Source: Nannocystales bacterium
GTDB taxonomy: Bacteria; Myxococcota_A; Polyangia; Nannocystales; Nannocystaceae
NCBI GenBank assembly: GCA_050633305.1
Contig: JBOEGF010000015.1
Span: 189,487-253,486 of the forward strand
Direction of reading: 5' to 3'
DNA length: 64,000 nucleotides
Shown here: positions 1-64,000 of the stretch, piece by piece
How positions within the stretch are numbered: position 1 is the first letter of the stretch
Layout of the letters: every line of letters begins with the position of its first letter
Made by a program: the position numbers and the translations under genes
The notes under the pieces: generated by a model
The model's input: the letters and a program-made list of their open reading frames with translations, nothing else
Databases searched by the model: none
What the model was told of the DNA's origin: nothing

Positions 1-698
1 AAGACGATGCCGCCGCTCTTGGAGCGGACCTGTTGCATCGTCCAGCCCGGCATGTCGCTGCGAAAGCCGTCGGGGACGTGGCGGAAGCGGGACTCGGGAC
101 AGTGGCCGTTGTCGGGCGCAAAGCACCAGTCGCCGCTGTCGACGTTCCACCCCGTGATGATCTGGTCGTACTCGTCGCGCACGACGCTGGCGGTGTTGCA
201 GGTGCTGGCGCCGTACGGGAACCGGAAATACTTGGGGGTCGCGTACTCGGCGATGATGTCGTCGGTTCGCTTCACCTGGTCACGCACGGTATCGAGGCTC
301 TGCTGCGTGAGGTTCTTGTGCTGGTGCGAGTGGTTCGCGAGGATGTGCCCCTCGTCGATGATCCGCTGGATGATCGGACGGGTGCTGTCGTTGACGCGGT
401 TGCCGTTGATGAAGAACGTGGCTTGGATACCCTCGTCGCGGAGGGTGTCGAGGACCTGCGGGGTGCTGGTGGTGTTGGGGCCGTCGTCGAACGTGAGCGC
501 GACGCGGTTCCCGAAGCCGATGCGGTCGGGCGTGAGGACGCCTGAGCATCCGTTGGTGTCGGCCTTGCCCTCTTCGAGTTCATCAAACGCCTCGCTGAAC
601 GCCTCGGACTCCTCCGCCTGGTGGCTGTCACCACACCCTCCCAACAAGAGCGAGATCGAGACCGCTCCCGCTGTCATCCGAATAAGCTTCCCCAGCAT
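1..698 (-). CDS. Polysaccharide deacetylase (CE4/NodB) lipoprotein; runs off the left edge
   Basis: Manual translation from ATG at 698: lipobox LLGGC, GKAD motif, then VALTFDDGP, ANHSHQH and YFRFPYG CE4 motifs. Not in the ORF track because there is no stop in the window. Confidence 0.85.
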   Translation of the reverse strand, partial: MLGKLIRMTAGAVSISLLLGGCGDSHQAEESEAFSEAFDELEEGKADTNGCSGVLTPDRIGFGNRVALTFDDGPNTTSTPQVLDTLRDEGIQATFFINGNRVNDSTRPIIQRIIDEGHILANHSHQHKNLTQQSLDTVRDQVKRTDDIIAEYATPKYFRFPYGASTCNTASVVRDEYDQIITGWNVDSGDWCFAPDNGHCPESRFRHVPDGFRSDMPGWTMQQVRSKSGGIV

Positions 699-848
699 GG
701 GTGAGACTATGTAGGTACAGCGGAGCGTCGTCCACCCGAATCCGGCCGTCGAAAGCGGGAGGGTTGCGGAGTAGCGCGGTCTTGCGCCTCTGACACGGGG
801 AAACCCTGGGTCTGTGGGGTCGCCCGGCGGTGACGGTCGGAAACGCGC

Positions 849-1952
849 CTAGACGATGCTCATCGGCGAGACGTCCTGCTCGCTGAGCGTCCACTCGACC
901 GCCCCACATCGCGTCGCGATCGCATCTCGGTAGTTTCGCAGGAAAGGGCGTTCGGTATTCGTGTGTCCCGCCAGCAGCACGACCTTGCCGCGCTGCACCA
1001 TGTCGAGGACCTGATGATGCTGCATCTCTCCGGTGATGTACGCATCGGCCGTCTTGTATTTCTCGAACAGTGAGCCGCCCGCTCCCACACACACGGCGAT
1101 GGACTCGACGTGGCCCGGGTGCTCGTTTCCATACTCCGGCGGGATGGCGGCCTTGAGCTTCTTGACCCCCAGGTGGCGCTTGACTCGTCGGATCAGGGCC
1201 TCGGCTGAGACCGGTGTCCGCAGATGCATGCATCGGCCCGGCGTTTGCTCTTCCTCTTCCGGCCGGGGTTGGGCGCTGAGTTCCACAACCTCGACGGTAG
1301 GCTCGGGGCGGGGGTGGGCCTCCCGTGCCCGCTTGATGACTGCGCCAAGCGCGTCGCGCCAACACGAAGCTTCGATGCGAACCTCTTCCGCTTGCCCGAC
1401 CTCGCCCGCGAGACCGAAGCTGCCGACGCCCTCCACACTAAACGCCGACCGGTCGTCACCACCAATGCCACCTGCGCCAGCGTCCGACATCGCCGCCCGC
1501 ACATCAGCGGCCGCGTCGCGTGGGGCGTAGACGATGACTTTGTAGCGATGCAGTCGGTGGTCCCGGGGAACGCCGATGGACCAGCGGACCGACTGCTTTC
1601 CCAGCCCGTCGCAGAGCCAGTCGTTCATGCCGCCACGAACGGCATCGAGCGAGGTGTGTGGGCTGTAGACGGCGATGCCGGTCCGGACGGCCTTGGCGAG
1701 CATGCGCTCTTTCCAGTCCCGGTCCGCAAGGCGGGCGAGCGCTCGGAAAATCGGCGGGTGATAGGAGACGACCAGCTGACACTTGCTCTCGATCGCCTCA
1801 TTCAAGACCGCGGGCGTGAGGTCGATGCAGAGCATGCCTTTACGGACCCGCTTGCCATCGCCCGCGAGGTGCAGACCCACTTGATCCCAACCCTCGGCGA
1901 GGTGCTCGGGTGCGATTCCTCGGAGCGCTGCCAACACATCGTCAAGCTTCAC
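849..1952 (-). CDS. Nif3-like dinuclear metal-centre hexameric protein (YbgI/YqfO family)
   Basis: AEGWDQVGL, SYHPPIF, YSPHTSLD, ITGEMQHH and AGHTNTE motifs plus a central PII-like insert. Start placed at GTG 1952. Confidence 0.9.
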   Translation of the reverse strand: MKLDDVLAALRGIAPEHLAEGWDQVGLHLAGDGKRVRKGMLCIDLTPAVLNEAIESKCQLVVSYHPPIFRALARLADRDWKERMLAKAVRTGIAVYSPHTSLDAVRGGMNDWLCDGLGKQSVRWSIGVPRDHRLHRYKVIVYAPRDAAADVRAAMSDAGAGGIGGDDRSAFSVEGVGSFGLAGEVGQAEEVRIEASCWRDALGAVIKRAREAHPRPEPTVEVVELSAQPRPEEEEQTPGRCMHLRTPVSAEALIRRVKRHLGVKKLKAAIPPEYGNEHPGHVESIAVCVGAGGSLFEKYKTADAYITGEMQHHQVLDMVQRGKVVLLAGHTNTERPFLRNYRDAIATRCGAVEWTLSEQDVSPMSIV

Positions 1953-2077
1953 GGTCGAAGGGTACTGCGACGAACCCCCGAAAAAATCTACGGCGAACGG
2001 CGTGGTTCCGTGACGCGCCTGACACTTTAGGCGACGTACTTTATGCAATCTAAACTCGGAAAAGAGAGGCGGTAGAA

Positions 2078-3304
2078 GTGTCGAACGTCAGGATGCAGCG
2101 CACACTGGGAGTTTGGGCGGTCGGGGTCGGACTTGGCCTGTGTGGGTGTGGAGGGGCCAGTTCCGCCGACGTCGCCGCGGACAGCTCGGGTGGTATCGAC
2201 TCGCTCACCGCAGACCCCAGTTCTTCGGGAGATGTCGTGGAGACCAGTACCACGGCGGCCAGCAGCGGCGATGACGCCAGCAGCAGCGGCCCAGCGGAGG
2301 GCACGACAGGCGCGACGTCGGCGTCCTCTTCGGGTGGCCCGGGGACGAGTACGGGCGACGCACAATCCGAGACGACGGGGGGAACGACCGTCGCCGTTCT
2401 CCCCGAAACGTCGGGAAGCACGATGGACTGCCCCAGCGCGGAAGTTCAGTTCGAGCCGATCATCCCGACCGTCATCCTCTTGATCGACCAGTCCGGCAGC
2501 ATGACCGCTGGCTTTGACGGCTCCAACCGCTGGGATGTCGTCCGTGAGGCGCTCATCGATCCGGACACGGGGGTGATCGCGGCTCTGCAGGATGACGTTC
2601 GATTTGGGCTCGCCCTGTACACGAGCAACGGCGGCGACGCGGGAGGCGCGTGCCCCGTTCTTGTCGAGGAGGCCCCGGTCGTGGCCAGCCTCGATGCGAT
2701 CACCGCGACGTACGAACCCGAGAGTCCAACGGGCGATACGCCGACGGGCGACTCGATCGATGCCGTCGTCGAGGCTCTCGCGGCTGACCTGACGGACGGA
2801 CCCAAGATTATCGTGTTGGCCACCGATGGCGAACCCGACACGTGCGAGGTTCCGAACCCGCAGGAGGGCCAGGTCGAGGCGGTCACCGCGGCCGAGAACG
2901 CCTACACCGATGGCATCGAGACGTTCGTCATCAGCGTGGGGAACGACGTCAGCGAGACGCACCTCCAGGACATGGCAAACGCGGGTGTCGGCTGGATGCC
3001 CGGCGACGCCGATGCCCCGTTCTACGTCCCGTCGGATGCGGACGCGATGGTTGCCGCCTTCGAGGAGATCATCAACGGGGTCCGCAGCTGCGTGCTCACC
3101 CTCGATACCGCCATCCTGCCGGGCCAGGCGGATCAAGGGACCGTGACCGTCAACGGAATGGAAGTCACCTTCGACGACCCCAACGGGTGGCAGGTCAACA
3201 GCCCGACCGAGATCGAGCTCCTGGGAACCTCGTGCGAGGCGATTCAGGAGGGCAACGTCGAGGTTACCGTCGAGTTCACCTGCGCCGCGATCGTGCCGGG
3301 CTGA
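2078..3304 (+). CDS. vWA-domain lipoprotein with Ser/Thr/Gly-rich linker (CglB-like architecture)
   Basis: Lipobox-like LCGC, low-complexity S/T/G tract, MIDAS DQSGS, IVLATDG and a Cys-containing C-terminal domain. Confidence 0.8.
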   Translation: MSNVRMQRTLGVWAVGVGLGLCGCGGASSADVAADSSGGIDSLTADPSSSGDVVETSTTAASSGDDASSSGPAEGTTGATSASSSGGPGTSTGDAQSETTGGTTVAVLPETSGSTMDCPSAEVQFEPIIPTVILLIDQSGSMTAGFDGSNRWDVVREALIDPDTGVIAALQDDVRFGLALYTSNGGDAGGACPVLVEEAPVVASLDAITATYEPESPTGDTPTGDSIDAVVEALAADLTDGPKIIVLATDGEPDTCEVPNPQEGQVEAVTAAENAYTDGIETFVISVGNDVSETHLQDMANAGVGWMPGDADAPFYVPSDADAMVAAFEEIINGVRSCVLTLDTAILPGQADQGTVTVNGMEVTFDDPNGWQVNSPTEIELLGTSCEAIQEGNVEVTVEFTCAAIVPG

Positions 3305-3322
3305 GCCTGTGTGTGGGTCCCC

Positions 3323-3802
3323 TCAGCTGGAGGGGACCTCGTCGCTCCACTGAAGCTTGTCGCCGCAGTGCAGCATCATCGCGCCTTCGTACGGGTTCAT
3401 GACCTTGCCGGATTTCTGAACCCACGGCGCGCCCGCGCCCGCAAACGTCATCGTGCAGTGGACCAGCATGTGGCCCTCTTGCTTGCCGGCGTCGGCCTTG
3501 ACGAACTCGATCATGCCCTCGCTCATGGTCTTGAATGCCGAGCGGGCGGTGGCGATGTCTTGTGCGGCGATGCGGCCCGCACCCTGGACGATCTTGTCGA
3601 CCCCGGGCTTGTCGGTCTTGCCCTCGGATGCGGCGACGAGGGCTGCTCCGAGCTCAGGAAGATTGTCGAGCTTGTCCTCAGCCAGGGTCGACTGAATCTG
3701 CAGGTACGGCGTAAGCAACGTGCCGTCGGTCGCAGGCTTGTCGCTGGAGTCGCAGCTGATCGCGGTGGCTGCGAGCACGAGGAGAGCCAGGCGGGTGCGC
3801 AT
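3323..3802 (-). CDS. DUF3347-like lipoprotein (putative metal-binding)
   Basis: Lipobox AISC; ARSAFKTMS, HCTM, WVQ and NPYEGAMMLHCG pattern typical of DUF3347. Confidence 0.75.
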   Translation of the reverse strand: MRTRLALLVLAATAISCDSSDKPATDGTLLTPYLQIQSTLAEDKLDNLPELGAALVAASEGKTDKPGVDKIVQGAGRIAAQDIATARSAFKTMSEGMIEFVKADAGKQEGHMLVHCTMTFAGAGAPWVQKSGKVMNPYEGAMMLHCGDKLQWSDEVPSS

Positions 3803-3864
3803 GCTTCGTCAGATAGCATGCGCTTCGTCCTCTGACAGCCGCTGGGGTAGAGTGCGGCCGCCCG

Positions 3865-5676
3865 ATGGCGCTTTGGAGCATTCTCTGCCTTGCGTTGAGC
3901 GCGCCGTCGGTGACGTCCGAGGTCGCGCCCGCGCCCGACCGTCCCGAGACAGAGCCGTCGTCGGAGCCCGACGCCGACGAGCCGGTTGTGCCGCCGCCGG
4001 TCGTCACCGATGCAGCGCCGGACGAGTCGCCACCCGATGAACCCGCGGCCGAGCCGTCCGTTGACGACACCCAGGCGCCGGCAGAGAGCACACCGAGCCC
4101 GTCCTTCTTCAACGACGAAACGACGACGGCACCGGAGCCGGTTGCGCCGCCGATGCCCGAGATCGAGGAGCTGCCGCAGAAGCAGGGAGCACCGCCAGAG
4201 CCTCGCAAGCGGAAGGTGTTCGACACCGGGGCCGCCGACCGTCCGCCCGCGGGTGCCGATGGAGGCAGTTTCTTCGACCCGGGCAAGCTCGCCGATGTTG
4301 GCCCTTCAGGGGGTGCAATCCAGATTCGTGGCTTCGTGGCGGCCAACTTCTTCCTGGCGCAGCGCAGCAATACGTTCGACCGAACGAACGGGTCGTTCCG
4401 CCAGCTCAAGACGTTGCCCTATTTCGACGTCAGCTCCGCGACCCTCTATGTCGGCGCGCCGATCTTCGCCGACGTTGTCTACGCTCGTATCGGTTTCGAG
4501 TTCCTTTCGGCAGGGGTTGTCCCTCCCGCCGGAGTGGACCCATCGATCTCCGGCCAGACGCGGCGCTTTGTCGCCTTCGAAACCGGTGCGCTCGAGATCA
4601 ACCCGTTCGCCCTGGCGGAGAAGACCCCGCGCTGGTTCCGGGAGGGGTTCAAGATTACCGCCGGAATCTTCATCCTGCCTTTTGGGCTCGAGGACGAAGA
4701 CCACGCCGCGCCCGTCAACTGGTTCATCACCCGCCCGTTGGCGATGACCAACAACCGGGTCTATCCCGGGACATGGTCAGACGTCGGTGCGTCGCTGAAG
4801 TGGAAGCCGACCTTCCGCAGCGAGTCCCCGATCCGGCCGATCGAGATCGATGTCGGTATCGTCAACGGCGACGCGTGCAGCCAGACACGGTTCCTCGACA
4901 CGCTTTTTGCCGACCCGGCGCTGGTTCCAAGTTGCGAACGCACTCTTCGGGACGGCGAGACCGACGAATCGGAGATGCTGCAGGCCGGGACACCGCGCAT
5001 CAACGCACCCGGCGGGTTCATCCTTCCGGACAACAATGCGGGCAAGTCCGTGGTGGCCCGCGTTCAGGCGTTCCCGATCGGCTCGATCAACCTCGGGGGC
5101 TCGGTTGTCTGGGGCACGCACCCTCCCGGTGACGTGTCGCCGGGTCCCGGCGAGTCCTCGGCCGACTTCAAACAGGCGGCCTCATGGCGCGTGGGGTCCC
5201 ATCTCGAACTCAACTTCGAGGAGATGTTCGAGAGCAAGGTGCCGCTACCGATGCTTCGCGGTGAGTTCGTCTTTGGGCGGGACGACGCCGTGGACCGGGC
5301 TGCGCCGACGCTCACCGATCGCCGGATGCGTGGCGGGTATGCCCAAATCGCTCAGCCGCTGTTCCGGCGGAAGAAGACGCGTCTCCCGGGGCTCATCCTG
5401 CAGTATCGCTTCGACCAAGCGGATCCCGATCTCGCAGTCCCGAGCGTGGTGGCAGGGTTCGACCCTGACGGAAACCCGGTCGACGTCGATCTCGTCTCGG
5501 ACCTGAGCTCCACCCGGCGGGAGTCAGCGTTTCAGTCCCACACCGTGGGATTTCGTTTTCCTGTGCTGCCCCGGTTCACGCTCAAGGCCGAGTACACGTT
5601 TGCACGGGAAGACGGTGGCGCTGCCAACCAGCTCGCGAACGACGTCTTCGGCATCGAAGCGGTCGCGGATTTCTAG
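3865..5676 (+). CDS. Putative outer-membrane beta-barrel/porin with Pro/Glu-rich N-terminal linker
   Basis: Signal peptide, low-complexity linker, KITAGIFILPFG and LKAEY beta-strand motifs, terminal Phe (EAVADF). Confidence 0.7.
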   Translation: MALWSILCLALSAPSVTSEVAPAPDRPETEPSSEPDADEPVVPPPVVTDAAPDESPPDEPAAEPSVDDTQAPAESTPSPSFFNDETTTAPEPVAPPMPEIEELPQKQGAPPEPRKRKVFDTGAADRPPAGADGGSFFDPGKLADVGPSGGAIQIRGFVAANFFLAQRSNTFDRTNGSFRQLKTLPYFDVSSATLYVGAPIFADVVYARIGFEFLSAGVVPPAGVDPSISGQTRRFVAFETGALEINPFALAEKTPRWFREGFKITAGIFILPFGLEDEDHAAPVNWFITRPLAMTNNRVYPGTWSDVGASLKWKPTFRSESPIRPIEIDVGIVNGDACSQTRFLDTLFADPALVPSCERTLRDGETDESEMLQAGTPRINAPGGFILPDNNAGKSVVARVQAFPIGSINLGGSVVWGTHPPGDVSPGPGESSADFKQAASWRVGSHLELNFEEMFESKVPLPMLRGEFVFGRDDAVDRAAPTLTDRRMRGGYAQIAQPLFRRKKTRLPGLILQYRFDQADPDLAVPSVVAGFDPDGNPVDVDLVSDLSSTRRESAFQSHTVGFRFPVLPRFTLKAEYTFAREDGGAANQLANDVFGIEAVADF

Positions 5677-5691
5677 CGGCGAGCGGCCGTC

Positions 5692-6264
5692 CTAAGCAGC
5701 AATCAGGTCGGTCATCGCGACCCACCGAATGGGTCGGTCGATGAAGACTGCGGAACAGACACGCCGCGCGTCGTCAGCACCCCCGTGCACAAACAGTGAC
5801 TCAAACCCGGGCACAGCGGTCCAGCCGCCGACCCCGATACCGTCTGCGTTCCACATCAGGCGGAGTCGCTCCCCGGCGAGCTTTGTATAGCCTTCCCACA
5901 TCAGCTCGGGGTTGGGGACGCGCAGCAAGAAATCTCGGTCCGGTTCGAGTTCTCCCCATAACAGCTCGAACATATCCTTCTCGATGAGCTCCGCGGACGG
6001 GTGTGTGAGCATCGATTCGGTGTTCACCGGGCTGCACATCAGCACGTCCTCCGGAGCGAAGCGACATCCGTCGGCGTGAACTTGGACGTGGCGACGGACC
6101 CAGCCGGTCGCGTCGATCTCGTAGAGGGTCATCCAAGGCTCGGAGGACTCGCCTGCAAAACAGACGCGTACGTAGCGAAGCTCGGTGGATGGGTTGGACA
6201 GCATCAGGTGCGTCACGACCCCCTCTGTATCGGCCGCCTGTTGCTTTGTCTTGAGGGTGTTCAT
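5692..6264 (-). CDS. Hypothetical protein
   Basis: Protein-like ORF filling the gap, divergent from the diguanylate cyclase. No family recognised. Confidence 0.55.
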   Translation of the reverse strand: MNTLKTKQQAADTEGVVTHLMLSNPSTELRYVRVCFAGESSEPWMTLYEIDATGWVRRHVQVHADGCRFAPEDVLMCSPVNTESMLTHPSAELIEKDMFELLWGELEPDRDFLLRVPNPELMWEGYTKLAGERLRLMWNADGIGVGGWTAVPGFESLFVHGGADDARRVCSAVFIDRPIRWVAMTDLIAA

Positions 6265-6350
6265 CCGGCGCGGCAGCGTGCATCGCTCACGTACGCTCAT
6301 CGCGGGCGTTTCCCGCGCCGCCCCGAACTGGGACCGTTCCGGGTTGAACC

Positions 6351-6377
6351 TAAACTGTCCTGCTCGGAGGACGAAAC
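6351..6377 (+). promoter_or_regulatory. Candidate sigma28 (FliA) promoter of the HDOD-GGDEF gene
   Basis: TAAA-N15-GACGAAAC (consensus TAAA-N15-GCCGATAA), ending 8 nt before ATG 6386. Confidence 0.5.
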
Positions 6378-6385
6378 TCCCAGTC

Positions 6386-7912
6386 ATGAGGCCCGTGAAG
6401 CGGAAGCCGACAAGAAAGCGAAAGAAGTCAGCTGGAAAGTCCAGCGCGTCTCCTTCCGCTGGCTCCGTCGCAAAGATCGTTCAGCTAACCGCTGACCCGG
6501 ACTGCTGCATGGATGCGGTCGCCGAGGTGGTCTCGGTCGACCCTGTCCTGGGCCTTCGAATCCTCTCCCTTGCGAACAGCTCTGCCTTCGCGCTCTCGAG
6601 GCGGATGTCGGATGTCCGCCAGGCCGTATCCATCCTCGGCCTTCGGAGCCTTCGTAACCTCGCGTTGGGTCTGCTCGTCAGCGACTTGGCACCGCAGAGC
6701 CTTCATGGTGAGCGCCTTCTCGAGCGCTCTCTCCGTCGAGGAACCGCATGTCGACTCGTCGCCGAGCACCTGGGCGTGAAGGAAGTCCACGAGTTCTTCA
6801 CTGCCGGGATTCTCCTGGACGTGGGCTTGATGACACTGGCCCGGACCGACGCGAAGTTGGCCGCAGACCTGTCGTGCATGGCGAGCGCGAGCCGATCGGT
6901 TCGCGAGCAGGTCTTGGGGCTCACACCGCATGCCGTGCTCTCGGGGAAGATGGCCAAGGAGTGTTCGCTCCCGGACGCGACCGTGGAGGCAATTGCCAAT
7001 CACCACAATGACGAGCCCGGGGAGAGCGACCTGGAGCGCGCAACGTGGTTCGCGGAGCGAGTCGCCGCCCTGTTTGATTCCGCATTGGTGGAACGTGACC
7101 GCGAAGCGCTGATCCAAGACGGCGAGAAGCTCGGCATCTCGGCCGAAGGCATCGAGGACATCCTCGTGCGAACGCCCGCCGACGTGATGGAGACCGCGCA
7201 GGCTTTCCAGCGTCAGTTGCCACCGCAACAGACGATCGACGAGATCAAAGAAAATGCCTATCAGCAGTTGATGGAGCTCAACACGGAGTATGAGGTCATC
7301 GTGAAGGACCTCGAGCGTGCGCTCGCCGAGAAGTCCGAACTCGAGGCGCAGCTCCGGGTGGCGAACAGTCAGCTCTCTGGACTCGCGAACACCGACGAGC
7401 TCACCGGGCTGCCCAACCGTCGCGCACTGCAAGCAAGCGTCGACTGCCAGCTGACGATCACAGAGCGCTCCGAACGGCCGCTGAGTCTCGTGATGGTGGA
7501 CGTCGACCACTTCAAGAACTTCAACGACACCATGGGCCATGCCGCGGGAGATGCGGTCCTCCGAGTCCTGGGCGACCTCCTCCAAGACCTCGTCCGAGGG
7601 GCCGACGTCCCGGCTCGGTACGGTGGCGAGGAGTTTACGCTCCTGCTACCCAACACCGACGAGGACGGCGCACTTGTCGTGTCCGAGAGAATTCGAGCCC
7701 GACTGGAGGCCACCGTGGTGAACGAGGACGTCCCGCAGCCCTGCAAGGTCACCGCGAGCTTTGGCGTGGCCACGACGCGCGGCGGGGAAAGCTCGGAAAG
7801 CCTGTTTGGCCGCGCTGACCAGGCGCTGTACGTCGCCAAAGAAGAAGGTCGCAACAGGGTCTGTGTCGCTCCACCGCTCGAGGCTTCGACCCCGAAAAGT
7901 GCGGCCGCGTAA
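6386..7912 (+). CDS. HDOD-coiled-coil-GGDEF diguanylate cyclase
   Basis: HDOD (DPVLGLRILSLANS, QAVSILG), DELTGLPNRR, DVDHFKNFND, I-site RGAD five residues before GGEEF. Confidence 0.9.
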   Translation: MRPVKRKPTRKRKKSAGKSSASPSAGSVAKIVQLTADPDCCMDAVAEVVSVDPVLGLRILSLANSSAFALSRRMSDVRQAVSILGLRSLRNLALGLLVSDLAPQSLHGERLLERSLRRGTACRLVAEHLGVKEVHEFFTAGILLDVGLMTLARTDAKLAADLSCMASASRSVREQVLGLTPHAVLSGKMAKECSLPDATVEAIANHHNDEPGESDLERATWFAERVAALFDSALVERDREALIQDGEKLGISAEGIEDILVRTPADVMETAQAFQRQLPPQQTIDEIKENAYQQLMELNTEYEVIVKDLERALAEKSELEAQLRVANSQLSGLANTDELTGLPNRRALQASVDCQLTITERSERPLSLVMVDVDHFKNFNDTMGHAAGDAVLRVLGDLLQDLVRGADVPARYGGEEFTLLLPNTDEDGALVVSERIRARLEATVVNEDVPQPCKVTASFGVATTRGGESSESLFGRADQALYVAKEEGRNRVCVAPPLEASTPKSAAA

Positions 7913-8023
7913 CGAACGACCCACAACGCCTCCACACGTCGGATCGAACTGAGGGCGCCCCCGCCTCGGCTCGACCCGGCGTTCTTGTGTGGTCGCCCCT
8001 CGTCGATGATCGGGGCCACCCTG

Positions 8024-8935
8024 TTACACGTTCGCGGCGGATTCGATCGCAACTGAGATGGCCGTCGCGTCCCGCGTTCCTAGCCCCGCCGCAAAGAAGG
8101 GAGCGTGCTGGCACAGCTGCCCCGCGCGATCGTCCACTCCGGTCGCGTCGAGTTTCGCCGCGTAGTCGGCGACAGAGACGGCCAGAGCGACCTGTGTGAG
8201 GGCTCCGGCGTCCGCGGGGTGGTGATGATACTTGGCGCCCGCCCGGACGGTCTCGTTGAGGCCCCAGGATCGAATGACCGCGTCGCCCAAGGCCGCATGA
8301 AGAGCATGACGGGCGCGGGCGATGAACTTCTTGTCGAGGAACTCAGGCGATTTGCGGCCGTACTGGCTGAGCGCCGAGTAGAGCAGCAGCGCGCCGATGT
8401 CATGCAGCATGCCGACCAAGAAGCCTTGCTTGCTACCGATCCCCATGCGTCGGAAGACCTCGGCCGTTGCGAGGCCGACCTGAAAGGAATGCAGGTGCTC
8501 CTCTTTGACCTCCTTGTTGAGGCCCGGCGCACGAAAGACCCGGCCCGACGCCACGGCGAACGCGATGTCGCGGAGCTCATGCAAGCCGACAGTCATCACC
8601 GCTTGTGCGAGATCGGTGGGAGGTCTGCGGGCCATCGCGGGGGACGCCGCCAGCCTCAGAACCCGTGACGCAAGTGAGGGGTCGCGCTCGAGGACGCCGA
8701 CGGCTGCCTCGATGCTTGGGTCGGGATCGCGCGCGAGCTCGGCGAGGCGGAGCGCGGCTTCGGGAAGGGGACGCAGTTCCAAGGACCCTCGGCGAAGGTC
8801 CCGCAGAATGCGAATCCCCAGCTCGCTTTTGAACTCCTCCGGACCCCAGGAAGCGGGGCCTTCGTCCTCAATGACAAAGGTCTTCACCTCGATGTCCTTG
8901 AATCGCCGATTCGCCGCATCCATATCAGTTCTCAT
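8024..8935 (-). CDS. HDOD domain protein
   Basis: LERDPSLASRVLRLA, GMLHDIG, WGL...YHH. Confidence 0.85.
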   Translation of the reverse strand: MRTDMDAANRRFKDIEVKTFVIEDEGPASWGPEEFKSELGIRILRDLRRGSLELRPLPEAALRLAELARDPDPSIEAAVGVLERDPSLASRVLRLAASPAMARRPPTDLAQAVMTVGLHELRDIAFAVASGRVFRAPGLNKEVKEEHLHSFQVGLATAEVFRRMGIGSKQGFLVGMLHDIGALLLYSALSQYGRKSPEFLDKKFIARARHALHAALGDAVIRSWGLNETVRAGAKYHHHPADAGALTQVALAVSVADYAAKLDATGVDDRAGQLCQHAPFFAAGLGTRDATAISVAIESAANV

Positions 8936-9050
8936 GGGGTGTCCAGGCGCGCGAATCCACCGAGGTGGCTAGACTCGTTCACCGCTGGATCGGCCCAACT
9001 TGGGGCTGCCATCCGGGTCCCACAGTCGCACGAAGGCGTTGGAAACCATC

Positions 9051-9809
9051 GTGGACATCGCGACCATCATCGGATTCGTAGCATCGGCAGTTCTCGTCGT
9101 CGGTACGATCGTACTCGGAGGTGAACTCGGTCCCTTCATCGACGTTCCAAGTCTTCTGATCGTCGTGGGGGGTACCGTTGCAGCGGCCCTCACGGCAGAG
9201 TCGCTGCCCTCCTGCATCGGCTCCATCAAGGTCGCGATCAACGTCTTCAAAGTGAAGGGAAACGACGCGACGGAGACGATTGCGAAGATCGCCGAGTTGT
9301 CCACCGTGGCGCGTCGCGAAGGTATCGTCGCGCTCGAGAATGCGAAGGTCGAAGACGAGTTCTTCGGCCGCGCGTTGCGAATGGCCGCCGACGGTGCCAA
9401 CGCTGACGAGATCAAGGCCACGCTCTCCGGCGAGATAGGGGCCATGAAGGCTCGTCACGAGCGTGGACAGAAGCTGTTCAAGTTCGTCGCGGCCAGTGCA
9501 CCTGCGATGGGCATGATCGGAACGCTGATCGGTCTGGTGCAGATGCTCCGGGCCCTCGACGACCCGGCCTCGATTGGCCCGGCCATGGCTGTTGCACTGT
9601 TGACGACGATGTATGGAGCCATCATCGCGTTCCAGATCGCAGGTCCGATCGCGACGAAGCTCGAGCACCGGAGCACCGAAGAGGCCACGCACATGGGCGT
9701 GGTGCTCGACGGTATCGGCGGCATCGTTCAAGGCTCCAACGCGCAGTCGATTCGCGACCGTCTCGAAGCCCGCTTGCCCCCAAGCCAGCGTCAGCAAGAC
9801 GCTGCCTAG
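9051..9809 (+). CDS. motA: Flagellar stator A subunit, PomA-like
   Basis: VDIATIIG, ARREGIVALE, APAMGMIGTLIGLV, IGPAMAVALLTTMYG. Confidence 0.92.
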   Translation: MDIATIIGFVASAVLVVGTIVLGGELGPFIDVPSLLIVVGGTVAAALTAESLPSCIGSIKVAINVFKVKGNDATETIAKIAELSTVARREGIVALENAKVEDEFFGRALRMAADGANADEIKATLSGEIGAMKARHERGQKLFKFVAASAPAMGMIGTLIGLVQMLRALDDPASIGPAMAVALLTTMYGAIIAFQIAGPIATKLEHRSTEEATHMGVVLDGIGGIVQGSNAQSIRDRLEARLPPSQRQQDAA

Positions 9810-9832
9810 CCCCAGCCTGAAGGGAGAGTGAC

Positions 9833-10675
9833 GTGGAAGAAGAAGAATGCGTATGCGAAGACAACAGCGGTGGCGAGTGGATGGCGACGTTTGCCGACCT
9901 CTCCATGCTGTTGCTGACCTTCTTCGTGCTTCTGCTCTCCTTCTCGAACATGGACGTGAAGCAGTTCCGAGAGATGCTCGGATCGGTTCAGGACGCGTTC
10001 GGTGTGCAGAAACAGATCGCCGGGTCGGTCGAGGCCATCGCTTCGTCGCCCGTCGAGCTGTCGATGGACCAAAACGACGGGGCAGGCTTCGCCTCGAAGC
10101 CGGGTGAACAAGCCACCGATCCGAACGCGGAGATGATGGCGAAAATCTCGCAGTACGTGGAGAACCAAGACCTCGAGGACGACGTCGAGATTTTCTCGAG
10201 CCCGAAGGGCGTGGTCGTCCGCGTCAAAGACGGAGCGCTCTACGGGTCAGGCAGCGCCGAGCTGGACGAGAACGCCAAGAAGGTTCTGGACAAGATTTCG
10301 GGGATCCACGGCAAGTTTGCCGACAGCATCCAGATCGAGGGCCATACAGACAACAGCCCGATGCGCTCGAAGAAGTACCCGTCGAACTGGGAGCTCTCCA
10401 CAGCCCGGGCCATTGCAGCGATGCACTACATGAGCGAGGAGGGCGGAATCGATGCCGGGAAGATCGGCGTCGCCGGGTACGCTGACTCGAAGCCGCTCGT
10501 GCCGAACGATACGGCCGAAGGCAGAAACAAGAACCGTCGCGTGGAGTTTGTGTTCTCCGCGAACGGCAAGAAGACCACGGTCACCGCGAACGACCAAGGC
10601 GTCACGGAGACCGAGTCATCCGACGATGACCCCGAGGGGCGGGCGTTCGCTCTCCCGATGAGTGCGTCCAAATGA
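9833..10675 (+). CDS. motB: Flagellar stator B subunit, PomB-like
   Basis: WMATFADLSMLLLTFFVLL TM with conserved Asp; OmpA-like GHTD, NWELS and NRRVE motifs. Confidence 0.92.
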   Translation: MEEEECVCEDNSGGEWMATFADLSMLLLTFFVLLLSFSNMDVKQFREMLGSVQDAFGVQKQIAGSVEAIASSPVELSMDQNDGAGFASKPGEQATDPNAEMMAKISQYVENQDLEDDVEIFSSPKGVVVRVKDGALYGSGSAELDENAKKVLDKISGIHGKFADSIQIEGHTDNSPMRSKKYPSNWELSTARAIAAMHYMSEEGGIDAGKIGVAGYADSKPLVPNDTAEGRNKNRRVEFVFSANGKKTTVTANDQGVTETESSDDDPEGRAFALPMSASK

Positions 10676-10732
10676 GAACCATCCCTACATCAACGACGTT
10701 CGGTGCCGCTGATGGAGGGCGGTCCTAGGCGC

Positions 10733-11554
10733 TTACAGGAGTGACAGCGCCATCGACGGGAGCTGGTTGGCTTGAGCCAACATCGCCGTACCCGCCTGCG
10801 ACATGATCTGGTTTCGGGTCAGCGCTGCGGTTTCACGCGCCACGTCGACGTCACGGATTCGCGAGTTCGCAGAGGTGAGGTTTTCTTCCTCGGTGCGAAG
10901 GTTCTGCACCGTGATCTCGAGGCGGTTCTGAGACGCACCCAGACCTGCGCGAGACGTCGACAGGGCGTCGATGGCTGTGTCGATGGTGCCCAGGGCCGTG
11001 GAGGCGCCTGCAGCCGTCGAGAGGTCCATGGCGTTGACACCCAGGGTGGTGGTGTCGGTCGCCGTGAACGCGACGTCGATCGTGTCGTTTGCGGTCGCAT
11101 CCTTACCCACCTGCATTGAGAACGTGCCGGCATCGCCGCCGAGCATGTTGAAGCCGTTGAACTCGCTGGCCTGCGAGATTCGCTGAACCTCGGCGACGAG
11201 CTGGTCATGCTCGGTGTCGATGAAGGCTCGCTCGTTGTCCGAGATAGCACCGTTGGCACTCTGCACCGCAAGCTCGCGGAGGCGGCCCATGATGTTTTGC
11301 TGCTCGTTCATCGCGCCTTCTGCGATCTGAATCATGGAGACGCCGTCGTTCGCGTTTCTCTCGGCCTGCCCGATACTGCGGATATCTGCTGTCATTCGTG
11401 AGGAGATTGCGAGGCCTGCGGCGTCGTCCGCGGCGCTGTTGATACGCATGCCGGAGCTCAGTCGAGTGATCGACTTTCCTAGCGCTCCTTGCGTCGCGGT
11501 GAGGTTGCGTTGCGCGCCCAAGGACGTCGCGTTGCTGATCATCGAAAAGGACAT
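10733..11554 (-). CDS. fliC: Flagellin 1 (273 aa, essentially D0/D1 only)
   Basis: RLSSGMRINSAADDAAG, RLRELAVQ, SRIRDVDVARE, QANQLP. Confidence 0.96.
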   Translation of the reverse strand: MSFSMISNATSLGAQRNLTATQGALGKSITRLSSGMRINSAADDAAGLAISSRMTADIRSIGQAERNANDGVSMIQIAEGAMNEQQNIMGRLRELAVQSANGAISDNERAFIDTEHDQLVAEVQRISQASEFNGFNMLGGDAGTFSMQVGKDATANDTIDVAFTATDTTTLGVNAMDLSTAAGASTALGTIDTAIDALSTSRAGLGASQNRLEITVQNLRTEEENLTSANSRIRDVDVARETAALTRNQIMSQAGTAMLAQANQLPSMALSLL

Positions 11555-11618
11555 GGTTTCTTCTTTCTGGGATGGGAGTGGGGTTGGGAATGGGCACCGA
11601 GGCGCCCTGTCGTTGATC

Positions 11619-11645
11619 CAATCGGCGAGAGGCTGGCCGCCTTTA
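11619..11645 (-). promoter_or_regulatory. Sigma28 promoter of flagellin 1
   Basis: TAAA-N15-GCCGATTG on the minus strand, about 65 nt upstream of the ATG. Confidence 0.85.
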
Positions 11646-11731
11646 GGGCCCGTCATGCCCGGCAATGGCCAACGCGGGACCTTGAGTCCCGAAGCGAGAC
11701 GGCAGGGCGCGCGCGGCTGTACCAAACCCCA

Positions 11732-11770
11732 GAAACAGAAAAACCCGGTGCCTCGAGAGGACACCGGGTT
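11732..11770 (-). terminator. Rho-independent terminator ending the flgB...flgE-LysM/MepA operon
   Basis: Minus-strand hairpin AACCCGGTG...CACCGGGTT followed by a T-rich tract. Confidence 0.8.
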
Positions 11771-11792
11771 CGGTTGAAGTGCGATTGTGGGC

Positions 11793-12791
11793 TCAGCGGG
11801 CGCGGACTGAACGGCAGTCCGTTTCGTCGATCCCACAACGAATTCGTATGTGGAGGTGGGCGTTGTGGCCCTTGGAGTGCGAGATCACCCGACCTATGCG
11901 GCCAAGCTCAGCGGGCGTCGCACCCATGTCCTTGGCCGCGGCGCGCAACATGCCGTGCAAGCGGCGGCTGAGGAAGATGACCTCGACGTCTCCGGTGTCG
12001 ATGAACGCACTGATGAGCGCCCACGTCGCGTGCCAGTCGGTCTGTGCGTGGTTGGGGTGGGCCCCGCTGCGGTCCAGCCGCGGCAAGCGAACGTCCAGGT
12101 CGCGACCCGATTGGTGCGACTTGTGGGGTGGAAAATGTCCGCCCTCAGCCTTGCTCATCGAGCCGATGGTCAACGTGCCATCCCAGCCGGTGTTGCGGCG
12201 GAAGTCCCCGATCGCCGTCACGACGACCGACACCGCATGGGTGCTGCCGTACGCCAGCTCGGGCTTCCAGATGTCGAACAGCTCGGTCTGCGGCAACGGG
12301 ATGCCGTTGACGAGCGTGCCGTCGTTCGGGCTGCCCGTGCTGAGGCCACCAAGCTGGAGATCCACGGCGGGAGCCACCTCGCCCTCGCGGCCTTCGTAGG
12401 GGTTCCAGCCAGATGACCCCAGGGGGCGAGGCACCACGACCCGCGTTCCGGGCGCGGCGCTCTTGGTGAGCTGCGTGCGCAGCTTGGCCGCGGGAACATC
12501 GAGCGAGCGCGCGATGCCTTCGACCGTGTCGCCTTCCTGCACGAAGTACACCGCGTTCATGCGCATGACGGGCCGAGCCTTGGCGCGGACCTGCATGACC
12601 CGCCCGGGCTTGATGCGACCGCTGCCGCTCCCCACCCAGGGGTTCCACTGCCGCACCTGAGCCTCCGATACACCCCAGCGCTTTGCGACCTTGGCGACGG
12701 TGTCTCCGCGTTCGACCTTGTGGGTCATCCAGCGGCCCTCGGCCTTGGGTGCCGCGAGCAGCGCGGCGGTGATCAGAAGTTGGTGCAGCAT
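11793..12791 (-). CDS. LysM-domain, MepA-like (penicillin-insensitive) murein endopeptidase
   Basis: Signal peptide, two LysM-like repeats (HKVERGDTV, YFVQEGDTV), GGHFPPHKSHQSGRDLD and HNAHLHIR Zn-site motifs. Confidence 0.85.
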   Translation of the reverse strand: MLHQLLITAALLAAPKAEGRWMTHKVERGDTVAKVAKRWGVSEAQVRQWNPWVGSGSGRIKPGRVMQVRAKARPVMRMNAVYFVQEGDTVEGIARSLDVPAAKLRTQLTKSAAPGTRVVVPRPLGSSGWNPYEGREGEVAPAVDLQLGGLSTGSPNDGTLVNGIPLPQTELFDIWKPELAYGSTHAVSVVVTAIGDFRRNTGWDGTLTIGSMSKAEGGHFPPHKSHQSGRDLDVRLPRLDRSGAHPNHAQTDWHATWALISAFIDTGDVEVIFLSRRLHGMLRAAAKDMGATPAELGRIGRVISHSKGHNAHLHIRIRCGIDETDCRSVRAR

Positions 12792-12798
12792 CAGGGTT

Positions 12799-14082
12799 CT
12801 ATCGCTTCAGGTTGTTCACTTCGGTGAGCATCTCGTCCGCAGTACTGATCGTGCGGGAGTTGGCTTGGAAGGCCCGCTGGTAGGCGATGAGCGTGACGAG
12901 CTCCTCCCCGAGGTCGACGTTGGAGCCCTCGAGGGCGCCCGAAGCGATGGAGCCGCGTCCCGACGTGCCGGCTTCGCCCAAGAGTGCTTGTCCGGAGTCT
13001 CGGGATGCGCTCCACAACTGGTCGCCTTCGCGGCGCAGGTTCTCCGGGGCGCGGAAGGTCGCGAGGGCGAGCTTGGCCAGCGGTTCGGTCTCGCCGTTGG
13101 AGTACAGCCCCGATACGGTGCCGTCCTCGGCGGTGATCACGTCGATCAAGTCTCCAGGTTCGCGCCCGTTTTGGTCGAAGGACTCCACGGCGGAGGCTCC
13201 AGCCACCATGCTCGAACCCGTGCCGGTGCCACCGTCGGTGGTGATCGCGTCGCCGAAGTCGAACTGAATCGCCTGCCCGGCGGTGGCGCCCAGGAAGTCT
13301 GCGGACGAGCCGTTCAACGTCTCGGTATCGAGGTTGCCGTCGGTGTCAAAACCGAGCGTTCCGTCGGCGATCTCCGTGAGGACCCCGGGGGTGCCGCCGT
13401 TGAGCTCGTCGCCCATCACCATCGCGTGCCATTCGAAGGCGCCGCCGCCGTTGTTCGTGAAGAACATCTGCACGTCATGCGCGTTGCCGAGCGAGTCGTA
13501 GACCGTCGCGCTGGTCTGGTAGTCCGACGTGTTCACGGGGTCGAGGGGGTCGAACGCGACGCCCGGGGTGTCGTCGGTGGGGCTGAGGTTGAGGTCCATG
13601 TTGGCGGTGGTCGTCGCGACCGGAGGCGACTGACCGCTGATCTCGATGTCCCCCACGCCGCCGGTGGGGTCGCCGTTCGCGTCGACCTGGTAGCCCTGCA
13701 CGCGAAGGCCGTCCTGGTTCACCATCATGCCCTCGTTGTTGAGGCTGAACCGACCGTTGCGGGTGTAGTAGCTGCCCTCGATGCCGTCGTTCTCGCCGAC
13801 GACCTCGAAGAATCCACCGCCTTGAATCGCGTAGTCGAGGCTGCCGCCGCTTTGAAGGAAGCTACCCTGCCCAAATCCCTGCGACACACTCCCCATCGTC
13901 ACGCCAGCACCGAGGTTCTGGCCCCCGTTGGTGCGCCGACCCAAGACGTCGTTGAAGTTGGCCGAACCGGACTTGAAGCCCACGGTCGAGACGTTTGCGA
14001 TGTTGTCACCGACGACGTTGATCGCGTCGCCGTGCGCGGTGAGGCCGCTGCGGCCCGTGTATAGAGAACTCCAGATGGACAT
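12799..14082 (-). CDS. flgE: Flagellar hook protein
   Basis: NIANVSTVGFK, YTRNGRF, VYDSLG, LEGSNVDL...YQRAFQAN. Confidence 0.95.
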   Translation of the reverse strand: MSIWSSLYTGRSGLTAHGDAINVVGDNIANVSTVGFKSGSANFNDVLGRRTNGGQNLGAGVTMGSVSQGFGQGSFLQSGGSLDYAIQGGGFFEVVGENDGIEGSYYTRNGRFSLNNEGMMVNQDGLRVQGYQVDANGDPTGGVGDIEISGQSPPVATTTANMDLNLSPTDDTPGVAFDPLDPVNTSDYQTSATVYDSLGNAHDVQMFFTNNGGGAFEWHAMVMGDELNGGTPGVLTEIADGTLGFDTDGNLDTETLNGSSADFLGATAGQAIQFDFGDAITTDGGTGTGSSMVAGASAVESFDQNGREPGDLIDVITAEDGTVSGLYSNGETEPLAKLALATFRAPENLRREGDQLWSASRDSGQALLGEAGTSGRGSIASGALEGSNVDLGEELVTLIAYQRAFQANSRTISTADEMLTEVNNLKR

Positions 14083-14115
14083 GGTCTTGTGACTCCTTGC
14101 TGTTTGGGGGGAGGG

Positions 14116-14796
14116 TTAGGCGTCCGGTTCGGAGACCGCGGTCAGAGAGAGAATCGAGCCGGGATCGAGCAGCAAAGAGCCGAATCCGAACATCGTGGCG
14201 CCGTCGTCAGTGAATTCGACCGAGCTCGCAACGCCAGAGATCGTCGCGCTGGCTCCAACCTCACCCTCGGTCTCGTGGGTTGCGATGATTTCTACGGTGT
14301 AGCTTCCGGGGGGAAGGGGCTCGCCGTTGCGGCCGGTCCCATCCCAACTGAAGGCACTCTCACCTTCTGAGCGTGACTCGAGGTCGATGCGCTTGACCTC
14401 CTCTCCGGTCTCGTCGTGGATCACGACTTCGACCGAGTCGGCAGCCCCGTCGAGGTTGAGCGTCAGGTCCATGGGTCCGCCGTCTTCTTTGAGACGGAAA
14501 CGAGAGAAGTCCGCGTCGATCGATTTTCCAACGAGGTCCATCATCGCTGCGCGCGATGACGACTGCCCGGACGCCTGCAGCCCTTCGAGGCGTTCGTTGG
14601 TCTCGAGGCCGAGTTCGATGTTGGTGAACTGGGCCAGCTGCGCGACGAACTCCGCCCCGTCTTGCGGGTTGAGCGGATCTTGATTCTGCATCTGTGCAAC
14701 GAGGAGCTTGAGAAACTCGTCTTGTTGCGTCTTGTTTTCTTCGGGCAGCTCGGGTGGCGAGTACAGGGGCCCGGTGTTGGTCTGTTCGATCTGCAT
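14116..14796 (-). CDS. flgD: Hook cap/assembly protein
   Basis: FLKLLVAQMQNQDPLNP, QLAQF, WDG. Confidence 0.95.
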   Translation of the reverse strand: MQIEQTNTGPLYSPPELPEENKTQQDEFLKLLVAQMQNQDPLNPQDGAEFVAQLAQFTNIELGLETNERLEGLQASGQSSSRAAMMDLVGKSIDADFSRFRLKEDGGPMDLTLNLDGAADSVEVVIHDETGEEVKRIDLESRSEGESAFSWDGTGRNGEPLPPGSYTVEIIATHETEGEVGASATISGVASSVEFTDDGATMFGFGSLLLDPGSILSLTAVSEPDA

Positions 14797-14815
14797 GACG
14801 TACCTCGTGCGGGGT

Positions 14816-16069
14816 TCAGGCCACGACCCGGAAGCCGGTGGGGATCACCCAGGTCTGGCGTCCGTCGTCCACAAAGCCCAAGTCGCGCTCACCCTGCTCG
14901 GGTGTTGGGACGATGCTCGGTGGCTGGCGCTGTTCGGGGTGCTCGGAGTCGTTGGGTGTGTCCGCGTCGGCGCCGTTGCCACCAAACGAGAGCTCGGTCA
15001 GCTCGAGGTCGTGTCGATCCAGTGCCTCGCGCAGGGCGTCGATGTCTCGCTGAATGGCATCGGTGAACCCGCCGACGGCGGTGGCTTCCACCATCACGTG
15101 TTTGCCGGCCGTGGTGATCGCGAGTTCGATCTGACCGTCTGCGGTGTCCACCGTAATCGCCGCGCGGTTGAGCGCGGTGCGAAGCACCTCCACGTTGCGG
15201 GCGACGGCGCCTTCGGGGTCGGCCGACGTGAACACGTTTCCGTCGGACCCGTACGAGGTCCCGGCGTCGTGTGAGACGGTCGGAACCGCGGAGAGGAAGG
15301 ATGAGGAGTGGTCGGGGCTCGCGGCCGGGCCGTCGAAGTCGGCGATGGGAGCAAAGTTGGCCGAGGCGTCCTCGACGGGGGCTGCGTCATCCTGAACGGT
15401 GAGAGCCATCTCGAACGCGCCGAGGGCATCGTCGAGGTCGACGAGAGGATCGGCATCGGGTTCGAGGGCTTCCCATCCCAGCTCCTGGACCAGAGGGAGT
15501 TCGCCCTCTTCGTCCTGGAACTCCATCTCCAGAGCGGTGGCGAGCATGACCTCCTCGGGAGGGGTCTGAACCAGCTCGGGATCGGGGCCTCGACTTTGTC
15601 CCCACGTGGGTGCGGGGGGCAGCCACGGGTCGTCGGAGTACGCCTGCGAGGACGGCACCGCCGGGGCTTCTTCTGGGGGAGCGTCGCCACCGAGGTCGGC
15701 GAACGTCGGGAAACGAACGAATGTGCCGCGAGTCTGCGCGTAGGGGAGAGTCTGGCGCTTGGCCGTCTCCGCTGGATCCTCGGCCTGTCCTTTCGGGGCG
15801 CGGAGCTTCATCTCAGCGATGACGGTTCCGGTGGGTCCCTTGAGGTCGTCGAGATTTCCGAACTCCGCGGGTGCAGCGTCGTATCGGGACCGCTTGCGCG
15901 GCGCTCGGCGAGCCTCGATGGTCGCCGCGGGCTTGGGTTTCGGTTTGGGCTCGGGCTGCGTCTCTCGGTCGAGGATCTCGGCGAAGCCGCCGCGGGCTTT
16001 CTTGCGGTTGACGTTTCGAGCGCGCGGAAGCACCGCGTCGGTTTTGGCCGCGAAGTTGGTCTTGGTCAT
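14816..16069 (-). CDS. fliK: Divergent hook-length control protein
   Basis: Position between fliJ and flgD; long Pro/acidic disordered region; weak FliK-C-like end (LREALDRHDL). Confidence 0.65.
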   Translation of the reverse strand: MTKTNFAAKTDAVLPRARNVNRKKARGGFAEILDRETQPEPKPKPKPAATIEARRAPRKRSRYDAAPAEFGNLDDLKGPTGTVIAEMKLRAPKGQAEDPAETAKRQTLPYAQTRGTFVRFPTFADLGGDAPPEEAPAVPSSQAYSDDPWLPPAPTWGQSRGPDPELVQTPPEEVMLATALEMEFQDEEGELPLVQELGWEALEPDADPLVDLDDALGAFEMALTVQDDAAPVEDASANFAPIADFDGPAASPDHSSSFLSAVPTVSHDAGTSYGSDGNVFTSADPEGAVARNVEVLRTALNRAAITVDTADGQIELAITTAGKHVMVEATAVGGFTDAIQRDIDALREALDRHDLELTELSFGGNGADADTPNDSEHPEQRQPPSIVPTPEQGERDLGFVDDGRQTWVIPTGFRVVA

Positions 16070-16518
16070 GAGTCCTCACTCTTCTTGAGCACGCTGAGGT
16101 CATCGGTGAGCGACTGCTCGAGTCGCTCCAGTGCGTGGCGTAGGCGTTTGCGATGGGTCAAGACCATCTGTTCGGCGGCGGAGAGGCGTGCATCACTTCC
16201 CCGCAGCGCCTCCACGGCTTGGTCTCGGTCAGCACGCTCGCGGTGGAGCGCCTTGCGTTGTTCTTCTGCGTACGCGGTCCGGTTGTTTCGTTTTTCGAGG
16301 GCGGCTTCGAAACTGGAGATCGAACTCCAGCGGGGCGAGCCTTCGCGAAATTCGGCGTCCTGGTCCTCGATGGCGCTCGTTGCAGCGGCAACCGCCTCGG
16401 TCTGGGCATGCACGCGTTGGTTGGCCTCGGCGACCTCCATCGTGGCCTTGCTCTGCTGGACGAGCCGGAGCCGAACGAGCTTCTTTGCGTTGCGTAGTTG
16501 GCGTCTGTTCTCGCTCAT
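16066..16518 (-). CDS. fliJ: FliJ-like coiled-coil export protein
   Basis: 150-aa coiled coil overlapping the end of fliI. Confidence 0.65.
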   Translation of the reverse strand: MSENRRQLRNAKKLVRLRLVQQSKATMEVAEANQRVHAQTEAVAAATSAIEDQDAEFREGSPRWSSISSFEAALEKRNNRTAYAEEQRKALHRERADRDQAVEALRGSDARLSAAEQMVLTHRKRLRHALERLEQSLTDDLSVLKKSEDS

Positions 16519-17834
16519 CCTTGAGTCCCTTTGCGGCCCAGTGCGTTCGCGAGCCCTTGCAGTGCGGAGGCACGATCAGAGGCTTCCTCGGGCGATTGCG
16601 TGGACCAGCCGTCGAGGCGTTTGCCAAGTGCGAGCACTTCGTCGAACTCGGTGTTTTGTCCCGGCTGGTACGCGCCCAACCGTCGCAAGTCCTCGACTTC
16701 CGAACGTTGGGCAAGAAGCGCTCGTGCGCCACCGGCAAGAGACAGGGCGTCGGGGTGACACACCTGCCGCATGACGCGGGAAGCACTGGGCAGGACGTCG
16801 ACGGCCGGGAAGTGCCCCCGGGCGGCGAGGTCTCGCGAGAGCACGATGTGTCCATCGAGCAACGAGCGGGCCGAGTCGGCCACTGGGTCGGACAGATCGT
16901 CTCCCTCCACCAGAACTGTGTAGAACCCGGTGATCGATCCACCAGACCGAAGAGGGGCCACTCGCTCGAGCAATTGCGGTAGCAGCGCAAAAACCGAGGG
17001 TGGGTACCCCTTCGTGGCGGGCAGTTCTCCGGCCGCGAGTCCGACCTCGCGACGCGCCATGGCGTATCGAGTCAACGAATCGACCACCAGCAGGACGTCT
17101 TTACCCTCGGCGGCAAAAGACTCGGCGATCGTTGTTGCGGCAAGCGCCCCACGTGCACGCTCGAGGGGGGAGCGGTCGGATGTTGCGACCACGAGGACCG
17201 AGCTGTCGAGGTCGAACTCGTGCATGACGTCCGCGACCTCGCACCCACGCTCGCCAATCAGCGCGATCACCTTCACGTCGGCCTTGGCCTGGGTGGCGAT
17301 CTGTCGGATGAGAACCGTCTTGCCCACGCCCGCGCCTGCGAAGAGACCCACTCGCTGTCCGCGTCCGGCCGTGAGCAGGCCGTCGACAACCCGGACGCCA
17401 GTCTCGAATGGCTCTTGAATGGGCCGGCGCTCGTGTGGGGCGGGAGCGGTTCGTTCGAGCGGTAGGAGGTCGGCGGTGTGCGGCCGTGGCCGTCCGTCGA
17501 GCGGCTCGCCGAACGGATCGATCACCCGCCCGATCAGCTCCGGCCCCACGCCCACCATCGCGCCACCGCCACGCACCCGCACTCGGGCTCCGGGCCGAAC
17601 ACCCTCGATGCTCCCGTAGGGCATGAGCAGGCCCGCACCACCGCGAAACCCGACGACCTCGGCGAGTACGGTCCCGTTTTCGACCAGGACGTGGACGAGG
17701 TCACCGACCTGCACCGACGGGAGCTCGGCTTCAAGAATCGTGCCCGAGGCTCGGATGACCCGGCCGTATCGAAGCCCAAGATTCGGGCGCGCTAGCGTAT
17801 CGCGCACCGCCGAGAGTGCGCGTCCGGGGATCAC
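16515..17834 (-). CDS. fliI: Flagellar export ATPase
   Basis: Walker A GAGVGKT, DSLTRYA, GYPPSVF, LDGHIVLSR. Confidence 0.95.
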   Translation of the reverse strand: MIPGRALSAVRDTLARPNLGLRYGRVIRASGTILEAELPSVQVGDLVHVLVENGTVLAEVVGFRGGAGLLMPYGSIEGVRPGARVRVRGGGAMVGVGPELIGRVIDPFGEPLDGRPRPHTADLLPLERTAPAPHERRPIQEPFETGVRVVDGLLTAGRGQRVGLFAGAGVGKTVLIRQIATQAKADVKVIALIGERGCEVADVMHEFDLDSSVLVVATSDRSPLERARGALAATTIAESFAAEGKDVLLVVDSLTRYAMARREVGLAAGELPATKGYPPSVFALLPQLLERVAPLRSGGSITGFYTVLVEGDDLSDPVADSARSLLDGHIVLSRDLAARGHFPAVDVLPSASRVMRQVCHPDALSLAGGARALLAQRSEVEDLRRLGAYQPGQNTEFDEVLALGKRLDGWSTQSPEEASDRASALQGLANALGRKGTQG

Positions 17835-18556
17835 GGTGTGGCCTCGGACGGTTGGGGTTCATCGGTCGCCTCGTCGTTGGGATCGTCTTGGAGCGCCTCG
17901 TCGGATCGAACCGCCGCAGCGAGCTCCTCTCGGAGTGTGGCGATGCGTTCGGTCAGTCGCGCATCGACCACGAGCTGCTCTGCCTCGACGATGAGGTCGC
18001 CGGGCGACATCGCAGGGTCGGGGTCCACGTGCACAAAGGACGCTTCTTGCGTTTCGAGGTGTGTCTTGACGTGTGCCACCTCGCTGGGCGCAACCCGGAC
18101 ACGAATGGGGTGCTCGGATGAAAACTCGACCAAGGCTGTTTCGAGGAGCGAAGTGACCTTGCTTTGGTCCACCTCAAACGCGCGACCGGCCAACGCGTGG
18201 GCGATCTCGACCGCCAACGCGACCGCATCCTTGGCGAGGACCCGACACGCGCGCGCCCGGCTCTGCTCGAGCGTCTGCACAGCGCCGTGGAACTTGGAGC
18301 GCTCCTGTTCGAACGTGGCGCTCTGAGCCGCGTTCTTCGACTGCAGTGCGTCGACCTGACGTTGGGCGGCGTCGAGCAGAACTTGCAGGTCGACCTCGGG
18401 CGACGTGTTGTCGAGCGGGCGAGCCTTGTACGGACGGCCGGCGGTCGGCGTGGACTGTGGCGCTTCCGTTGCGGCTCCTGGAAACCGTGGGGCGGGGGCC
18501 GGCCCAGAGCCAGCCCGAGCCGACTGAGGCGGGGTGAACGGGCGCAGCTTGCTCAC
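17831..18556 (-). CDS. fliH: Flagellar export protein FliH
   Basis: Between fliG and fliI; C-terminal FliH pattern (IRVRVAP, DPAMSPGD, VDAR). Confidence 0.75.
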   Translation of the reverse strand: MSKLRPFTPPQSARAGSGPAPAPRFPGAATEAPQSTPTAGRPYKARPLDNTSPEVDLQVLLDAAQRQVDALQSKNAAQSATFEQERSKFHGAVQTLEQSRARACRVLAKDAVALAVEIAHALAGRAFEVDQSKVTSLLETALVEFSSEHPIRVRVAPSEVAHVKTHLETQEASFVHVDPDPAMSPGDLIVEAEQLVVDARLTERIATLREELAAAVRSDEALQDDPNDEATDEPQPSEATP

Positions 18557-19644
18557 ACCATCTCCTCGCCACCCGCACCGGGCATATTGATCTGCCCGGC
18601 TTCAGAGAGGCGAATGACAACCTCGACGGCGTCGCGCTGCGCCTTCTCGACCTCTGAGAGTTTGGTCGGCGGAAGCAGCGGTAGCTCTTCGACGATCTGT
18701 TTGGCAGCTCGAGAGGAGACCCCGGAGAGGAGGTGGTCGCGCAGCTCGTCGTTGGCGGTCTTGAGGGCGACGAGGATGGTGTCCTTGTCGACCTCTCGCA
18801 TGAGCAGCTGGACTTCCCGGACGCTCAGGCGGGCCAGGTCCTCGAACGTGAACATGGCGTCGCGGATCTGCTGGGCGATGCTCACGCCCTCGTCACCATC
18901 ATCGTCGTCGTCATCGAGGTCGTCATCGTCGTCGTCGTCGAGGTCGAAGTCGTCATCGTCGTCATCCCCGCTCTCGCGTTCCTCGATGCCTTCGAGGATC
19001 GGTTCGCGCAGCTCCGAGGTGATCTCGTTGAGGACCCCGGCGGTGAAGCGAATCGAGTCAAACTCGTTGCGTGTCTCCAAAGACGCGATGCCTCCGGCGG
19101 CTTCCAGTGCGCGGGCGAGCTCTTCGGAGACGATCTCGACTTGCTGCATCGGGACCTCCTCCAGCTCGACGATGCGGCCGATCAGGTCCATGCGTTTCTC
19201 GTTGGGAAGGACCTCCAGCACCTGGGCGGCCTTCTCGGGCGGGAGCTGGGTGAGGAGCACGGCTGCGATCTGTGGGTGCTCGTTGGTGAGCAGCTCGGCG
19301 AGCGTGGGCGCATGGGCACCCCGGAGAGCCTCGAGCGCGGGTGGAACCTCGCGAGGCGGAAGGAACAGCGACTGCGCCCGCTCCTCGCCGACCGCATCGG
19401 TCACCAGTTGGCGCGCATACTCGCCACCTGCGCCCGCACTCAGGGGCAACTTCATCGCACTGCAAAACATACGTGCGACCTCCTCGACCGACTCAGACTT
19501 GACCTTGGGAAGCATCGCCGAGAGTTCGGTCAGCTGACGAAGCTCGTTGTCGTCGAGGTGACGCAAGATCGTCCGAGCGACGACCTGGTCGAGGCTGAGA
19601 ATCAAAGCGGCGGCCCGCTGTTGCTCGGTGAGGGCGTTGTTCAT
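18553..19644 (-). CDS. fliG: C-ring torque protein FliG with poly-Asp insertion
   Basis: AAALILSL, NEHPQIAA, MFTFEDL, SSRAA...EE, EVEKAQ. Confidence 0.92.
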   Translation of the reverse strand: MNNALTEQQRAAALILSLDQVVARTILRHLDDNELRQLTELSAMLPKVKSESVEEVARMFCSAMKLPLSAGAGGEYARQLVTDAVGEERAQSLFLPPREVPPALEALRGAHAPTLAELLTNEHPQIAAVLLTQLPPEKAAQVLEVLPNEKRMDLIGRIVELEEVPMQQVEIVSEELARALEAAGGIASLETRNEFDSIRFTAGVLNEITSELREPILEGIEERESGDDDDDDFDLDDDDDDDLDDDDDDGDEGVSIAQQIRDAMFTFEDLARLSVREVQLLMREVDKDTILVALKTANDELRDHLLSGVSSRAAKQIVEELPLLPPTKLSEVEKAQRDAVEVVIRLSEAGQINMPGAGGEEMV

Positions 19645-21335
19645 GCTGCGTCGCGGTACTGGTCAGTGTTGGCGGCACCCGGAGTAGGGGCGCTTCTCTT
19701 GTTGCTGGTCAGCCAGCCGCGAAGGACGCGGGCGGCGATTTCGGGGTCTTCGGTCGCCATGGCGCAGGCGCGCTCGAGGTAGGTCGCGTCCTCTTCGAGG
19801 TCCTCGAGGCGAGGTTTGCGGACGAGGGCTCGCTGGTCGGCGCTGGCGTCTTCGGGAAGCTCGGACTCGAGTTCTTCGACGGTCTTGGGCAGTGTTGCCG
19901 CGTCCAGCTCTTCCTCTGCAGCGGCGGCAGCGGCGGCTGCCTTCTTCTTGCGGCGGCGCATGATCATGAAGACGATGAAGCCGACGAAGAGCAGGGCTCC
20001 ACCCGCGGCGGCGGCGAGCATCCACATGGGTGGCATCGCAGCGACCGGGGTCTCGGGTGCGACCTCGGCAGCCTCTTCGACCGGGGGCACGACGAAGGGC
20101 ACGGAGACGATTTCGATGCCGTCGCCTCGCTGATCGTCGAGCCCGGCCGCCTTGCGTGCGAGGGCCTCCAGACTCTTGAGCTGCTCGGGTGTGCGCGGGA
20201 CCGCATTGCCCTCGGCGTCGACGGGCTCGTTGAGAAGGATGGCCAGGTGCAACCGGCGAACACGTTGACGCGGCCCGACGGTGCGCTGGATGACCTGGTT
20301 GACCTCGAAGTTCTTGATCTCGTGAATGTTGTTGCCACCAGCGCCAGCCCCGGCCGCCCCACCACCGCCAGCGGTGCCGGGAAGGTTCGCGCGAGCGCCC
20401 GCTTCGCCGCCGACATTTCCGGCACCGTTGCCCCCGCCGACGTGCCGCTCGTGACTCTTGAGGGCGATCTTGTCCGGGGCCTGGTCGTAGGTTCGTTCGG
20501 TGCGCTCAATCTGCGCTCGGTCGACGTCGGCGGTGACGGTGACCTTGAGGTTCTCCGGACCGACGACAGGCTCGAGCATCTCCTCGACCCGCCGGGCGAG
20601 CGTGCGCTCCAGTTCCATGGCGGCTTCGGTGCCTTCCATGTCGCCGCCGGGGTTGCTCAACGCGTTGCCGTTGCCGTCGACGAGCGCGACGTTCTCGGGC
20701 GCGAGCCCGTCCACGCTGCTTGCGACCATGTTCGCGATGCCGCGCTTCTGGTGCGACGTCAGCTGAGCTCCCGCGCGAAGTGTGACGACTACGGACGCTG
20801 TGGGGGGGTCATCTTGTCGGGCGTAGAGCGAGCGCTTGCCCATCGCGATGTGCACGCGTGCTCGCTCTACGGTCGCCAGAGACGAGATGGTGCGGCCCAA
20901 CTCGCCCTCGACAGCCCGGCGGAAGTTGGTTTGCTCGACAAAGTTGGTCGCGCCGAACGACTGGCGGTCAAAGAGCTCGAAGCCCACGCCCGCGCCTCCG
21001 GTAGGTGCAGCGCCATCAGCAGCGAGCGTGATGCGAAGCTCGTCGACGCGATCCTTCGGGACTTCGATCGCCGTGCCCCCGGCCGTCAGCTCGTAGGGCA
21101 CGTTTTGGGCTTGCAGCTCCTCGACGAGCCGCCCTGCGTCCTCGGGAGACAGACGAGAGAAGAGGATCGCCCCGTCCATGGGCGTTTCCTTGGTGGTGAT
21201 CCACGACAGCCCGATCACCAGGGCGAGCAGCGAAGCGACAGCGATCGCCTTTTGGAGTGCGCCCAGCTTGTTCCATACCGCCAAGAATTGGGTGACGGGG
21301 GAGCTGCTGGGAGTGCTGTCTTCTTGCTCGGCCAT
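19641..21335 (-). CDS. fliF: MS-ring protein
   Basis: Two TM segments, GFELFD, RAVEGEL, ARVHI, PTASV. Confidence 0.95.
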   Translation of the reverse strand: MAEQEDSTPSSSPVTQFLAVWNKLGALQKAIAVASLLALVIGLSWITTKETPMDGAILFSRLSPEDAGRLVEELQAQNVPYELTAGGTAIEVPKDRVDELRITLAADGAAPTGGAGVGFELFDRQSFGATNFVEQTNFRRAVEGELGRTISSLATVERARVHIAMGKRSLYARQDDPPTASVVVTLRAGAQLTSHQKRGIANMVASSVDGLAPENVALVDGNGNALSNPGGDMEGTEAAMELERTLARRVEEMLEPVVGPENLKVTVTADVDRAQIERTERTYDQAPDKIALKSHERHVGGGNGAGNVGGEAGARANLPGTAGGGGAAGAGAGGNNIHEIKNFEVNQVIQRTVGPRQRVRRLHLAILLNEPVDAEGNAVPRTPEQLKSLEALARKAAGLDDQRGDGIEIVSVPFVVPPVEEAAEVAPETPVAAMPPMWMLAAAAGGALLFVGFIVFMIMRRRKKKAAAAAAAAEEELDAATLPKTVEELESELPEDASADQRALVRKPRLEDLEEDATYLERACAMATEDPEIAARVLRGWLTSNKRSAPTPGAANTDQYRDAA

Positions 21336-21361
21336 GAGTGATCAGGGGCGTGGTCTCGGCT

Positions 21362-21658
21362 CTACAGCGGGGTGTTCATCAGGTCGCGGTAGGCTTCGAC
21401 GGCCTTGTTCTTGAGCGTGACCGCGTAGCGCAGGGACACGTTGGCGCGCTCGGCTGCGATCATCATTTCGTGGATGCCCACCGTGGGGTCGCCCGCGGCG
21501 AAGCGCTCACCAAGGTCGTCCGCAGTCGCTTCTGCTTGGCGCGCGGAGTCGAGACTCTCGGTGAGGATGTTCGAGAAGTCCTCGTCGTCGGGGACAGCCT
21601 CGGTGTCGAACTTTGCTGCGGGGGGAAGCCCGCCGGGTCCTGAAACTGGATTGACCAT
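21362..21658 (-). CDS. fliE: Hook-basal body protein FliE
   Basis: HEMMIA...KNKAVEAYRDLM. Confidence 0.92.
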   Translation of the reverse strand: MVNPVSGPGGLPPAAKFDTEAVPDDEDFSNILTESLDSARQAEATADDLGERFAAGDPTVGIHEMMIAAERANVSLRYAVTLKNKAVEAYRDLMNTPL

Positions 21659-22095
21659 CAGCCGCCAATCTCCGTCGCGCGCTCTGCCATCGACACGGCG
21701 GTACCCAGTGCGGTTACGCCGGCCTCGTAGGCCCGGGAAGCGGTGATCATGTCGACCATCTCCTCGACGACGTTGACGTTGGGGAACGCGACGTAGCCGT
21801 TGATGTCCGAGTCCGGGTGCCCCGGGTCGTACTCGAGTCGGGGTGGGGACTGGTCCTCCTCGATCGCCGCGACGCGTACGCCCTTGGCAGTCCCTTCAAA
21901 CACGTTGTCGAACTGCAGCGCGGGCCCACGCATGACATCGACCGATTCCAGCGCGACCGACTTGCGCTTGTACGCGCCGCCATCGGCACCACGCGTCGTG
22001 TTGGCGTTGGCCATGTTGGACGAGGCCATGTTCATCCGCGTGCGCTCGGCTGCGAGCCCAGAGGCGGAGACTTCCATTGAAGTGAAGAAATCCAT
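21658..22095 (-). CDS. flgC: Proximal rod protein FlgC
   Basis: SASGL..ER.RM...NMANA, YDPGHPD, PNVNVVEEMVDM...RAYEA. Confidence 0.96.
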   Translation of the reverse strand: MDFFTSMEVSASGLAAERTRMNMASSNMANANTTRGADGGAYKRKSVALESVDVMRGPALQFDNVFEGTAKGVRVAAIEEDQSPPRLEYDPGHPDSDINGYVAFPNVNVVEEMVDMITASRAYEAGVTALGTAVSMAERATEIGG

Positions 22096-22112
22096 GGTGT
22101 GAACCCTTTCGG

Positions 22113-22508
22113 TCAGCCGACGCCGTCGGTTGCTGCGTAACGCAGTGCAGCCATGCGTTTGGAGATGATTCGGGAAGTGGCGGTGTAGCGGACTCGGTTC
22201 GCGTCGACCTTGGCGAGCTCACGGTCAACGCTCACTGTGTTGCCGTCGAGCCCAGCTTCCGCGCCGTTGTCGTCGTAGAAGGTTTCAGCGTCTCCAGCAT
22301 CGACCGTTCCGAGCTCGTCTTGGTGTAGCTCGCTGGTGCGGTCGAGCGAGAGTTCCAAGTTGGCGACGGGGTTTCGCTCGAGCTCCAGTGGGCGATACCC
22401 AGGGGTGTCGGCGTTGGCGACGTTGCCCGCCAGGACAGCGTGTCGGCGGCGGTGGAAGGTGAGGCCGCCGGCCATGGCATCAGTCGATTTGTTGAGCCCG
22501 TTGATCAT
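22113..22508 (-). CDS. flgB: Proximal rod protein FlgB
   Basis: NVANADTPGY, DGNTV. Confidence 0.93.
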   Translation of the reverse strand: MINGLNKSTDAMAGGLTFHRRRHAVLAGNVANADTPGYRPLELERNPVANLELSLDRTSELHQDELGTVDAGDAETFYDDNGAEAGLDGNTVSVDRELAKVDANRVRYTATSRIISKRMAALRYAATDGVG

Positions 22509-22545
22509 TGAGGAACCTGCTTGGTGCGGATCAGAGTTCAGTCAG

Positions 22546-22561
22546 TGCACGATGCGTGCCG
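22546..22561 (-). promoter_or_regulatory. Sigma54 promoter of the flgB operon
   Basis: CGGCACGcatcGTGCA (GG-N10-GC), about 40 nt upstream of flgB. Confidence 0.75.
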
Positions 22562-22620
22562 GAGTCAAAGCTTGGATCCTGAGGCGCACTTGGGAGATCG
22601 AGTGTCAACGTGGTCTGTGG

Positions 22621-22640
22621 TGTCGTCGGTTTTGACGACA
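22621..22640. promoter_or_regulatory. Candidate enhancer (UAS) palindrome for the flgB promoter
   Basis: TGTCGTC-GGTTTT-GACGACA; core CGTC-N6-GACG centred about 70 bp upstream of the -24 GG. Confidence 0.6.
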
Positions 22641-22643
22641 GCT

Positions 22644-23636
22644 TCACCCGAGCTTGCGGAGTTTCTCGACGAGCGTCGTTCGGTTGAGCCCGAGCAGTGA
22701 AGCGGCTTCGGTTCGGTTGCCGCCGGCTTTCTCCAGCGCGCGCGCGATGACCTGGCCCTCGACCTTCTTGATGGCCGTGCGCAGGTCGAGCTCTTCGACA
22801 GCATTGCTGCTCGCCACCTTCTGTTGTCCGCCTCGCGCGGACTCGAGCCCCAGTGCAGTCGCCTCGAGCATGGCCGAACTCGACAAGACGACAGCCCGCT
22901 CGATCGCGTTGCTCAGCTCGCGAACGTTGCCGGGCCAGCTGTGCGACGCCAGGATGGCTGCCGTCTGCGGAGTGAGGCCTTGGACGTTGCGCCCGGCTCG
23001 CTCGTTGAAAAGCTTGATGAAGTGCTCCGCCAGCGGCACGACATCCTCGGGCCGTTCCCGCAGTGGGGCGGCATGAACCCGGATGACGTTGAGGCGGTAG
23101 TAGAGGTCGAGGCGAAACTCGCCCGCGTCGACCATCGCTCGTAGATCGCGATGTGTCGCCGCGACCACTCGGACATCACACGGCACGGGTGTGTCGGAGC
23201 CCACCGGAGTGACCTCGCGTTCTTGGAGGGTACGCAGGAGCTTGGATTGCGCCGTCAGGGGTAGGTCGCCGACCTCATCGAGGAACAGCGTCCCTCCCTG
23301 GGCCGCAAGCACGCGGCCAGCGCGGGTGTTGTTGGCGCCCGTGTATGCACCCTTCGCGTGGCCGAAGAGCTCGGACTCGACCAGCGTCTCGGGGAGCGCA
23401 GCGCAGTTGACCGCGACGAAGGGCCGGGCCGCACGAGGCGAGCCTTGATGGACGGCCCGGGCAAGCAGCTCCTTGCCGGACCCCGACTCACCCGTGATCA
23501 GGACCGTCGAGTTCGTGTCCGCACACCGCTCGATGAGCTGGAGCGAGAACTCCAGCGCAGGACTGCAGCCCACGACCTCCGGAGCAAAGCGGTTGCGCCA
23601 GGGCGTGTCGGTCGAGGGGACGGGATGCGGCTTCAT
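22644..23636 (-). CDS. Sigma54-dependent enhancer-binding protein (FleQ/FlrA-like role) lacking an N-terminal regulatory domain
   Basis: [41 protein letters not shown], Fis-type HTH (LGLNRTTL). Confidence 0.9.
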
Positions 23637-23758
23637 CGCATCCCGATCAGTAGGGCGATGCTCACGGCCGGGCAATGGCCGCAAACAGATAGGGACACGA
23701 GCGCGCTCGCCCCGGCCGCGGTTCGGCACGGGGGGCGTCGGGACTCTGACGAAAGCGT

Positions 23759-24247
23759 CTACTGAATGACGAATTCCGTCAAATACAGCCCTGCGAGCGT
23801 GTTTGCGCCGGTCTGCTTCTCAACCCGGGCGATGATCTCGTCGCGGATCTTCAGCTTCTTCTCTTCGCCGGTGGTGTCCTCGACGGTGAGTCCGGAGAGG
23901 TAGCGCAGAAGGTCCGCTCGAATCGCGCGCTTCTTCTGCTCGACCAGAGCGACGCGTTCTTCTCCGTGGACCTCGACTTCGATCGTCGCCTTGAGGTAGC
24001 GGCTGGATTTCGGCTCGTTCAAGTTGACGACGAACGGGGCCAGAGGAACTGGTGTCGGCGGAATGGACGGGTCGATCGCCTCTTTTTCCACGGGAGCAGG
24101 GCCAGCGTTGGAGAACACCAGGAACCCGACCGCGCCAGTGGCGAGGATGTTGACGAGCGCGAGCAGCATCGGGAGCTTGGAAGGACTCGGGGGGCCCTCC
24201 TCTTCGCCGTCGGCGTCCTTCTTGTCCTTGTCTTTGTCCTTGCTCAT
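23759..24247 (-). CDS. fliL: Flagellar basal-body associated FliL
   Basis: Single TM, PFVVNL...RYLK, C-terminal TEFVIQ. Confidence 0.9.
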
Positions 24248-24996
24248 GGGGTGTTCCGCTTCGAGGAGACGACCACGTCAATGCGCCGGTTGAGGGCACG
24301 GCCTTGGGTGGTTCGGTTGGTGGCGACGGGGCGGTATTGGCCGTAGCCCGCCGCGGACAGTCGTACTGGGTCGACACCATGGAGTTCGACCAGTTGCTCG
24401 AGAACTTCAGTGGCGCGGGCCGTAGAAAGCTCCCAGTTCGAATGAAAGGCCCGACTTCGGACGGGGGTGTTGTCGGTGTGTCCCTCGATGGTCACGCGAC
24501 CTTCGAGTCGTCCAAGCGCCGCGCCGAGCTTGGCGACGGCCTCCTTCGCGGACTCGAGGACCTGGTCCTTGCCGGGTTCAAACAGCACCGACGAACCCAG
24601 GCTGAGGCGAACGCCCTGAGAGTCCGGATTCACGCGAATTCGGCCTTCAAGGGCCGGATCGCGCACGAGTCCACGGACAACCTCATCGAGCAGGAGCTCC
24701 GCGGGTGTGGCCACGATACGAGGCGCAGGCTGGGGCATCGGGGGGCCGGAGAACGCGATGGGGACATCGCAGACGGGCGGCTCCACAACAGGGGCGGGAG
24801 GGGGCGGCTCGACCGGTGGCGGGGGCTCCTCGTGGACCTCGGGCACGCTGGGGGCGGCGTTCGCCTCGCGCTGTAGCTCCAAGGAGTACAGCCCGGCAAA
24901 GAACGCCAGCAGCAGCGTGACGAAGTCCGAGTAGGACACGGTCCAGCGCTGTGCCCCGCCGTCGAGCGGCGAGCGGCGGGAGGTTCGGCGAATCAT
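24244..24996 (-). CDS. motB: Second stator B subunit (MotB/MotD-like)
   Basis: RWTVSYSDFVTLLLAFF, Pro-rich linker, GHTD, NWELS, NRRID. Confidence 0.88.
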   Translation of the reverse strand: MIRRTSRRSPLDGGAQRWTVSYSDFVTLLLAFFAGLYSLELQREANAAPSVPEVHEEPPPPVEPPPPAPVVEPPVCDVPIAFSGPPMPQPAPRIVATPAELLLDEVVRGLVRDPALEGRIRVNPDSQGVRLSLGSSVLFEPGKDQVLESAKEAVAKLGAALGRLEGRVTIEGHTDNTPVRSRAFHSNWELSTARATEVLEQLVELHGVDPVRLSAAGYGQYRPVATNRTTQGRALNRRIDVVVSSKRNTP

Positions 24997-25766
24997 GAGA
25001 CCGCTCGATTTCGCTGGCCTTGGGTTCGCGCGAACGAGGCGAGTTTTCGCTCGACCAGCTTGGGCTCATCTCGGCTGGCGAGCGCGCACGCTCCCTCGAT
25101 CACGAGCTCCATGTCGTCCAGCTGTCCTTGGACACGAGTCTCCATTCGGCCTGCCAGAGGCAGCAGCACAAAGTTCGCCAGGCCCAGGCCGTAGATCGTC
25201 GCGACGAACGCGAGCGCGATACCGCTGCCGAGCTGGTCGGGGTTGCTGACCATACTCATGATGCGTACCAGGCCGAACACGGCACCGAGCACGCCCATCG
25301 TCGGGGCGAAGCCCCCGCCTGCTTGGAGCACCTCCACCGCCATCGCCGCACGTCGGTCGATCCGGGCGGCGCTCAGCTCGAGTGTGGTTCTGATGTCCTC
25401 GGCGCTCGAACCCCGTCCGACCATCTCCACCGCCGTATGCAACAGGCTCGATTCCGTGGCGACGTCGGCTGCCACGCCCAGAACCGCTTGGGTTCCTCGG
25501 CGGTGGACGGCGCCCGCCATGGCGACGAACAACCGAATCGTCTCTTCACGAGACAGGCGGTGAGATGCGACGTCTCCGCTGCGAAGGTCGAAGAAGACGT
25601 TACGGAGGGCCTCCCAACGGTACTGAACCGCGAGGGCGGCCATGGTGCCTCCCACGACGATGAGCGCCGCGGAGGGCTGCACCAACAAACCCAGCTCGCC
25701 ACCATCGAGGAGGTGCGTGCCGACCAGTGCCAGCAGGGCGAGAAGGAATCCAACGACGACCGTCAC
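24993..25766 (-). CDS. motA: Second stator A subunit (MotA/MotC-like)
   Basis: GTG start with GAAGGAG RBS; IVVGGT, APTMGVLGAV, GIALAFVATIYG. Confidence 0.88.
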   Translation of the reverse strand: MTVVVGFLLALLALVGTHLLDGGELGLLVQPSAALIVVGGTMAALAVQYRWEALRNVFFDLRSGDVASHRLSREETIRLFVAMAGAVHRRGTQAVLGVAADVATESSLLHTAVEMVGRGSSAEDIRTTLELSAARIDRRAAMAVEVLQAGGGFAPTMGVLGAVFGLVRIMSMVSNPDQLGSGIALAFVATIYGLGLANFVLLPLAGRMETRVQGQLDDMELVIEGACALASRDEPKLVERKLASFARTQGQRNRAVS

Positions 25767-25840
25767 CGCTCCTTCATGGAGCCGCCATCCCCCCGAAACC
25801 AGGGCAGAGCGCGGGGTTGAGGAGGCCGAATCTCGGCCGC

Positions 25841-25854
25841 CGCCTGTTTTGACG
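25841..25854. promoter_or_regulatory. Candidate enhancer (UAS) for the fliM promoter
   Basis: CGCCTGTTTTGACG, 12/14 identical to the flgB element, centred about 71 bp upstream of the -24 GG. Confidence 0.55.
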
Positions 25855-25917
25855 AGCGGTCGTTGGATCGCCTGACGGTGCCTGTGGGAAAGCCCGCGAA
25901 TGCGCGTCGATAGACCT

Positions 25918-25933
25918 TGGCCCGGTGGTTGCA
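25918..25933 (+). promoter_or_regulatory. Sigma54 promoter of the fliM operon
   Basis: TGGCCCGgtggTTGCA, near-consensus -24/-12. Confidence 0.8.
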
Positions 25934-25946
25934 CAGAACACCACCC

Positions 25947-26867
25947 GTGGACGAGACCCTCACTGGAGACGAGCGCGAAGCCCTACGGGAGTCGATCGTC
26001 AGCAGCGTCAACGAGCCCGCCAAGAAGGGCAAGGCTCCAAAAGCTCGCCCCGTCGCCCTCATCGCAGAGGACCAGGCCGCCGAACGCGTGATGCCCACCG
26101 CGCGGCGCGTGACCGATCGCTGGGCCACCCATGTCGGACGCATCATGCCGCCGCTGACCGGCGTGAAGGTCCGCGTCAAACCGCTCGAGCACATCGAGAC
26201 CAACAACGGCGAGATTCTCGAGGAGCTCCGACAAGCGTGGGTGTGCGAGATGAAGCCAAAGGTCGGAGAGGCACCCATCGCCGTCGCAGTGTCGGGTCGC
26301 ATGATCCCCGACTTGGCCTCCACGATGCTGGGAGGAACCTTCAAGCTCTCCGAGGAGAGCGTGCCGACCCCGGCAACGATCCGGGTGTTCGAGTCGCTTG
26401 GTGAGCGGCTCGCCGAGTCCGCGGCGTTTGCCTTTGAGCACGAGTGCGGCGGTGTTCTCAAGCGTGGCTCGCACCAGCTGGGCGCCGACACCTGGTCACC
26501 TCTGGTCGACGGAGAGCCCATGCTGATGGTCTCGGTCGAGATCACCGGAGAGACCGAGGGCAAGCTCCACCTCGTCACGTCGCCGGACGCCTTGCATCGG
26601 GTGCGAACAGACGTTCGCGAGATGAAGACGGTGCGCTCGGGCGTCCGGGACCTGCTTGGCAAGCTCGAGACCGATCTGTCGGTCCAGCTCGGCACCACCA
26701 AGACCACGGCGCGCAAGTTTGCGGAGTTCGGCCCGGGCTCTGTTCTGACGTTGGACGCCCTCGTGGGCGACAGCGTTCGCATCTACGTCGGCGGACAGCT
26801 CCGCGCGACGGGCCGAGCGGTGTTGATGGGCGAGATGGTCGCAGTCGAAGTTGAGAGCGTCGTTTGA
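25947..26867 (+). CDS. fliM: Divergent C-ring switch protein FliM
   Basis: Upstream of fliN; C-terminal SpoA-like domain; N-terminal LTGDEREAL resembles LSQxEIDAL. Start moved downstream of the sigma54 box. Confidence 0.7.
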   Translation: MDETLTGDEREALRESIVSSVNEPAKKGKAPKARPVALIAEDQAAERVMPTARRVTDRWATHVGRIMPPLTGVKVRVKPLEHIETNNGEILEELRQAWVCEMKPKVGEAPIAVAVSGRMIPDLASTMLGGTFKLSEESVPTPATIRVFESLGERLAESAAFAFEHECGGVLKRGSHQLGADTWSPLVDGEPMLMVSVEITGETEGKLHLVTSPDALHRVRTDVREMKTVRSGVRDLLGKLETDLSVQLGTTKTTARKFAEFGPGSVLTLDALVGDSVRIYVGGQLRATGRAVLMGEMVAVEVESVV

Positions 26868-26883
26868 TGGAGAGGAAAGAACA

Positions 26884-27243
26884 ATGAGTGCAGCAGAAGC
26901 AGTGGTTCAAGAGGACGAATCGGGGATGGTCGACGGCGCAGAAGGGACCCCCACCGCAGCCGCCAACGATGTCGTTGCCGCCAACGGCGAGCCGCACTCC
27001 TTCGAAAAACTCCTGGCGGATGTGCCCTTCCAGGTCACCGTCGAGCTGGGGCGTGTTCGACTCTCGCTCCGGGAGATCGGCCAACACTTGACGCCAGGCG
27101 CCGTCATTCCGCTCTCGAAGGTGACCGGCGAGAGCCTCGACATTCGAATCAACGACCGACTCGTCGCCCGCGGCGAAGCAGTGGCCATCGGAGAGCGCTA
27201 CGGCGTCCGCATGGTCGAAATCCTCGATGGAGTAGACCAATGA
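26884..27243 (+). CDS. fliN: C-ring switch protein FliN
   Basis: LADVPFQVTVELGR, ARGEAV, YGVRM. Confidence 0.92.
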   Translation: MSAAEAVVQEDESGMVDGAEGTPTAAANDVVAANGEPHSFEKLLADVPFQVTVELGRVRLSLREIGQHLTPGAVIPLSKVTGESLDIRINDRLVARGEAVAIGERYGVRMVEILDGVDQ

Positions 27244-28430
27244 TCGACTGGAAACGCGTTTGTTTGTGGGGAGCTCTTCTGGGTGCGGCCGCACCTGCCA
27301 CCACCCAGGCCGCCGAGGCACCGACGGATGCCCGTTCCTCCGCGCCTCTGGCCACCGTCACGACCGACGACAGCGTCGAGATCCGAGTCCAGGGGCTCAT
27401 GCCGGATGGGGATGAGGTGGAGTGGAAGTGGGGCAAGCTGGTCGTACCGGTCGAGTCCAAGCCTGCTGCTGCGTTCGCCGAGTCGTACACCGATGCGACG
27501 GTGAAACGCGTGGCGTTGGTCGGTGGAGAGAAGCCGCGGCTGATCGTCATGTTCCGGCACGGCTCCCGCACCGCGAAGAAGCTGACCGAAGCGAGCACGA
27601 TCACCCACACTGGGGACGGGTTCCGAGTCGTCATTCCGCGTCGACACGTTCTCGCTCCCCCCGCGCCCGAGCCTGCTGCAGTTCCCACCCCCGTCGCGGA
27701 GCCCACTGTAGCCAAGGCACCCGCCGTGGCGGCACCCACCGCCGAGCCGGTGCCCGCCGCACCCGAGGCGGCCGAGAAGGCCCCCATCGCGGCCGCAGCT
27801 GTCGAGGTCGTCGAGGCAGCACCCGAAGCTGAACCGCTCAACTTGCCCGAGCCTGGCTCCGACGTTGGGTCGTCTTCCATCGGCCCGAGCAACAAGAGCA
27901 TGTACGGAACGCTTGGGTTCACGTTTGTGCTGTTGGCGATCGGCGGCGTGTTCGTCTACTGGAAGCGCCGCAACGGCACGACTCCGGGGGCTCCACGCGG
28001 ATTCACGGTGATGGGCAACCAGGTCCTCGGTCCCAAGTCGCGCATTGTGCTGATGGGCCTTGGCAACCGCCGCATGTTGCTCGCCGTCAGCGAAGCCGGG
28101 ACCACAGTCGTGGACAAGTGGAGCGAAGACAGCGACTACGTGCCATCGACATCGGTCCACGCCGAGGGCGGGCTCGACGAATCCTCTCTTGCCGCGATCG
28201 AGTTCGGCATGCCAGTCGACCCTCCCACGCCTCGCAGGAAGGCCAAGCGCGACACGCTGCGGGCCTACGAACCCCCCGCACCAGACATCGCCGAAGACGA
28301 AAATGCTGAGAGCACCGCGGTCAACGGTCTGCGCAAGCTGCGGGAACAGATCGAGAGCGGTCAAGAAGAGGCCGACGAAGACGACGCGTGGTCGCAGGCG
28401 TTGGCCAACGGAATCCGACGGAGCGCCTGA
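27240..28430 (+). CDS. fliO: Long FliO with N-terminal periplasmic domain
   Basis: Between fliN and fliP; signal peptide, Pro/Ala linker, TM, LGPKSRIVL...MLLAVS. Confidence 0.7.
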   Translation: MIDWKRVCLWGALLGAAAPATTQAAEAPTDARSSAPLATVTTDDSVEIRVQGLMPDGDEVEWKWGKLVVPVESKPAAAFAESYTDATVKRVALVGGEKPRLIVMFRHGSRTAKKLTEASTITHTGDGFRVVIPRRHVLAPPAPEPAAVPTPVAEPTVAKAPAVAAPTAEPVPAAPEAAEKAPIAAAAVEVVEAAPEAEPLNLPEPGSDVGSSSIGPSNKSMYGTLGFTFVLLAIGGVFVYWKRRNGTTPGAPRGFTVMGNQVLGPKSRIVLMGLGNRRMLLAVSEAGTTVVDKWSEDSDYVPSTSVHAEGGLDESSLAAIEFGMPVDPPTPRRKAKRDTLRAYEPPAPDIAEDENAESTAVNGLRKLREQIESGQEEADEDDAWSQALANGIRRSA

Positions 28431-28434
28431 TCCG

Positions 28435-29169
28435 ATGTTGTCGCGCCTCACCACCACGCTGGGGGTCTCCCTCGCGAGTCTGAGCTACTCCGCGAGCGCG
28501 TGGGCGGCCGAACCCCAGAGCGTCACGCTCAGCACCGAGCCGTCGCCCAGCATGATCCCGCTGGTCGTCATCTTCGGGCTGATGTCGCTGCTCCCGGCGC
28601 TGGTCCTGACGACAACATGCTTCACCCGGTTCGTGATCGTGTTCTCGTTCTTGAAGACCGGGCTGGGCACCCAGGGCGCACCGCCCAACCAGGTGTTGGT
28701 GGGCTTGGCCTTGTTCATGACCGCGTTCGTGATGGCCCCGGTGGCCACCGAGATGTACGAGCAGGCGGGCGACCCCTACATGCAGGGCGCGCTCGATGAG
28801 TCCGAAGCGTATGCCGCCGCAGAGCCGGTGGCGCGCAAGTGGCTGCTGCCTCGTACCCGCCCCGAAGATCTGGCCCTTTTCTACGACTACACCAACGACC
28901 CCCGGCCAGAGACCGCGGACGACGTACCGCTGCGCATCGCTGTCCCGGCATACATCCTCTCTGAACTTCGCACCGCGTTTCAGATGGGTCTGTTGGTCCT
29001 GCTTCCGTTTCTCGTGATCGACCTCGTCGCTGCGACGGTGCTGTCGAGTTTGGGCATGGTCATGTTGCCTCCCACCCTCGTCTCTTTGCCGATCAAGCTG
29101 CTGGTGTTCGTGATGGCGGACGGATGGAACGTCTTGGTGATGTCGCTGTTGCGCGGGGTGGCGATATGA
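28435..29169 (+). CDS. fliP: Export gate FliP
   Basis: TCFTRFVIV, PPNQVL, SELRTAFQMG, LPIKLLVFVMADGW. Confidence 0.95.
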   Translation: MLSRLTTTLGVSLASLSYSASAWAAEPQSVTLSTEPSPSMIPLVVIFGLMSLLPALVLTTTCFTRFVIVFSFLKTGLGTQGAPPNQVLVGLALFMTAFVMAPVATEMYEQAGDPYMQGALDESEAYAAAEPVARKWLLPRTRPEDLALFYDYTNDPRPETADDVPLRIAVPAYILSELRTAFQMGLLVLLPFLVIDLVAATVLSSLGMVMLPPTLVSLPIKLLVFVMADGWNVLVMSLLRGVAI

Positions 29170-29480
29170 GCGGCGACCCCATGGTCCTGGAGCTGCTCTA
29201 CGCAGCGCTCATCACCGCGGCCAAGATCTCGGTCCCGATCCTTTCTGCTTCGCTCGTCGTCGGACTCGTCACCGCGTTGCTGCAGGCGGCCACCCAGCTT
29301 CAAGAGAACGTGATCTCGTTCGTCCCCAAGCTGGTGATTGTTGGGCTCACCTTGATGCTCTCGGGCGATTGGATGCTCATGACACTCACCGACTACGCTC
29401 GCCTGGTCATCCGACAAAGTGGCGAGCTGGGCGTCGTCCCGGGCGCGATGGCACCCACACCGCGGGACGAGCTCGAGTGA
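29166..29480 (+). CDS. fliQ: Export gate FliQ
   Basis: LQAATQLQE...FVPKL. Confidence 0.93.
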   Translation: MSGDPMVLELLYAALITAAKISVPILSASLVVGLVTALLQAATQLQENVISFVPKLVIVGLTLMLSGDWMLMTLTDYARLVIRQSGELGVVPGAMAPTPRDELE

Positions 29481-30217
29481 CGCCGTGGCACGAGATTCCT
29501 GGGCTGGGACTCGTGCCGGGGTTCCTGCTGATCTTCGTCCGCTTGGCGGCATTTCTGTGGGCCGCGCCGCTGACCGGTGATGGCCGCCTTCCGCCCAAGG
29601 TTCGCGTGGGCACCGCGGCTTTGGTGGCTGCGGCGTTCTCCAATCTGCACGAAGTGCACGGCTCGCCGGAACTGGGCCTGCAAGTCCCCCTCGAGGTGGG
29701 GGTGGGGTTCATCGCAGGGTTCACCGCGCGGCTCATGTTGGCCGGGCTCGAGGTTGGCGGCGAGCTCATCGGCATGCAGATGGGCTTGGGATTCGCGGGC
29801 ACGTTCGACCCGTCGTTGGGCGACATGGCCCTGCCCATGCGCCGTATCGTATTCGTGATCGCGAGCTTCGCGTTCATCTCCGTGGGCGGCATTCAGAACG
29901 TCGCCCGGCTCGCGATGCTCCCGCCGACCGACGTCGCGATTCTGTTCACCTCGTTTGGTGCGCTGATGCGGGCTTCGGGGGAGATGTTCCTGGTGGGCAT
30001 TCACCTCGCCCTCCCGATCCTGGTTGCGGTGACGGTCGCCAACATCGCCATGGGCCTGGCCAACCGCGCCGCCCCGGCGCTCAATGTCTACTCGGTGATG
30101 TTGTCGCTCACCGGCCTAATGGGTGCGGGGGTGCTGCTGCTGATCGCGCCCTTGATGGCGTCCGAGATTCTCACGCGGGCCTATCGCGCGATGACCTCCC
30201 TCCCGGGTTTCCACTGA
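29477..30217 (+). CDS. fliR: Export gate FliR
   Basis: GELIGMQMGLGF, RAAPALN; hydrophobic. Confidence 0.9.
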   Translation: MTPWHEIPGLGLVPGFLLIFVRLAAFLWAAPLTGDGRLPPKVRVGTAALVAAAFSNLHEVHGSPELGLQVPLEVGVGFIAGFTARLMLAGLEVGGELIGMQMGLGFAGTFDPSLGDMALPMRRIVFVIASFAFISVGGIQNVARLAMLPPTDVAILFTSFGALMRASGEMFLVGIHLALPILVAVTVANIAMGLANRAAPALNVYSVMLSLTGLMGAGVLLLIAPLMASEILTRAYRAMTSLPGFH

Positions 30218-30250
30218 TCCGGACTGACCCGGACTGATCCGAGCTGATCG

Positions 30251-31309
30251 ATGGCTGAAGAAAACAAGGATCAGAAAACACAAGAGGCGACACCGCGGCG
30301 CAAGGAGAAGGCACGGCGCGACGGTGACATTGCCCGGTCCAAGGACCTCACGTTGTGGGCGACGCTCGTGGGTGGATTCGTTGGGGCGGGCGTGTTCGGT
30401 AAGCAGACGCTCGAGCTGATGATGGCGTACATGCAGCAACGCTGGAACGCGTTGGAGGCTCCCGTCGACCCGCCTGCCGTGTTCGAGGCGTTTTGGATCG
30501 TCGTCGAGGCCGCCTTTCCGGCCGGCCTCGGAGCGGTTCTTGGTTGGACGATCTCCAGCGCCGTTCAGTTGGGTTGGCCGCCCGCACTGACCAAACCGAA
30601 GTTCAACATCACCAAGATCATCACCTTCTCCGGCGCCAAGCAGATCTTCGCGCCCAAAGAGGCCGCCGTCCGCGGTGGGATGGCAGCAGGCAAGGTCATT
30701 CTCGTGCTCGCTGCCGCGGGAGCCGCCATCTACAAGGAACTCGATCTCATCGTGTCGATGCCCTCACTCGCCCCGGGTGCACTGGGAGACCACTTGGTGC
30801 CCGTGGTGGAGCGAACGGTGAAATACGGCGCCGGCGTCCTCGCCATCATGGCTGCCGTCGACTTCTGGCACCAGAAACGTACGCACGGCCAGAAGATGAA
30901 GATGACGATGGAAGAGGTGAAGCGGGAGATGAAGGAGAGCGAAGGCGACCCCGCGTTCAAACAGAAGCGTCGTCGTCGGGCGCAAGAACTCGCGCGGAAG
31001 CCTCGGCCCGAGATTGTGGTGCCGACCGCGGACGTCGTAATCGTCAACCCGACCCACTACTCGGTCGCACTGCGCTATGACAAGAACAAGGAGAACGCGC
31101 CTCGGGTTGTGGCCAAGGGCGTGGACGGGATGGCGGCGCAGATCCGAGAGGTTGCTCGGAAGAGCGGCGTGCCCATTGTCGAGCGACCTCCGCTCGCGCG
31201 ATTGATGCACAAGCTTGTGGGCGAGGGGGACATGATCCCCGAGGATCTGTACAACGCGGTGGCCGAGGTGCTGGCGTATGTGTACCGACTGAAGGGCCGG
31301 ATTCAGTAG
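30251..31309 (+). CDS. flhB: Export switch protein FlhB
   Basis: KTQEATPRR, SEGDP, NPTH autocleavage motif, VAEVLAYVY. Confidence 0.96.
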   Translation: MAEENKDQKTQEATPRRKEKARRDGDIARSKDLTLWATLVGGFVGAGVFGKQTLELMMAYMQQRWNALEAPVDPPAVFEAFWIVVEAAFPAGLGAVLGWTISSAVQLGWPPALTKPKFNITKIITFSGAKQIFAPKEAAVRGGMAAGKVILVLAAAGAAIYKELDLIVSMPSLAPGALGDHLVPVVERTVKYGAGVLAIMAAVDFWHQKRTHGQKMKMTMEEVKREMKESEGDPAFKQKRRRRAQELARKPRPEIVVPTADVVIVNPTHYSVALRYDKNKENAPRVVAKGVDGMAAQIREVARKSGVPIVERPPLARLMHKLVGEGDMIPEDLYNAVAEVLAYVYRLKGRIQ

Positions 31310-31332
31310 CAGGCCGGGCTGACGCGCCGCCC

Positions 31333-31356
31333 AAATCGGAAAACGTTTTCCGATTT
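31333..31356. promoter_or_regulatory. Perfect 24-bp palindrome (operator-like or hairpin)
   Basis: AAATCGGAAAACGTTTTCCGATTT equals its own reverse complement. Confidence 0.55.
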
Positions 31357-31559
31357 CAAGGGCTCTGCGTCGGAGTCGGCCTGGAACTCTGCCGGAACGA
31401 GTTTGAGCCGACGGCTGTATTCCACCGTGCTCCCGTTGACTTCGGAAGGGTGCGGCGGGTCGGTGGCAGTCCCGGTCTACACGTTGGGGGCGTGAATGCC
31501 GCGGACTATGTTGCTCTGGTCATGATCAAAACCGAGCGAGCCCGCACTACCCCCGAGAC

Positions 31560-32888
31560 GTGTTTCTTGCATTGGAACTCAATCGAAAGACCACGAACCC
31601 TTCAGGCACCAGGTATGTCTTGTGCGCTGGCGTACTGCTGCTGACTGCGGGGTGCACTGGACCCGAAGCGATTTCCCCGGTGGGTGAGGGCTCGTCCTCG
31701 AGCGAGGGTTCTCCGGGGCCGTCCGGCTCGACGGGCTCGACGGGATCGACGGGTTCGACTGACTCGGACTCGGTTGGTGCGTCGAGCGACGACTCGGGCC
31801 TGGACAGCTCGTCGAGCGAGGACACGGGAGGCGACACGCAACCCCCTGGGTCCGTTTGTGGAAATGGCGTCGTGGAGAAGGGCGAGGGTTGCGACGAGCT
31901 GGACCGGCTTGATGAAGACGGATGCAATGTCGATTGTACGGTCTCAGGGTCCTTGCTTTGGAGCTGGGACCCCGATCGCTCGTGGGTGCTTGACCTCGAC
32001 TTCGACGCCGCGGACGCCCTTCAGGTGTTGGTGGGGATTCCGGGACCCGGTCTTTCGGTTCAACGCTTCGACGCGACGGGGGAGATCGACGGCACGTTCG
32101 GGGTGACCGCTGTGGAGAGACCGCCGGGGACTCCGGAGGGGCTTCCAGGCACCATCGAGTTCGCAGCTTTGGAGGCGAGGGATGAAGGTACGTACGTGGG
32201 TATGTACGAGTATTGGCAATCCGGCACAGAGTTCTTCGTCGGCGGGCACGTGGAGCAACTCGGAGACGGCGGATGGGTCCGCCCGGTCGAAGGAGGCGTC
32301 CAGAGCCTCGGCCCCAGAGAGGGGGGCGGCGTCATCGCAGTCTCTAGTGACGACGTCGTGCATGCATTCGACGCCGACGGGGCCGAAGCTTGGGCTGTCG
32401 AACCCGGAGGCGGCCTGCGCTCCGACACCTTGCTTGCCGAAGGGGCGGTCGTCGTTGTCGCCGTTGATCGCGTCGTGGGGTTGGACGACGCGACAGGGGC
32501 TGAGTTGTGGTCCTTTGTCGAGCCTGCTGTCGACATCATCTTTTACCGAGCAAGTCGGAGTGCGGACGAGATCTGGGCTTTCGGGCAGGCCTATCCGTTC
32601 ACGGACGAGGTCTCGATGTTCCGCCTGGGCCTCGACGGGTCGCGCATCGAGCACATCGAGGCGGCCAGCATGGGCTCCTGGCATCAGATGACGTGGAGCG
32701 GGAACGTTGCGTGGCTGAGGAGCCAAGAGGCTGGCAGACCCGAACTTCTTGAGAAGCTGGGAGCCGACTTCGAGCCGCTGTGGGCGCACGAGGTGGGATA
32801 CGGCGATGATTGGCGAAACCTTGCGGTGGACACCCGGGGCACGGTTGCCGCGGCCAGCCGCTCTCAGGTTCAGGTCTTGGCGCCCTAA
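31560..32888 (+). CDS. Lipoprotein with Myxococcus cysteine-rich repeat and beta-propeller-like C-terminus (start uncertain)
   Basis: LTAGC lipobox, S/G/T linker, CGNGVVEKGEGCD...DGCNVDC, PQQ-like repeats (DADGAEAW, DDATGAELW). Confidence 0.75.
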   Translation: MFLALELNRKTTNPSGTRYVLCAGVLLLTAGCTGPEAISPVGEGSSSSEGSPGPSGSTGSTGSTGSTDSDSVGASSDDSGLDSSSSEDTGGDTQPPGSVCGNGVVEKGEGCDELDRLDEDGCNVDCTVSGSLLWSWDPDRSWVLDLDFDAADALQVLVGIPGPGLSVQRFDATGEIDGTFGVTAVERPPGTPEGLPGTIEFAALEARDEGTYVGMYEYWQSGTEFFVGGHVEQLGDGGWVRPVEGGVQSLGPREGGGVIAVSSDDVVHAFDADGAEAWAVEPGGGLRSDTLLAEGAVVVVAVDRVVGLDDATGAELWSFVEPAVDIIFYRASRSADEIWAFGQAYPFTDEVSMFRLGLDGSRIEHIEAASMGSWHQMTWSGNVAWLRSQEAGRPELLEKLGADFEPLWAHEVGYGDDWRNLAVDTRGTVAAASRSQVQVLAP

Positions 32889-33106
32889 ACGACGGCGCAG
32901 GAAGTACGAGTGTGTTGGTGCGCGCCACTGGTACCGATCCCGGACTCGGGGACGCGCGGTTCGACGCTTCGTGGAAACACCGTCCGCCGATGCTGCGCCG
33001 CGCGCTCACCCACGTCCCGAACCTGGCCGCGCGCGCCCTAGATCTGGACGCTCGCCGCACCGATGGGACTGGCCCTTACGAATCGGCCGACCAATAGAAC
33101 AGTTTA

Positions 33107-35224
33107 GTGGCGACCAAAGAAGCCAGCGCGGGCGGGCGCAACGTGGGAGACGCCATCGGGGCCGTGCTCATGGTCGGCGTCCTTGCGCTCGCGGTGCTTC
33201 CGTTGCCTCCGGCGCTGCTCGACCTGCTGATGTCGGCGAGCCTGTGTGTGTCGCTGCTCATCTTCTTGGTGGCGATGTACGTGGAGAAGCCGCTCGACTT
33301 CTCGTCGTTCCCGTCGCTGCTCGTTCTGGTGACGCTATTTCGTCTGAGCCTCAACGTCGCTTCGACCCGAAACATCCTCCTTCATGGAGGTGAGGGGCTC
33401 GATGCGGCAGGTCAGGTCATCGCGGCGTTCGGTGAGTTCGTGGTCGGCGGCAACTTCGTGGTTGGCGCGGTCGTGTTCCTGATTCTGGTCTTGGTGAACT
33501 TCATCGTGATCACAAAAGGTGCCGACCGAATCTCCGAGGTCGGCGCTCGCTTCACGTTGGACTCGTTGCCGGGCAAGCAGATGGCGATCGACTCCGACCT
33601 TGTCGCGGGTCTCATCGACGAGAAGACCGCCCGCAAGCGTCGCGAAGAAGTCCAGGCGCACGCGGAGTTTCACGGGGCGATGGATGGTGCCTCCAAGTTC
33701 GTCCGTGGCGACGCGATCGCCGGACTGATCATCGTGGCGATCAACCTCATTGCGGGCGTCATCGTTGGCGTGATGCAGCACGGGTTGTCGCCGCTGGAGT
33801 CGGCTGAGACCTACAGCATCTTGTCCATCGGGGACGGACTCGTCTCGCAGCTTCCGGCGCTGCTGGTCTCGACGGGCGCCGCCCTCTTGGTGACGCGCGA
33901 CAGCAACGCGACCGGCGGCATGATGTCGTCGCTCACCGGGCAGCTCATCATGCGCCCGAAGGCGGCCTGGGCCACGGGGGCGGTGCTTGCTCTGCTCGGG
34001 GTTGTGCCGGGCATGCCTCACTTCCCCTTGTTGGCGGTTGCTGGGATTGCCTGCGGAATGGGTTACTTTGGAGACAAGCGCGCCAAGGACACCGCTACGC
34101 CGGCCCGGTCGAAAGCTGTCGATGCGAAGAAGAAGGCCGACCTGGACCGCAAGCGGTTGCTCGACCCCGAGGCGCAGAAGCAAGAAATCGCCGAGGTTCT
34201 TCCGGTCGACCTGGTGTCGATGGAGCTCGGGCTCCAGTTGCTTCCCCTTGCCGACCTCAGTCGAGACGGCGAGCTTCTCGGGCGCATCGCCGGGGTGCGG
34301 AAACAAATGGCGAAGGAGCTGGGCTTCATCGTCCCACCGGTCTCGATTCGCGACGATGTGGGTGCCAAGCCCTCGAGCTACAAGCTGCTCATCTCAGGCG
34401 TGAAGGTTGCCGAGGGAGAGATTCGAGTGGGTCGGATGCTCGCCATCGACCCATCGGGTCAGGCGACGGCCAACCTGCCCGGCGCGATGGTGCGAGAGCC
34501 AACGTTCGGCCTTCCCGCCAAGTGGATCGCACCGGGTCAACGCAGCACCGCAGAGACGGCCGGATGCACTGTGGTGGACGCGTCGTCGGTCATCGCCACG
34601 CATCTCACCGAGGTCGTGAGGCAGCACGCCGCAGAACTTCTTGGAAGAAAAGAGGCTCAAGAGCTTGTGGATCTGGCCGGACAACGCAACGCAAAGGTTG
34701 TGGAGGAACTCATCCCGCATCTGCTGTCGCTGGGACAGGTGATCCAGGTGCTGCGATCCCTCCTCGCCGAAGGGGTGTCCCTTCGAGACACGCGCTCCAT
34801 CTTGGAGACGCTGGCCGACAACGCGGCGCAGACCAAGGACATCCACGAACTCACCGAGCTCGTTCGTCAACGTCTTTCGCGACGCATCACCGAGCAGTTC
34901 GTCGACGGCCAAGGCCGGCTGCGGGCGATGGTGCTCGAGCCCAAGGCCGAAGAGTTGCTTCGCCGTGGCCCCCGTGGCGGAGATGCCTCGGGCTTGACCA
35001 AGCTGACCCAGACGTTGGGCGATGCCGCCGAGTTGGCAGCGCAGCGCGACGAGCCCCCACTTCTCATCGTGGCGCCGGACGTCCGGCGCACGGCATCCGC
35101 CATCGCGCAGCGCCACATCCGAGGCCTCCGCGTCATCAGCTATCGCGAGGTCGACCCCTCGGTTCCTCTCTCCGCGACGCGCATCATCGACACTGATGGT
35201 GTCCGCATGCCGGAGGCCGCATGA
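33107..35224 (+). CDS. flhA: Export apparatus protein FlhA
   Basis: FRLSLNVASTR, RISEVGARFTLDSLPGKQMAID, GAMDGASKFVRGD. Confidence 0.97.
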   Translation: MATKEASAGGRNVGDAIGAVLMVGVLALAVLPLPPALLDLLMSASLCVSLLIFLVAMYVEKPLDFSSFPSLLVLVTLFRLSLNVASTRNILLHGGEGLDAAGQVIAAFGEFVVGGNFVVGAVVFLILVLVNFIVITKGADRISEVGARFTLDSLPGKQMAIDSDLVAGLIDEKTARKRREEVQAHAEFHGAMDGASKFVRGDAIAGLIIVAINLIAGVIVGVMQHGLSPLESAETYSILSIGDGLVSQLPALLVSTGAALLVTRDSNATGGMMSSLTGQLIMRPKAAWATGAVLALLGVVPGMPHFPLLAVAGIACGMGYFGDKRAKDTATPARSKAVDAKKKADLDRKRLLDPEAQKQEIAEVLPVDLVSMELGLQLLPLADLSRDGELLGRIAGVRKQMAKELGFIVPPVSIRDDVGAKPSSYKLLISGVKVAEGEIRVGRMLAIDPSGQATANLPGAMVREPTFGLPAKWIAPGQRSTAETAGCTVVDASSVIATHLTEVVRQHAAELLGRKEAQELVDLAGQRNAKVVEELIPHLLSLGQVIQVLRSLLAEGVSLRDTRSILETLADNAAQTKDIHELTELVRQRLSRRITEQFVDGQGRLRAMVLEPKAEELLRRGPRGGDASGLTKLTQTLGDAAELAAQRDEPPLLIVAPDVRRTASAIAQRHIRGLRVISYREVDPSVPLSATRIIDTDGVRMPEAA

Positions 35225-36273
35225 AGCTCCGGAAGTTCAAGGCGGACTCGATGCGCGAGGCGTTGGCCCGGGTGAAGAAGGAACTCGGTCCGGACGCTCT
35301 CATCATCGCGACGAAGCCGGTCAAGGGCCCGGGCGGCAAACGTATGCTCGCGGTCACGGCCGCCGTCGACGAGGGCGATGAGAAGCCGGAGAGTTCGGAC
35401 CGGTCGTCCTCAGAGGCGACCCTTGCCGCTCGTGCCGACTCGGCAGCGGAACTCGCCGAAGCCATGCTTCCGCTTCGCTCCGAGCTTCGCGCTCTGCGGA
35501 GTTTGGTCCGAAACACGCGGCCCACGAAGAACTCCAACAACAAGGCGTTGCTCGAAGAGGTGGCCGAGCTCAAGCGAATGGTCACGTCCCTCTCTCGTCG
35601 GCCGCGAATCGACGTCGAGGCGCTCGAAGAGGCGAGCATCGGTCGCACAATCGCCCGAAAGGCCGAAGGAAGGGTCCGCGTTCTCATCGGCCCGACCGGC
35701 GTGGGCAAGACCACCACCATTGCGAAGATCGCCGCGAACGCAGCGTTGCTCGAGCGCAAGCGTGTCCACATCATCTCGCTCGACAACCACCGCGTTGGAG
35801 CCCCGGCGCAGATCAAGGCGTTTGCGCAGATGATGGGCGTTCCGGTCACGCTTGTCCGGCATGCGCCCACCGAGCTGGCTGCCGCGCTCGAGCAGTCGGC
35901 CAACGCTGAACTCGTGCTCGTCGACACGGCGGGTCGCAGTCTCCGAGATCTCCGCGCCCCTCGAATGCTCGAGCAGCTGATCAATCGGTTGCCCAAGCCC
36001 GAGATTCACCTCGCGATGGCGGCAGGTACCAGTGCCTTCGACATCGACACGATCATCGCTCGTTATGCACCCATTGGGGTGTCTCGCTTGCTCTTTACGA
36101 AGGTCGACGAAACTGCCGACCTCCGCGAAATCGTCCTCACTCCCGCGCGCCACAACATCCCTGTTGGCTACCTGACGCGCGGCCAAAAAGTCCCCGAAGA
36201 CATTCAAGTCGCAACCCGAAAACTACTCATGTCGATGGCAATTGAAGGTCAAGAATTCATGGAGGTCGCGTGA
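35221..36273 (+). CDS. flhF: SRP-family GTPase FlhF
   Basis: GPTGVGKTTT, DTAGR, TKVDE, GQKVPEDI. Confidence 0.93.
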   Translation: MKLRKFKADSMREALARVKKELGPDALIIATKPVKGPGGKRMLAVTAAVDEGDEKPESSDRSSSEATLAARADSAAELAEAMLPLRSELRALRSLVRNTRPTKNSNNKALLEEVAELKRMVTSLSRRPRIDVEALEEASIGRTIARKAEGRVRVLIGPTGVGKTTTIAKIAANAALLERKRVHIISLDNHRVGAPAQIKAFAQMMGVPVTLVRHAPTELAAALEQSANAELVLVDTAGRSLRDLRAPRMLEQLINRLPKPEIHLAMAAGTSAFDIDTIIARYAPIGVSRLLFTKVDETADLREIVLTPARHNIPVGYLTRGQKVPEDIQVATRKLLMSMAIEGQEFMEVA

Positions 36274-37154
36274 GCACGATAGCTGACGTCATTTCGCTCG
36301 ATCGCTTCCGTACGGCCCAGCGCCGAGGCAAGCCGCAACCGGGAACGACAATCGCGTTCACAGGTGGAAAGGGCGGAGTTGGAAAGAGCTTCGTTGCTGC
36401 CAACGCCTCCGTCTGGATGGCCAGGAACGAGCTGCGAACGCTGACCGTCGACGGTGACTTCAGCATGGCCGACCTCAACCTGTTGTTTGGGCTGGCGCCC
36501 GAGCGCAGTGTCCTGGACATGTTGCGCGGGATGCCGGTCGAGGATGTCCTCGAGCATGCACATGGCATTGACCTCCTTCCCGGACTCAACGGCAACTCGA
36601 TGCTGGCGAACCTGGACCCGGCGCAAGCCGCCTCCATCTACGTCGAGATCGAGACCCTTCGAGACGCCTACGAAGCGACGGTCATTGACGCTCCCACCGG
36701 ACTTTCGGACGTGGGCATTGAGATGTGCGCCCTCGCCAGTCACGTCGTTCTCGTGCTCTCACCAGAGCCCACGTCGCTCGCCGATGCCTACGCATGTCTC
36801 AAGGCACTGACGGCCAGGGTTGGGCTGGACCGGGCATTTGTGGTGGTCAACCGGGTGGACAACGCCTCGGATGCTCACGATGCGTACACCCGACTCGAAG
36901 CTCTCGTTTCGCGCTTCTTGGGTGTGGAGCTCTGCGAGCTGCCGTACATCCCCGCCGACGCGCGGGCTGCCACGGCGTGTGCGCTGGGAAGCCCGGTCTT
37001 GCTGCAGTACCCCGATGCACCGTCCTCTCGTGCCTTGTGCTCGATGCTGGCCGAGGTCTCGTCGATGTCGCCGTCGACGTTCACCCACGACGCGTTCGTG
37101 ATCCCGGGGCCGGAAGACTTCACTCGACCCGAGGCCATGGAGGACGTTAGATGA
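36270..37154 (+). CDS. flhG: MinD-like ATPase FlhG/FleN
   Basis: GKGGVGKS, PEPTSLADAYA; follows flhF. Confidence 0.9.
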   Translation: MSTIADVISLDRFRTAQRRGKPQPGTTIAFTGGKGGVGKSFVAANASVWMARNELRTLTVDGDFSMADLNLLFGLAPERSVLDMLRGMPVEDVLEHAHGIDLLPGLNGNSMLANLDPAQAASIYVEIETLRDAYEATVIDAPTGLSDVGIEMCALASHVVLVLSPEPTSLADAYACLKALTARVGLDRAFVVVNRVDNASDAHDAYTRLEALVSRFLGVELCELPYIPADARAATACALGSPVLLQYPDAPSSRALCSMLAEVSSMSPSTFTHDAFVIPGPEDFTRPEAMEDVR

Positions 37155-37870
37155 CAGGCTACGGGCACCTGGGTAGGGCCGGATCTCGGCGCAGCCTTCG
37201 CGATCAATTGGTCGTGGAGCACGCTCCCATCGCGCGCCGTATCGCGTTGCGAATGGCACGGAGACTGCCTGACCCGGTGCTCGTGGATGATGTTGTTGCG
37301 GCCGCGTACCTCGGCCTGACCCAGGCCGCGGAGCGCTACGACGCGAAACGGGGCGAGCCTTTCTTGGGGTTCGCAGAACAACGAATTCGCGGGGCGGTGT
37401 ACGACGAGCTTCGTCGCGCCGACATCCTGCCGCGGCGCCAACGTCAGAAGGCGAAGCGCGTCCAAGACACGATGCGGCGTCTGGAGCAGAAGCTCGGTCG
37501 GGCCGCGGACGACCAGGAGGTCGCGACAGACCTCGGCGTTTCGGTGTCCGAGTATCGAAAAGACCTCGAGGGGCTGACCCACGTTGCGGTTGTTGAATTC
37601 CAAGAGCACCCAGCATCTTCGGCGGACTCTCCCGTCTCGCTGACCGAGCGGCGCGACCTGCTGTCGAAGGTGATGAAGGCGCTGCATCTGCTGCCCTCAC
37701 GCGACGCGCAGCTGCTGTCGCTCTACTACATCGAAGAGCTTACCTACGCCGAACTTGGGGAGATCTTCAGCATCTCTGTCGGCCGCGTCAGCCAACTCCA
37801 TGCACGGGCGATCACCCGGTTGCGGACGAAGTTGGAAGAGCCGGCCCAGACCACGGAGCAAGCAGCATGA
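37151..37870 (+). CDS. fliA: Flagellar sigma factor sigma28
   Basis: RIRGAVYDELR, LYYIEELT, RVSQLH. Confidence 0.93.
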   Translation: MTGYGHLGRAGSRRSLRDQLVVEHAPIARRIALRMARRLPDPVLVDDVVAAAYLGLTQAAERYDAKRGEPFLGFAEQRIRGAVYDELRRADILPRRQRQKAKRVQDTMRRLEQKLGRAADDQEVATDLGVSVSEYRKDLEGLTHVAVVEFQEHPASSADSPVSLTERRDLLSKVMKALHLLPSRDAQLLSLYYIEELTYAELGEIFSISVGRVSQLHARAITRLRTKLEEPAQTTEQAA

Positions 37871-38571
37871 GTGACGGACTCTACGTCGCGATGTCCGGTG
37901 CCGTTGCGCAAGAGCGCGCCATGGACGTCACCGCGAACAACGTCGCCAACGGCAACACCACGGGTTTCCGCGCCGAGCGGGTCACGTTCGAAGAGGTCCT
38001 TGGGGACCAAGGAAACCTCTCCTTCGTCACGGCCGAGGAGGGCACGGTGGACACCAGCAAGGGCGAGCTGCGCACAACAGGAAACCCGCTCGATGTTGCG
38101 GTGGATGGCGACGGATGGTTTGCCATGGAGACCCCAGAGGGGCCCCGCTACACCCGCTCGGGTGCGTTTCGCATCGGTCCAGACGGAGCGCTCATCGACG
38201 AGCGCGGCAACGGAGTCCTCGACGTCTCCAACCGGCCGATGTTGATCCCCGGGGGCGCGAATGAGATCACCGTCGACCCCGCGGGCCAAGTGCTCGCTGA
38301 CGGTGTCCCTTTGGGGCAGATCCAGATCGTCTCTCTCAACGACGGCAAGCTGCAGAACGAAGGGGGAAACCTCTACTCAGCGCCCGGCGGGGTCAAGCCC
38401 GTCGAGAACGCATCGGTGGTCTCCGGCCACCTCGAACAGGCCAACTTCGACCCGGTGCGAGGCATGGTCGACCTAATTCGGATCTCGCGAAATCACGAGA
38501 GCCTGCACCAAATGATGACGACCTACCGCGAGATCGACCAACGCGTCGTCCGTGAAATCGGCGGGGCCTAG
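37867..38571 (+). CDS. flgF: Rod protein FlgF
   Basis: ANNVAN..TTGF, TGNPLDVA, YTRSG; precedes flgG. Confidence 0.9.
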   Translation: MSDGLYVAMSGAVAQERAMDVTANNVANGNTTGFRAERVTFEEVLGDQGNLSFVTAEEGTVDTSKGELRTTGNPLDVAVDGDGWFAMETPEGPRYTRSGAFRIGPDGALIDERGNGVLDVSNRPMLIPGGANEITVDPAGQVLADGVPLGQIQIVSLNDGKLQNEGGNLYSAPGGVKPVENASVVSGHLEQANFDPVRGMVDLIRISRNHESLHQMMTTYREIDQRVVREIGGA

Positions 38572-38611
38572 GCGCCCCACTCGGGGCTAGCAGTCCCAAA
38601 GGAGAGCAACC

Positions 38612-39397
38612 ATGATTCGAGCACTGTCCACGTCCGCCACGGGCATGACCGCCCTGCAAACCAAGCTGGACGTCACCGCCAACAACGTCGCCAACTCGCA
38701 AACCGCAGGATTCAAGCGCGGTCGAGCCGAGTTCGAAGACCTCATGTACCAGACGCTGCGTGCCCCTGGTGCCGCTGCAGGGGCCAACAACAGGGCTGGT
38801 ACAGGGCTTCAGGTCGGGCTTGGCGTTCGCGTCGCTGGTACCTCCATCGACACTGGCGAGGGAGACTTGAAGCAGACTGGCAACCCGTTCGATGTTGCGA
38901 TTGCAGGCCGAGGCTTCTTCGCGCTGCAAGACCCGGACGGGAACCCGGTGTACACGCGAAACGGATCGTTCCATCTCGACGCCGAGGGGCAGATGGTCAA
39001 CGCGGAGGGCTACGGAATGGCTGCGCAGATCGTCGTGCCTCCCGATGCGGAGAGCGTGACGATTGGCAGCGACGGCATCGTCACCGCGTCGATTACCGGA
39101 GAGACGGAGCCGGTCGAGCTCGGTCAGATCGAGGTCGCCAACTTTGCGAACCCGGCGGGCCTGCAAGCCATCGGGAAGACGCTCTTCACGGAGACCGCCG
39201 CCTCGGGAACCGCCATCGTCGGCATTCCGGGAGCGGAAGGGGCGGGTGGCCTCGAGCAGGGCATGCTCGAGATGTCGAACGTGAAGGTCGTTGAGGAGAT
39301 GATCGATCTCATCAGCGGTCAGCGAGCGTACGAGGTGAACTCTCGGGTGGTTCAGGCTGCTGACGAGATGCTTCAACAGACCGCAAACCTCCGCTAG
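38612..39397 (+). CDS. flgG: Distal rod protein FlgG
   Basis: FEDLMYQ, GLQVGLG, SNVKVVEEM..QRAYEVNS. Confidence 0.96.
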   Translation: MIRALSTSATGMTALQTKLDVTANNVANSQTAGFKRGRAEFEDLMYQTLRAPGAAAGANNRAGTGLQVGLGVRVAGTSIDTGEGDLKQTGNPFDVAIAGRGFFALQDPDGNPVYTRNGSFHLDAEGQMVNAEGYGMAAQIVVPPDAESVTIGSDGIVTASITGETEPVELGQIEVANFANPAGLQAIGKTLFTETAASGTAIVGIPGAEGAGGLEQGMLEMSNVKVVEEMIDLISGQRAYEVNSRVVQAADEMLQQTANLR

Positions 39398-39405
39398 GAG
39401 CCATC

Positions 39406-40104
39406 ATGCTGCGCATTCTCATCCTATCCGCGTTGGTGTGTCTGGGCGGGCCCAAGCCCGGGGACGAACCGACCGACCCGTTCGCCGAATCGCGGCAGGC
39501 CATTGGGAAGGACATCGCCAAGCAGTTGGAGCCGGACCTCCCGGGGAACCTGCTCATCGGAGAGGTCTCGGTCCCCGCGACGTTTGTCCTCGAAGAGGGC
39601 GACTCGGTGCGGGCCCAGTGGAGGCGTACGCCCAAGGAGGGCAACGCCTTCGCGCTGGTGGAGTTGATGCGCAACGACATGGTGCAGCGCCGCGCCTTTG
39701 TGCGGGTCAAGTTGCTCGCAGTCCACGAGGTCCTGGTGGTGCAGCGCGAGCTCGCAGAGGGCGACGTCATCTCGGCTGGGGACTTGGAGCTCGAGCCTCG
39801 CATCGGAACCGAGGGGGTGGCGCTGGCACCGGTCAGTTTGGTTGGCTCCTCGGTCCTCGAGGACGTGGAGTTTGGCCAGCTGGTCACCTCGACCAACATC
39901 GCGCTTCCGACTCCGATCGCCCGAGGCACGGCCGTCAAGGTCGTCGTTCGGGTCGGGGGGGCGCGTATCGAAAGCCACGGCCGTTTGGAAGCCACGGCTC
40001 GCCCTGGCGAACGGGTGCGGGTTCGGGTGCGGGCCACACGAAAGGTCGTCCAGGGCCTTCTTGTCGACCCGAAGACCGTCGAGATGGAGGGGCAGGGCGC
40101 ATGA
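39406..40104 (+). CDS. flgA: P-ring chaperone FlgA
   Basis: Signal peptide, SAF domain, RGTAV...GERVRVR; between flgG and flgH. Confidence 0.85.
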   Translation: MLRILILSALVCLGGPKPGDEPTDPFAESRQAIGKDIAKQLEPDLPGNLLIGEVSVPATFVLEEGDSVRAQWRRTPKEGNAFALVELMRNDMVQRRAFVRVKLLAVHEVLVVQRELAEGDVISAGDLELEPRIGTEGVALAPVSLVGSSVLEDVEFGQLVTSTNIALPTPIARGTAVKVVVRVGGARIESHGRLEATARPGERVRVRVRATRKVVQGLLVDPKTVEMEGQGA

Positions 40105-40787
40105 AACACACGGTCCTTCTAGGCCTGAGCTTCTTGATCGCGGGGTGCGCTGGGCCACCGCGCCACATCGCCCCGTACTCCCCGAAGGAGCGGGAGTTCG
40201 ACCGCGGCCTCTATGCGCCCACCGCCGAGGCGTCGCCCGGCAGTCTCTACGCGGACCAACGCGGGCTGTTCGAGGACGACCGCGCCCGCCGGGTGGGGGA
40301 CCTGCTCGTCATCGAGATCGATGAACGGGAGACCGCGTCTCGCACCTCGTCCACCAAGCTGGGCCGAAAGGGCTCCAATGGTTTCACGGCGCCGAAGGCG
40401 TTTGGCCTGATGGCGAAGCTCAAGCGCAACTTCCCAGACATCGACCCCGTGGATCTGATGGCGCTCACCTCGGACCACAGCTTCAACGGCAACGGTCAAA
40501 CCCAACGCAGCGGGCGGCTCTCGGCGACGCTTCCGGTTCGCGTGAAAGACGTGATGCCCAATGGGGATCTGTTCGTCGAGGGCACCAACGTGGTGATGGT
40601 CTCCAACGAGGAGCACCATCTGTACGTCAGTGGTCTGGTGCGCCCGGTCGACATCGCGGCCAACAACACCGTGCCCTCGTCTCGCATCGCCAACGCCGAG
40701 ATCGAGTACATCGGGCGCGGGGATGTCAACGACCAGCAGCGTCCCGGATGGGGCTCCCGCGGGCTCACACGAGGGGCTCCGTTCTGA
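40101..40787 (+). CDS. flgH: L-ring lipoprotein FlgH
   Basis: IAGC lipobox, DDRARRVGD, PNGDLFVEG, SGLVRPVDI. Confidence 0.93.
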   Translation: MKHTVLLGLSFLIAGCAGPPRHIAPYSPKEREFDRGLYAPTAEASPGSLYADQRGLFEDDRARRVGDLLVIEIDERETASRTSSTKLGRKGSNGFTAPKAFGLMAKLKRNFPDIDPVDLMALTSDHSFNGNGQTQRSGRLSATLPVRVKDVMPNGDLFVEGTNVVMVSNEEHHLYVSGLVRPVDIAANNTVPSSRIANAEIEYIGRGDVNDQQRPGWGSRGLTRGAPF

Positions 40788-40867
40788 GCGGGGCGCGCGT
40801 CGCGAGAGCGACGTCCCCAAGTAGTCCTGGATCGATCTAGAACGCGCCGTACAAACGAATTCAAGAC

Positions 40868-41992
40868 ATGCGTACCCGCCTCCATAGCCTGATGGCAGCC
40901 ATTGCTCTGACCGCCGCGACGCTCGGTCATGTCGAGCCCGCGAGCGCCTCACGCTTGAAGGAACTTGCCGACGTGGAGGGCTTTCGCGAGAACCCGCTGG
41001 TCGGCTACGGCATCGTGGTCGGTTTGCAGGGCACCGGAGACAACAGCTCCGACATCGCCACGCGTCAGTCGCTCTCGCGCCTGATGAACCACCTCGGCGT
41101 TCAGGTCGACGCGGACCAGATCAAGGCGAAGAACGTCGCGGCGGTCATCGTGACCGGGACGCTTCCTGCGTTCTCGAAGCCAGGCGCGAAGATCAACGTC
41201 ACGGTGTCCTCCATGGGGTCTGCCAAGAGCCTGCAGGGCGGAACGCTCATCGCGACGCCGCTCAAGGCGAGCAACGCCAAGACCTACGCCGTTGCCCAAG
41301 GCAGCCTGTCGCTCGGGGGCTTTGCCGTCAGTGGCAAGAGCGGTTCGGGCACCACCAAGAACCATCCGACGGTCGGAAAGATCCCAAGCGGAGGAGTTCT
41401 GGAACTCGCAGCGCCGGGTACGATGCCCAAGGAGAAGGTCGTCTTGCTGTTGCGCGAGGCCGACTTCACCACCGCGACGCGCACCGCCAAGGCTATCAAT
41501 GCTCGCATGGGCCTGCCCCTCGCCAAGGTGCGGGATGCGGGGACGGTCGAAGTGAAGATCAGCCCGACCTGGACCAAGCGGGTCTCGGCATTGGTCGCAA
41601 CGCTCGAGTCGGTTGAGGTCACTCCCGACGCGCCCGCGCGGATCGTCATTAACGAGCGAACGGGCACGGTTGTCGTTGGCTCTCACGTGACGATCTCCGA
41701 GGTCGCCATCGCCCACGGCGGAATCACCGTGCGGGTGAAGGAGAAGAAAGTCGTGTCCCAGCCCGACGCCGGTGTCATCGGAGGCGGGAGTGGAGACACC
41801 AAGGTTGTTCCAGACTCCGAGGTTGAGGTCGAGGAAAGCGAAGGCGAGCTGCATCTCCTCGAAGGCGCGGCCAACGTGGGCGACGTGGCATCCGCGCTCA
41901 ACAGCTTGGGTGTGAAGCCGCGCGACCTCGCGGCCATCTTTCAGGCCCTTCAAGCCGCGGGTGCACTGCGGGCGGAGATCAAGTTCCTGTGA
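40868..41992 (+). CDS. flgI: P-ring protein FlgI
   Basis: NPLVGYGIVVGLQGTGD, NVAAV, INERTGTVV. Confidence 0.96.
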   Translation: MRTRLHSLMAAIALTAATLGHVEPASASRLKELADVEGFRENPLVGYGIVVGLQGTGDNSSDIATRQSLSRLMNHLGVQVDADQIKAKNVAAVIVTGTLPAFSKPGAKINVTVSSMGSAKSLQGGTLIATPLKASNAKTYAVAQGSLSLGGFAVSGKSGSGTTKNHPTVGKIPSGGVLELAAPGTMPKEKVVLLLREADFTTATRTAKAINARMGLPLAKVRDAGTVEVKISPTWTKRVSALVATLESVEVTPDAPARIVINERTGTVVVGSHVTISEVAIAHGGITVRVKEKKVVSQPDAGVIGGGSGDTKVVPDSEVEVEESEGELHLLEGAANVGDVASALNSLGVKPRDLAAIFQALQAAGALRAEIKFL

Positions 41993-42366
41993 GCGCGAGC
42001 AGCCCGATCGGTGGCGGTTCTTCGGACCAAGCTGGTGCCGCGAAGGCGGCGCAGCAGCTCGAGGCCTACTTCCTGCGTCAGGTGCTGTCGAAGATGCCCA
42101 AGGGGGCGATGTTCGGTGGCGATGGCGCGGCAGCCTCCACGATGCACGGGATGTTTACCGAGGCGATTGCGGACGCGGTCGCACAGAGCGGTGACGTTGG
42201 ACTCGCCGCGGAGCTACAGAGTGCGATCGCGGGAGCAGAACCGACCCAGGTGCCGCCCCCTGCGAATGAACAAGACCCGATGGTGGTCGCCGATGAGATC
42301 GCGGCGGTCCGAGTGCGTGAAGTCGGATCCACGATCGAACCGGTAGAGAACGAAGGAGCAGAATGA
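41989..42366 (+). CDS. flgJ: Short FlgJ (rod-binding domain only)
   Basis: AAQQLEAYFLRQVLSKM...GLAAEL after flgI; no glucosaminidase domain. Confidence 0.75.
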   Translation: MSASSPIGGGSSDQAGAAKAAQQLEAYFLRQVLSKMPKGAMFGGDGAAASTMHGMFTEAIADAVAQSGDVGLAAELQSAIAGAEPTQVPPPANEQDPMVVADEIAAVRVREVGSTIEPVENEGAE

Positions 42367-42644
42367 AAGTTGTAGGACAACCCGTGCGCAATGACCTGCC
42401 GCTCGCGGCGGACGCAGAGCGCGTCAAGACCGCCCGAGCAGACAGTCCAGCGCGGACAGAAGCCGATAGCGTCAAGTTCTCGAGCTCAGCGAACGAGGCC
42501 GCGGTCTCGCTGTCTTCGGACGGCGCCGCTGCTTCGGAGCGGGTCGCTCGGATCAAGGCCGACATCGAGTCGGGCGGCTACCCGATCGACTTCGAAAAGC
42601 TCGCGGAGAAGATTCTCGACGACGAGCTGGGGCGTTTCCTGTGA
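42363..42644 (+). CDS. flgM: Anti-sigma28 factor
   Basis: DSVKFS...ERVARIKADIESGGYPID...AEKIL. Confidence 0.88.
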   Translation: MKVVGQPVRNDLPLAADAERVKTARADSPARTEADSVKFSSSANEAAVSLSSDGAAASERVARIKADIESGGYPIDFEKLAEKILDDELGRFL

Positions 42645-43021
42645 TCGAGGCACTTCGCGAGTTGCTCGACGGGTTGGGGGAGGTCCTCGACGCGGAGCGC
42701 AATGCAATCGCAGCGCTCGACCTCGCGTCCTTGGAGTTTCTCACCGCGGAGAAAACCCACCTCACGCAGTCCGTGGAGACTGAGTTGGTGCGGCCCGAGT
42801 TCCGCGATGACCCGACGCGGCGTCGTGAAGTGGCACGGGTGATTTCATCTCTGCGCCGCAAGGCCGCGGTCAACAGCATCTTGCTGCAGGATGCGCAGAG
42901 CATGTTGTCGCGGGTGCGTCCCGACGTCCCCGTGCGGCTCACCTACGACGCACGCGCCTGCAACGTCCGCGCTCGCGCGGCCAACGAGCAGGGCATGGCT
43001 CGAACGGGCGTCAATGACTAA
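42641..43021 (+). CDS. flgN: Export chaperone FlgN-like
   Basis: Helical 126-aa ORF between flgM and flgK. Confidence 0.7.
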   Translation: MIEALRELLDGLGEVLDAERNAIAALDLASLEFLTAEKTHLTQSVETELVRPEFRDDPTRRREVARVISSLRRKAAVNSILLQDAQSMLSRVRPDVPVRLTYDARACNVRARAANEQGMARTGVND

Positions 43022-44375
43022 CTTGTTCGGACTGTTGGGGCTCGGAGGTCGTGCCTACCAGGCGCACTCCGCAGGCGTCGCCACCATCGGCAACAACGTC
43101 TCCAACGTTTCGACCGAGGGTTATTCTCGGCAGCGAGTCGAACTGGGCGCTGACATTGTCCTGGGCGGCGTGCGGGCCGACGGCTCCTACCGCAGTGAGG
43201 ATCTCCTGTTGGCCTCGCGAGAGCGAGACAACGCGAGTTCGCTCGGGTTTGCGTCGTCGAGTACCAGCGCGCTGTTGGGCTTGGATGCGTCGCTGGCCGC
43301 AGGTGGCTCGGCGCTCCCCGAATCGATCTCAGCTTTCTTCGATGGCCTCAACGCGTTGCAAGCGTCCCCGCTTGACGGCGCGCGGATGCAAGACGTCGTG
43401 CAACGTGCACGGTCGATGGCGGAGGGATTCTCCGACGCCGCAACCGCGATCACGACCTCTGCCGAGAACGCTCAGTACAGGGCCGAGACGCTGGCCGGCG
43501 AGATCAACGAACTCTCCTCGACCATCGCCGCCGCAAACGAAACGCTCACGCTCTACGACAACCCTGGTGTTGCCGACCAGCGAGACCTCGCCGCGGCCCG
43601 CCTGGCGGAGCTTGTTGGGGGATCTGGGCGGATCGACCCCGACGGGAACATGCGCTTTGTTGCCAACGGCGGCGCAGTCCTCGTGGATGGCGACCGAACC
43701 CACCCGTTGAACGTGAGCTCGGTTCCCTCAGACCCGACGTCGATCACCGTCACGGTTGGCTCGGGCCCCTCGGCTCGAGATGTGACCACGGAGATCGGAG
43801 CCGGCCAACTCGGGGCGGAGATCGAGTTCATCACAGGTACGGTCGGCGCCACGATGACCCAGCTCGACGAGTTGGCCTTTGACTTCGCCACCGCCGTCAA
43901 CGGGATTCACACCGCCGGTCAAGCCGCAGACGGCACCACCGGGTTGGCGGTGTTCGACATCCCTCTGGGTCCGGGGGGGGCCGCCGCGGCGATCTCCGTC
44001 AACCAGGTCCTCCAGGATGACCCCTCGCTGCTTGCGACTGCAACCCTCGGTGAGCCGGCTGGCGACATCGGCGGCATCACGAGTCTTCTCGCGCTTCGAG
44101 AAGGGTTGACCGCCGCGGGTGGAACACGAACCGCGACCGACGAGGCGATCAACATTCTCTCCGGCGTTGGGCGACTGGCCAACGACGCTCAGGCTTCTGA
44201 GAGCCTCCACCGTGCTCGAGGCGAGATGCTCGACGCTCAGCGAGACGCACTGTCTGGCGTGAGCATCGAAGAGGAGATGCTCCGCCTCTCCGAGTTCCAG
44301 CGCGCCGCAGAGGCTGCGTCGACTTACGTTTCGACGATCGACCAGATGCTCTCCAACCTGCTCGCAACGCTCTAA
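43014..44375 (+). CDS. flgK: Hook-filament junction protein FlgK
   Basis: NNVSNVSTEGYSRQRV, DQRD, SGVSIEEEM..FQRA. Confidence 0.93.
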   Translation: MTNLFGLLGLGGRAYQAHSAGVATIGNNVSNVSTEGYSRQRVELGADIVLGGVRADGSYRSEDLLLASRERDNASSLGFASSSTSALLGLDASLAAGGSALPESISAFFDGLNALQASPLDGARMQDVVQRARSMAEGFSDAATAITTSAENAQYRAETLAGEINELSSTIAAANETLTLYDNPGVADQRDLAAARLAELVGGSGRIDPDGNMRFVANGGAVLVDGDRTHPLNVSSVPSDPTSITVTVGSGPSARDVTTEIGAGQLGAEIEFITGTVGATMTQLDELAFDFATAVNGIHTAGQAADGTTGLAVFDIPLGPGGAAAAISVNQVLQDDPSLLATATLGEPAGDIGGITSLLALREGLTAAGGTRTATDEAINILSGVGRLANDAQASESLHRARGEMLDAQRDALSGVSIEEEMLRLSEFQRAAEAASTYVSTIDQMLSNLLATL

Positions 44376-44398
44376 GCCGACCGCACGAAAGGAACACC

Positions 44399-45277
44399 AT
44401 GCGCATCACCGAAACCCGAATGCTGCGGCTGATGAGCAGCCGGACGATGGATACGCAGAACTCCATCGCAAAGGCTGGCACTCAGGTCACGACGGGGGTG
44501 GAGGTCCAGCGACCGTCCGATGACCCCGTTCGCTGGGCTGACGGCATGCGGACAAAGCTGAGCATGGACCGGCGGGACATGCATGAGTCCACTGTCGAAC
44601 GGGCACGAGACAACCTGACCCGAGTCGATGCCGCGCTCGGCGACTTGGTCGACGGAATGGGCCGGGTTCGGGAGTTGGCGATGCTCGGCGCAAGTGAGAG
44701 CTACGACGCCTCGGGCCGGACCGCAGCCGCGATCGAGATTGGGACGCTTTTCGACAGTATGCTCGCTTCGGCGAACGTGCGTTCGATCGACGGGGAGTAT
44801 CTCCTTGCAGGGTCGAACAGCGATGTCCCTCCGTTCGATGCTGCTGGCGTCTACACCGGGAATGACATCTCGAGAACGCTCGAGACCAGCGAGGGCACCT
44901 TCAAACAGGTCGGGGTGACCGGCACGGTTCTCACGGCCGCCGAAGGCGTGGACGTTTTCGGAACGATATCGGGGTTGCAGGCCGCTCTGGCGGCCAACGA
45001 CCCGGTTGCCGTACGAGGTTTCCTCGACAACGACCTCGCGGAGGCCCTCGAGCAGTTGGCCTACGCGCAAGTCGAGACCGGGGTGACGTCCAACTCGTTG
45101 GACGAGAGCCTCGGCATGCTCGACGACCTCGAAGTCTCTTTGACACAGTCCTTTGAAGGTTCCATCGGCGCGGACCCGATCGAGGCAGCAACGTGGCTTG
45201 CAAACTTGAGCAACGAGCTCGAAGCGAGCCGCGTCGTTTCGGAACGGATCGTCTCTCTCATGTCCTTAGGCGGCTGA
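44399..45277 (+). CDS. flgL: Hook-filament junction protein FlgL
   Basis: MRIT, RPSDDP, GEYLLAG. Confidence 0.9.
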   Translation: MRITETRMLRLMSSRTMDTQNSIAKAGTQVTTGVEVQRPSDDPVRWADGMRTKLSMDRRDMHESTVERARDNLTRVDAALGDLVDGMGRVRELAMLGASESYDASGRTAAAIEIGTLFDSMLASANVRSIDGEYLLAGSNSDVPPFDAAGVYTGNDISRTLETSEGTFKQVGVTGTVLTAAEGVDVFGTISGLQAALAANDPVAVRGFLDNDLAEALEQLAYAQVETGVTSNSLDESLGMLDDLEVSLTQSFEGSIGADPIEAATWLANLSNELEASRVVSERIVSLMSLGG

Positions 45278-45292
45278 AGCAACCCCGGGGGG

Positions 45293-45319
45293 TAAACCAA
45301 GTTCGGGTTGGACCGAATC
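45293..45319 (+). promoter_or_regulatory. Sigma28-like promoter of flagellin 2
   Basis: TAAA-N15-ACCGAATC upstream of the flagellin ATG. Confidence 0.7.
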
Positions 45320-45394
45320 TCCCTGTGAAGCCGGAACGAATCGTCCGGCACCGAAACCGACCCCCCCAACATCCCCCAACAAGAGGAACGCAAG

Positions 45395-46222
45395 ATGACC
45401 TTCTCGATGATCAGCAACGCCACCAGCCTTGGCGCTCAAAAGAACTTCATGATGACCCAGAAGAACCTGGGTAAGTCGATTGGCCGACTGAGCTCCGGCC
45501 TGCGGATTCAGAGCGCGGCCGACGACGCCGCCGGGATGGGCATTTCCTCGGTCATGACGGCCGACATCCGCAGCGTTGGTCAGGCCGAGCGAAACGCGAA
45601 CGACGCCATCTCGATGATTCAGATCGCCGAGGGTGCGATGAACGAGCAGCAGAACATCATGGGTCGCCTCCGAGAGCTGGCCGTCCAAAGCGCCAACGGT
45701 GCTCTCTCGAACAACGAGCGTGCCTTCATCGATGTTGAGCAGACGCAGCTGGTCGCGGAGATCGACCGTATCTCGAGCGTCAGTGAATTCAACAGCTTCA
45801 ACATGCTCGGTGGCGACGCCGGCACGTTTGCCATGCAGGTTGGCAAGGACGCCGTCGCGGGTGTCGACACCGTCGACATCACGTTCGCGGCGACTGACTC
45901 CGCCACGCTGGGCGTCAACGCCATGGACTTCACCACTGCCGCGGGTGCACAGACGGCCCTGGGCACCATCGACACCGCCATCGCGAGTTTGTCGACTGGT
46001 CGTGCCAACCTTGGTGCGTCGCAGAACCGGCTGGAGATCACGGTCTCGAACCTCCGGGTGGAGGAAGAGAACCTCACCTCTGCGAACGCTCGGATTCGAG
46101 ATGTGGACGTGGCCCGTGAAACGGCGTCGCTGACACGAGCTCAAATCATGTCGCAGGCTGGTACCGCAATGCTCGCGCAGGCCAACCAGCTTCCGCAGTC
46201 GGCACTCCAGCTCCTCGGGTAA
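45395..46222 (+). CDS. fliC: Flagellin 2 (275 aa)
   Basis: Close paralogue of flagellin 1; long identical blocks such as MIQIAEGAMNEQQNIMGRLRELAVQSANGA. Confidence 0.96.
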   Translation: MTFSMISNATSLGAQKNFMMTQKNLGKSIGRLSSGLRIQSAADDAAGMGISSVMTADIRSVGQAERNANDAISMIQIAEGAMNEQQNIMGRLRELAVQSANGALSNNERAFIDVEQTQLVAEIDRISSVSEFNSFNMLGGDAGTFAMQVGKDAVAGVDTVDITFAATDSATLGVNAMDFTTAAGAQTALGTIDTAIASLSTGRANLGASQNRLEITVSNLRVEEENLTSANARIRDVDVARETASLTRAQIMSQAGTAMLAQANQLPQSALQLLG

Positions 46223-46242
46223 CCCCCACCGGTCGGTTTCTA

Positions 46243-46283
46243 GGCGCCACCTCTCCCCCGGGGTGGCGCCACCTTCCATTTTT
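46243..46283 (+). terminator. Probable terminator/stabilising hairpin after flagellin 2
   Basis: GGCGCCACC...GGTGGCGCC stem followed, after a short gap, by ATTTTT. Confidence 0.6.
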
Positions 46284-46307
46284 CCAACACAAGGTTTCTA
46301 ACGCACC

Positions 46308-47618
46308 ATGGGCATCAGCTTCGGCGGACTCTCTACCGGACTCGACACAGCGGCACTCATCGACGCCTTCGTCGGCATCGAGGACGCTCGCGCCGGGGCG
46401 CTCGAGGCCGAACAGGCCGCGACACGCCAGCAGCAGGCCGTCGTCAAAGACATTTCCGAAGCGGTCGAAGCTCTCGCCGAAGCGGCTGAGGGCCTGGATA
46501 CCGCGGACGAAATCCGGGTACTCAGCGCGACGTCAACGAGTGACCAGATCAAGGTCACCGGAAGCAGCGACGCGCTCCAGGGCGTCTACGATATCTCAGT
46601 CACCAACCTCGCCCGCGCTGAGACGAGCCGGTCGTTTGGCTTTGCCGACGACGCGGCCGGAGTGCTGGGCGGCGCTGGAACACTCTCGATTACCTCGGGA
46701 GCGGACACGGTCGATGTTGCGTACGACGACACGATGTCCCTGTCCGACGTGGCGCAAGCGATCAACGACTCCGACGCAGAGGTGTCGGCGTCGGTGCTCT
46801 TCGACGGCACCGTGCACCGATTGCAGGTGACCTCCCAGGAGACCGGCCTCGCCAACGCGTTGTCGTTCACGGACTCTGGCGGGCTTACCGGCCTGGATGC
46901 AGTCGCGGCCGAAGTCGTGTCCGCTGAAGACGCCGAGTTCACCATCGCGGGGACCACGGTCACTCGCTCGTCCAACGTTGTCGATGATGCGATCGCCGGG
47001 GTGACGCTCGAGCTTCTCGCCGAGGGCGTGACCGATGCTCGCATCGATGTGAAAGCCGATCCCGAGGCCATCACCGAGAAGATGCAGGGCTACGTCGACG
47101 CGCTCAACGCGGTCACGAGCCAGATCCAACGCCAGCTGAACCTCGTGGGCGACTCGGCTCCCGAAGGCTCGCTGTTTGGCGACCGGACCCTCCAGATGTT
47201 GCAACGCGACATCAACAGCATCACCTCGGGATTCTTCGGCCCCGACAATGCCCGGCTTGCCGATTTTGGACTCGAGGTCAATCAACAAGGCGAGTTCGAC
47301 TTCGACGCCGAAGCCTTTACGGCAGCGGTCGCAGGTGGGACCGAAGACCTCGAGAATCTCTTCGTCGGAGACACGGGTCTGCAAGCTGCCTTCGTAGACC
47401 TGAGCGATCGTTATACCGACTCGATCGACGGGGTGCTCTCGGTCAAGGACGACGCGCTCCAGGATCTTGTCGACCGCCTCGACGACCGGATCACGAGAAT
47501 CGACGACGGTGCCGCGCGACTGAGAGATCGTCTGACTTCGCAGTTCACGAACCTCGAGGAACGCATCGCCGAAATTAACGCACAAGGCAGCCAACTGTTG
47601 GCCTTCTTGGGAATCTAG
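46308..47618 (+). CDS. fliD: Filament cap protein
   Basis: ISFGGLSTGLDT, VTRSSNVVDDAIAGVTL, C-terminal QFTNLE coiled coil. Confidence 0.93.
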   Translation: MGISFGGLSTGLDTAALIDAFVGIEDARAGALEAEQAATRQQQAVVKDISEAVEALAEAAEGLDTADEIRVLSATSTSDQIKVTGSSDALQGVYDISVTNLARAETSRSFGFADDAAGVLGGAGTLSITSGADTVDVAYDDTMSLSDVAQAINDSDAEVSASVLFDGTVHRLQVTSQETGLANALSFTDSGGLTGLDAVAAEVVSAEDAEFTIAGTTVTRSSNVVDDAIAGVTLELLAEGVTDARIDVKADPEAITEKMQGYVDALNAVTSQIQRQLNLVGDSAPEGSLFGDRTLQMLQRDINSITSGFFGPDNARLADFGLEVNQQGEFDFDAEAFTAAVAGGTEDLENLFVGDTGLQAAFVDLSDRYTDSIDGVLSVKDDALQDLVDRLDDRITRIDDGAARLRDRLTSQFTNLEERIAEINAQGSQLLAFLGI

Positions 47619-47624
47619 ACCGCC

Positions 47625-47996
47625 ATGTATCAAGCACGCGCGAACGCATACAAGACCGTAGGGGTCCAATCCGCTTCCCCGCAGCGAATCCTCGACGAGG
47701 TATTCCAACGGATTGAGCTGGATTGCCAACGAGCGATCACTGCGATTGAGAGCAACGACGTGAAGGCGCGCTGCGAGCAGCTCAGTCACGCGATCAAATT
47801 GATCGGGGCGCTCGAGGTCAGCCTCGACAGCGAACTCGCCCCCGAGCTTTGCGAAAACCTCATCGGGCTCTACGGCTACATCCGGGCCCGACTCGTGGAC
47901 GCAAACCTCAAGCCCGCAGTAGAGCCAGTGCAAGAGGCGATGGATCTGGTCCGCGAAGTGCACAGCTCGTTTCAAGCAGCGCAGAAGGCAGCGTAG
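47625..47996 (+). CDS. fliS: Flagellin chaperone
   Basis: AY...VQSASP, SLD...NLIGLYGYI..RLVDAN. Confidence 0.92.
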   Translation: MYQARANAYKTVGVQSASPQRILDEVFQRIELDCQRAITAIESNDVKARCEQLSHAIKLIGALEVSLDSELAPELCENLIGLYGYIRARLVDANLKPAVEPVQEAMDLVREVHSSFQAAQKAA

Positions 47997-48195
47997 CGAG
48001 CGGACGGCGTCGGTTCCGGCGCGCGGCCCTCGAGAGATTCACGTGGCGGCTGGGGACAGCCTTGAAGGCGCCCCAGAAGGTGGCGACAGCCGACTCACCG
48101 GTCTGCTGCGGCGGAGGCTGGCCCTCACGCTCGAGTCTGACGGCGCGGTTGAGCGGCACTCCGGCGGCACTCCGGCGACCGTGCGCCGACGCCCG

Positions 48196-48999
48196 TCAAC
48201 AGAACGGTCCGGAGCCCTGCCGGTGGGCGCAGCTGTTGCTGCAGTCGTCGAAGTCGTCGTCGTTCCCGTCGTCACACTCCTCGAGGTCGTTGTCGGTGAC
48301 CCCGTTTCCGCAGGACGGAATCGGTGCGCAGCACAGGGCGGCGAGCACGGTCTCGTTGCAGCCGAGGTTGGTCGGGCAATCGACGCGTGACGACCCAATC
48401 TCGCAGCTGTCGGGCCCATCGACGCTGAAGTCGTGGCTCGTGTAGTGCCCCGAACCGCCCAGAGCACGGCAGCGGATGGCACCGACAGCGGGGACGTCCT
48501 GAAGCTGGATGGAGACGCCGTCGTTGAGCTGCACATGCTCAGTCCACGAGCACAGATGCCAGCCGGGCGCGCACAGGCTGGCGAAGTCTTTTTCGCAGGT
48601 GTTGTCGCTGGCGTCCTTACACACGCCAATACCGCGCTCGAAGTCTTCGCCAAGGGTCGAACTCTGTGAACCGCACGCATGGGGTTCGCTCCTGCACGCG
48701 GCGCTACAGCCGTCACCCGAGCGATCGTTGCCGTCGTCGCAGTCTTCCTCTGGGTCCAGAGCCCCGTCACCACAGTACGGCTGGGGCGAGTTGCCGGAGT
48801 TGCCATCCGTGGTTCCTCCGCCGGACGAGTCGCTGCTCGCGTCTTGGGGAAGCCCCGTCACGCTGCTGCCTGCTGCGGGGACGACCGGTGTCTCGCTGAC
48901 CACGCTGTCGGCAGGATCTGGATCGCTGTCGTCGATGATGTCCTGGAAACAGCCTGAGAAGAGGAGGGCGACAGGGAGCGCGAGGTGGTTGGATCTCAT
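48196..48999 (-). CDS. Lipoprotein with two Myxococcus cysteine-rich repeats (DUF4215-like)
   Basis: LFSGC lipobox; CGDGALDPEEDCDDGN...DGCSAAC and CGNG...EECDDGN...CSNSC; ATGA overlap with the upstream gene. Confidence 0.85.
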   Translation of the reverse strand: MRSNHLALPVALLFSGCFQDIIDDSDPDPADSVVSETPVVPAAGSSVTGLPQDASSDSSGGGTTDGNSGNSPQPYCGDGALDPEEDCDDGNDRSGDGCSAACRSEPHACGSQSSTLGEDFERGIGVCKDASDNTCEKDFASLCAPGWHLCSWTEHVQLNDGVSIQLQDVPAVGAIRCRALGGSGHYTSHDFSVDGPDSCEIGSSRVDCPTNLGCNETVLAALCCAPIPSCGNGVTDNDLEECDDGNDDDFDDCSNSCAHRQGSGPFC

Positions 49000-49451
49000 G
49001 GCCACTCCGGTGGGTTCGCGAGCGGGAGTTCGGTGTCACTGGACCCGGTATCGGTATCGGTATCGGTATCGGTATCGGTATCGGTATCGGTATCGGTATC
49101 CGTCGGGAACGAGCCCGTCGTGCCCGAAGTGCCCGGGGTGCCAGTCGTGGGGTCGGTCGTGGAAGAGGACGTGGACATGCCGAGCGTCGTCGTGCTCTCG
49201 GGCATCGACGTCTCCCCACCGGTGGTGTCGTCGCCAGAGGTCGACCCTGTTGCCCCCACGGCGTCCGTGGCGGAACCTGGATCGGTATCGGTATCGGTAT
49301 CGGTGTCGGCTGCCAGCGGAGCGAAGCCACAGACCCCTGCGTCGCAAACCTGTGCTTGTGGGCAGTCGGAGTGACGGATGCAATCCACGATTTCGCAGTT
49401 GCATGCCGGAAGCAGGGCGAGGAAGGCCAGGGCGAGAATGGAGCGTTGCAT
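48996..49451 (-). CDS. Small lipoprotein with Cys knot and (Asp-Thr)n tracts
   Basis: LPAC lipobox, C..HSDC....C....C motif, DT repeats. Confidence 0.7.
   Translation of the reverse strand: MQRSILALAFLALLPACNCEIVDCIRHSDCPQAQVCDAGVCGFAPLAADTDTDTDTDPGSATDAVGATGSTSGDDTTGGETSMPESTTTLGMSTSSSTTDPTTGTPGTSGTTGSFPTDTDTDTDTDTDTDTDTDTGSSDTELPLANPPEWP
49047..49100. repeat. Perfect hexanucleotide microsatellite (GGTATC)x9
   Basis: Nine exact units encoding (DT)9 on the minus strand; a shorter copy (3 exact + 1 degenerate) lies at 49284-49307. Confidence 0.95.
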
Positions 49452-49969
49452 CAGAAGTTCACCCGGAATCCGACGCCGGCGTCGAGCTTCGTCGTCGTGG
49501 TGCGGTGCTGTAGGTCGTTCCCGGCGAAGTACACGGTCGGCCCGAGCTCGGTCACGACAGAGAACCGGCGGTGAAGTGGAATCGCCGCGCCCGCGCCCAC
49601 CCGAACTCCGAGCAGCTTCCGCGGCGCGACGAAGCCATCAAGACCCGCGAGAGCGTACAGACGCAGCCGTCCGAGGGACGTAAACGCGCGAAGCCTGAAC
49701 CCGAGTCCGAAGAGTTGACCTCCCTCGAACTCCAGCATCAAGGCGGGCGAGAACTCCAGCCACTGATGCTCTGGATGGAAGAAACCCACGTCGAAGAGCA
49801 GCATCGCGGGCGAGCGCATTGCGTGGGTCTTGGGAGGCGAGGGCGCGACGGTGAACCCGGTGGCGCCTAGAGCGGTGACGCTGACCTTCTGCCGGCCGAG
49901 GTCTTCCTTGGGCTCAGCTTTTCCCTCGGGCGGTGCGACCGCGAGGAAGAGCGCAAACATCGAGAACAT
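49451..49969 (-). CDS. Small outer-membrane beta-barrel-like protein
   Basis: Signal peptide, amphipathic strands, terminal GFRVNF. Confidence 0.7.
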   Translation of the reverse strand: MFSMFALFLAVAPPEGKAEPKEDLGRQKVSVTALGATGFTVAPSPPKTHAMRSPAMLLFDVGFFHPEHQWLEFSPALMLEFEGGQLFGLGFRLRAFTSLGRLRLYALAGLDGFVAPRKLLGVRVGAGAAIPLHRRFSVVTELGPTVYFAGNDLQHRTTTTKLDAGVGFRVNF

Positions 49970-49983
49970 GCAGGGCTCTGAAG

Positions 49984-49999
49984 AGCAACGACCGTGCCA
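49984..49999 (-). promoter_or_regulatory. Sigma54 promoter of the barrel/lipoprotein operon
   Basis: TGGCACGgtcgTTGCT, a consensus -24/-12 box 14 nt upstream of the ATG. Confidence 0.85.
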
Positions 50000-50048
50000 G
50001 CGTCGGTTCCCCTGATGTCGGCGCGTTCGAACGCGGCCAACGGGGCAC

Positions 50049-50068
50049 CGTCGTCAAGGATGACGACG
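50049..50068. promoter_or_regulatory. Candidate enhancer (UAS) palindrome
   Basis: CGTCGTCA-AGGA-TGACGACG; core CGTC-N6-GACG centred about 60 bp upstream of the -24 GG. Confidence 0.6.
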
Positions 50069-50384
50069 ACGCTAGAAATCCCCTCAAGGTCGTTCGCGCA
50101 CGGTCGATGGGTCCACAGTGGGCCATCGCACGACCATTGCGACCGACATGCACTCGCTCCTCGAAGAGAGCCGCTGGGAGAGACTCTCCCGCGCGCTGTT
50201 ACTGGGGGCGTTGCCTTTGAGCGTGCTCGCCTTCATCTCGATCTAGCGCGTCGCGGCGTTGTCTCAGCGCTCTGAGGCCACTTGGTGCAGCGGGGCTCAG
50301 GCGCACGCCACAGGGCCTCCGCCACGTCCTCCTGGTCGTGTCGCATCCCCAGGAGCGTAGCAGCCGTGCCTTTTGGCGCTCTGG

Positions 50385-51212
50385 CTAGGCCGCGAAGTGG
50401 AGCTCTAGCAGCTTGCGTGTCTCGGCGGGCGAGATTCCGAACGTGTCGTCCAGACCCTCCTGGAGCCGTGAGAGGTCGCCTTCGCTCAGACTCGGCGATT
50501 GGATGAACGCCACCGCGCGCACGGCATCTGGCACCGGGAGCTCCTCATGGGCGTCGCGATGGTGGGAGGTCACGGCCGCGGTGATCTCATCGGGGAACTG
50601 CCACGCCTCGCACATCAGCCCGCCAAAATCGCCGTGGTCCCAACCGAGCTTCTCGCGTTCGAGCTCGTCGAGGATGCTCCAGTCACCGTCGACCTCGGCC
50701 AACAGCGGGCGGTATTCCTTGCGCATGACCTTGGCAAGGATCGGGATTGCCATGTCTTGCAGCAGTGAACCTGCATACGCGACGCCAGCCTCCGCCGGTC
50801 TCACCTGACGAGAGATGGTCTCTGCCAACGCAGCACGTTGAGTCGCAATCTCCCAGAACTGCTCCGCGGAGTAGCCGGTGGCCTTGGGGTTGGGCAGAGC
50901 GTCGCGAGTGGCATGTGCCAACACGAGGTATTCGAGGTTGGCACGGCCCAGGAGGCCGACAGCTTGGGTCGGGTCGGAGATGCGGCGGGTCCTGGCGGCG
51001 GCGGCCGAGTTGACGGACTGGAGCAGACGCATGGTGAGCCCTGCGTCTCGCTTCAGGCATTCGCCGATCTCTCGGTTGCTGGACTTTTCGTTCCGCAGCA
51101 ACCCCCGCACCTCCATCGCCACCTTGGGCAGGGACGGCAGCTTGAAGTCGCCCGCCATCTTGGCGAGTTGTGCCTTGGGGTCGCGCTTGAAGAGTCGCTT
51201 GAGGATGCCCAT
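50385..51212 (-). CDS. HDOD domain protein
   Basis: LPSLPKVA, DAGLTMRLLQSVNSA, FWE, LLQDMA, WQFP...SHH. Confidence 0.85.
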   Translation of the reverse strand: MGILKRLFKRDPKAQLAKMAGDFKLPSLPKVAMEVRGLLRNEKSSNREIGECLKRDAGLTMRLLQSVNSAAAARTRRISDPTQAVGLLGRANLEYLVLAHATRDALPNPKATGYSAEQFWEIATQRAALAETISRQVRPAEAGVAYAGSLLQDMAIPILAKVMRKEYRPLLAEVDGDWSILDELEREKLGWDHGDFGGLMCEAWQFPDEITAAVTSHHRDAHEELPVPDAVRAVAFIQSPSLSEGDLSRLQEGLDDTFGISPAETRKLLELHFAA

Positions 51213-52141
51213 CAGCCAGCCCTCCGGGCCATCTTGTCGGAGAAGATCGAGAGCATTCCGCCGAGCATCATGTACCCAAGGGCCACCTCCAGCATGACAA
51301 GGACCTGGGCGCTCGTCGAGGTTGGAAGGACGTCGCCGTAGCCCAGCGTCGTGATCGTGACGAAGCTGAAGTAGAACGGAGAAAGGACGGTCGGGCTGCT
51401 GCCGAAGTCCACCGCGACAAACTGGTAGGCGATGCCAAACGCGATCGCGACCGACGCTGTGCAGGCTCCCCAGCGACCCAAGCTGCGACCGCAGTCCGAG
51501 GTGAACCACCAGATCCAGTAGATGATCGCGTGGGCCCGGCTGCGGTTGCGAAACTCGTGGATGTAGTTTTGGTCGAGAATCTGGCGTCGAAGAAGGTACG
51601 CGCCCGTGAAGTCGACCTTTGTGATCTCGCACTCGATCCACTGTGCCGTGTCGGCGCCTCGGAGCTCACGGAGGCGGGCGCCATCGAGCTTGGTCCGGTT
51701 GAAGATCGCGTTGTTGCAGGACGAGCCACGCGCGGAGGCGCGAGTGAGGTCGGCGCGCTCCAGGTCTGCCCCGTCCAGGGTGCACTGGACCATTCGGACA
51801 TCGCAGAGGGTGGCGTCGCGAAGATCAGCGCGGGTGAGATCGGCACCGGAGAGCGTGGCGCGCGTGAGGTCTGCGCCGAAGAACCGGGCGTCCACCATGC
51901 TCGCGTTGCCAAAACAGGCGCGGGTCGCATTTGCGCTCTCGAAGTTGGCTTGGTCGAGGCGGGCGCCTGTGAACTCGGCGTCGGTGAGGTCCGCCTCGTA
52001 GAACAGCGCGCCCGTCAGGTCGGCATCCGCAAAGTTGGCTCCCCGAAGCGACTTGCCGCAGAAGTCCTGCCCGCGGAGGTCTTGGCCCGAGTAATCGGCG
52101 TGACCCGGCGTCTGCTCGGCGAGGTCACTGGAGGCGCTCAT
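51212..52141 (-). CDS. Pentapeptide-repeat protein fused to a K+ channel pore domain
   Basis: Many A(D/N)L/Fxx repeats, then TM-pore-TM with selectivity filter TTLGYGD. Confidence 0.88.
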   Translation of the reverse strand: MSASSDLAEQTPGHADYSGQDLRGQDFCGKSLRGANFADADLTGALFYEADLTDAEFTGARLDQANFESANATRACFGNASMVDARFFGADLTRATLSGADLTRADLRDATLCDVRMVQCTLDGADLERADLTRASARGSSCNNAIFNRTKLDGARLRELRGADTAQWIECEITKVDFTGAYLLRRQILDQNYIHEFRNRSRAHAIIYWIWWFTSDCGRSLGRWGACTASVAIAFGIAYQFVAVDFGSSPTVLSPFYFSFVTITTLGYGDVLPTSTSAQVLVMLEVALGYMMLGGMLSIFSDKMARRAG

Positions 52142-52270
52142 GCGTCTTTCGTGGGATCGGCGGCGCCCTGGATCAAGCAGGACGTGCGTCCCGAACCGGT
52201 CCCGGAGGACGCGCGGCAGGTCTGAACGGCTCGAGTCCGGCCCCGTCCCGGTCGGCTGAGTCCCCGCTGG

Positions 52271-53035
52271 TTACGGGTGTGGGTGTCCGACGAACGGCAG
52301 GACGATCCACAGGACGAGCCCAGCGATGACGGCCGTCGTGACCAGGACATCCGGGTTGTACAGGGACGGGGCAGGGAAGGTGGCCGGCCATCGGCTCTGA
52401 GCCCACCGGGTCAGCGGCCCCGGAGGCGACTCGGTTGTGGTGAATGTCCCGTGCTCGGCGAACAGCTGAAGGAACGTCCACATCGCGGTCAGCAACGTGA
52501 CCGCGAACCCGACCCAGTACGCCCAGTGTGCGTCTCGGTACAACTTCCACAACGGCTCGACGAACATCGCAACCCCGGCGCCGCCCACCACGATGCCGAG
52601 GATCACCGTGCGAGCGCTGAACTCGTCGCGCAGACTCAGGATGAGAAACGCGACGAGGGCTGCCGTGAAGTCGACCGCAAACCCTTCGATGAAGAACCCG
52701 GGCACGCCGCCTCCGAAGATCAGCACCTGAGCCAGAAGCTCCAGCGGCACCAGCAAGCACAGGAGGATGCTCCGGGTGAGGTTGCCCGGCAGGCTCGTCA
52801 CGACGGGGAGCGACCCGAGAAAAATGAGCGCGGGCAGCAGTCCGCCGAAGGCCGCGACACGCTGCGTCTGCTTGGAGAAGTCGTGGGAGATGAACCACAG
52901 CGCGACGAACGGAGCGACCAGCTGGTAGGCCAAGAACGCGTAGTAGAGGAAGCGAACGGCTCGCTGTGCTCCGGTCTCGTTCGCTCTGGCTTCTTGCCAT
53001 CGCCGCTTCTCCGCCCGTCGCTCCTTGAGAGACAT
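52271..53035 (-). CDS. Hypothetical multi-pass membrane protein
   Basis: About seven hydrophobic segments. Confidence 0.65.
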   Translation of the reverse strand: MSLKERRAEKRRWQEARANETGAQRAVRFLYYAFLAYQLVAPFVALWFISHDFSKQTQRVAAFGGLLPALIFLGSLPVVTSLPGNLTRSILLCLLVPLELLAQVLIFGGGVPGFFIEGFAVDFTAALVAFLILSLRDEFSARTVILGIVVGGAGVAMFVEPLWKLYRDAHWAYWVGFAVTLLTAMWTFLQLFAEHGTFTTTESPPGPLTRWAQSRWPATFPAPSLYNPDVLVTTAVIAGLVLWIVLPFVGHPHP

Positions 53036-53065
53036 CGCGGCGGAGACTACCCCGCGGACCGGGCT

Positions 53066-55186
53066 TCAGACCTCAGCAGTTCGCATGAACATCGGCTGCG
53101 CCAACAGCCAGAGGCTGAGCATGCTCATCAGGAGCATGCCGACCATCATCACCAAGTGGACGCGGAGGCTGGCCTTCTTGTCCTTGTAAAGGCGGAAGGC
53201 AGCGCGTTGGGCGACGACGATCCCGTAGATGTGGCCGATGATGATCAGCGCGACCTGCAGGTACCAGATGCTCTCGGGTGACCACAGGGCAGACAACGGC
53301 GCCCGCGCGGTGCCGAAGAAGTCGGTGCCCCAGCCCAGCGGGTCGCTGGCGAGGCGGCGCAGCTTGGACCACTCGTAGAACACGTGCGTGGCGTTGTGGG
53401 CCAAGTGATAGAAAAGCGCGACAGGCAGCAGCGTGAACGAAAACTTGATGAACAGCTGCCGTGTCGAGTAGTCGCTGCGACCGCTGACGGCTCGCATGAG
53501 CCAGCACAGGCCCCAGTACAGAAGACCTGGGATGACGATGCAGCCGAGCATCATCAGCGTGAACGTCATCAGTCCGCCCTGGCTGCCGCTGAAGCCCAGG
53601 ACATCGCTGCCGAGCACACTGACCTGGGTGTCGATCAACCACCCGCGAAGCCCGTCTTCCCACTCCATCCACAGCGGAATCATCGCGGCGCCGTGGAAGG
53701 CACTGACGATGAAGACAAGCACCGCCATGTAGGCTTCATCCGGCTTGGATCGATGCGGGTGCAGGACGTCTGCACCGCTGCTGCGCACGTTGAGTGCGAT
53801 GTTGTCGTGCGGGCAGCTCTTCACGCACTCCGTGCACAGCGTGCAGTACTGGTTCTCGTTCATGCCGCCCATGAACTCGTGGGTGGGGCAGGGAAGGCCG
53901 TGTCCCTCTCGCCCGTGGTAGCAGTCCTTCGTTCGGCATTTGCGGCACACGTCGGGGTCGCGGCGGCGCAGCTCCAACATGCCCATCATCGCGTATTGAC
54001 CGCTCACGCGGCCGACAAAGCAGACGTAGCGACACATGGCCTTACGCTCGTAGGTGACGAGCAGGACCCAGGCGAGGCCGATCATGGTCAGGCCAATCAC
54101 CGAGGTGAGCCACGGTCGGTTGGCGGCGTCGAAGACGATCTCCAGCCAGGTGACGAACGCGAACAAGATGATCGCTGGCCACATCCAGGCCTTGGCCTTC
54201 GGGTAGCGCTTGCCCAGGCCTCGGATTCGGCTCGTGCCCGTAAGGGACAGGCGCATGACCCAGTCGGGGACCGCCGTCCAGGGGCACATGAAACACCACA
54301 GGTTGCCCGCGAAGAAGACGCCGAAGATGAGCCCGATCCACCAGATGTTCCAGGTGAGGACGGGCGCGATGTTGCGGCCCGGGTCCTGCGAGCCCACGAA
54401 CCCGACCACGATCACGGCGAGGAAGCCGAGCACGACCGGGAGCTGTACGAGCGGCTGAAACCACCGGCTCTTCATCGCGCGCTGGAACCACGCAATCTGG
54501 GTCAGCTCGAACTTCCAGTACTTGCGCGCGTAGGACCGCGGGTTCTTGTTCTTGCCGTAGCGCTCGAAGATCGCGAAGGACAGCAACAGGATCACGATGC
54601 TTGCGCCAAAGAAGACCTCGTTGGGCAGTCCGGGCATCAGGTGGACATAGGCCTTCTTCTTGACCGTCTTGGCGTCGTCGAACGCGTCGGGGTCGAAGAA
54701 GCCGCCTTGGTCGAGCTCGTCGCGGGTCGACGCCCCGATGCCGACGTCGTCCTCGCCGCCCTCATCGAGGATGATCGCGCCGGACTTCGAGCGCTTTCGG
54801 CCAAACCTGTCGACGGTGTAGCCCTCCTCGTCACTCTGTGGGGTGATGTCTTCGACCGGAGGCATGGGCGGTGCCTGGGTCGGGGTGATGTCCTCGACCG
54901 GAGGCATGGGCGGTGCCTGGGTCGGTGTGATGTCTTCGACCGGAGGCATGGGCGGTTGTGCCTCTGCCAGCGCCCCTGCGAGGCGGTCTTGCAGGTCGGT
55001 GTGGACGAGCACGACCGCATCCTCGGTGTTGCGGGCGTGAACGCGGTGCGAGCCGATCCAGACCAGGCCGACCACCGCGAGCATGAGGGCGAACCCCAAC
55101 GCGAAGCGACCCCCCCGAAGCAGGGCGAGCGGGTCTTCGGGCTCGGACTCGGGGGCCCCTTGCCCGATGACGGGGAGGTGTTTCAA
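53066..55186 (-). CDS. Polytopic membrane 4Fe-4S protein (NapH/CcoG/NosR C-terminal-like)
   Basis: WCFMCP, CRYVC, CRKC...C, CP...CTLCTECVKSCP; many TM helices. Confidence 0.85.
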   Translation of the reverse strand: MKHLPVIGQGAPESEPEDPLALLRGGRFALGFALMLAVVGLVWIGSHRVHARNTEDAVVLVHTDLQDRLAGALAEAQPPMPPVEDITPTQAPPMPPVEDITPTQAPPMPPVEDITPQSDEEGYTVDRFGRKRSKSGAIILDEGGEDDVGIGASTRDELDQGGFFDPDAFDDAKTVKKKAYVHLMPGLPNEVFFGASIVILLLSFAIFERYGKNKNPRSYARKYWKFELTQIAWFQRAMKSRWFQPLVQLPVVLGFLAVIVVGFVGSQDPGRNIAPVLTWNIWWIGLIFGVFFAGNLWCFMCPWTAVPDWVMRLSLTGTSRIRGLGKRYPKAKAWMWPAIILFAFVTWLEIVFDAANRPWLTSVIGLTMIGLAWVLLVTYERKAMCRYVCFVGRVSGQYAMMGMLELRRRDPDVCRKCRTKDCYHGREGHGLPCPTHEFMGGMNENQYCTLCTECVKSCPHDNIALNVRSSGADVLHPHRSKPDEAYMAVLVFIVSAFHGAAMIPLWMEWEDGLRGWLIDTQVSVLGSDVLGFSGSQGGLMTFTLMMLGCIVIPGLLYWGLCWLMRAVSGRSDYSTRQLFIKFSFTLLPVALFYHLAHNATHVFYEWSKLRRLASDPLGWGTDFFGTARAPLSALWSPESIWYLQVALIIIGHIYGIVVAQRAAFRLYKDKKASLRVHLVMMVGMLLMSMLSLWLLAQPMFMRTAEV
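54840..54956. repeat. 42-bp tandem repeat, about 3 copies
   Basis: Encodes (Q)APPMPPVEDITP(T) three times within the Fe-S protein. Confidence 0.9.
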
Positions 55187-56619
55187 GCGCCGCCCTCAAC
55201 CTGGGTGACCACCACCACGTTGGGGGCTCGCCTCCACGTGGACGCGTCGGTGGGCTGCGGCGCCGGGGCATGTCCTGCGCCGCCGTCGCCAAGATCCACG
55301 GGTTTGGCGGTCATCGTGCACGGGTCATCGGCCCCGCTGAGCGTTGCCCACAGCACTTTTCCGTAGATCGAGTTCTCGATGTTTCCGGTCGTCGCGGGCC
55401 CGGCACCGATGGCCAGGTGCGTGCCGTCCGGGGCCACGGCCAACGCGTACGGCGCGAGGATGTTGCCCTCGCTCTCCCAAGCTTCGTCGAGGCCAGGCAG
55501 CGTGTTGCAGATGACGCCGTTGTTGGAGACGACCTGCACGCCGCGTTCGCCATCAGAGCTGAGTGCGCCTCGGGCCAGCAGCCAGTGGGTGTCGCCGAAG
55601 CGCACCAGCTCGCCGAGATGTGCATCGCTGGGTGCAACCTCGATGGGTACGAAGCCACAGGTCGCCGGGGTGACGTTGTAGAGCTGCGATGCGACGAGGC
55701 CGTTGAGCGGGGTGGGCCCCACGCCCACCAGCACGCCGCCCGCACCGTCGTGTGCGAGGTAGCGGACCCGGCGGTTGTTCAGGAACGGGAGGTCGCAAAG
55801 CTTGCCCGTGATGCCGGCCGCCACGTCGGTCGTGGGTGCGGAGAGGTCCCCGAGGTCCAGGAATGCGACCGCTTCATTGCCGTCGCAGGCAACGGCAGCG
55901 GTTTGCTCGTCTCTGAGCAGGACCAGCTCTGAGGCGCCATCGCAGTCACCGTTCTCCAGCCCCGTGAGCGTGGCCATCGCGAAGTCCGACGGGTTGGAAG
56001 CGTCGACGACGGCGAGCTTCCCAGGTGTTGTCCAAGACTCTTCATTCGCGAAGAGGTCATTGGCGAACACGCTCACCAGCACCTTTCCGGACACGGGCCG
56101 CCCCAGCACGAAGATGGGCTCCGCTTCCTCGAAGCGAGTCTCGATGATCCCCTCGCTGAATGCTCCGCCGAGGAAGAAGCTGTCGTCGGCGATCAGTGCG
56201 ACATCGCGGTCGTCGAAAAACGCGCGCGGGAAGGTGAGCATCGCGCCGCGTTCGAGCGATGGGTAGTGGCCGGTGATGACGTGCAGTCCGGTGTCCGACA
56301 GCGCCATACCGAACGGCTCGTCCAGCGGTCCCACTTCGGTTCCCGGTTTGAGATCGAGGTCGATGCCGCCGCGATACGACGGTGTGCCCCCCGCGAGCCC
56401 ACCGAACACCTCCACACGATCGTCGAGGGCCTGCGCGACCAGGACGACCACGCACGACTCGCCGGCCGGGCAGCCCAGCATGTTGTCGACGTCCGGGGTC
56501 GACGTGGTGTCGGAGGTCTCGTTGTCGGTTTCTGTCGCGTCGTCGCTGCTGGGGTTGTCCGGAAGACAGCCGGGCACCGCGCAAGCAAGGAGCAACGCTG
56601 CGCCTGGTCCGAACCTCAT
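55183..56619 (-). CDS. Hypothetical lipoprotein, probable beta-propeller
   Basis: VPGC lipobox; PFGMAL and PYALAVAPDG blade-like motifs; overlaps the start of the Fe-S gene. Confidence 0.7.
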   Translation of the reverse strand: MRFGPGAALLLACAVPGCLPDNPSSDDATETDNETSDTTSTPDVDNMLGCPAGESCVVVLVAQALDDRVEVFGGLAGGTPSYRGGIDLDLKPGTEVGPLDEPFGMALSDTGLHVITGHYPSLERGAMLTFPRAFFDDRDVALIADDSFFLGGAFSEGIIETRFEEAEPIFVLGRPVSGKVLVSVFANDLFANEESWTTPGKLAVVDASNPSDFAMATLTGLENGDCDGASELVLLRDEQTAAVACDGNEAVAFLDLGDLSAPTTDVAAGITGKLCDLPFLNNRRVRYLAHDGAGGVLVGVGPTPLNGLVASQLYNVTPATCGFVPIEVAPSDAHLGELVRFGDTHWLLARGALSSDGERGVQVVSNNGVICNTLPGLDEAWESEGNILAPYALAVAPDGTHLAIGAGPATTGNIENSIYGKVLWATLSGADDPCTMTAKPVDLGDGGAGHAPAPQPTDASTWRRAPNVVVVTQVEGGA

Positions 56620-56913
56620 GGCAGGGACGGTAGCAAAGCACTGCGCCCCGACAAAGCAGGGCGGCCGGAGGCGCGACCGGCGACAACGGCAACTTCAGAT
56701 GGAACGAAGCCTGTGGGTGTCCCGCCGCTGCGAGACGGGCCGTTGCGTCCATCACTTGCTGCCGGGGCCCCGTTGATCGTGACGCAACAACCCAGAACGC
56801 CGGGGCCGTCTACCCGGTCGTGGTTGTGGCTTCTCTGCCCTGGCCGATCTTCTTGGATCCGGGGGAGTGCGGCTGACTCCGGGCTTCGGCCCGGGCACGA
56901 CTCGTCAAGCTCA

Positions 56914-57534
56914 TCAAAGCTTGATTTCTCCGTCGACCGTGAGCCGGTCGAGCAGAGCCTCGATCTCTTCGGGTGGCAGCAAGGGATTCCCTCTGATGGT
57001 GAGGTCGCCGTGGATGTGCTCCAGGCCTTCGAGCCCGGCGAGGCTGCGCAACTCCGGATTGTACGCGACTCGGAAGAGTCCGTGGACCTCGCGGAGACTC
57101 TCGAGTCCGCGAAGGTCTTCGAGGTGGGGGACAAGTTCAGCACCAAACGATCCCACGCTTCGCAACTTGGGAACGCCCGCAAAGTCACCCAAGTTGTCTT
57201 CGAAGAAGCCGAATCCGTCCTCGACGATTTCGAGCGAGTCGAGGCCCTCCAACGTGAGGGGCTCCCCAACATAGCCGCCTGCACCGAAGTTTCCTGTGAT
57301 GACGACGATCGACCTCAAGTTGGTGCGATCTGGGAACCCATCCTGGAGAACGAGGCTGCCGTCGAGCCGCTCGCAGCCGTCGAAGGTCGACAGCTCTTCT
57401 TGCTTGAGCGACCCGTTTTCCGGGGTACAGGTTTGCAGGTTGTCGTAGGGCCCCGCGTCGCTCACCGAAGGGTTGCAGCCCGCCAGAGCATAGAGAGCGA
57501 GACCGAGAGGACAAATCCTGCAAAGCTGTCTCAT
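56914..57534 (-). CDS. Lipoprotein with receptor L-domain-like leucine repeats
   Basis: LAGC lipobox; repeats LEGLDSLEIV, LRGLESLREV, LAGLEGLEHIHGDLTIRGNP. Confidence 0.75.
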   Translation of the reverse strand: MRQLCRICPLGLALYALAGCNPSVSDAGPYDNLQTCTPENGSLKQEELSTFDGCERLDGSLVLQDGFPDRTNLRSIVVITGNFGAGGYVGEPLTLEGLDSLEIVEDGFGFFEDNLGDFAGVPKLRSVGSFGAELVPHLEDLRGLESLREVHGLFRVAYNPELRSLAGLEGLEHIHGDLTIRGNPLLPPEEIEALLDRLTVDGEIKL

Positions 57535-58107
57535 CGGCCTCCTTCTTACTTCGTCGTCATAGGACTGTCAGCTTGAACGTCGTGGTCGGTTCGCATCTCG
57601 GAAGGGAGGACTGCGTCACCACGGTCTTCTCGTCCTTCTCGAGCTCTCTGATCACATTGACCTTGGAGCCATACCAGTACCGATGTGACTCAGACCTTGT
57701 GCGTACATGTCGAGTCTTCGACAACGATGAAGCTGTTGCCCTCGAAGGCCGGAAGAAGCTCGGGCGCGCCAATCTCGCCGGATGGCACGCAATGACTTCG
57801 ATCTGGACCGCAGCCGCGTTGTCACACAACCGGTGGGTGAGCTGGATGTCGCCGCCCTTCTGTAGCGGAGCGGTTGGCCTCGTGCCGATCAGCAGGCCGA
57901 GCTGTCGGCTCGTCGTGCGAGTGGACGGCACTGCGGTCTCGGTCGGCACTCGGCTCGCGAGCCGTGCATCGCCTCGACCTCTCGGAAGACTCCGAGTCGG
58001 CACGGCTCTCTCCCCTACACCGTGGTCAGCTCATGCCGCGGCGCAGGTCTGTCCTGATCGCGCTCCCGAGGTTCGTCGGAGCGGCGCGGTCGAGCTTGGG
58101 GCAACGC

Positions 58108-58428
58108 TCAGGCGGCAATCTCTTCGAGCGCATCGAAACTGGGCAGTTCCGTCTCACTCCGTTCGAGCGCCCCGCGGACGGCTCCTGCGGCGCCCACAAC
58201 CGAGAACCGTCGCTGGGAGTAGCGTTGCTGGGTGGCTGTCCCGACGAGCACGGTGAGGCCGGAGCGGTCCAGGAAGTCGACGCCGGAGAGGTCGAAGACG
58301 ATGTGCTCGGAGCCGCTGTCGAGCAGCTCGCCGATCGCTCGGCTGAGGCTCGGTGAGGTGAAGAAGTCGATCGAGCCATGGATGGAGACAACCGAATACC
58401 CGTGAACGTCCTGAGTGGATAACTGCAT
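58108..58428 (-). CDS. STAS-domain anti-sigma-factor antagonist
   Basis: GSIDFFTSP, IVFDLSGVDFLDRSGL. Confidence 0.82.
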   Translation of the reverse strand: MQLSTQDVHGYSVVSIHGSIDFFTSPSLSRAIGELLDSGSEHIVFDLSGVDFLDRSGLTVLVGTATQQRYSQRRFSVVGAAGAVRGALERSETELPSFDALEEIAA

Positions 58429-58477
58429 GGCTCTGTGCTCTTTCGTGCCCCCAAGGGGCCCCTATCGTGCCTCTCTC

Positions 58478-58505
58478 CAATCGGCCGGGCCCATCCTGAC
58501 CTTGA
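58478..58505 (-). promoter_or_regulatory. Candidate sigma28 promoter of the STAS gene
   Basis: TCAA-N16-GCCGATTG; the -10 (GCCGATTGGA) is identical to that of flagellin 1. Confidence 0.45.
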
Positions 58506-58558
58506 GGGCGAGCGTTCGTTTCTTGGAGAAGTCGCCCAGCGAGCTACAGTGACCGCAC

Positions 58559-59497
58559 ATGTATGTCGTGACCGGTGGCGCGGGGTTCATTGGCTCTTCT
58601 CTGGTGCGGGCGCTGCTTGCGGACGGGAAGCATGTCGTCGTGATCGACGACTTCTCCACGGGGAAACGCGCCAACCTCGAGGGGTTGGACAGCGCGCGGC
58701 TGAAGGTCGTGGAGGCGGACGTCCTCGATGGGCTCGAAGCCGCGATGTCGGGCGTGGATGACTCGTGGGGAGCACCCTCGGCCATCGTGCACCTCGCGGC
58801 GCAGGTGTCGGTGGCCGCTTCGCTCGAGGATCCGCTCGGAGATGCGCAGCGCAACCACTGCGCGACCCTGCATGTGCTCGAGTACGCACGGAAGCACGCT
58901 GGCACGCGTGTCGTGCTGGCCTCCTCTGCCGCAACCTATGGCGATGTGGATGAGGTGCCGGTACGTGAGGCATCTGCGCGGTGGCCTCTGAGCCCCTACG
59001 GCATCCACAAATTCAGCTCCGAACTCTCGCTGCGGGCGTACGCCGAGGTGCACGGAGTCCCCACCGCCTCGCTACGATTCTTCAACGTCTACGGTCCGCG
59101 CCAAGACCCGAGTAGCCCGTACTCGGGCGTGATCTCGATCTTCATGAAGCGGGGGCTCGTGGGCGAGCCGCTCACGATCTTCGGCAAGGGCGAGCAGACC
59201 CGGGACTTTGTCTTCGTGACCGATGTTGCGACGGCGATCCGAAACGCGGCATCGAGAGACTTCCGCGGAGATGTCTTCAACGTCGGAACCGGCGAGCAGA
59301 CCTCGATCCTCGCGCTGGCCGAAACCGTCGCTCGACTTGCAGGCCAGGGTTCGCAGGTTTCCTTCGCGCCAGCGCGAAAGGGTGAAGTCTTGCATTCATG
59401 CGCCGAGCTCTCCCGCTCCCGGGCAGGGCTCGGCTACGAACCCTCGGTCAGCTTGGAGCACGGCCTGCAACAGACCCTCGCCTGGTACCGAGGCTGA
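58559..59497 (+). CDS. NAD-dependent nucleotide-sugar epimerase/dehydratase
   Basis: TGGAGFIGS, YGIHK, RFFNVYGPRQ, RDFVFV. Confidence 0.92.
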   Translation: MYVVTGGAGFIGSSLVRALLADGKHVVVIDDFSTGKRANLEGLDSARLKVVEADVLDGLEAAMSGVDDSWGAPSAIVHLAAQVSVAASLEDPLGDAQRNHCATLHVLEYARKHAGTRVVLASSAATYGDVDEVPVREASARWPLSPYGIHKFSSELSLRAYAEVHGVPTASLRFFNVYGPRQDPSSPYSGVISIFMKRGLVGEPLTIFGKGEQTRDFVFVTDVATAIRNAASRDFRGDVFNVGTGEQTSILALAETVARLAGQGSQVSFAPARKGEVLHSCAELSRSRAGLGYEPSVSLEHGLQQTLAWYRG

Positions 59498-59521
59498 GCC
59501 AGCTGTACCGCAGGGGGCCGC

Positions 59522-60127
59522 CTACCGACGACCGAGCGCGGTCTTCATCAGGAGCAGGGCTTCGTGCCCCGCGTTGGCGACGAGCTGGCTCTCTTCGACT
59601 TCGCCCTCGACAGGCTCGAGTCCGTCCTTGCCGACCTCGTAGTTCGAGTCGAGCGTGCGTCCCTTGAGCTGGTCCAAGAACTTGTCCTTGGTGAGCTCGA
59701 GGTTGCCGCGATAGTCGTACACGCGGACGCGGCTGATCTCGCCCTTGGTGTTGACGCCGATGCCGACCTCGAGGGTCAGGATGCCGCCGTTGAGCACCTT
59801 GGGTTTGGTGCGTGGATCGATGAAGATCGCGACACCCAGGAACTTGCCCTCGGCGTCGTGGGCGAGGAAGAACTCGGGCGACTTGTCCTCAGGGTACAGG
59901 TCGAAGCCGAGCTGCTTCTCGAGGAATTTCACCTCTTCGTCGTTGTACTGATACCGCTTGATCTTCCAGCTGTTCGGGTCCGCTTCGGGGAACAGCTTCA
60001 TCAAGTTGCGGTGGGTAATCTCCCAGCTGCCCCACTTCGCCAAGTGTGCATCGGCCGGTGCCGGTGGGACTGCGAACAGACCCCCGAGGGCGAGGGCGAT
60101 GACGAGCTGTTTGGCGAGGCGAAGCAT
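59522..60127 (-). CDS. Exported FMN-bind-like domain protein
   Basis: Signal peptide; VGIGVNTKGEI..VRV and FLDQLKG resemble FMN_bind/RnfG-type domains. Confidence 0.6.
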   Translation of the reverse strand: MLRLAKQLVIALALGGLFAVPPAPADAHLAKWGSWEITHRNLMKLFPEADPNSWKIKRYQYNDEEVKFLEKQLGFDLYPEDKSPEFFLAHDAEGKFLGVAIFIDPRTKPKVLNGGILTLEVGIGVNTKGEISRVRVYDYRGNLELTKDKFLDQLKGRTLDSNYEVGKDGLEPVEGEVEESQLVANAGHEALLLMKTALGRR

Positions 60128-60242
60128 GACGGCGCTAGGCAGGGCGAGAGTCGACCCGATGTTCGCGGCCCGGGGAGTCAGACGTCAACCGAGTCCGCAT
60201 CTTCAACCCTGGGCACGAAGTGGTGCAAACAGGGCAAACGCG

Positions 60243-60755
60243 TCAGGTCGCGTACTTGATCTCGACGACACGGTCGTTGTCGATCGCGACCTGTGTCTCG
60301 TCGGAGGTGCCGTCGCAGTCGAGGTTGTTGCGGACGTACTTGCCCCGCTTGGGACCCGACGAGCAGCGGATGTACGTGTGAACAATGGCGTTGCGGCCGT
60401 CACGGTCCCGCGTGAGGGTGTCTGCCGGCGGACCCCACGCCATGAACAGCGCGAACTCATGGTGCCCAACACTGACCTCTCCCTGCTCGGCGGCTTTGCG
60501 CTCTTCAGGGGTGAGCGCGGACCATTGCGACCACAGTCCGTGCTTCTCGAGATAGTCCTGTCGCCCCTCTTCCTCGACCTGCAGAAAGCCGTTCTGCTGC
60601 TCGGGCGTGGGCATGACCTCGTAGAACCGACGGTCGAGGTTGGGGAGGCGCTCCGGGGTCATGGCGCAGGCGCTCGCGACCAGGACGCCCATCATGGCGC
60701 CGACCAGCGGCCCTCGGAGCCGGCCCAACTGTTCGAAAACGCTGCCGAATCGCAT
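60243..60755 (-). CDS. Hypothetical lipoprotein
   Basis: ASAC lipobox; VSVGH...MAWGPP motif. Confidence 0.65.
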   Translation of the reverse strand: MRFGSVFEQLGRLRGPLVGAMMGVLVASACAMTPERLPNLDRRFYEVMPTPEQQNGFLQVEEEGRQDYLEKHGLWSQWSALTPEERKAAEQGEVSVGHHEFALFMAWGPPADTLTRDRDGRNAIVHTYIRCSSGPKRGKYVRNNLDCDGTSDETQVAIDNDRVVEIKYAT

Positions 60756-61201
60756 TGCGGCGGAGCCTAGCACGGTGGGCCGGAAACGCGGCGATTGTCG
60801 CCGATTCCGGCGCGTTTTCGCGAAAATGCGTGATGCGCGCCACGCCGGAGACGCCGGCGGATTTGTGGGCTCGCATGGAGGCCTGGGCAGGCTACAATGA
60901 GGGGACGCTTCGGCGTCCGCCCGACTTGCCCAAGCATGGATTCTCCTCCTGTCCCTTCCCTTCATCCGGCTCTTCGCCTGGCTCCGCGCTCGCGAGTCGT
61001 GCGCCGGCTGGCCGCTAGTCCGGTCGTGAAGGTCGAGAGGCAGGGATTGACGGAGATTGCGGGTGCTGCTAATTTTACGCCGCCTACGTTGCCGATCGTT
61101 CGGCGTGAAGTGCGCGAATCCTCGCGCTCCAATCTGAGGCCCCGTCTAGGGCAGAGCAGCCTCAAAGCGGTGAGGGCAATGCGCCAAGGAAGCGATTCGA
61201 C

Positions 61202-61693
61202 ATGGCCGAAAACTCGTTCAGTGTAGGCGAAAAGACGGTGTACCCCGGGCACGGCGTTGCCGAGCTGGTCGGTCTCGAAGAACAAGAGATCTCGGGACAC
61301 GCGCTTGTGTTCTACGTTCTCCGCGTTCTCGAGAACAACATGACTGTGCGGGTGCCCAAGCCCAAGGCTGCGGCTGTGGGTTTGCGCCGGCTCGTAGAGG
61401 CGCCTGAAGTAGCGCAGGTCTACGAGGTGCTCAAGCACCGCGGCGACAAGATTTCCACGGCGACCTGGAACCGTCGCTATCGCGAGTACATGGAAAAGAT
61501 CAAGACCGGTTCGCTGGTCGAGATTGCGACCGTGCTTCGCGACCTGTGTCTGCTTCGCTCCGACAAGGAGTTGTCGTTTGGCGAGCGCAAGATGCTGGAC
61601 ACGGCGCGCTCGCTGCTCGTCCAGGAGCTCGCGCTGGTCAAGGGCCAGGAAGAGGCGGACATCGCCAAAGAGCTCGACGAGCTGTTCGCCTAG
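61202..61693 (+). CDS. cdnL: CarD/CdnL family RNA polymerase-binding protein
   Basis: VYPGHGVA, TWNRRYREYMEKIKTG, LSFGERKM; 163 aa with no AT-hook domain. Confidence 0.92.
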   Translation: MAENSFSVGEKTVYPGHGVAELVGLEEQEISGHALVFYVLRVLENNMTVRVPKPKAAAVGLRRLVEAPEVAQVYEVLKHRGDKISTATWNRRYREYMEKIKTGSLVEIATVLRDLCLLRSDKELSFGERKMLDTARSLLVQELALVKGQEEADIAKELDELFA

Positions 61694-61750
61694 GCGGCGG
61701 CCTCGTCTCTGCTCGTCCCCCAGCAGCCCGGAAACTCGGGCACACCCCAC

Positions 61751-61792
61751 AAGAAAGGCGCGATGTCCTGCATGGACACCGCGCCTTTTCTT
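61751..61792. terminator. Bidirectional terminator between convergent cdnL and pepA
   Basis: AAGAAAGGCGCG...CGCGCCTTTTCTT stem with A/T flanks. Confidence 0.75.
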
Positions 61793-61807
61793 CGTCGCCG
61801 TGGCTGG

Positions 61808-63304
61808 CTACCCGAGCTGGAGGTCGCCCATCAGCAGTTCGAGGATCGTGGGCACCGGGAAGCCGCTGCCGCCGGCCGTCGTCACGCCGTGCGCTTTGCT
61901 GGCCATCGCGGGTCCGGCGATGTCGACGTGCATCCACCGCTTGCCCTCGATGAACTCGCTGAGGAAGAGCCCGGCCGTGAGCGCGCCGCCGAAGCGTTCG
62001 CCCGTGTTCTTCATGTCCGCGATCTTGCTGCGGAGCTGTTCCTTGAGTTTGGCCTGAAGCGGCAGTCGCCACATGAGCTCGCCGCTCTTCTCAGCCGCGC
62101 TCATCCAGTCCGTCGCAAGTCGCTCATCCTCGGTCATGACACCGGCGATGTAGGGACCCAGGGCGACGATGCACGCGCCGGTGAGGGTGGCGAAGTCGAT
62201 CATCAAGTCGGGCTCGAGCTTGGAGCCGTAGACCAACGCGTCCGCCATCGTGAGGCGCCCCTCTGCGTCGGTGTTGTTGACCTCCACCGTCTTGCCGTTC
62301 GACGCCGTGAGGACGTCCCCGAGGCGGTAGGCGTGGCCGCTGACCATGTTCTCGGTGGCTGCGACCAGGACGTGAACCTCGTAGGGCACGCCCAGCTTGA
62401 CCAGGCCTTCGAACGCGCCGATGACCGCGGCGGAGCCGGACATGTCGAGCTTCATGTCCATCATGCCGTCGGAGGGCTTGATGGAGTAACCGCCCGAGTC
62501 GAACGTGACACCCTTGCCGACGAGGACAACACGTCCCTTGCTGGCGGCTTTGGGTTTGTAGGTCAGGTGGATGAAGCGGGGCTCTTCGGGGCTGCCCTTG
62601 GCCACGCCCATGTAACAGCCCATGTTCAGCGCCAAGCACTGCGCGCGGTCGAGAACCGTGAGCGACACGTCTGCGTCGGAAGCATCGACGATCTCCTTGG
62701 CAGTCTCGGCGAGGAACGTCGGGGTGACGAGTTCGGCGGGTCCGTTCGCGAGGTCGCGGGCGCGGGCAACCGAGGCCGCGATGATCTGTCCCGAAGCGGT
62801 CCCTTCACTCGGTGCGGTCGTGTCGGCCCAAACCGTGACGCCCTTGACCGAGCTCGGCTTTCGGTTGCTCTCGGAGAGGAAGCGGTCGTAGGCGTATGTG
62901 CCAAGCTCGAAGCCTTGAGCGAGCAACCGTCCGGCTTGCATCGGGTCGTCGCCGACGGTCCAAGCGGCGGTGTCGGCTCGGAGGTCGAGCACCACGTTTG
63001 CGGCGCCAACTTTCTCGGCTTCACGGGACGCATCGTGTCCAACTTGGCGAAGTGCCTCGGCGTCGACCAGGCCGTCTCCCACGCCGAGCAACACGACGCG
63101 CTCGAGCACATCGCCCTGCATCTGTGTGAAGTCGAAGGTGGTTGAGGACTTGCCTTTGAACGACGCGGCTTCGACAGCGGCACGCACACCTGGGCCGAAA
63201 CGGGCCTCGATAGCGTCGGGTTCGAACTCCGCTCGCACGGGGACTGCGAGCATTTGACCCGTCGCGGACTGCGGTTGGTCGGAGGTCCAGTGGATTTCGA
63301 GCAT
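61808..63304 (-). CDS. pepA: Leucyl aminopeptidase (M17)
   Basis: GKGVTFDSGG, MKLDMSG, NTDAEGRL, WMHVDIAG. Confidence 0.95.
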   Translation of the reverse strand: MLEIHWTSDQPQSATGQMLAVPVRAEFEPDAIEARFGPGVRAAVEAASFKGKSSTTFDFTQMQGDVLERVVLLGVGDGLVDAEALRQVGHDASREAEKVGAANVVLDLRADTAAWTVGDDPMQAGRLLAQGFELGTYAYDRFLSESNRKPSSVKGVTVWADTTAPSEGTASGQIIAASVARARDLANGPAELVTPTFLAETAKEIVDASDADVSLTVLDRAQCLALNMGCYMGVAKGSPEEPRFIHLTYKPKAASKGRVVLVGKGVTFDSGGYSIKPSDGMMDMKLDMSGSAAVIGAFEGLVKLGVPYEVHVLVAATENMVSGHAYRLGDVLTASNGKTVEVNNTDAEGRLTMADALVYGSKLEPDLMIDFATLTGACIVALGPYIAGVMTEDERLATDWMSAAEKSGELMWRLPLQAKLKEQLRSKIADMKNTGERFGGALTAGLFLSEFIEGKRWMHVDIAGPAMASKAHGVTTAGGSGFPVPTILELLMGDLQLG

Positions 63305-63641
63305 GTATTTTTCTCGTTCTAGATCGGAATCTCGGCCGTGCGCGGAAGTCGCGTTTCGGCGGTCCGAGGGGGCACTCTAGCGCACGAACGACCGCGTGCG
63401 AAACGCGCGTCAAGCACAAAAAACCCTGGATCTACGGAATCTTGCGCGATACCCGACCATGTAGGTGAACGTGGGGTATCACAGACCTATAACTCCCTAT
63501 CACGGCCACTCAACTAGCCTCCATGATCCATTACCTTCGCCTAATTGGATGGCAATGATGGCTAATTATTATTGACATGCGCTGATCACGACCGTAAGGT
63601 CCGAGCGTACCGTTGCCCCTTTGAAGGAGGGTCAGATTTTC

Positions 63642-64000
63642 ATGTCCGCAGCAGCATCAGGCGCCAAAAAGGCCACCCGCAAGCCCGCCAAGAAGAAGAC
63701 CGCCAAAAAGGCGACCAAGAAGAAGGTCGCTAAGAAGGCGGCAAAGAAAAAGGTAGCCAAGAAAAAGGCCACCAAAAAGAAGGCTACCAAGAAGAAGGTA
63801 GCCAAGAAGAAGGTCGCCAAGAAGGCCACCAAGAAGAAAGCGGCCAAGAAGAAGGTCGCCAAGAAGAAGGTAGCCAAGAAAAAGGCCACCAAAAAGAAAG
63901 CTGCCAAGAAGAAGGTAGCGAAGAAGAAGGTTGCCAAGAAGGTCGCCAAAAAGGCTGCCAAGAAGAAGGTCGCCAAAAAGGCCGCCAAGAAAAAGGTCGC
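63642..64000 (+). CDS. Histone H1/Hc2-like Lys/Ala-rich protein; runs off the right edge
   Basis: GAAGGAGG upstream, ATG 63642, MSAAASGAKKATRKPAKKK followed by (V/A)AKKK and ATKKK pentapeptide repeats. Confidence 0.8.
   Translation, partial: MSAAASGAKKATRKPAKKKTAKKATKKKVAKKAAKKKVAKKKATKKKATKKKVAKKKVAKKATKKKAAKKKVAKKKVAKKKATKKKAAKKKVAKKKVAKKVAKKAAKKKVAKKAAKKKV

Follow-up and report, generated by a model that had tools for sequence, protein, structure and literature searches.

The question raised by this locus is how a seemingly complete set of flagellar genes came to reside in the genome of an uncultured myxobacterium of the family Nannocystaceae, and whether it is maintained there; to our knowledge, none of the cultured Nannocystaceae has been described as flagellated. 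We analyzed a 64,000-nucleotide stretch of contig JBOEGF010000015.1 (hereafter, the window). The explanation that best accounts for the observations as a whole, with a probability of about 0.8, is a selectively maintained cluster for a predicted polar apparatus that would have been acquired by old transfer within the class, followed by later loss.

The identification of the host as a Nannocystaceae-type myxobacterium, originally made from the sequence alone, is corroborated by kinship grouping, in which the source genome (G000) shares its genus with G001 and its family with G014, by 45 MYXO-CTERM matches over many contigs (compared to none in 14 control genomes), and by a quick RpoB tree, a single-gene species tree with polytomies, where the genus falls inside its family (100 for both the family and the genus clade). 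The genome also encodes 3 CheA-type genes, and a profile search for CglB gave no match over the cut-off. A binning or assembly artefact, whereby the cluster or its contig would come from another organism of the community, is highly improbable: the genome assembly is of metagenome type, in 90 contigs, and the cluster has the most deviant tetranucleotide profile among the 39-kb chunks tested, but it lies inside a 265-kb contig that bears two of the MYXO-CTERM genes, the estimated contamination is 1%, and both flanks are orthologous to and collinear with those of non-flagellate genomes of the same genus. Moreover, the whole arrangement, cluster and flanks, recurs in an independent same-genus assembly, G006, in which g01 to g62 are collinear along a contig of 219 kb; G001 and G002 repeat its right half. 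The contig is thus not chimeric; the non-flagellate G005 also has both flanks together on a single contig.

The cluster consists of 44 consecutive genes, all with open frames in the codon-score gene call and commonly with 4-base overlaps between neighbours (Table 1). Matches to Pfam and NCBIfam profiles, evaluated against the curated cut-offs, provide a flagellar assignment for 42 of the 44, the other two being an M74/LysM peptidase and a lipoprotein. The set is complete: export gate, ATPase complex, rings, rod, hook, junction, two flagellins and cap are all represented, along with two stator pairs, FlhF/FlhG, FliA/FlgM and a sigma54 activator. The families over the cut-off include those of the motor, switch and ATPase (MotA/MotB twice, FliL, FliG, FliN, FliF, FliI, FliH), export and regulation (FliO, FliP, FliQ, FliR, FlhB, FlhA at 800.9 bits against the 772.1 of TIGR01398, FlhF, MinD/ParA-type FlhG, FliA, FlgM), rod, hook and rings (FliE, FlgB, FlgC, FlgD, FlgE, FlgF, FlgG, FlgA, FlgH, FlgI) and filament (flagellin twice, FlgK, FlgL, FliD, FliS). 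The near-complete core set claimed by the sequence-only reading is therefore borne out, albeit with five sub-threshold assignments: FliK (PF02120, 21.8 bits vs 29.8), FliJ (PF02050, 18.7 vs 28.4), FlgN (22.3 vs 30.5) and FlgJ, of which only the rod-binding part is present (22.6 vs 25.1), are probable calls from weak matches and position, as is FliM, where the FliMN_C domain exceeds its cut-off and the end-to-end model TIGR01397 yields just 24.6 bits vs 219.6.

Table 1. Features of the window (coordinates in the window; scores in bits, observed vs cut-off)
Feature	Position	Strand	Remarks
VWA lipoprotein	2078-3304		left flank
variable segment	6265-53065		46.8 kb; contains the cluster
HDOD-GGDEF gene	6509-7912	+	within variable segment
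HDOD-HD gene	8024-8923	-	within variable segment
flagellar cluster	9039-47996		
motA, stator pair 1	9039-9809	+	MotA_ExbB over cut-off; best NCBIfam PomA, below cut-off (pair: NF006527 252 vs 341)
motB, stator pair 1	9833-10675	+	MotB_plug, OmpA over cut-off; best NCBIfam PRK08944 MotB family, below cut-off
fliC1	10733-11554	-	flagellin, 273 aa; Flagellin_N, Flagellin_C
candidate sigma28-like site	11619-11645		upstream of fliC1
LysM + M74/MepA-like peptidase	11793-12791	-	heads hook operon; LysM 45.3, Peptidase_M74 44.5
flgE	12799-14082	-	
flgD	14116-14796	-	
probable fliK	14816-16069	-	below cut-off
probable fliJ	16066-16518	-	4-base overlap
fliI	16515-17834	-	4-base overlap
fliH	17831-18556	-	4-base overlap
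fliG	18553-19644	-	
fliF	19641-21335	-	
fliE	21362-21658	-	
flgC	21658-22095	-	TIGR01395 156.7
flgB	22113-22508	-	TIGR01396 57.3 vs 59.05
sigma54 activator	22644-23636	-	AAA+ plus HTH_8; Pfam Sigma54_activat at residues 22-187 of 330
fliL	23759-24247	-	
motB, stator pair 2	24244-24996	-	best model MotD
motA, stator pair 2	24993-25766	-	best model PRK09109
candidate sigma54-like site	25918-25932		upstream of fliM
probable fliM	25947-26867	+	
fliN	26884-27243	+	
fliO	27240-28430	+	long, 396 aa
fliP	28435-29169	+	
fliQ	29124-29480	+	
fliR	29477-30217	+	
flhB	30251-31309	+	
lipoprotein	31560-32888	+	S/T/G linker, one cysteine-rich repeat, PQQ_2-type propeller; between flhB and flhA
flhA	33107-35224	+	
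flhF	35221-36273	+	
flhG	36270-37154	+	
fliA	37151/37208-37870	+	
flgF, flgG, flgA, flgH	from 37867	+	
flgI	40868-41992	+	
probable flgJ	41989-42366	+	rod-binding
flgM	42384-42644	+	
probable flgN	42641-43021	+	
flgK	43014-44375	+	
flgL	44399-45277	+	
fliC2	45395-46222	+	
fliD	46308-47618	+	
fliS	47625-47996	+	
cysteine-rich repeat protein	48196-49005	-	right flank; TIGR02232 63.8
right portion of variable segment	48196-53035	-	cysteine-rich repeat protein, two unknown genes, HDOD gene, pentapeptide-repeat/ion-channel gene, unknown 254-aa gene
perfect sigma54-type motif	49985-49999		precedes the two unknown right-flank genes
CarD/CdnL	61202-61693		
PepA	61808-63304		

The cluster is an intact flagellar gene set kept by selection. 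In the comparison with G006, the dN/dS ratios of 41 cluster genes fall in the range of 0.07 to 0.26 (median 0.148, maximum 0.264), indicative of purifying selection, with a median of 0.189 for 13 flanking genes; the dS values are of the same order in the cluster (0.64-2.49) and the flanks (0.70-1.44). Intact genes need not imply swimming, and they could instead serve secretion, adhesion or sensing, or be silent in nature. No cultured Nannocystaceae is known to be flagellated, and the literature searched reports none, which would fit such a role. The same could be said of Anaeromyxobacter 2CP-C, for which, in the portion of PMC2330069 considered here, swimming is 'not commonly observed' despite the presence of a cluster. 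We nevertheless regard the absence of swimming as improbable: the filament, cap, hook-filament junction, stator, FliL and FlhF/FlhG genes are kept by purifying selection just as the export core is, which a secretion-only role would not require, and flagellins are highly expressed in marine Myxococcota/Bdellovibrionota metagenome-assembled genomes (MAGs), as described in excerpts of PMC11937823.

From the gene content, a type III export apparatus (FlhA/B, FliOPQR, FliHIJ) would build the MS and C rings, rod, P and L rings and hook, topped by a filament made from at most three flagellins; such a structure would span the outer membrane, as in Gram-negative bacteria. FlhF and FlhG probably fix a polar position and a low number of flagella, so that polar flagellation, as previously suggested for this locus, is a fair inference. 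Transcription probably proceeds from the sensor-less sigma54 activator to FliA/FlgM (sigma28). The PomAB-like and MotCD-like stator pairs may serve different loads or ions; stator models of this kind all score below their cut-offs, so ion specificity is not readable from them. The co-travelling HDOD/GGDEF genes, of which the HDOD-GGDEF and HDOD-HD genes have no orthologue in the non-flagellate members of the genus, probably tie the flagellum to c-di-GMP signalling.

The myxobacterial features noticed in the flanks (cysteine-rich repeats, vWA lipoprotein, CdnL) and the one repeat inside the cluster were all recovered by profile match; the latter, in the lipoprotein gene (23 bits, cut-off 20.8), belongs to a gene that is missing between flhB and flhA in G006 and G014. 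The promoters fared less well: candidate sigma28- and sigma54-like sites occupy fitting intergenic places, with a further sigma54-like candidate spotted by eye upstream of flgB, but the counts in the window are not above chance (sigma54, 5 observed vs 4.04 expected; sigma28, 2 vs 0.73, a count equalled or exceeded in 16 of 100 shuffles). Likewise, the composition resembles that of the flanks by eye but is slightly off when measured: the GC content of the cluster is 0.646 vs 0.659 for the genome, GC3 and GC2 are 0.785 vs 0.800 and 0.469 vs 0.486 (43 cluster genes vs 2007 others), and the tetranucleotide correlation with the genome, 0.9859, is lower than that of any of 277 randomly drawn 39-kb chunks (mean 0.9944, sd 0.0020). 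Such nearly native composition fits either an old transfer or vertical descent. In agreement with the earlier description, no integrase or transposase family exceeds the Pfam cut-off among the called genes and the tRNA search found none in the window; no flanking repeats longer than 15 nt were found either.

Comparison within the genus shows that the cluster sits in a replaceable chromosomal segment, which is present with the cluster in four of the seven species genomes and replaced in three. Neither FlhA nor FlgI was detected in G003 (84% complete), G004 (90%) or G005 (72%). At the place of the segment, G005 has ~12.4 kb of unrelated genes, with flanks g04-g06 and g59-g60 on one contig, and in G003 this filler occurs along with the genes of the right flank; these two genomes are incomplete, but the locus itself is assembled in both. 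The filler genes at the site contain no flagellar remnant at E<=1e-3.

The phylogeny of FlhA (43 rows, sampled within Myxococcota plus Armatimonadota as the sole outgroup) unites the host genus (g1) with genus g9 (100/100) and places them, together with seven other families, in a clade of 19 rows (100/100), the nesting being supported at 99/96 and 98/93, whereas five further Nannocystaceae genera group separately in a clade of 9 rows (100/100). A single clade of all 14 family rows is rejected by the AU test (delta lnL 145.5, p-AU 0.0002), the family group having been taken from taxonomy codes but chosen after the tree was seen. FlgI, FlgG and FlgH repeat the identity order of FlhA; the reading of transfer draws on one full tree plus identity rankings. 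The nearest FlhA homologues found already carry the name FlhA at NCBI and come from MAGs of Myxococcota, Haliangiales and Kofleriaceae, and among the best 120, all 12 that carry an organism name are myxobacterial or 'Deltaproteobacteria'. By these sequence relationships, the cluster belongs to a flagellar lineage common to Haliangiales/Kofleriaceae-labelled relatives and distinct from that of the other flagellated genera of Nannocystaceae; the homologue labels make it unlikely that the 'type A' lineage as a whole arose outside Myxococcota.

A purely vertical history, with a flagellated ancestor of Polyangia or Nannocystaceae, many losses, and rate differences or hidden paralogy behind the FlhA conflict, is an unlikely, albeit not far-fetched, alternative. 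The broad spread of flagellar genes (FlhA in 141 of 400 class genomes; FlgI in 166 of the 401 genomes sampled across the phylum and in 24 of 72 family genomes), the near-native composition, the lack of detected mobile-element genes, tRNA and flanking repeats, and the retention argued for Anaeromyxobacter by Thomas et al. (2008; PMC2330069, in the part considered) all agree with it. The rejected family clade, the well-supported nesting and the concordant identity orders speak against it. In addition, none of the 141 FlhA-positive genomes (400 searched) has two FlhA matches at E<=1e-150, which leaves the sample without a living example of two ancestral systems coexisting for long. Together, the FlhA grouping and the variable segment suggest an old within-class transfer, by which the cluster would have reached the ancestor of the host genus and g9, to be inherited vertically and then lost or replaced in some species. 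Long residence thus holds only in part: the cluster has long been resident in the genus, its locus and dS range agreeing with those of the flanks in the G000-G006 comparison, but the segment is replaced in three of seven members and FlhA has its affinity to other families.

The surprise implied by the sequence-only reading, a flagellar cluster in a gliding myxobacterium, does not survive these counts and published precedents: this is a further example of gene sets already known in the phylum. What is new is the replaceable 46.8-kb locus and the FlhA affinity outside the own family. Anaeromyxobacter belongs to a class other than Polyangia. According to excerpts of Thomas et al. (2008; PMC2330069), which discuss retention versus acquisition, A. 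dehalogenans 2CP-C, like the host, has one large cluster (55.7 kb vs 39 kb here); it also has surface-motility genes, and swimming was observed in a sister strain. Compared by description, it is reported to lack fliJ, flgN, fliT, flgA, flgJ and fliK, whereas the present cluster has a clear flgA and weak candidates for fliJ, flgN, flgJ and fliK. Persicimonas caeni YN101T (Bradymonadales), in the sections of PMC7188933 considered, has flagella by electron microscopy, is motile 'by flagella and gliding' and encodes flhA, flhB, flhF, fliR, fliN, motAB and flgH; it is now placed in Myxococcota, but in class Bradymonadia, and is cultured, whereas our host is not, and the comparison is again by description. 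Myxococcota MAGs with flagellar assembly genes or with expressed flagellins (bioRxiv 10.1101/2021.07.06.451402; PMC11937823) and a GTDB-wide mapping of flagellar genes that names Myxococcota a 'motile' phylum (bioRxiv 10.64898/2026.06.16.732483) are likewise on record in the excerpts of these reports. In the portions of the Myxococcota MAG literature covered, we found no treatment of Nannocystaceae flagella, a replaceable locus, or two lineages in one family.

Vibrio, Pseudomonas and Shewanella have polar flagella with FlhF/FlhG, a sigma54-to-sigma28 cascade and dual stators. As in these systems, flhF and MinD-type flhG here directly follow flhA and precede fliA, and the cluster includes a sigma54 activator, FliA with FlgM, and PomAB-like and MotCD-like stators; unlike in these systems, the activator is without a receiver, sensor or FleQ-type N-terminal domain, and FliO has a long periplasmic N-terminal part.

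The window is even in GC (0.605 to 0.667 in 2-kb steps); the high GC yields 272 open reading frames of at least 100 aa, and therefore genes were called with a codon-score script, which returned 68 genes; no tRNA lies within the window. Pfam and NCBIfam scans identify 44 consecutive genes as a flagellar cluster arranged in three transcription blocks, in agreement with the gene inventory of the sequence-only reading, with most assignments passing the curated cut-offs and five (FliM, FliK, FliJ, FlgN and the rod-binding FlgJ) based on weak matches and the expected position. The flank features named in the same reading were recovered as well, namely cysteine-rich repeats (one of them within the cluster), an S/T/G-linker lipoprotein, a VWA lipoprotein, CdnL and PepA.

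Coordinates of the features discussed (window positions unless a contig is named; G000, host genome; G003 and G005, genomes of the same genus)
Feature	Location	Strand	Content
VWA lipoprotein	2078-3304	+	57.6 bits against the gliding adhesin CglB, a weak score (cut-off 200)
Variable segment	6265-53065		46.8 kb
HDOD genes left of cluster	6509-8923		one GGDEF-fused, one HD-fused
Flagellar cluster	9039-47996		44 genes
Block 1		+	motA, motB
Peptidase gene	11793-12791	-	LysM + M74/MepA-like; heads the flgE operon
Block 2	back from 25766	-	motA2, motB2, fliL, sigma54 activator, flgB, flgC, fliE, fliF, fliG, fliH, fliI, fliJ, fliK, flgD, flgE, LysM/M74 peptidase, fliC1
Block 3	from 25947	+	fliM, fliN, fliO, fliP, fliQ, fliR, flhB, lipoprotein, flhA, flhF, flhG, fliA, flgF, flgG, flgA, flgH, flgI, flgJ, flgM, flgN, flgK, flgL, fliC2, fliD, fliS
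fliO	27240-28430	+	396 aa
Lipoprotein gene	31560-32888	+	S/T/G linker, cysteine-rich repeat, propeller
flgJ	41989-42366	+	125-aa rod-binding protein without hydrolase domain
172-aa gene	49451-49969	-	followed by a 151-aa gene of unknown family, then a cysteine-rich repeat protein
TGGCAC-N5-TTGC	49985-49999	-	single perfect match in the window
HDOD gene right of cluster	50385-51212		HDOD alone
Pentapeptide/ion-channel gene	51212-52141	-	pentapeptide repeats fused to a two-TM ion-channel domain (Ion_trans_2)
Third flagellin gene	G000:C16:125951-126343	+	Flagellin_N, 118 bits
Second FHIPEP/SctV-type gene	G000:C5:280772-282511	+	
Filler genes	G005:C1:9800-22200; G003:C38		

The export gate is represented by FlhA, FlhB, FliP, FliQ and FliR, plus FliO, and five of the six (FlhA, FlhB, FliP, FliR and FliO) score above their Pfam cut-offs; FliQ exceeds the cut-off of Pfam Bac_export_3 and stays below that of TIGR01402 (77.8 vs 88.9). 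In particular, FlhA passes the flagellar model TIGR01398 (800.9, cut-off 772.1) and falls below the cut-off of the non-flagellar SctV model (563, cut-off 692), and FliP passes TIGR01103 (241.5, cut-off 217.45). The ATPase complex includes FliI and FliH, both above the Pfam cut-offs, and a FliJ candidate that lies where fliJ would be expected and scores below threshold (18.7 bits). The assignments of FliF, FliG and FliN are clear; the probable FliM, a protein of 306 aa that precedes fliN and contains a FliN-type C-terminal domain, aligns with the FliM model end to end but weakly (24.6 bits vs a cut-off of 219.6), and starts with LTGDEREALR, which we take to resemble the CheY-binding motif. Three CheA-type genes are located elsewhere in the host genome. 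The rod, ring and hook set (FliE, FlgB, FlgC, FlgF, FlgG, FlgA, FlgH, FlgI, FlgD and FlgE) is above cut-off, with FliK sub-threshold (21.8 vs 29.8), and the junction, filament, cap and chaperone are covered by FlgK, FlgL, FliC, FliD and FliS. The window encodes two flagellins, and the genome has a third on another contig. The two MotA/MotB stator pairs contain the Pfam MotA_ExbB, MotB_plug and OmpA domains above cut-off; their best models are PomA/MotB-family and MotC/MotD-type, all below cut-off.

The second FHIPEP/SctV-type gene of the host genome, a paralogue that recurs in nearly all relatives, flagellate or not, presumably represents the non-flagellar type III system that myxobacteria are known to possess. 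FlgJ is confined to the rod-binding part, and the LysM/M74 peptidase may be a separate cell-wall-opening partner of the flagellum. FliO starts with a signal peptide and a periplasmic N-terminal stretch of about 110 aa; an Ala/Pro-rich linker leads to the transmembrane segment plus FliO core (residues 229-307), and the tail is acidic. AMIN or LysM domains occur on some Myxococcota FliO proteins, according to the accessible part of one report (PMC12248157), and Pfam detected neither in the FliO of the window. The lipoprotein gene is inserted between flhB and flhA in the host genome only: in G006 (same genus) and G014 (same family), flhB is directly followed by flhA, and in G001 and G002 (same genus) the cluster is broken at this very point, with none of the window genes in the 10 kb upstream of flhA.

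The promoters reported from the sequence are confirmed only in part. Upstream of fliC1, fliM and flgB there are convincing-looking sites of the sigma28 and sigma54 types; the consensus counts in the window, however, do not exceed those in shuffled sequence, and for this reason we retain only individual positions as candidates. The perfect TGGCAC-N5-TTGC match is located just upstream of the 172-aa gene, which, together with the 151-aa gene and the repeat protein, may form an accessory operon under sigma54 control within the flagellar regulon. All three HDOD genes that flank the cluster belong to the segment that is missing from the non-flagellate species.

The gene content would correspond to a flagellum of ordinary type that spans the outer membrane and has P and L rings. 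The presence of FlhF and a MinD-type FlhG after flhA suggests polar flagella, single or few in number; FliA and FlgM, in combination with a sigma54 activator that has neither a receiver nor a sensor domain, point to a cascade from sigma54 to sigma28; and the two stator pairs, with models below cut-off, might allow load- or ion-dependent stator exchange. The host lineage can very probably also swim, as the sequence-only reading had proposed, a well-founded inference. A search of public sequencing runs for window positions 38000-47996 listed one DNA run that contains them (share of words 0.43) and no RNA run, so this comparison is silent on expression.

The identity of the host, described from the sequence as Nannocystaceae-like, is supported. 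The genome (11.0 Mb in 90 contigs, 92% complete, 1% estimated contamination) groups with family f1 (Nannocystaceae; Myxococcota, Polyangia, Nannocystales). The MYXO-CTERM sorting signal is matched above cut-off 45 times, on many contigs; two of these matches are on C15, the contig that holds the window (G000:C15:189487-253486), and 14 control genomes gave 0 matches. The cysteine-rich repeat TIGR02232 is present in two window genes, and both MYXO-CTERM and the TIGR02232 repeats are known as lineage-restricted. In the RpoB tree (36 rows out of 61 genomes with an rpoB match; G005 and G036, which gave no match, are absent), the family forms a clade (support 100) against four outgroups from the class, and the genus g1, to which the host belongs, is a clade (100) within it. 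The FlhA of the host is 95% identical to that of G001 and 73-74% identical to that of G014. With regard to surface motility, no protein of the host genome exceeds the cut-off for CglB (NF033757; 8 weak matches, the best at 36.8 bits vs 200), and a PilM_2 match (218 bits) suggests that type IV pili are present as well.

In G006, an independent assembly from the same genus, a single 219-kb contig runs collinear with window genes 1 to 62; the region from flhA to fliS is common to the host, G001 and G002, with the right flank also present in G002; and the non-flagellate G005 has g04-g06 of the left flank and g59-g60 of the right flank together on a single contig, with their order and orientation unchanged. 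Given the collinearity of G006 and the joined flanks of G005, a chimeric contig is very unlikely. When window positions 1-20000 were compared with the contigs of the same public DNA run, which may be the source sample, every one of the 30 bins was hit, by 155 short records of low depth in total, of which 50 reached at least 99% identity; no useful bridge over the left border was found among the listed pieces of this run, which neither supports nor questions the assembly.

All parts of the cluster, including the filament, cap and stators, show purifying selection, with pairwise dN/dS ratios against G006 in the range of 0.07 to 0.26 (median 0.148, 41 cluster genes) compared with a median of 0.189 for 13 flank genes, although these estimates are rough. 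The dS values are high and of the same order in the cluster (0.64-2.49) and in the flanks (0.70-1.44), which, within the same roughness, fits co-divergence of cluster and flanks since the split of the two species. The cluster deviates slightly but genuinely from the genome in composition (GC 0.646 vs 0.659, GC3 0.785 vs 0.800, and a slightly deviant tetranucleotide profile), in agreement with old residence; we do not take this deviation as a sign of recent transfer, because GC2, which reflects the amino acid make-up, differs as much as GC3.

Within the genus, the locus is replaceable. Both FlhA and FlgI are found in the host, G001, G002 and G006, and neither was found in G003 (84% complete), G004 (90%, 40 contigs) or G005 (72%). 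In G005, about 12.4 kb of unrelated genes take the place of the variable segment, encoding proteins of 1214, 666, 641, 235, 423 and 311 aa, none with an orthologue at the locus in the host; G003 has the same filler beside the right-flank genes, and in G004 still other genes adjoin g59. Besides the cluster, the replaced segment includes the HDOD-GGDEF and HDOD-HD genes on the left and, on the right, a repeat protein, an HDOD gene, the pentapeptide/ion-channel gene and genes of unknown function; the HDOD-GGDEF gene has no orthologue in G003-G005. The borders of the segment lack the hallmarks of a mobile island: no integrase or transposase family exceeds the cut-off among the called window genes, and the longest word common to both borders does not exceed 15 nt. 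The filler DNA of the three non-flagellate genomes contains no flagellar remnants detectable by tblastn (E<=1e-3), so that loss of the cluster is not directly shown. In the RpoB tree, G003 is the sister to the remaining members of the genus, and the non-flagellate G004 falls in a polytomy with the flagellate G006 and the clade of the host, G001 and G002; because the locus is common to the host and G006, the simplest account is that the cluster was lost at least in G004.

On the family scale, the history appears different. Phylogenetic analysis of FlhA (IQ-TREE, careful search, LG+G4; 43 rows picked from genomes with FlhA matches, to which the family contributes 14, another 15 families of the class contribute 25, and the Armatimonadota outgroup contributes 4) splits the family in two. 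Genera g5, g6, g8, g10 and g16 form one 9-row clade (100/100); g1 and g9 (100/100) are nested in a 19-row clade (100/100) with families f8, f10, f19, f80, f83, f88 and f90, and their sister group consists of genomes G495 and G650 (98/93). Forcing the 14 family rows into one clade, a group named from taxonomy codes after the tree was seen, worsens the likelihood by 145.5 log units (p-AU 0.0002). The FlgI, FlgG and FlgH identities to the host follow the same order as the FlhA tree: 77, 77 and 67% for G014, 59, 66 and 55% for G030 from another family, and 47-52, 54-58 and 38-42%, respectively, for other genera of the family. In the RpoB species tree, g1 and g9 belong to one 14-row clade with g10, a carrier of the other flagellar type. 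A purely vertical history, with differential loss accounting for the distribution of the two types, appears unlikely to us; none of the 141 FlhA-positive genomes has two flagellar FlhA genes. Of the best 120 FlhA homologues in a global protein search, 12 carry organism names, all 12 myxobacterial (Kofleriaceae 4, Myxococcota 3, Myxococcales 2, Haliangiales 1 and 'Deltaproteobacteria bacterium' 2). Our reading is that Polyangia are the home of this flagellar lineage and that an old transfer within the class brought it to the g1/g9 lineage. The proposal of long residence rather than recent transfer holds at the scale of the genus, given the locus shared by the host and G006 and the dS values, but is incomplete at the scale of the family, given the FlhA tree. 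In a bolder reading, to which we give a probability of about 0.4, swimming would be a module that 'gliding' myxobacteria have gained and given up by exchange: Nannocystaceae would possess two unrelated flagellar lineages, and the genus g1 would have received its own from a Haliangiales-like relative as a package of about 47 kb that includes HDOD/GGDEF (c-di-GMP) regulators and occupies a replacement hot spot with other cargo in sister species. Should this turn out to be general, flagellar motility in Polyangia would not be a relic but an accessory trait that passes between members of the class.

Flagellar genes are widespread among these bacteria. FlgI, the P-ring protein, which to our knowledge is absent from non-flagellar secretion systems, is encoded in 24 of the 72 genomes and 7 of the 17 genera of the family (17 of 42 genomes when completeness is 90% or more and contamination 5% or less), and in 166 of 401 genomes and 127 of 255 genera of the phylum sample; flagellar-grade FlhA (E<=1e-150) is found in 141 of 400 genomes and 72 of 162 genera of the class sample. 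FlgI was not found in family genera with large genomes in few contigs (g17, 0/11; g14, 0/11; g15, 0/6), which we suspect to be the cultured ones. Textbook myxobacteria move on surfaces only, a picture that is corrected by the presence of FlgI in about one third of the species genomes of the family and about four tenths of the sampled genomes of the phylum. For cultivation, the hint is that liquid phases deserve attention and that cells may be expected to be motile. In practice the value is modest, and no new kind of system is opened; most worth following are the two lineages within the family and the replaceable 47-kb package, and the genus offers a natural presence/absence series for the gain and loss of a 40-kb machine.

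The surprise implied by the sequence-only reading of a complete flagellar system in such a genome is not borne out because flagella are both known and common in the phylum. As far as the accessible portions of the sources extend, Anaeromyxobacter has a 55.7-kb flagellar cluster, with swimming in strain K (Thomas et al. 2008, PMC2330069); flagella of Persicimonas caeni were seen by electron microscopy (PMC7188933); flagellar assembly is listed for Myxococcota MAGs by Murphy et al. (bioRxiv 10.1101/2021.07.06.451402); flagellins were highly expressed in Myxococcota/Bdellovibrionota MAGs in a seamount study (PMC11937823); and a 2026 preprint with GTDB-wide mapping terms Myxococcota a motile phylum (bioRxiv 10.64898/2026.06.16.732483). 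A literature search found no published flagellar genes for Nannocystaceae, Plesiocystis, Enhygromyxa or Kofleriaceae in the text accessible to it. To the published flagellate Myxococcota, the locus described here adds a well-documented example with two defined borders, a flagellar cluster in a large-genome lineage of Nannocystaceae.
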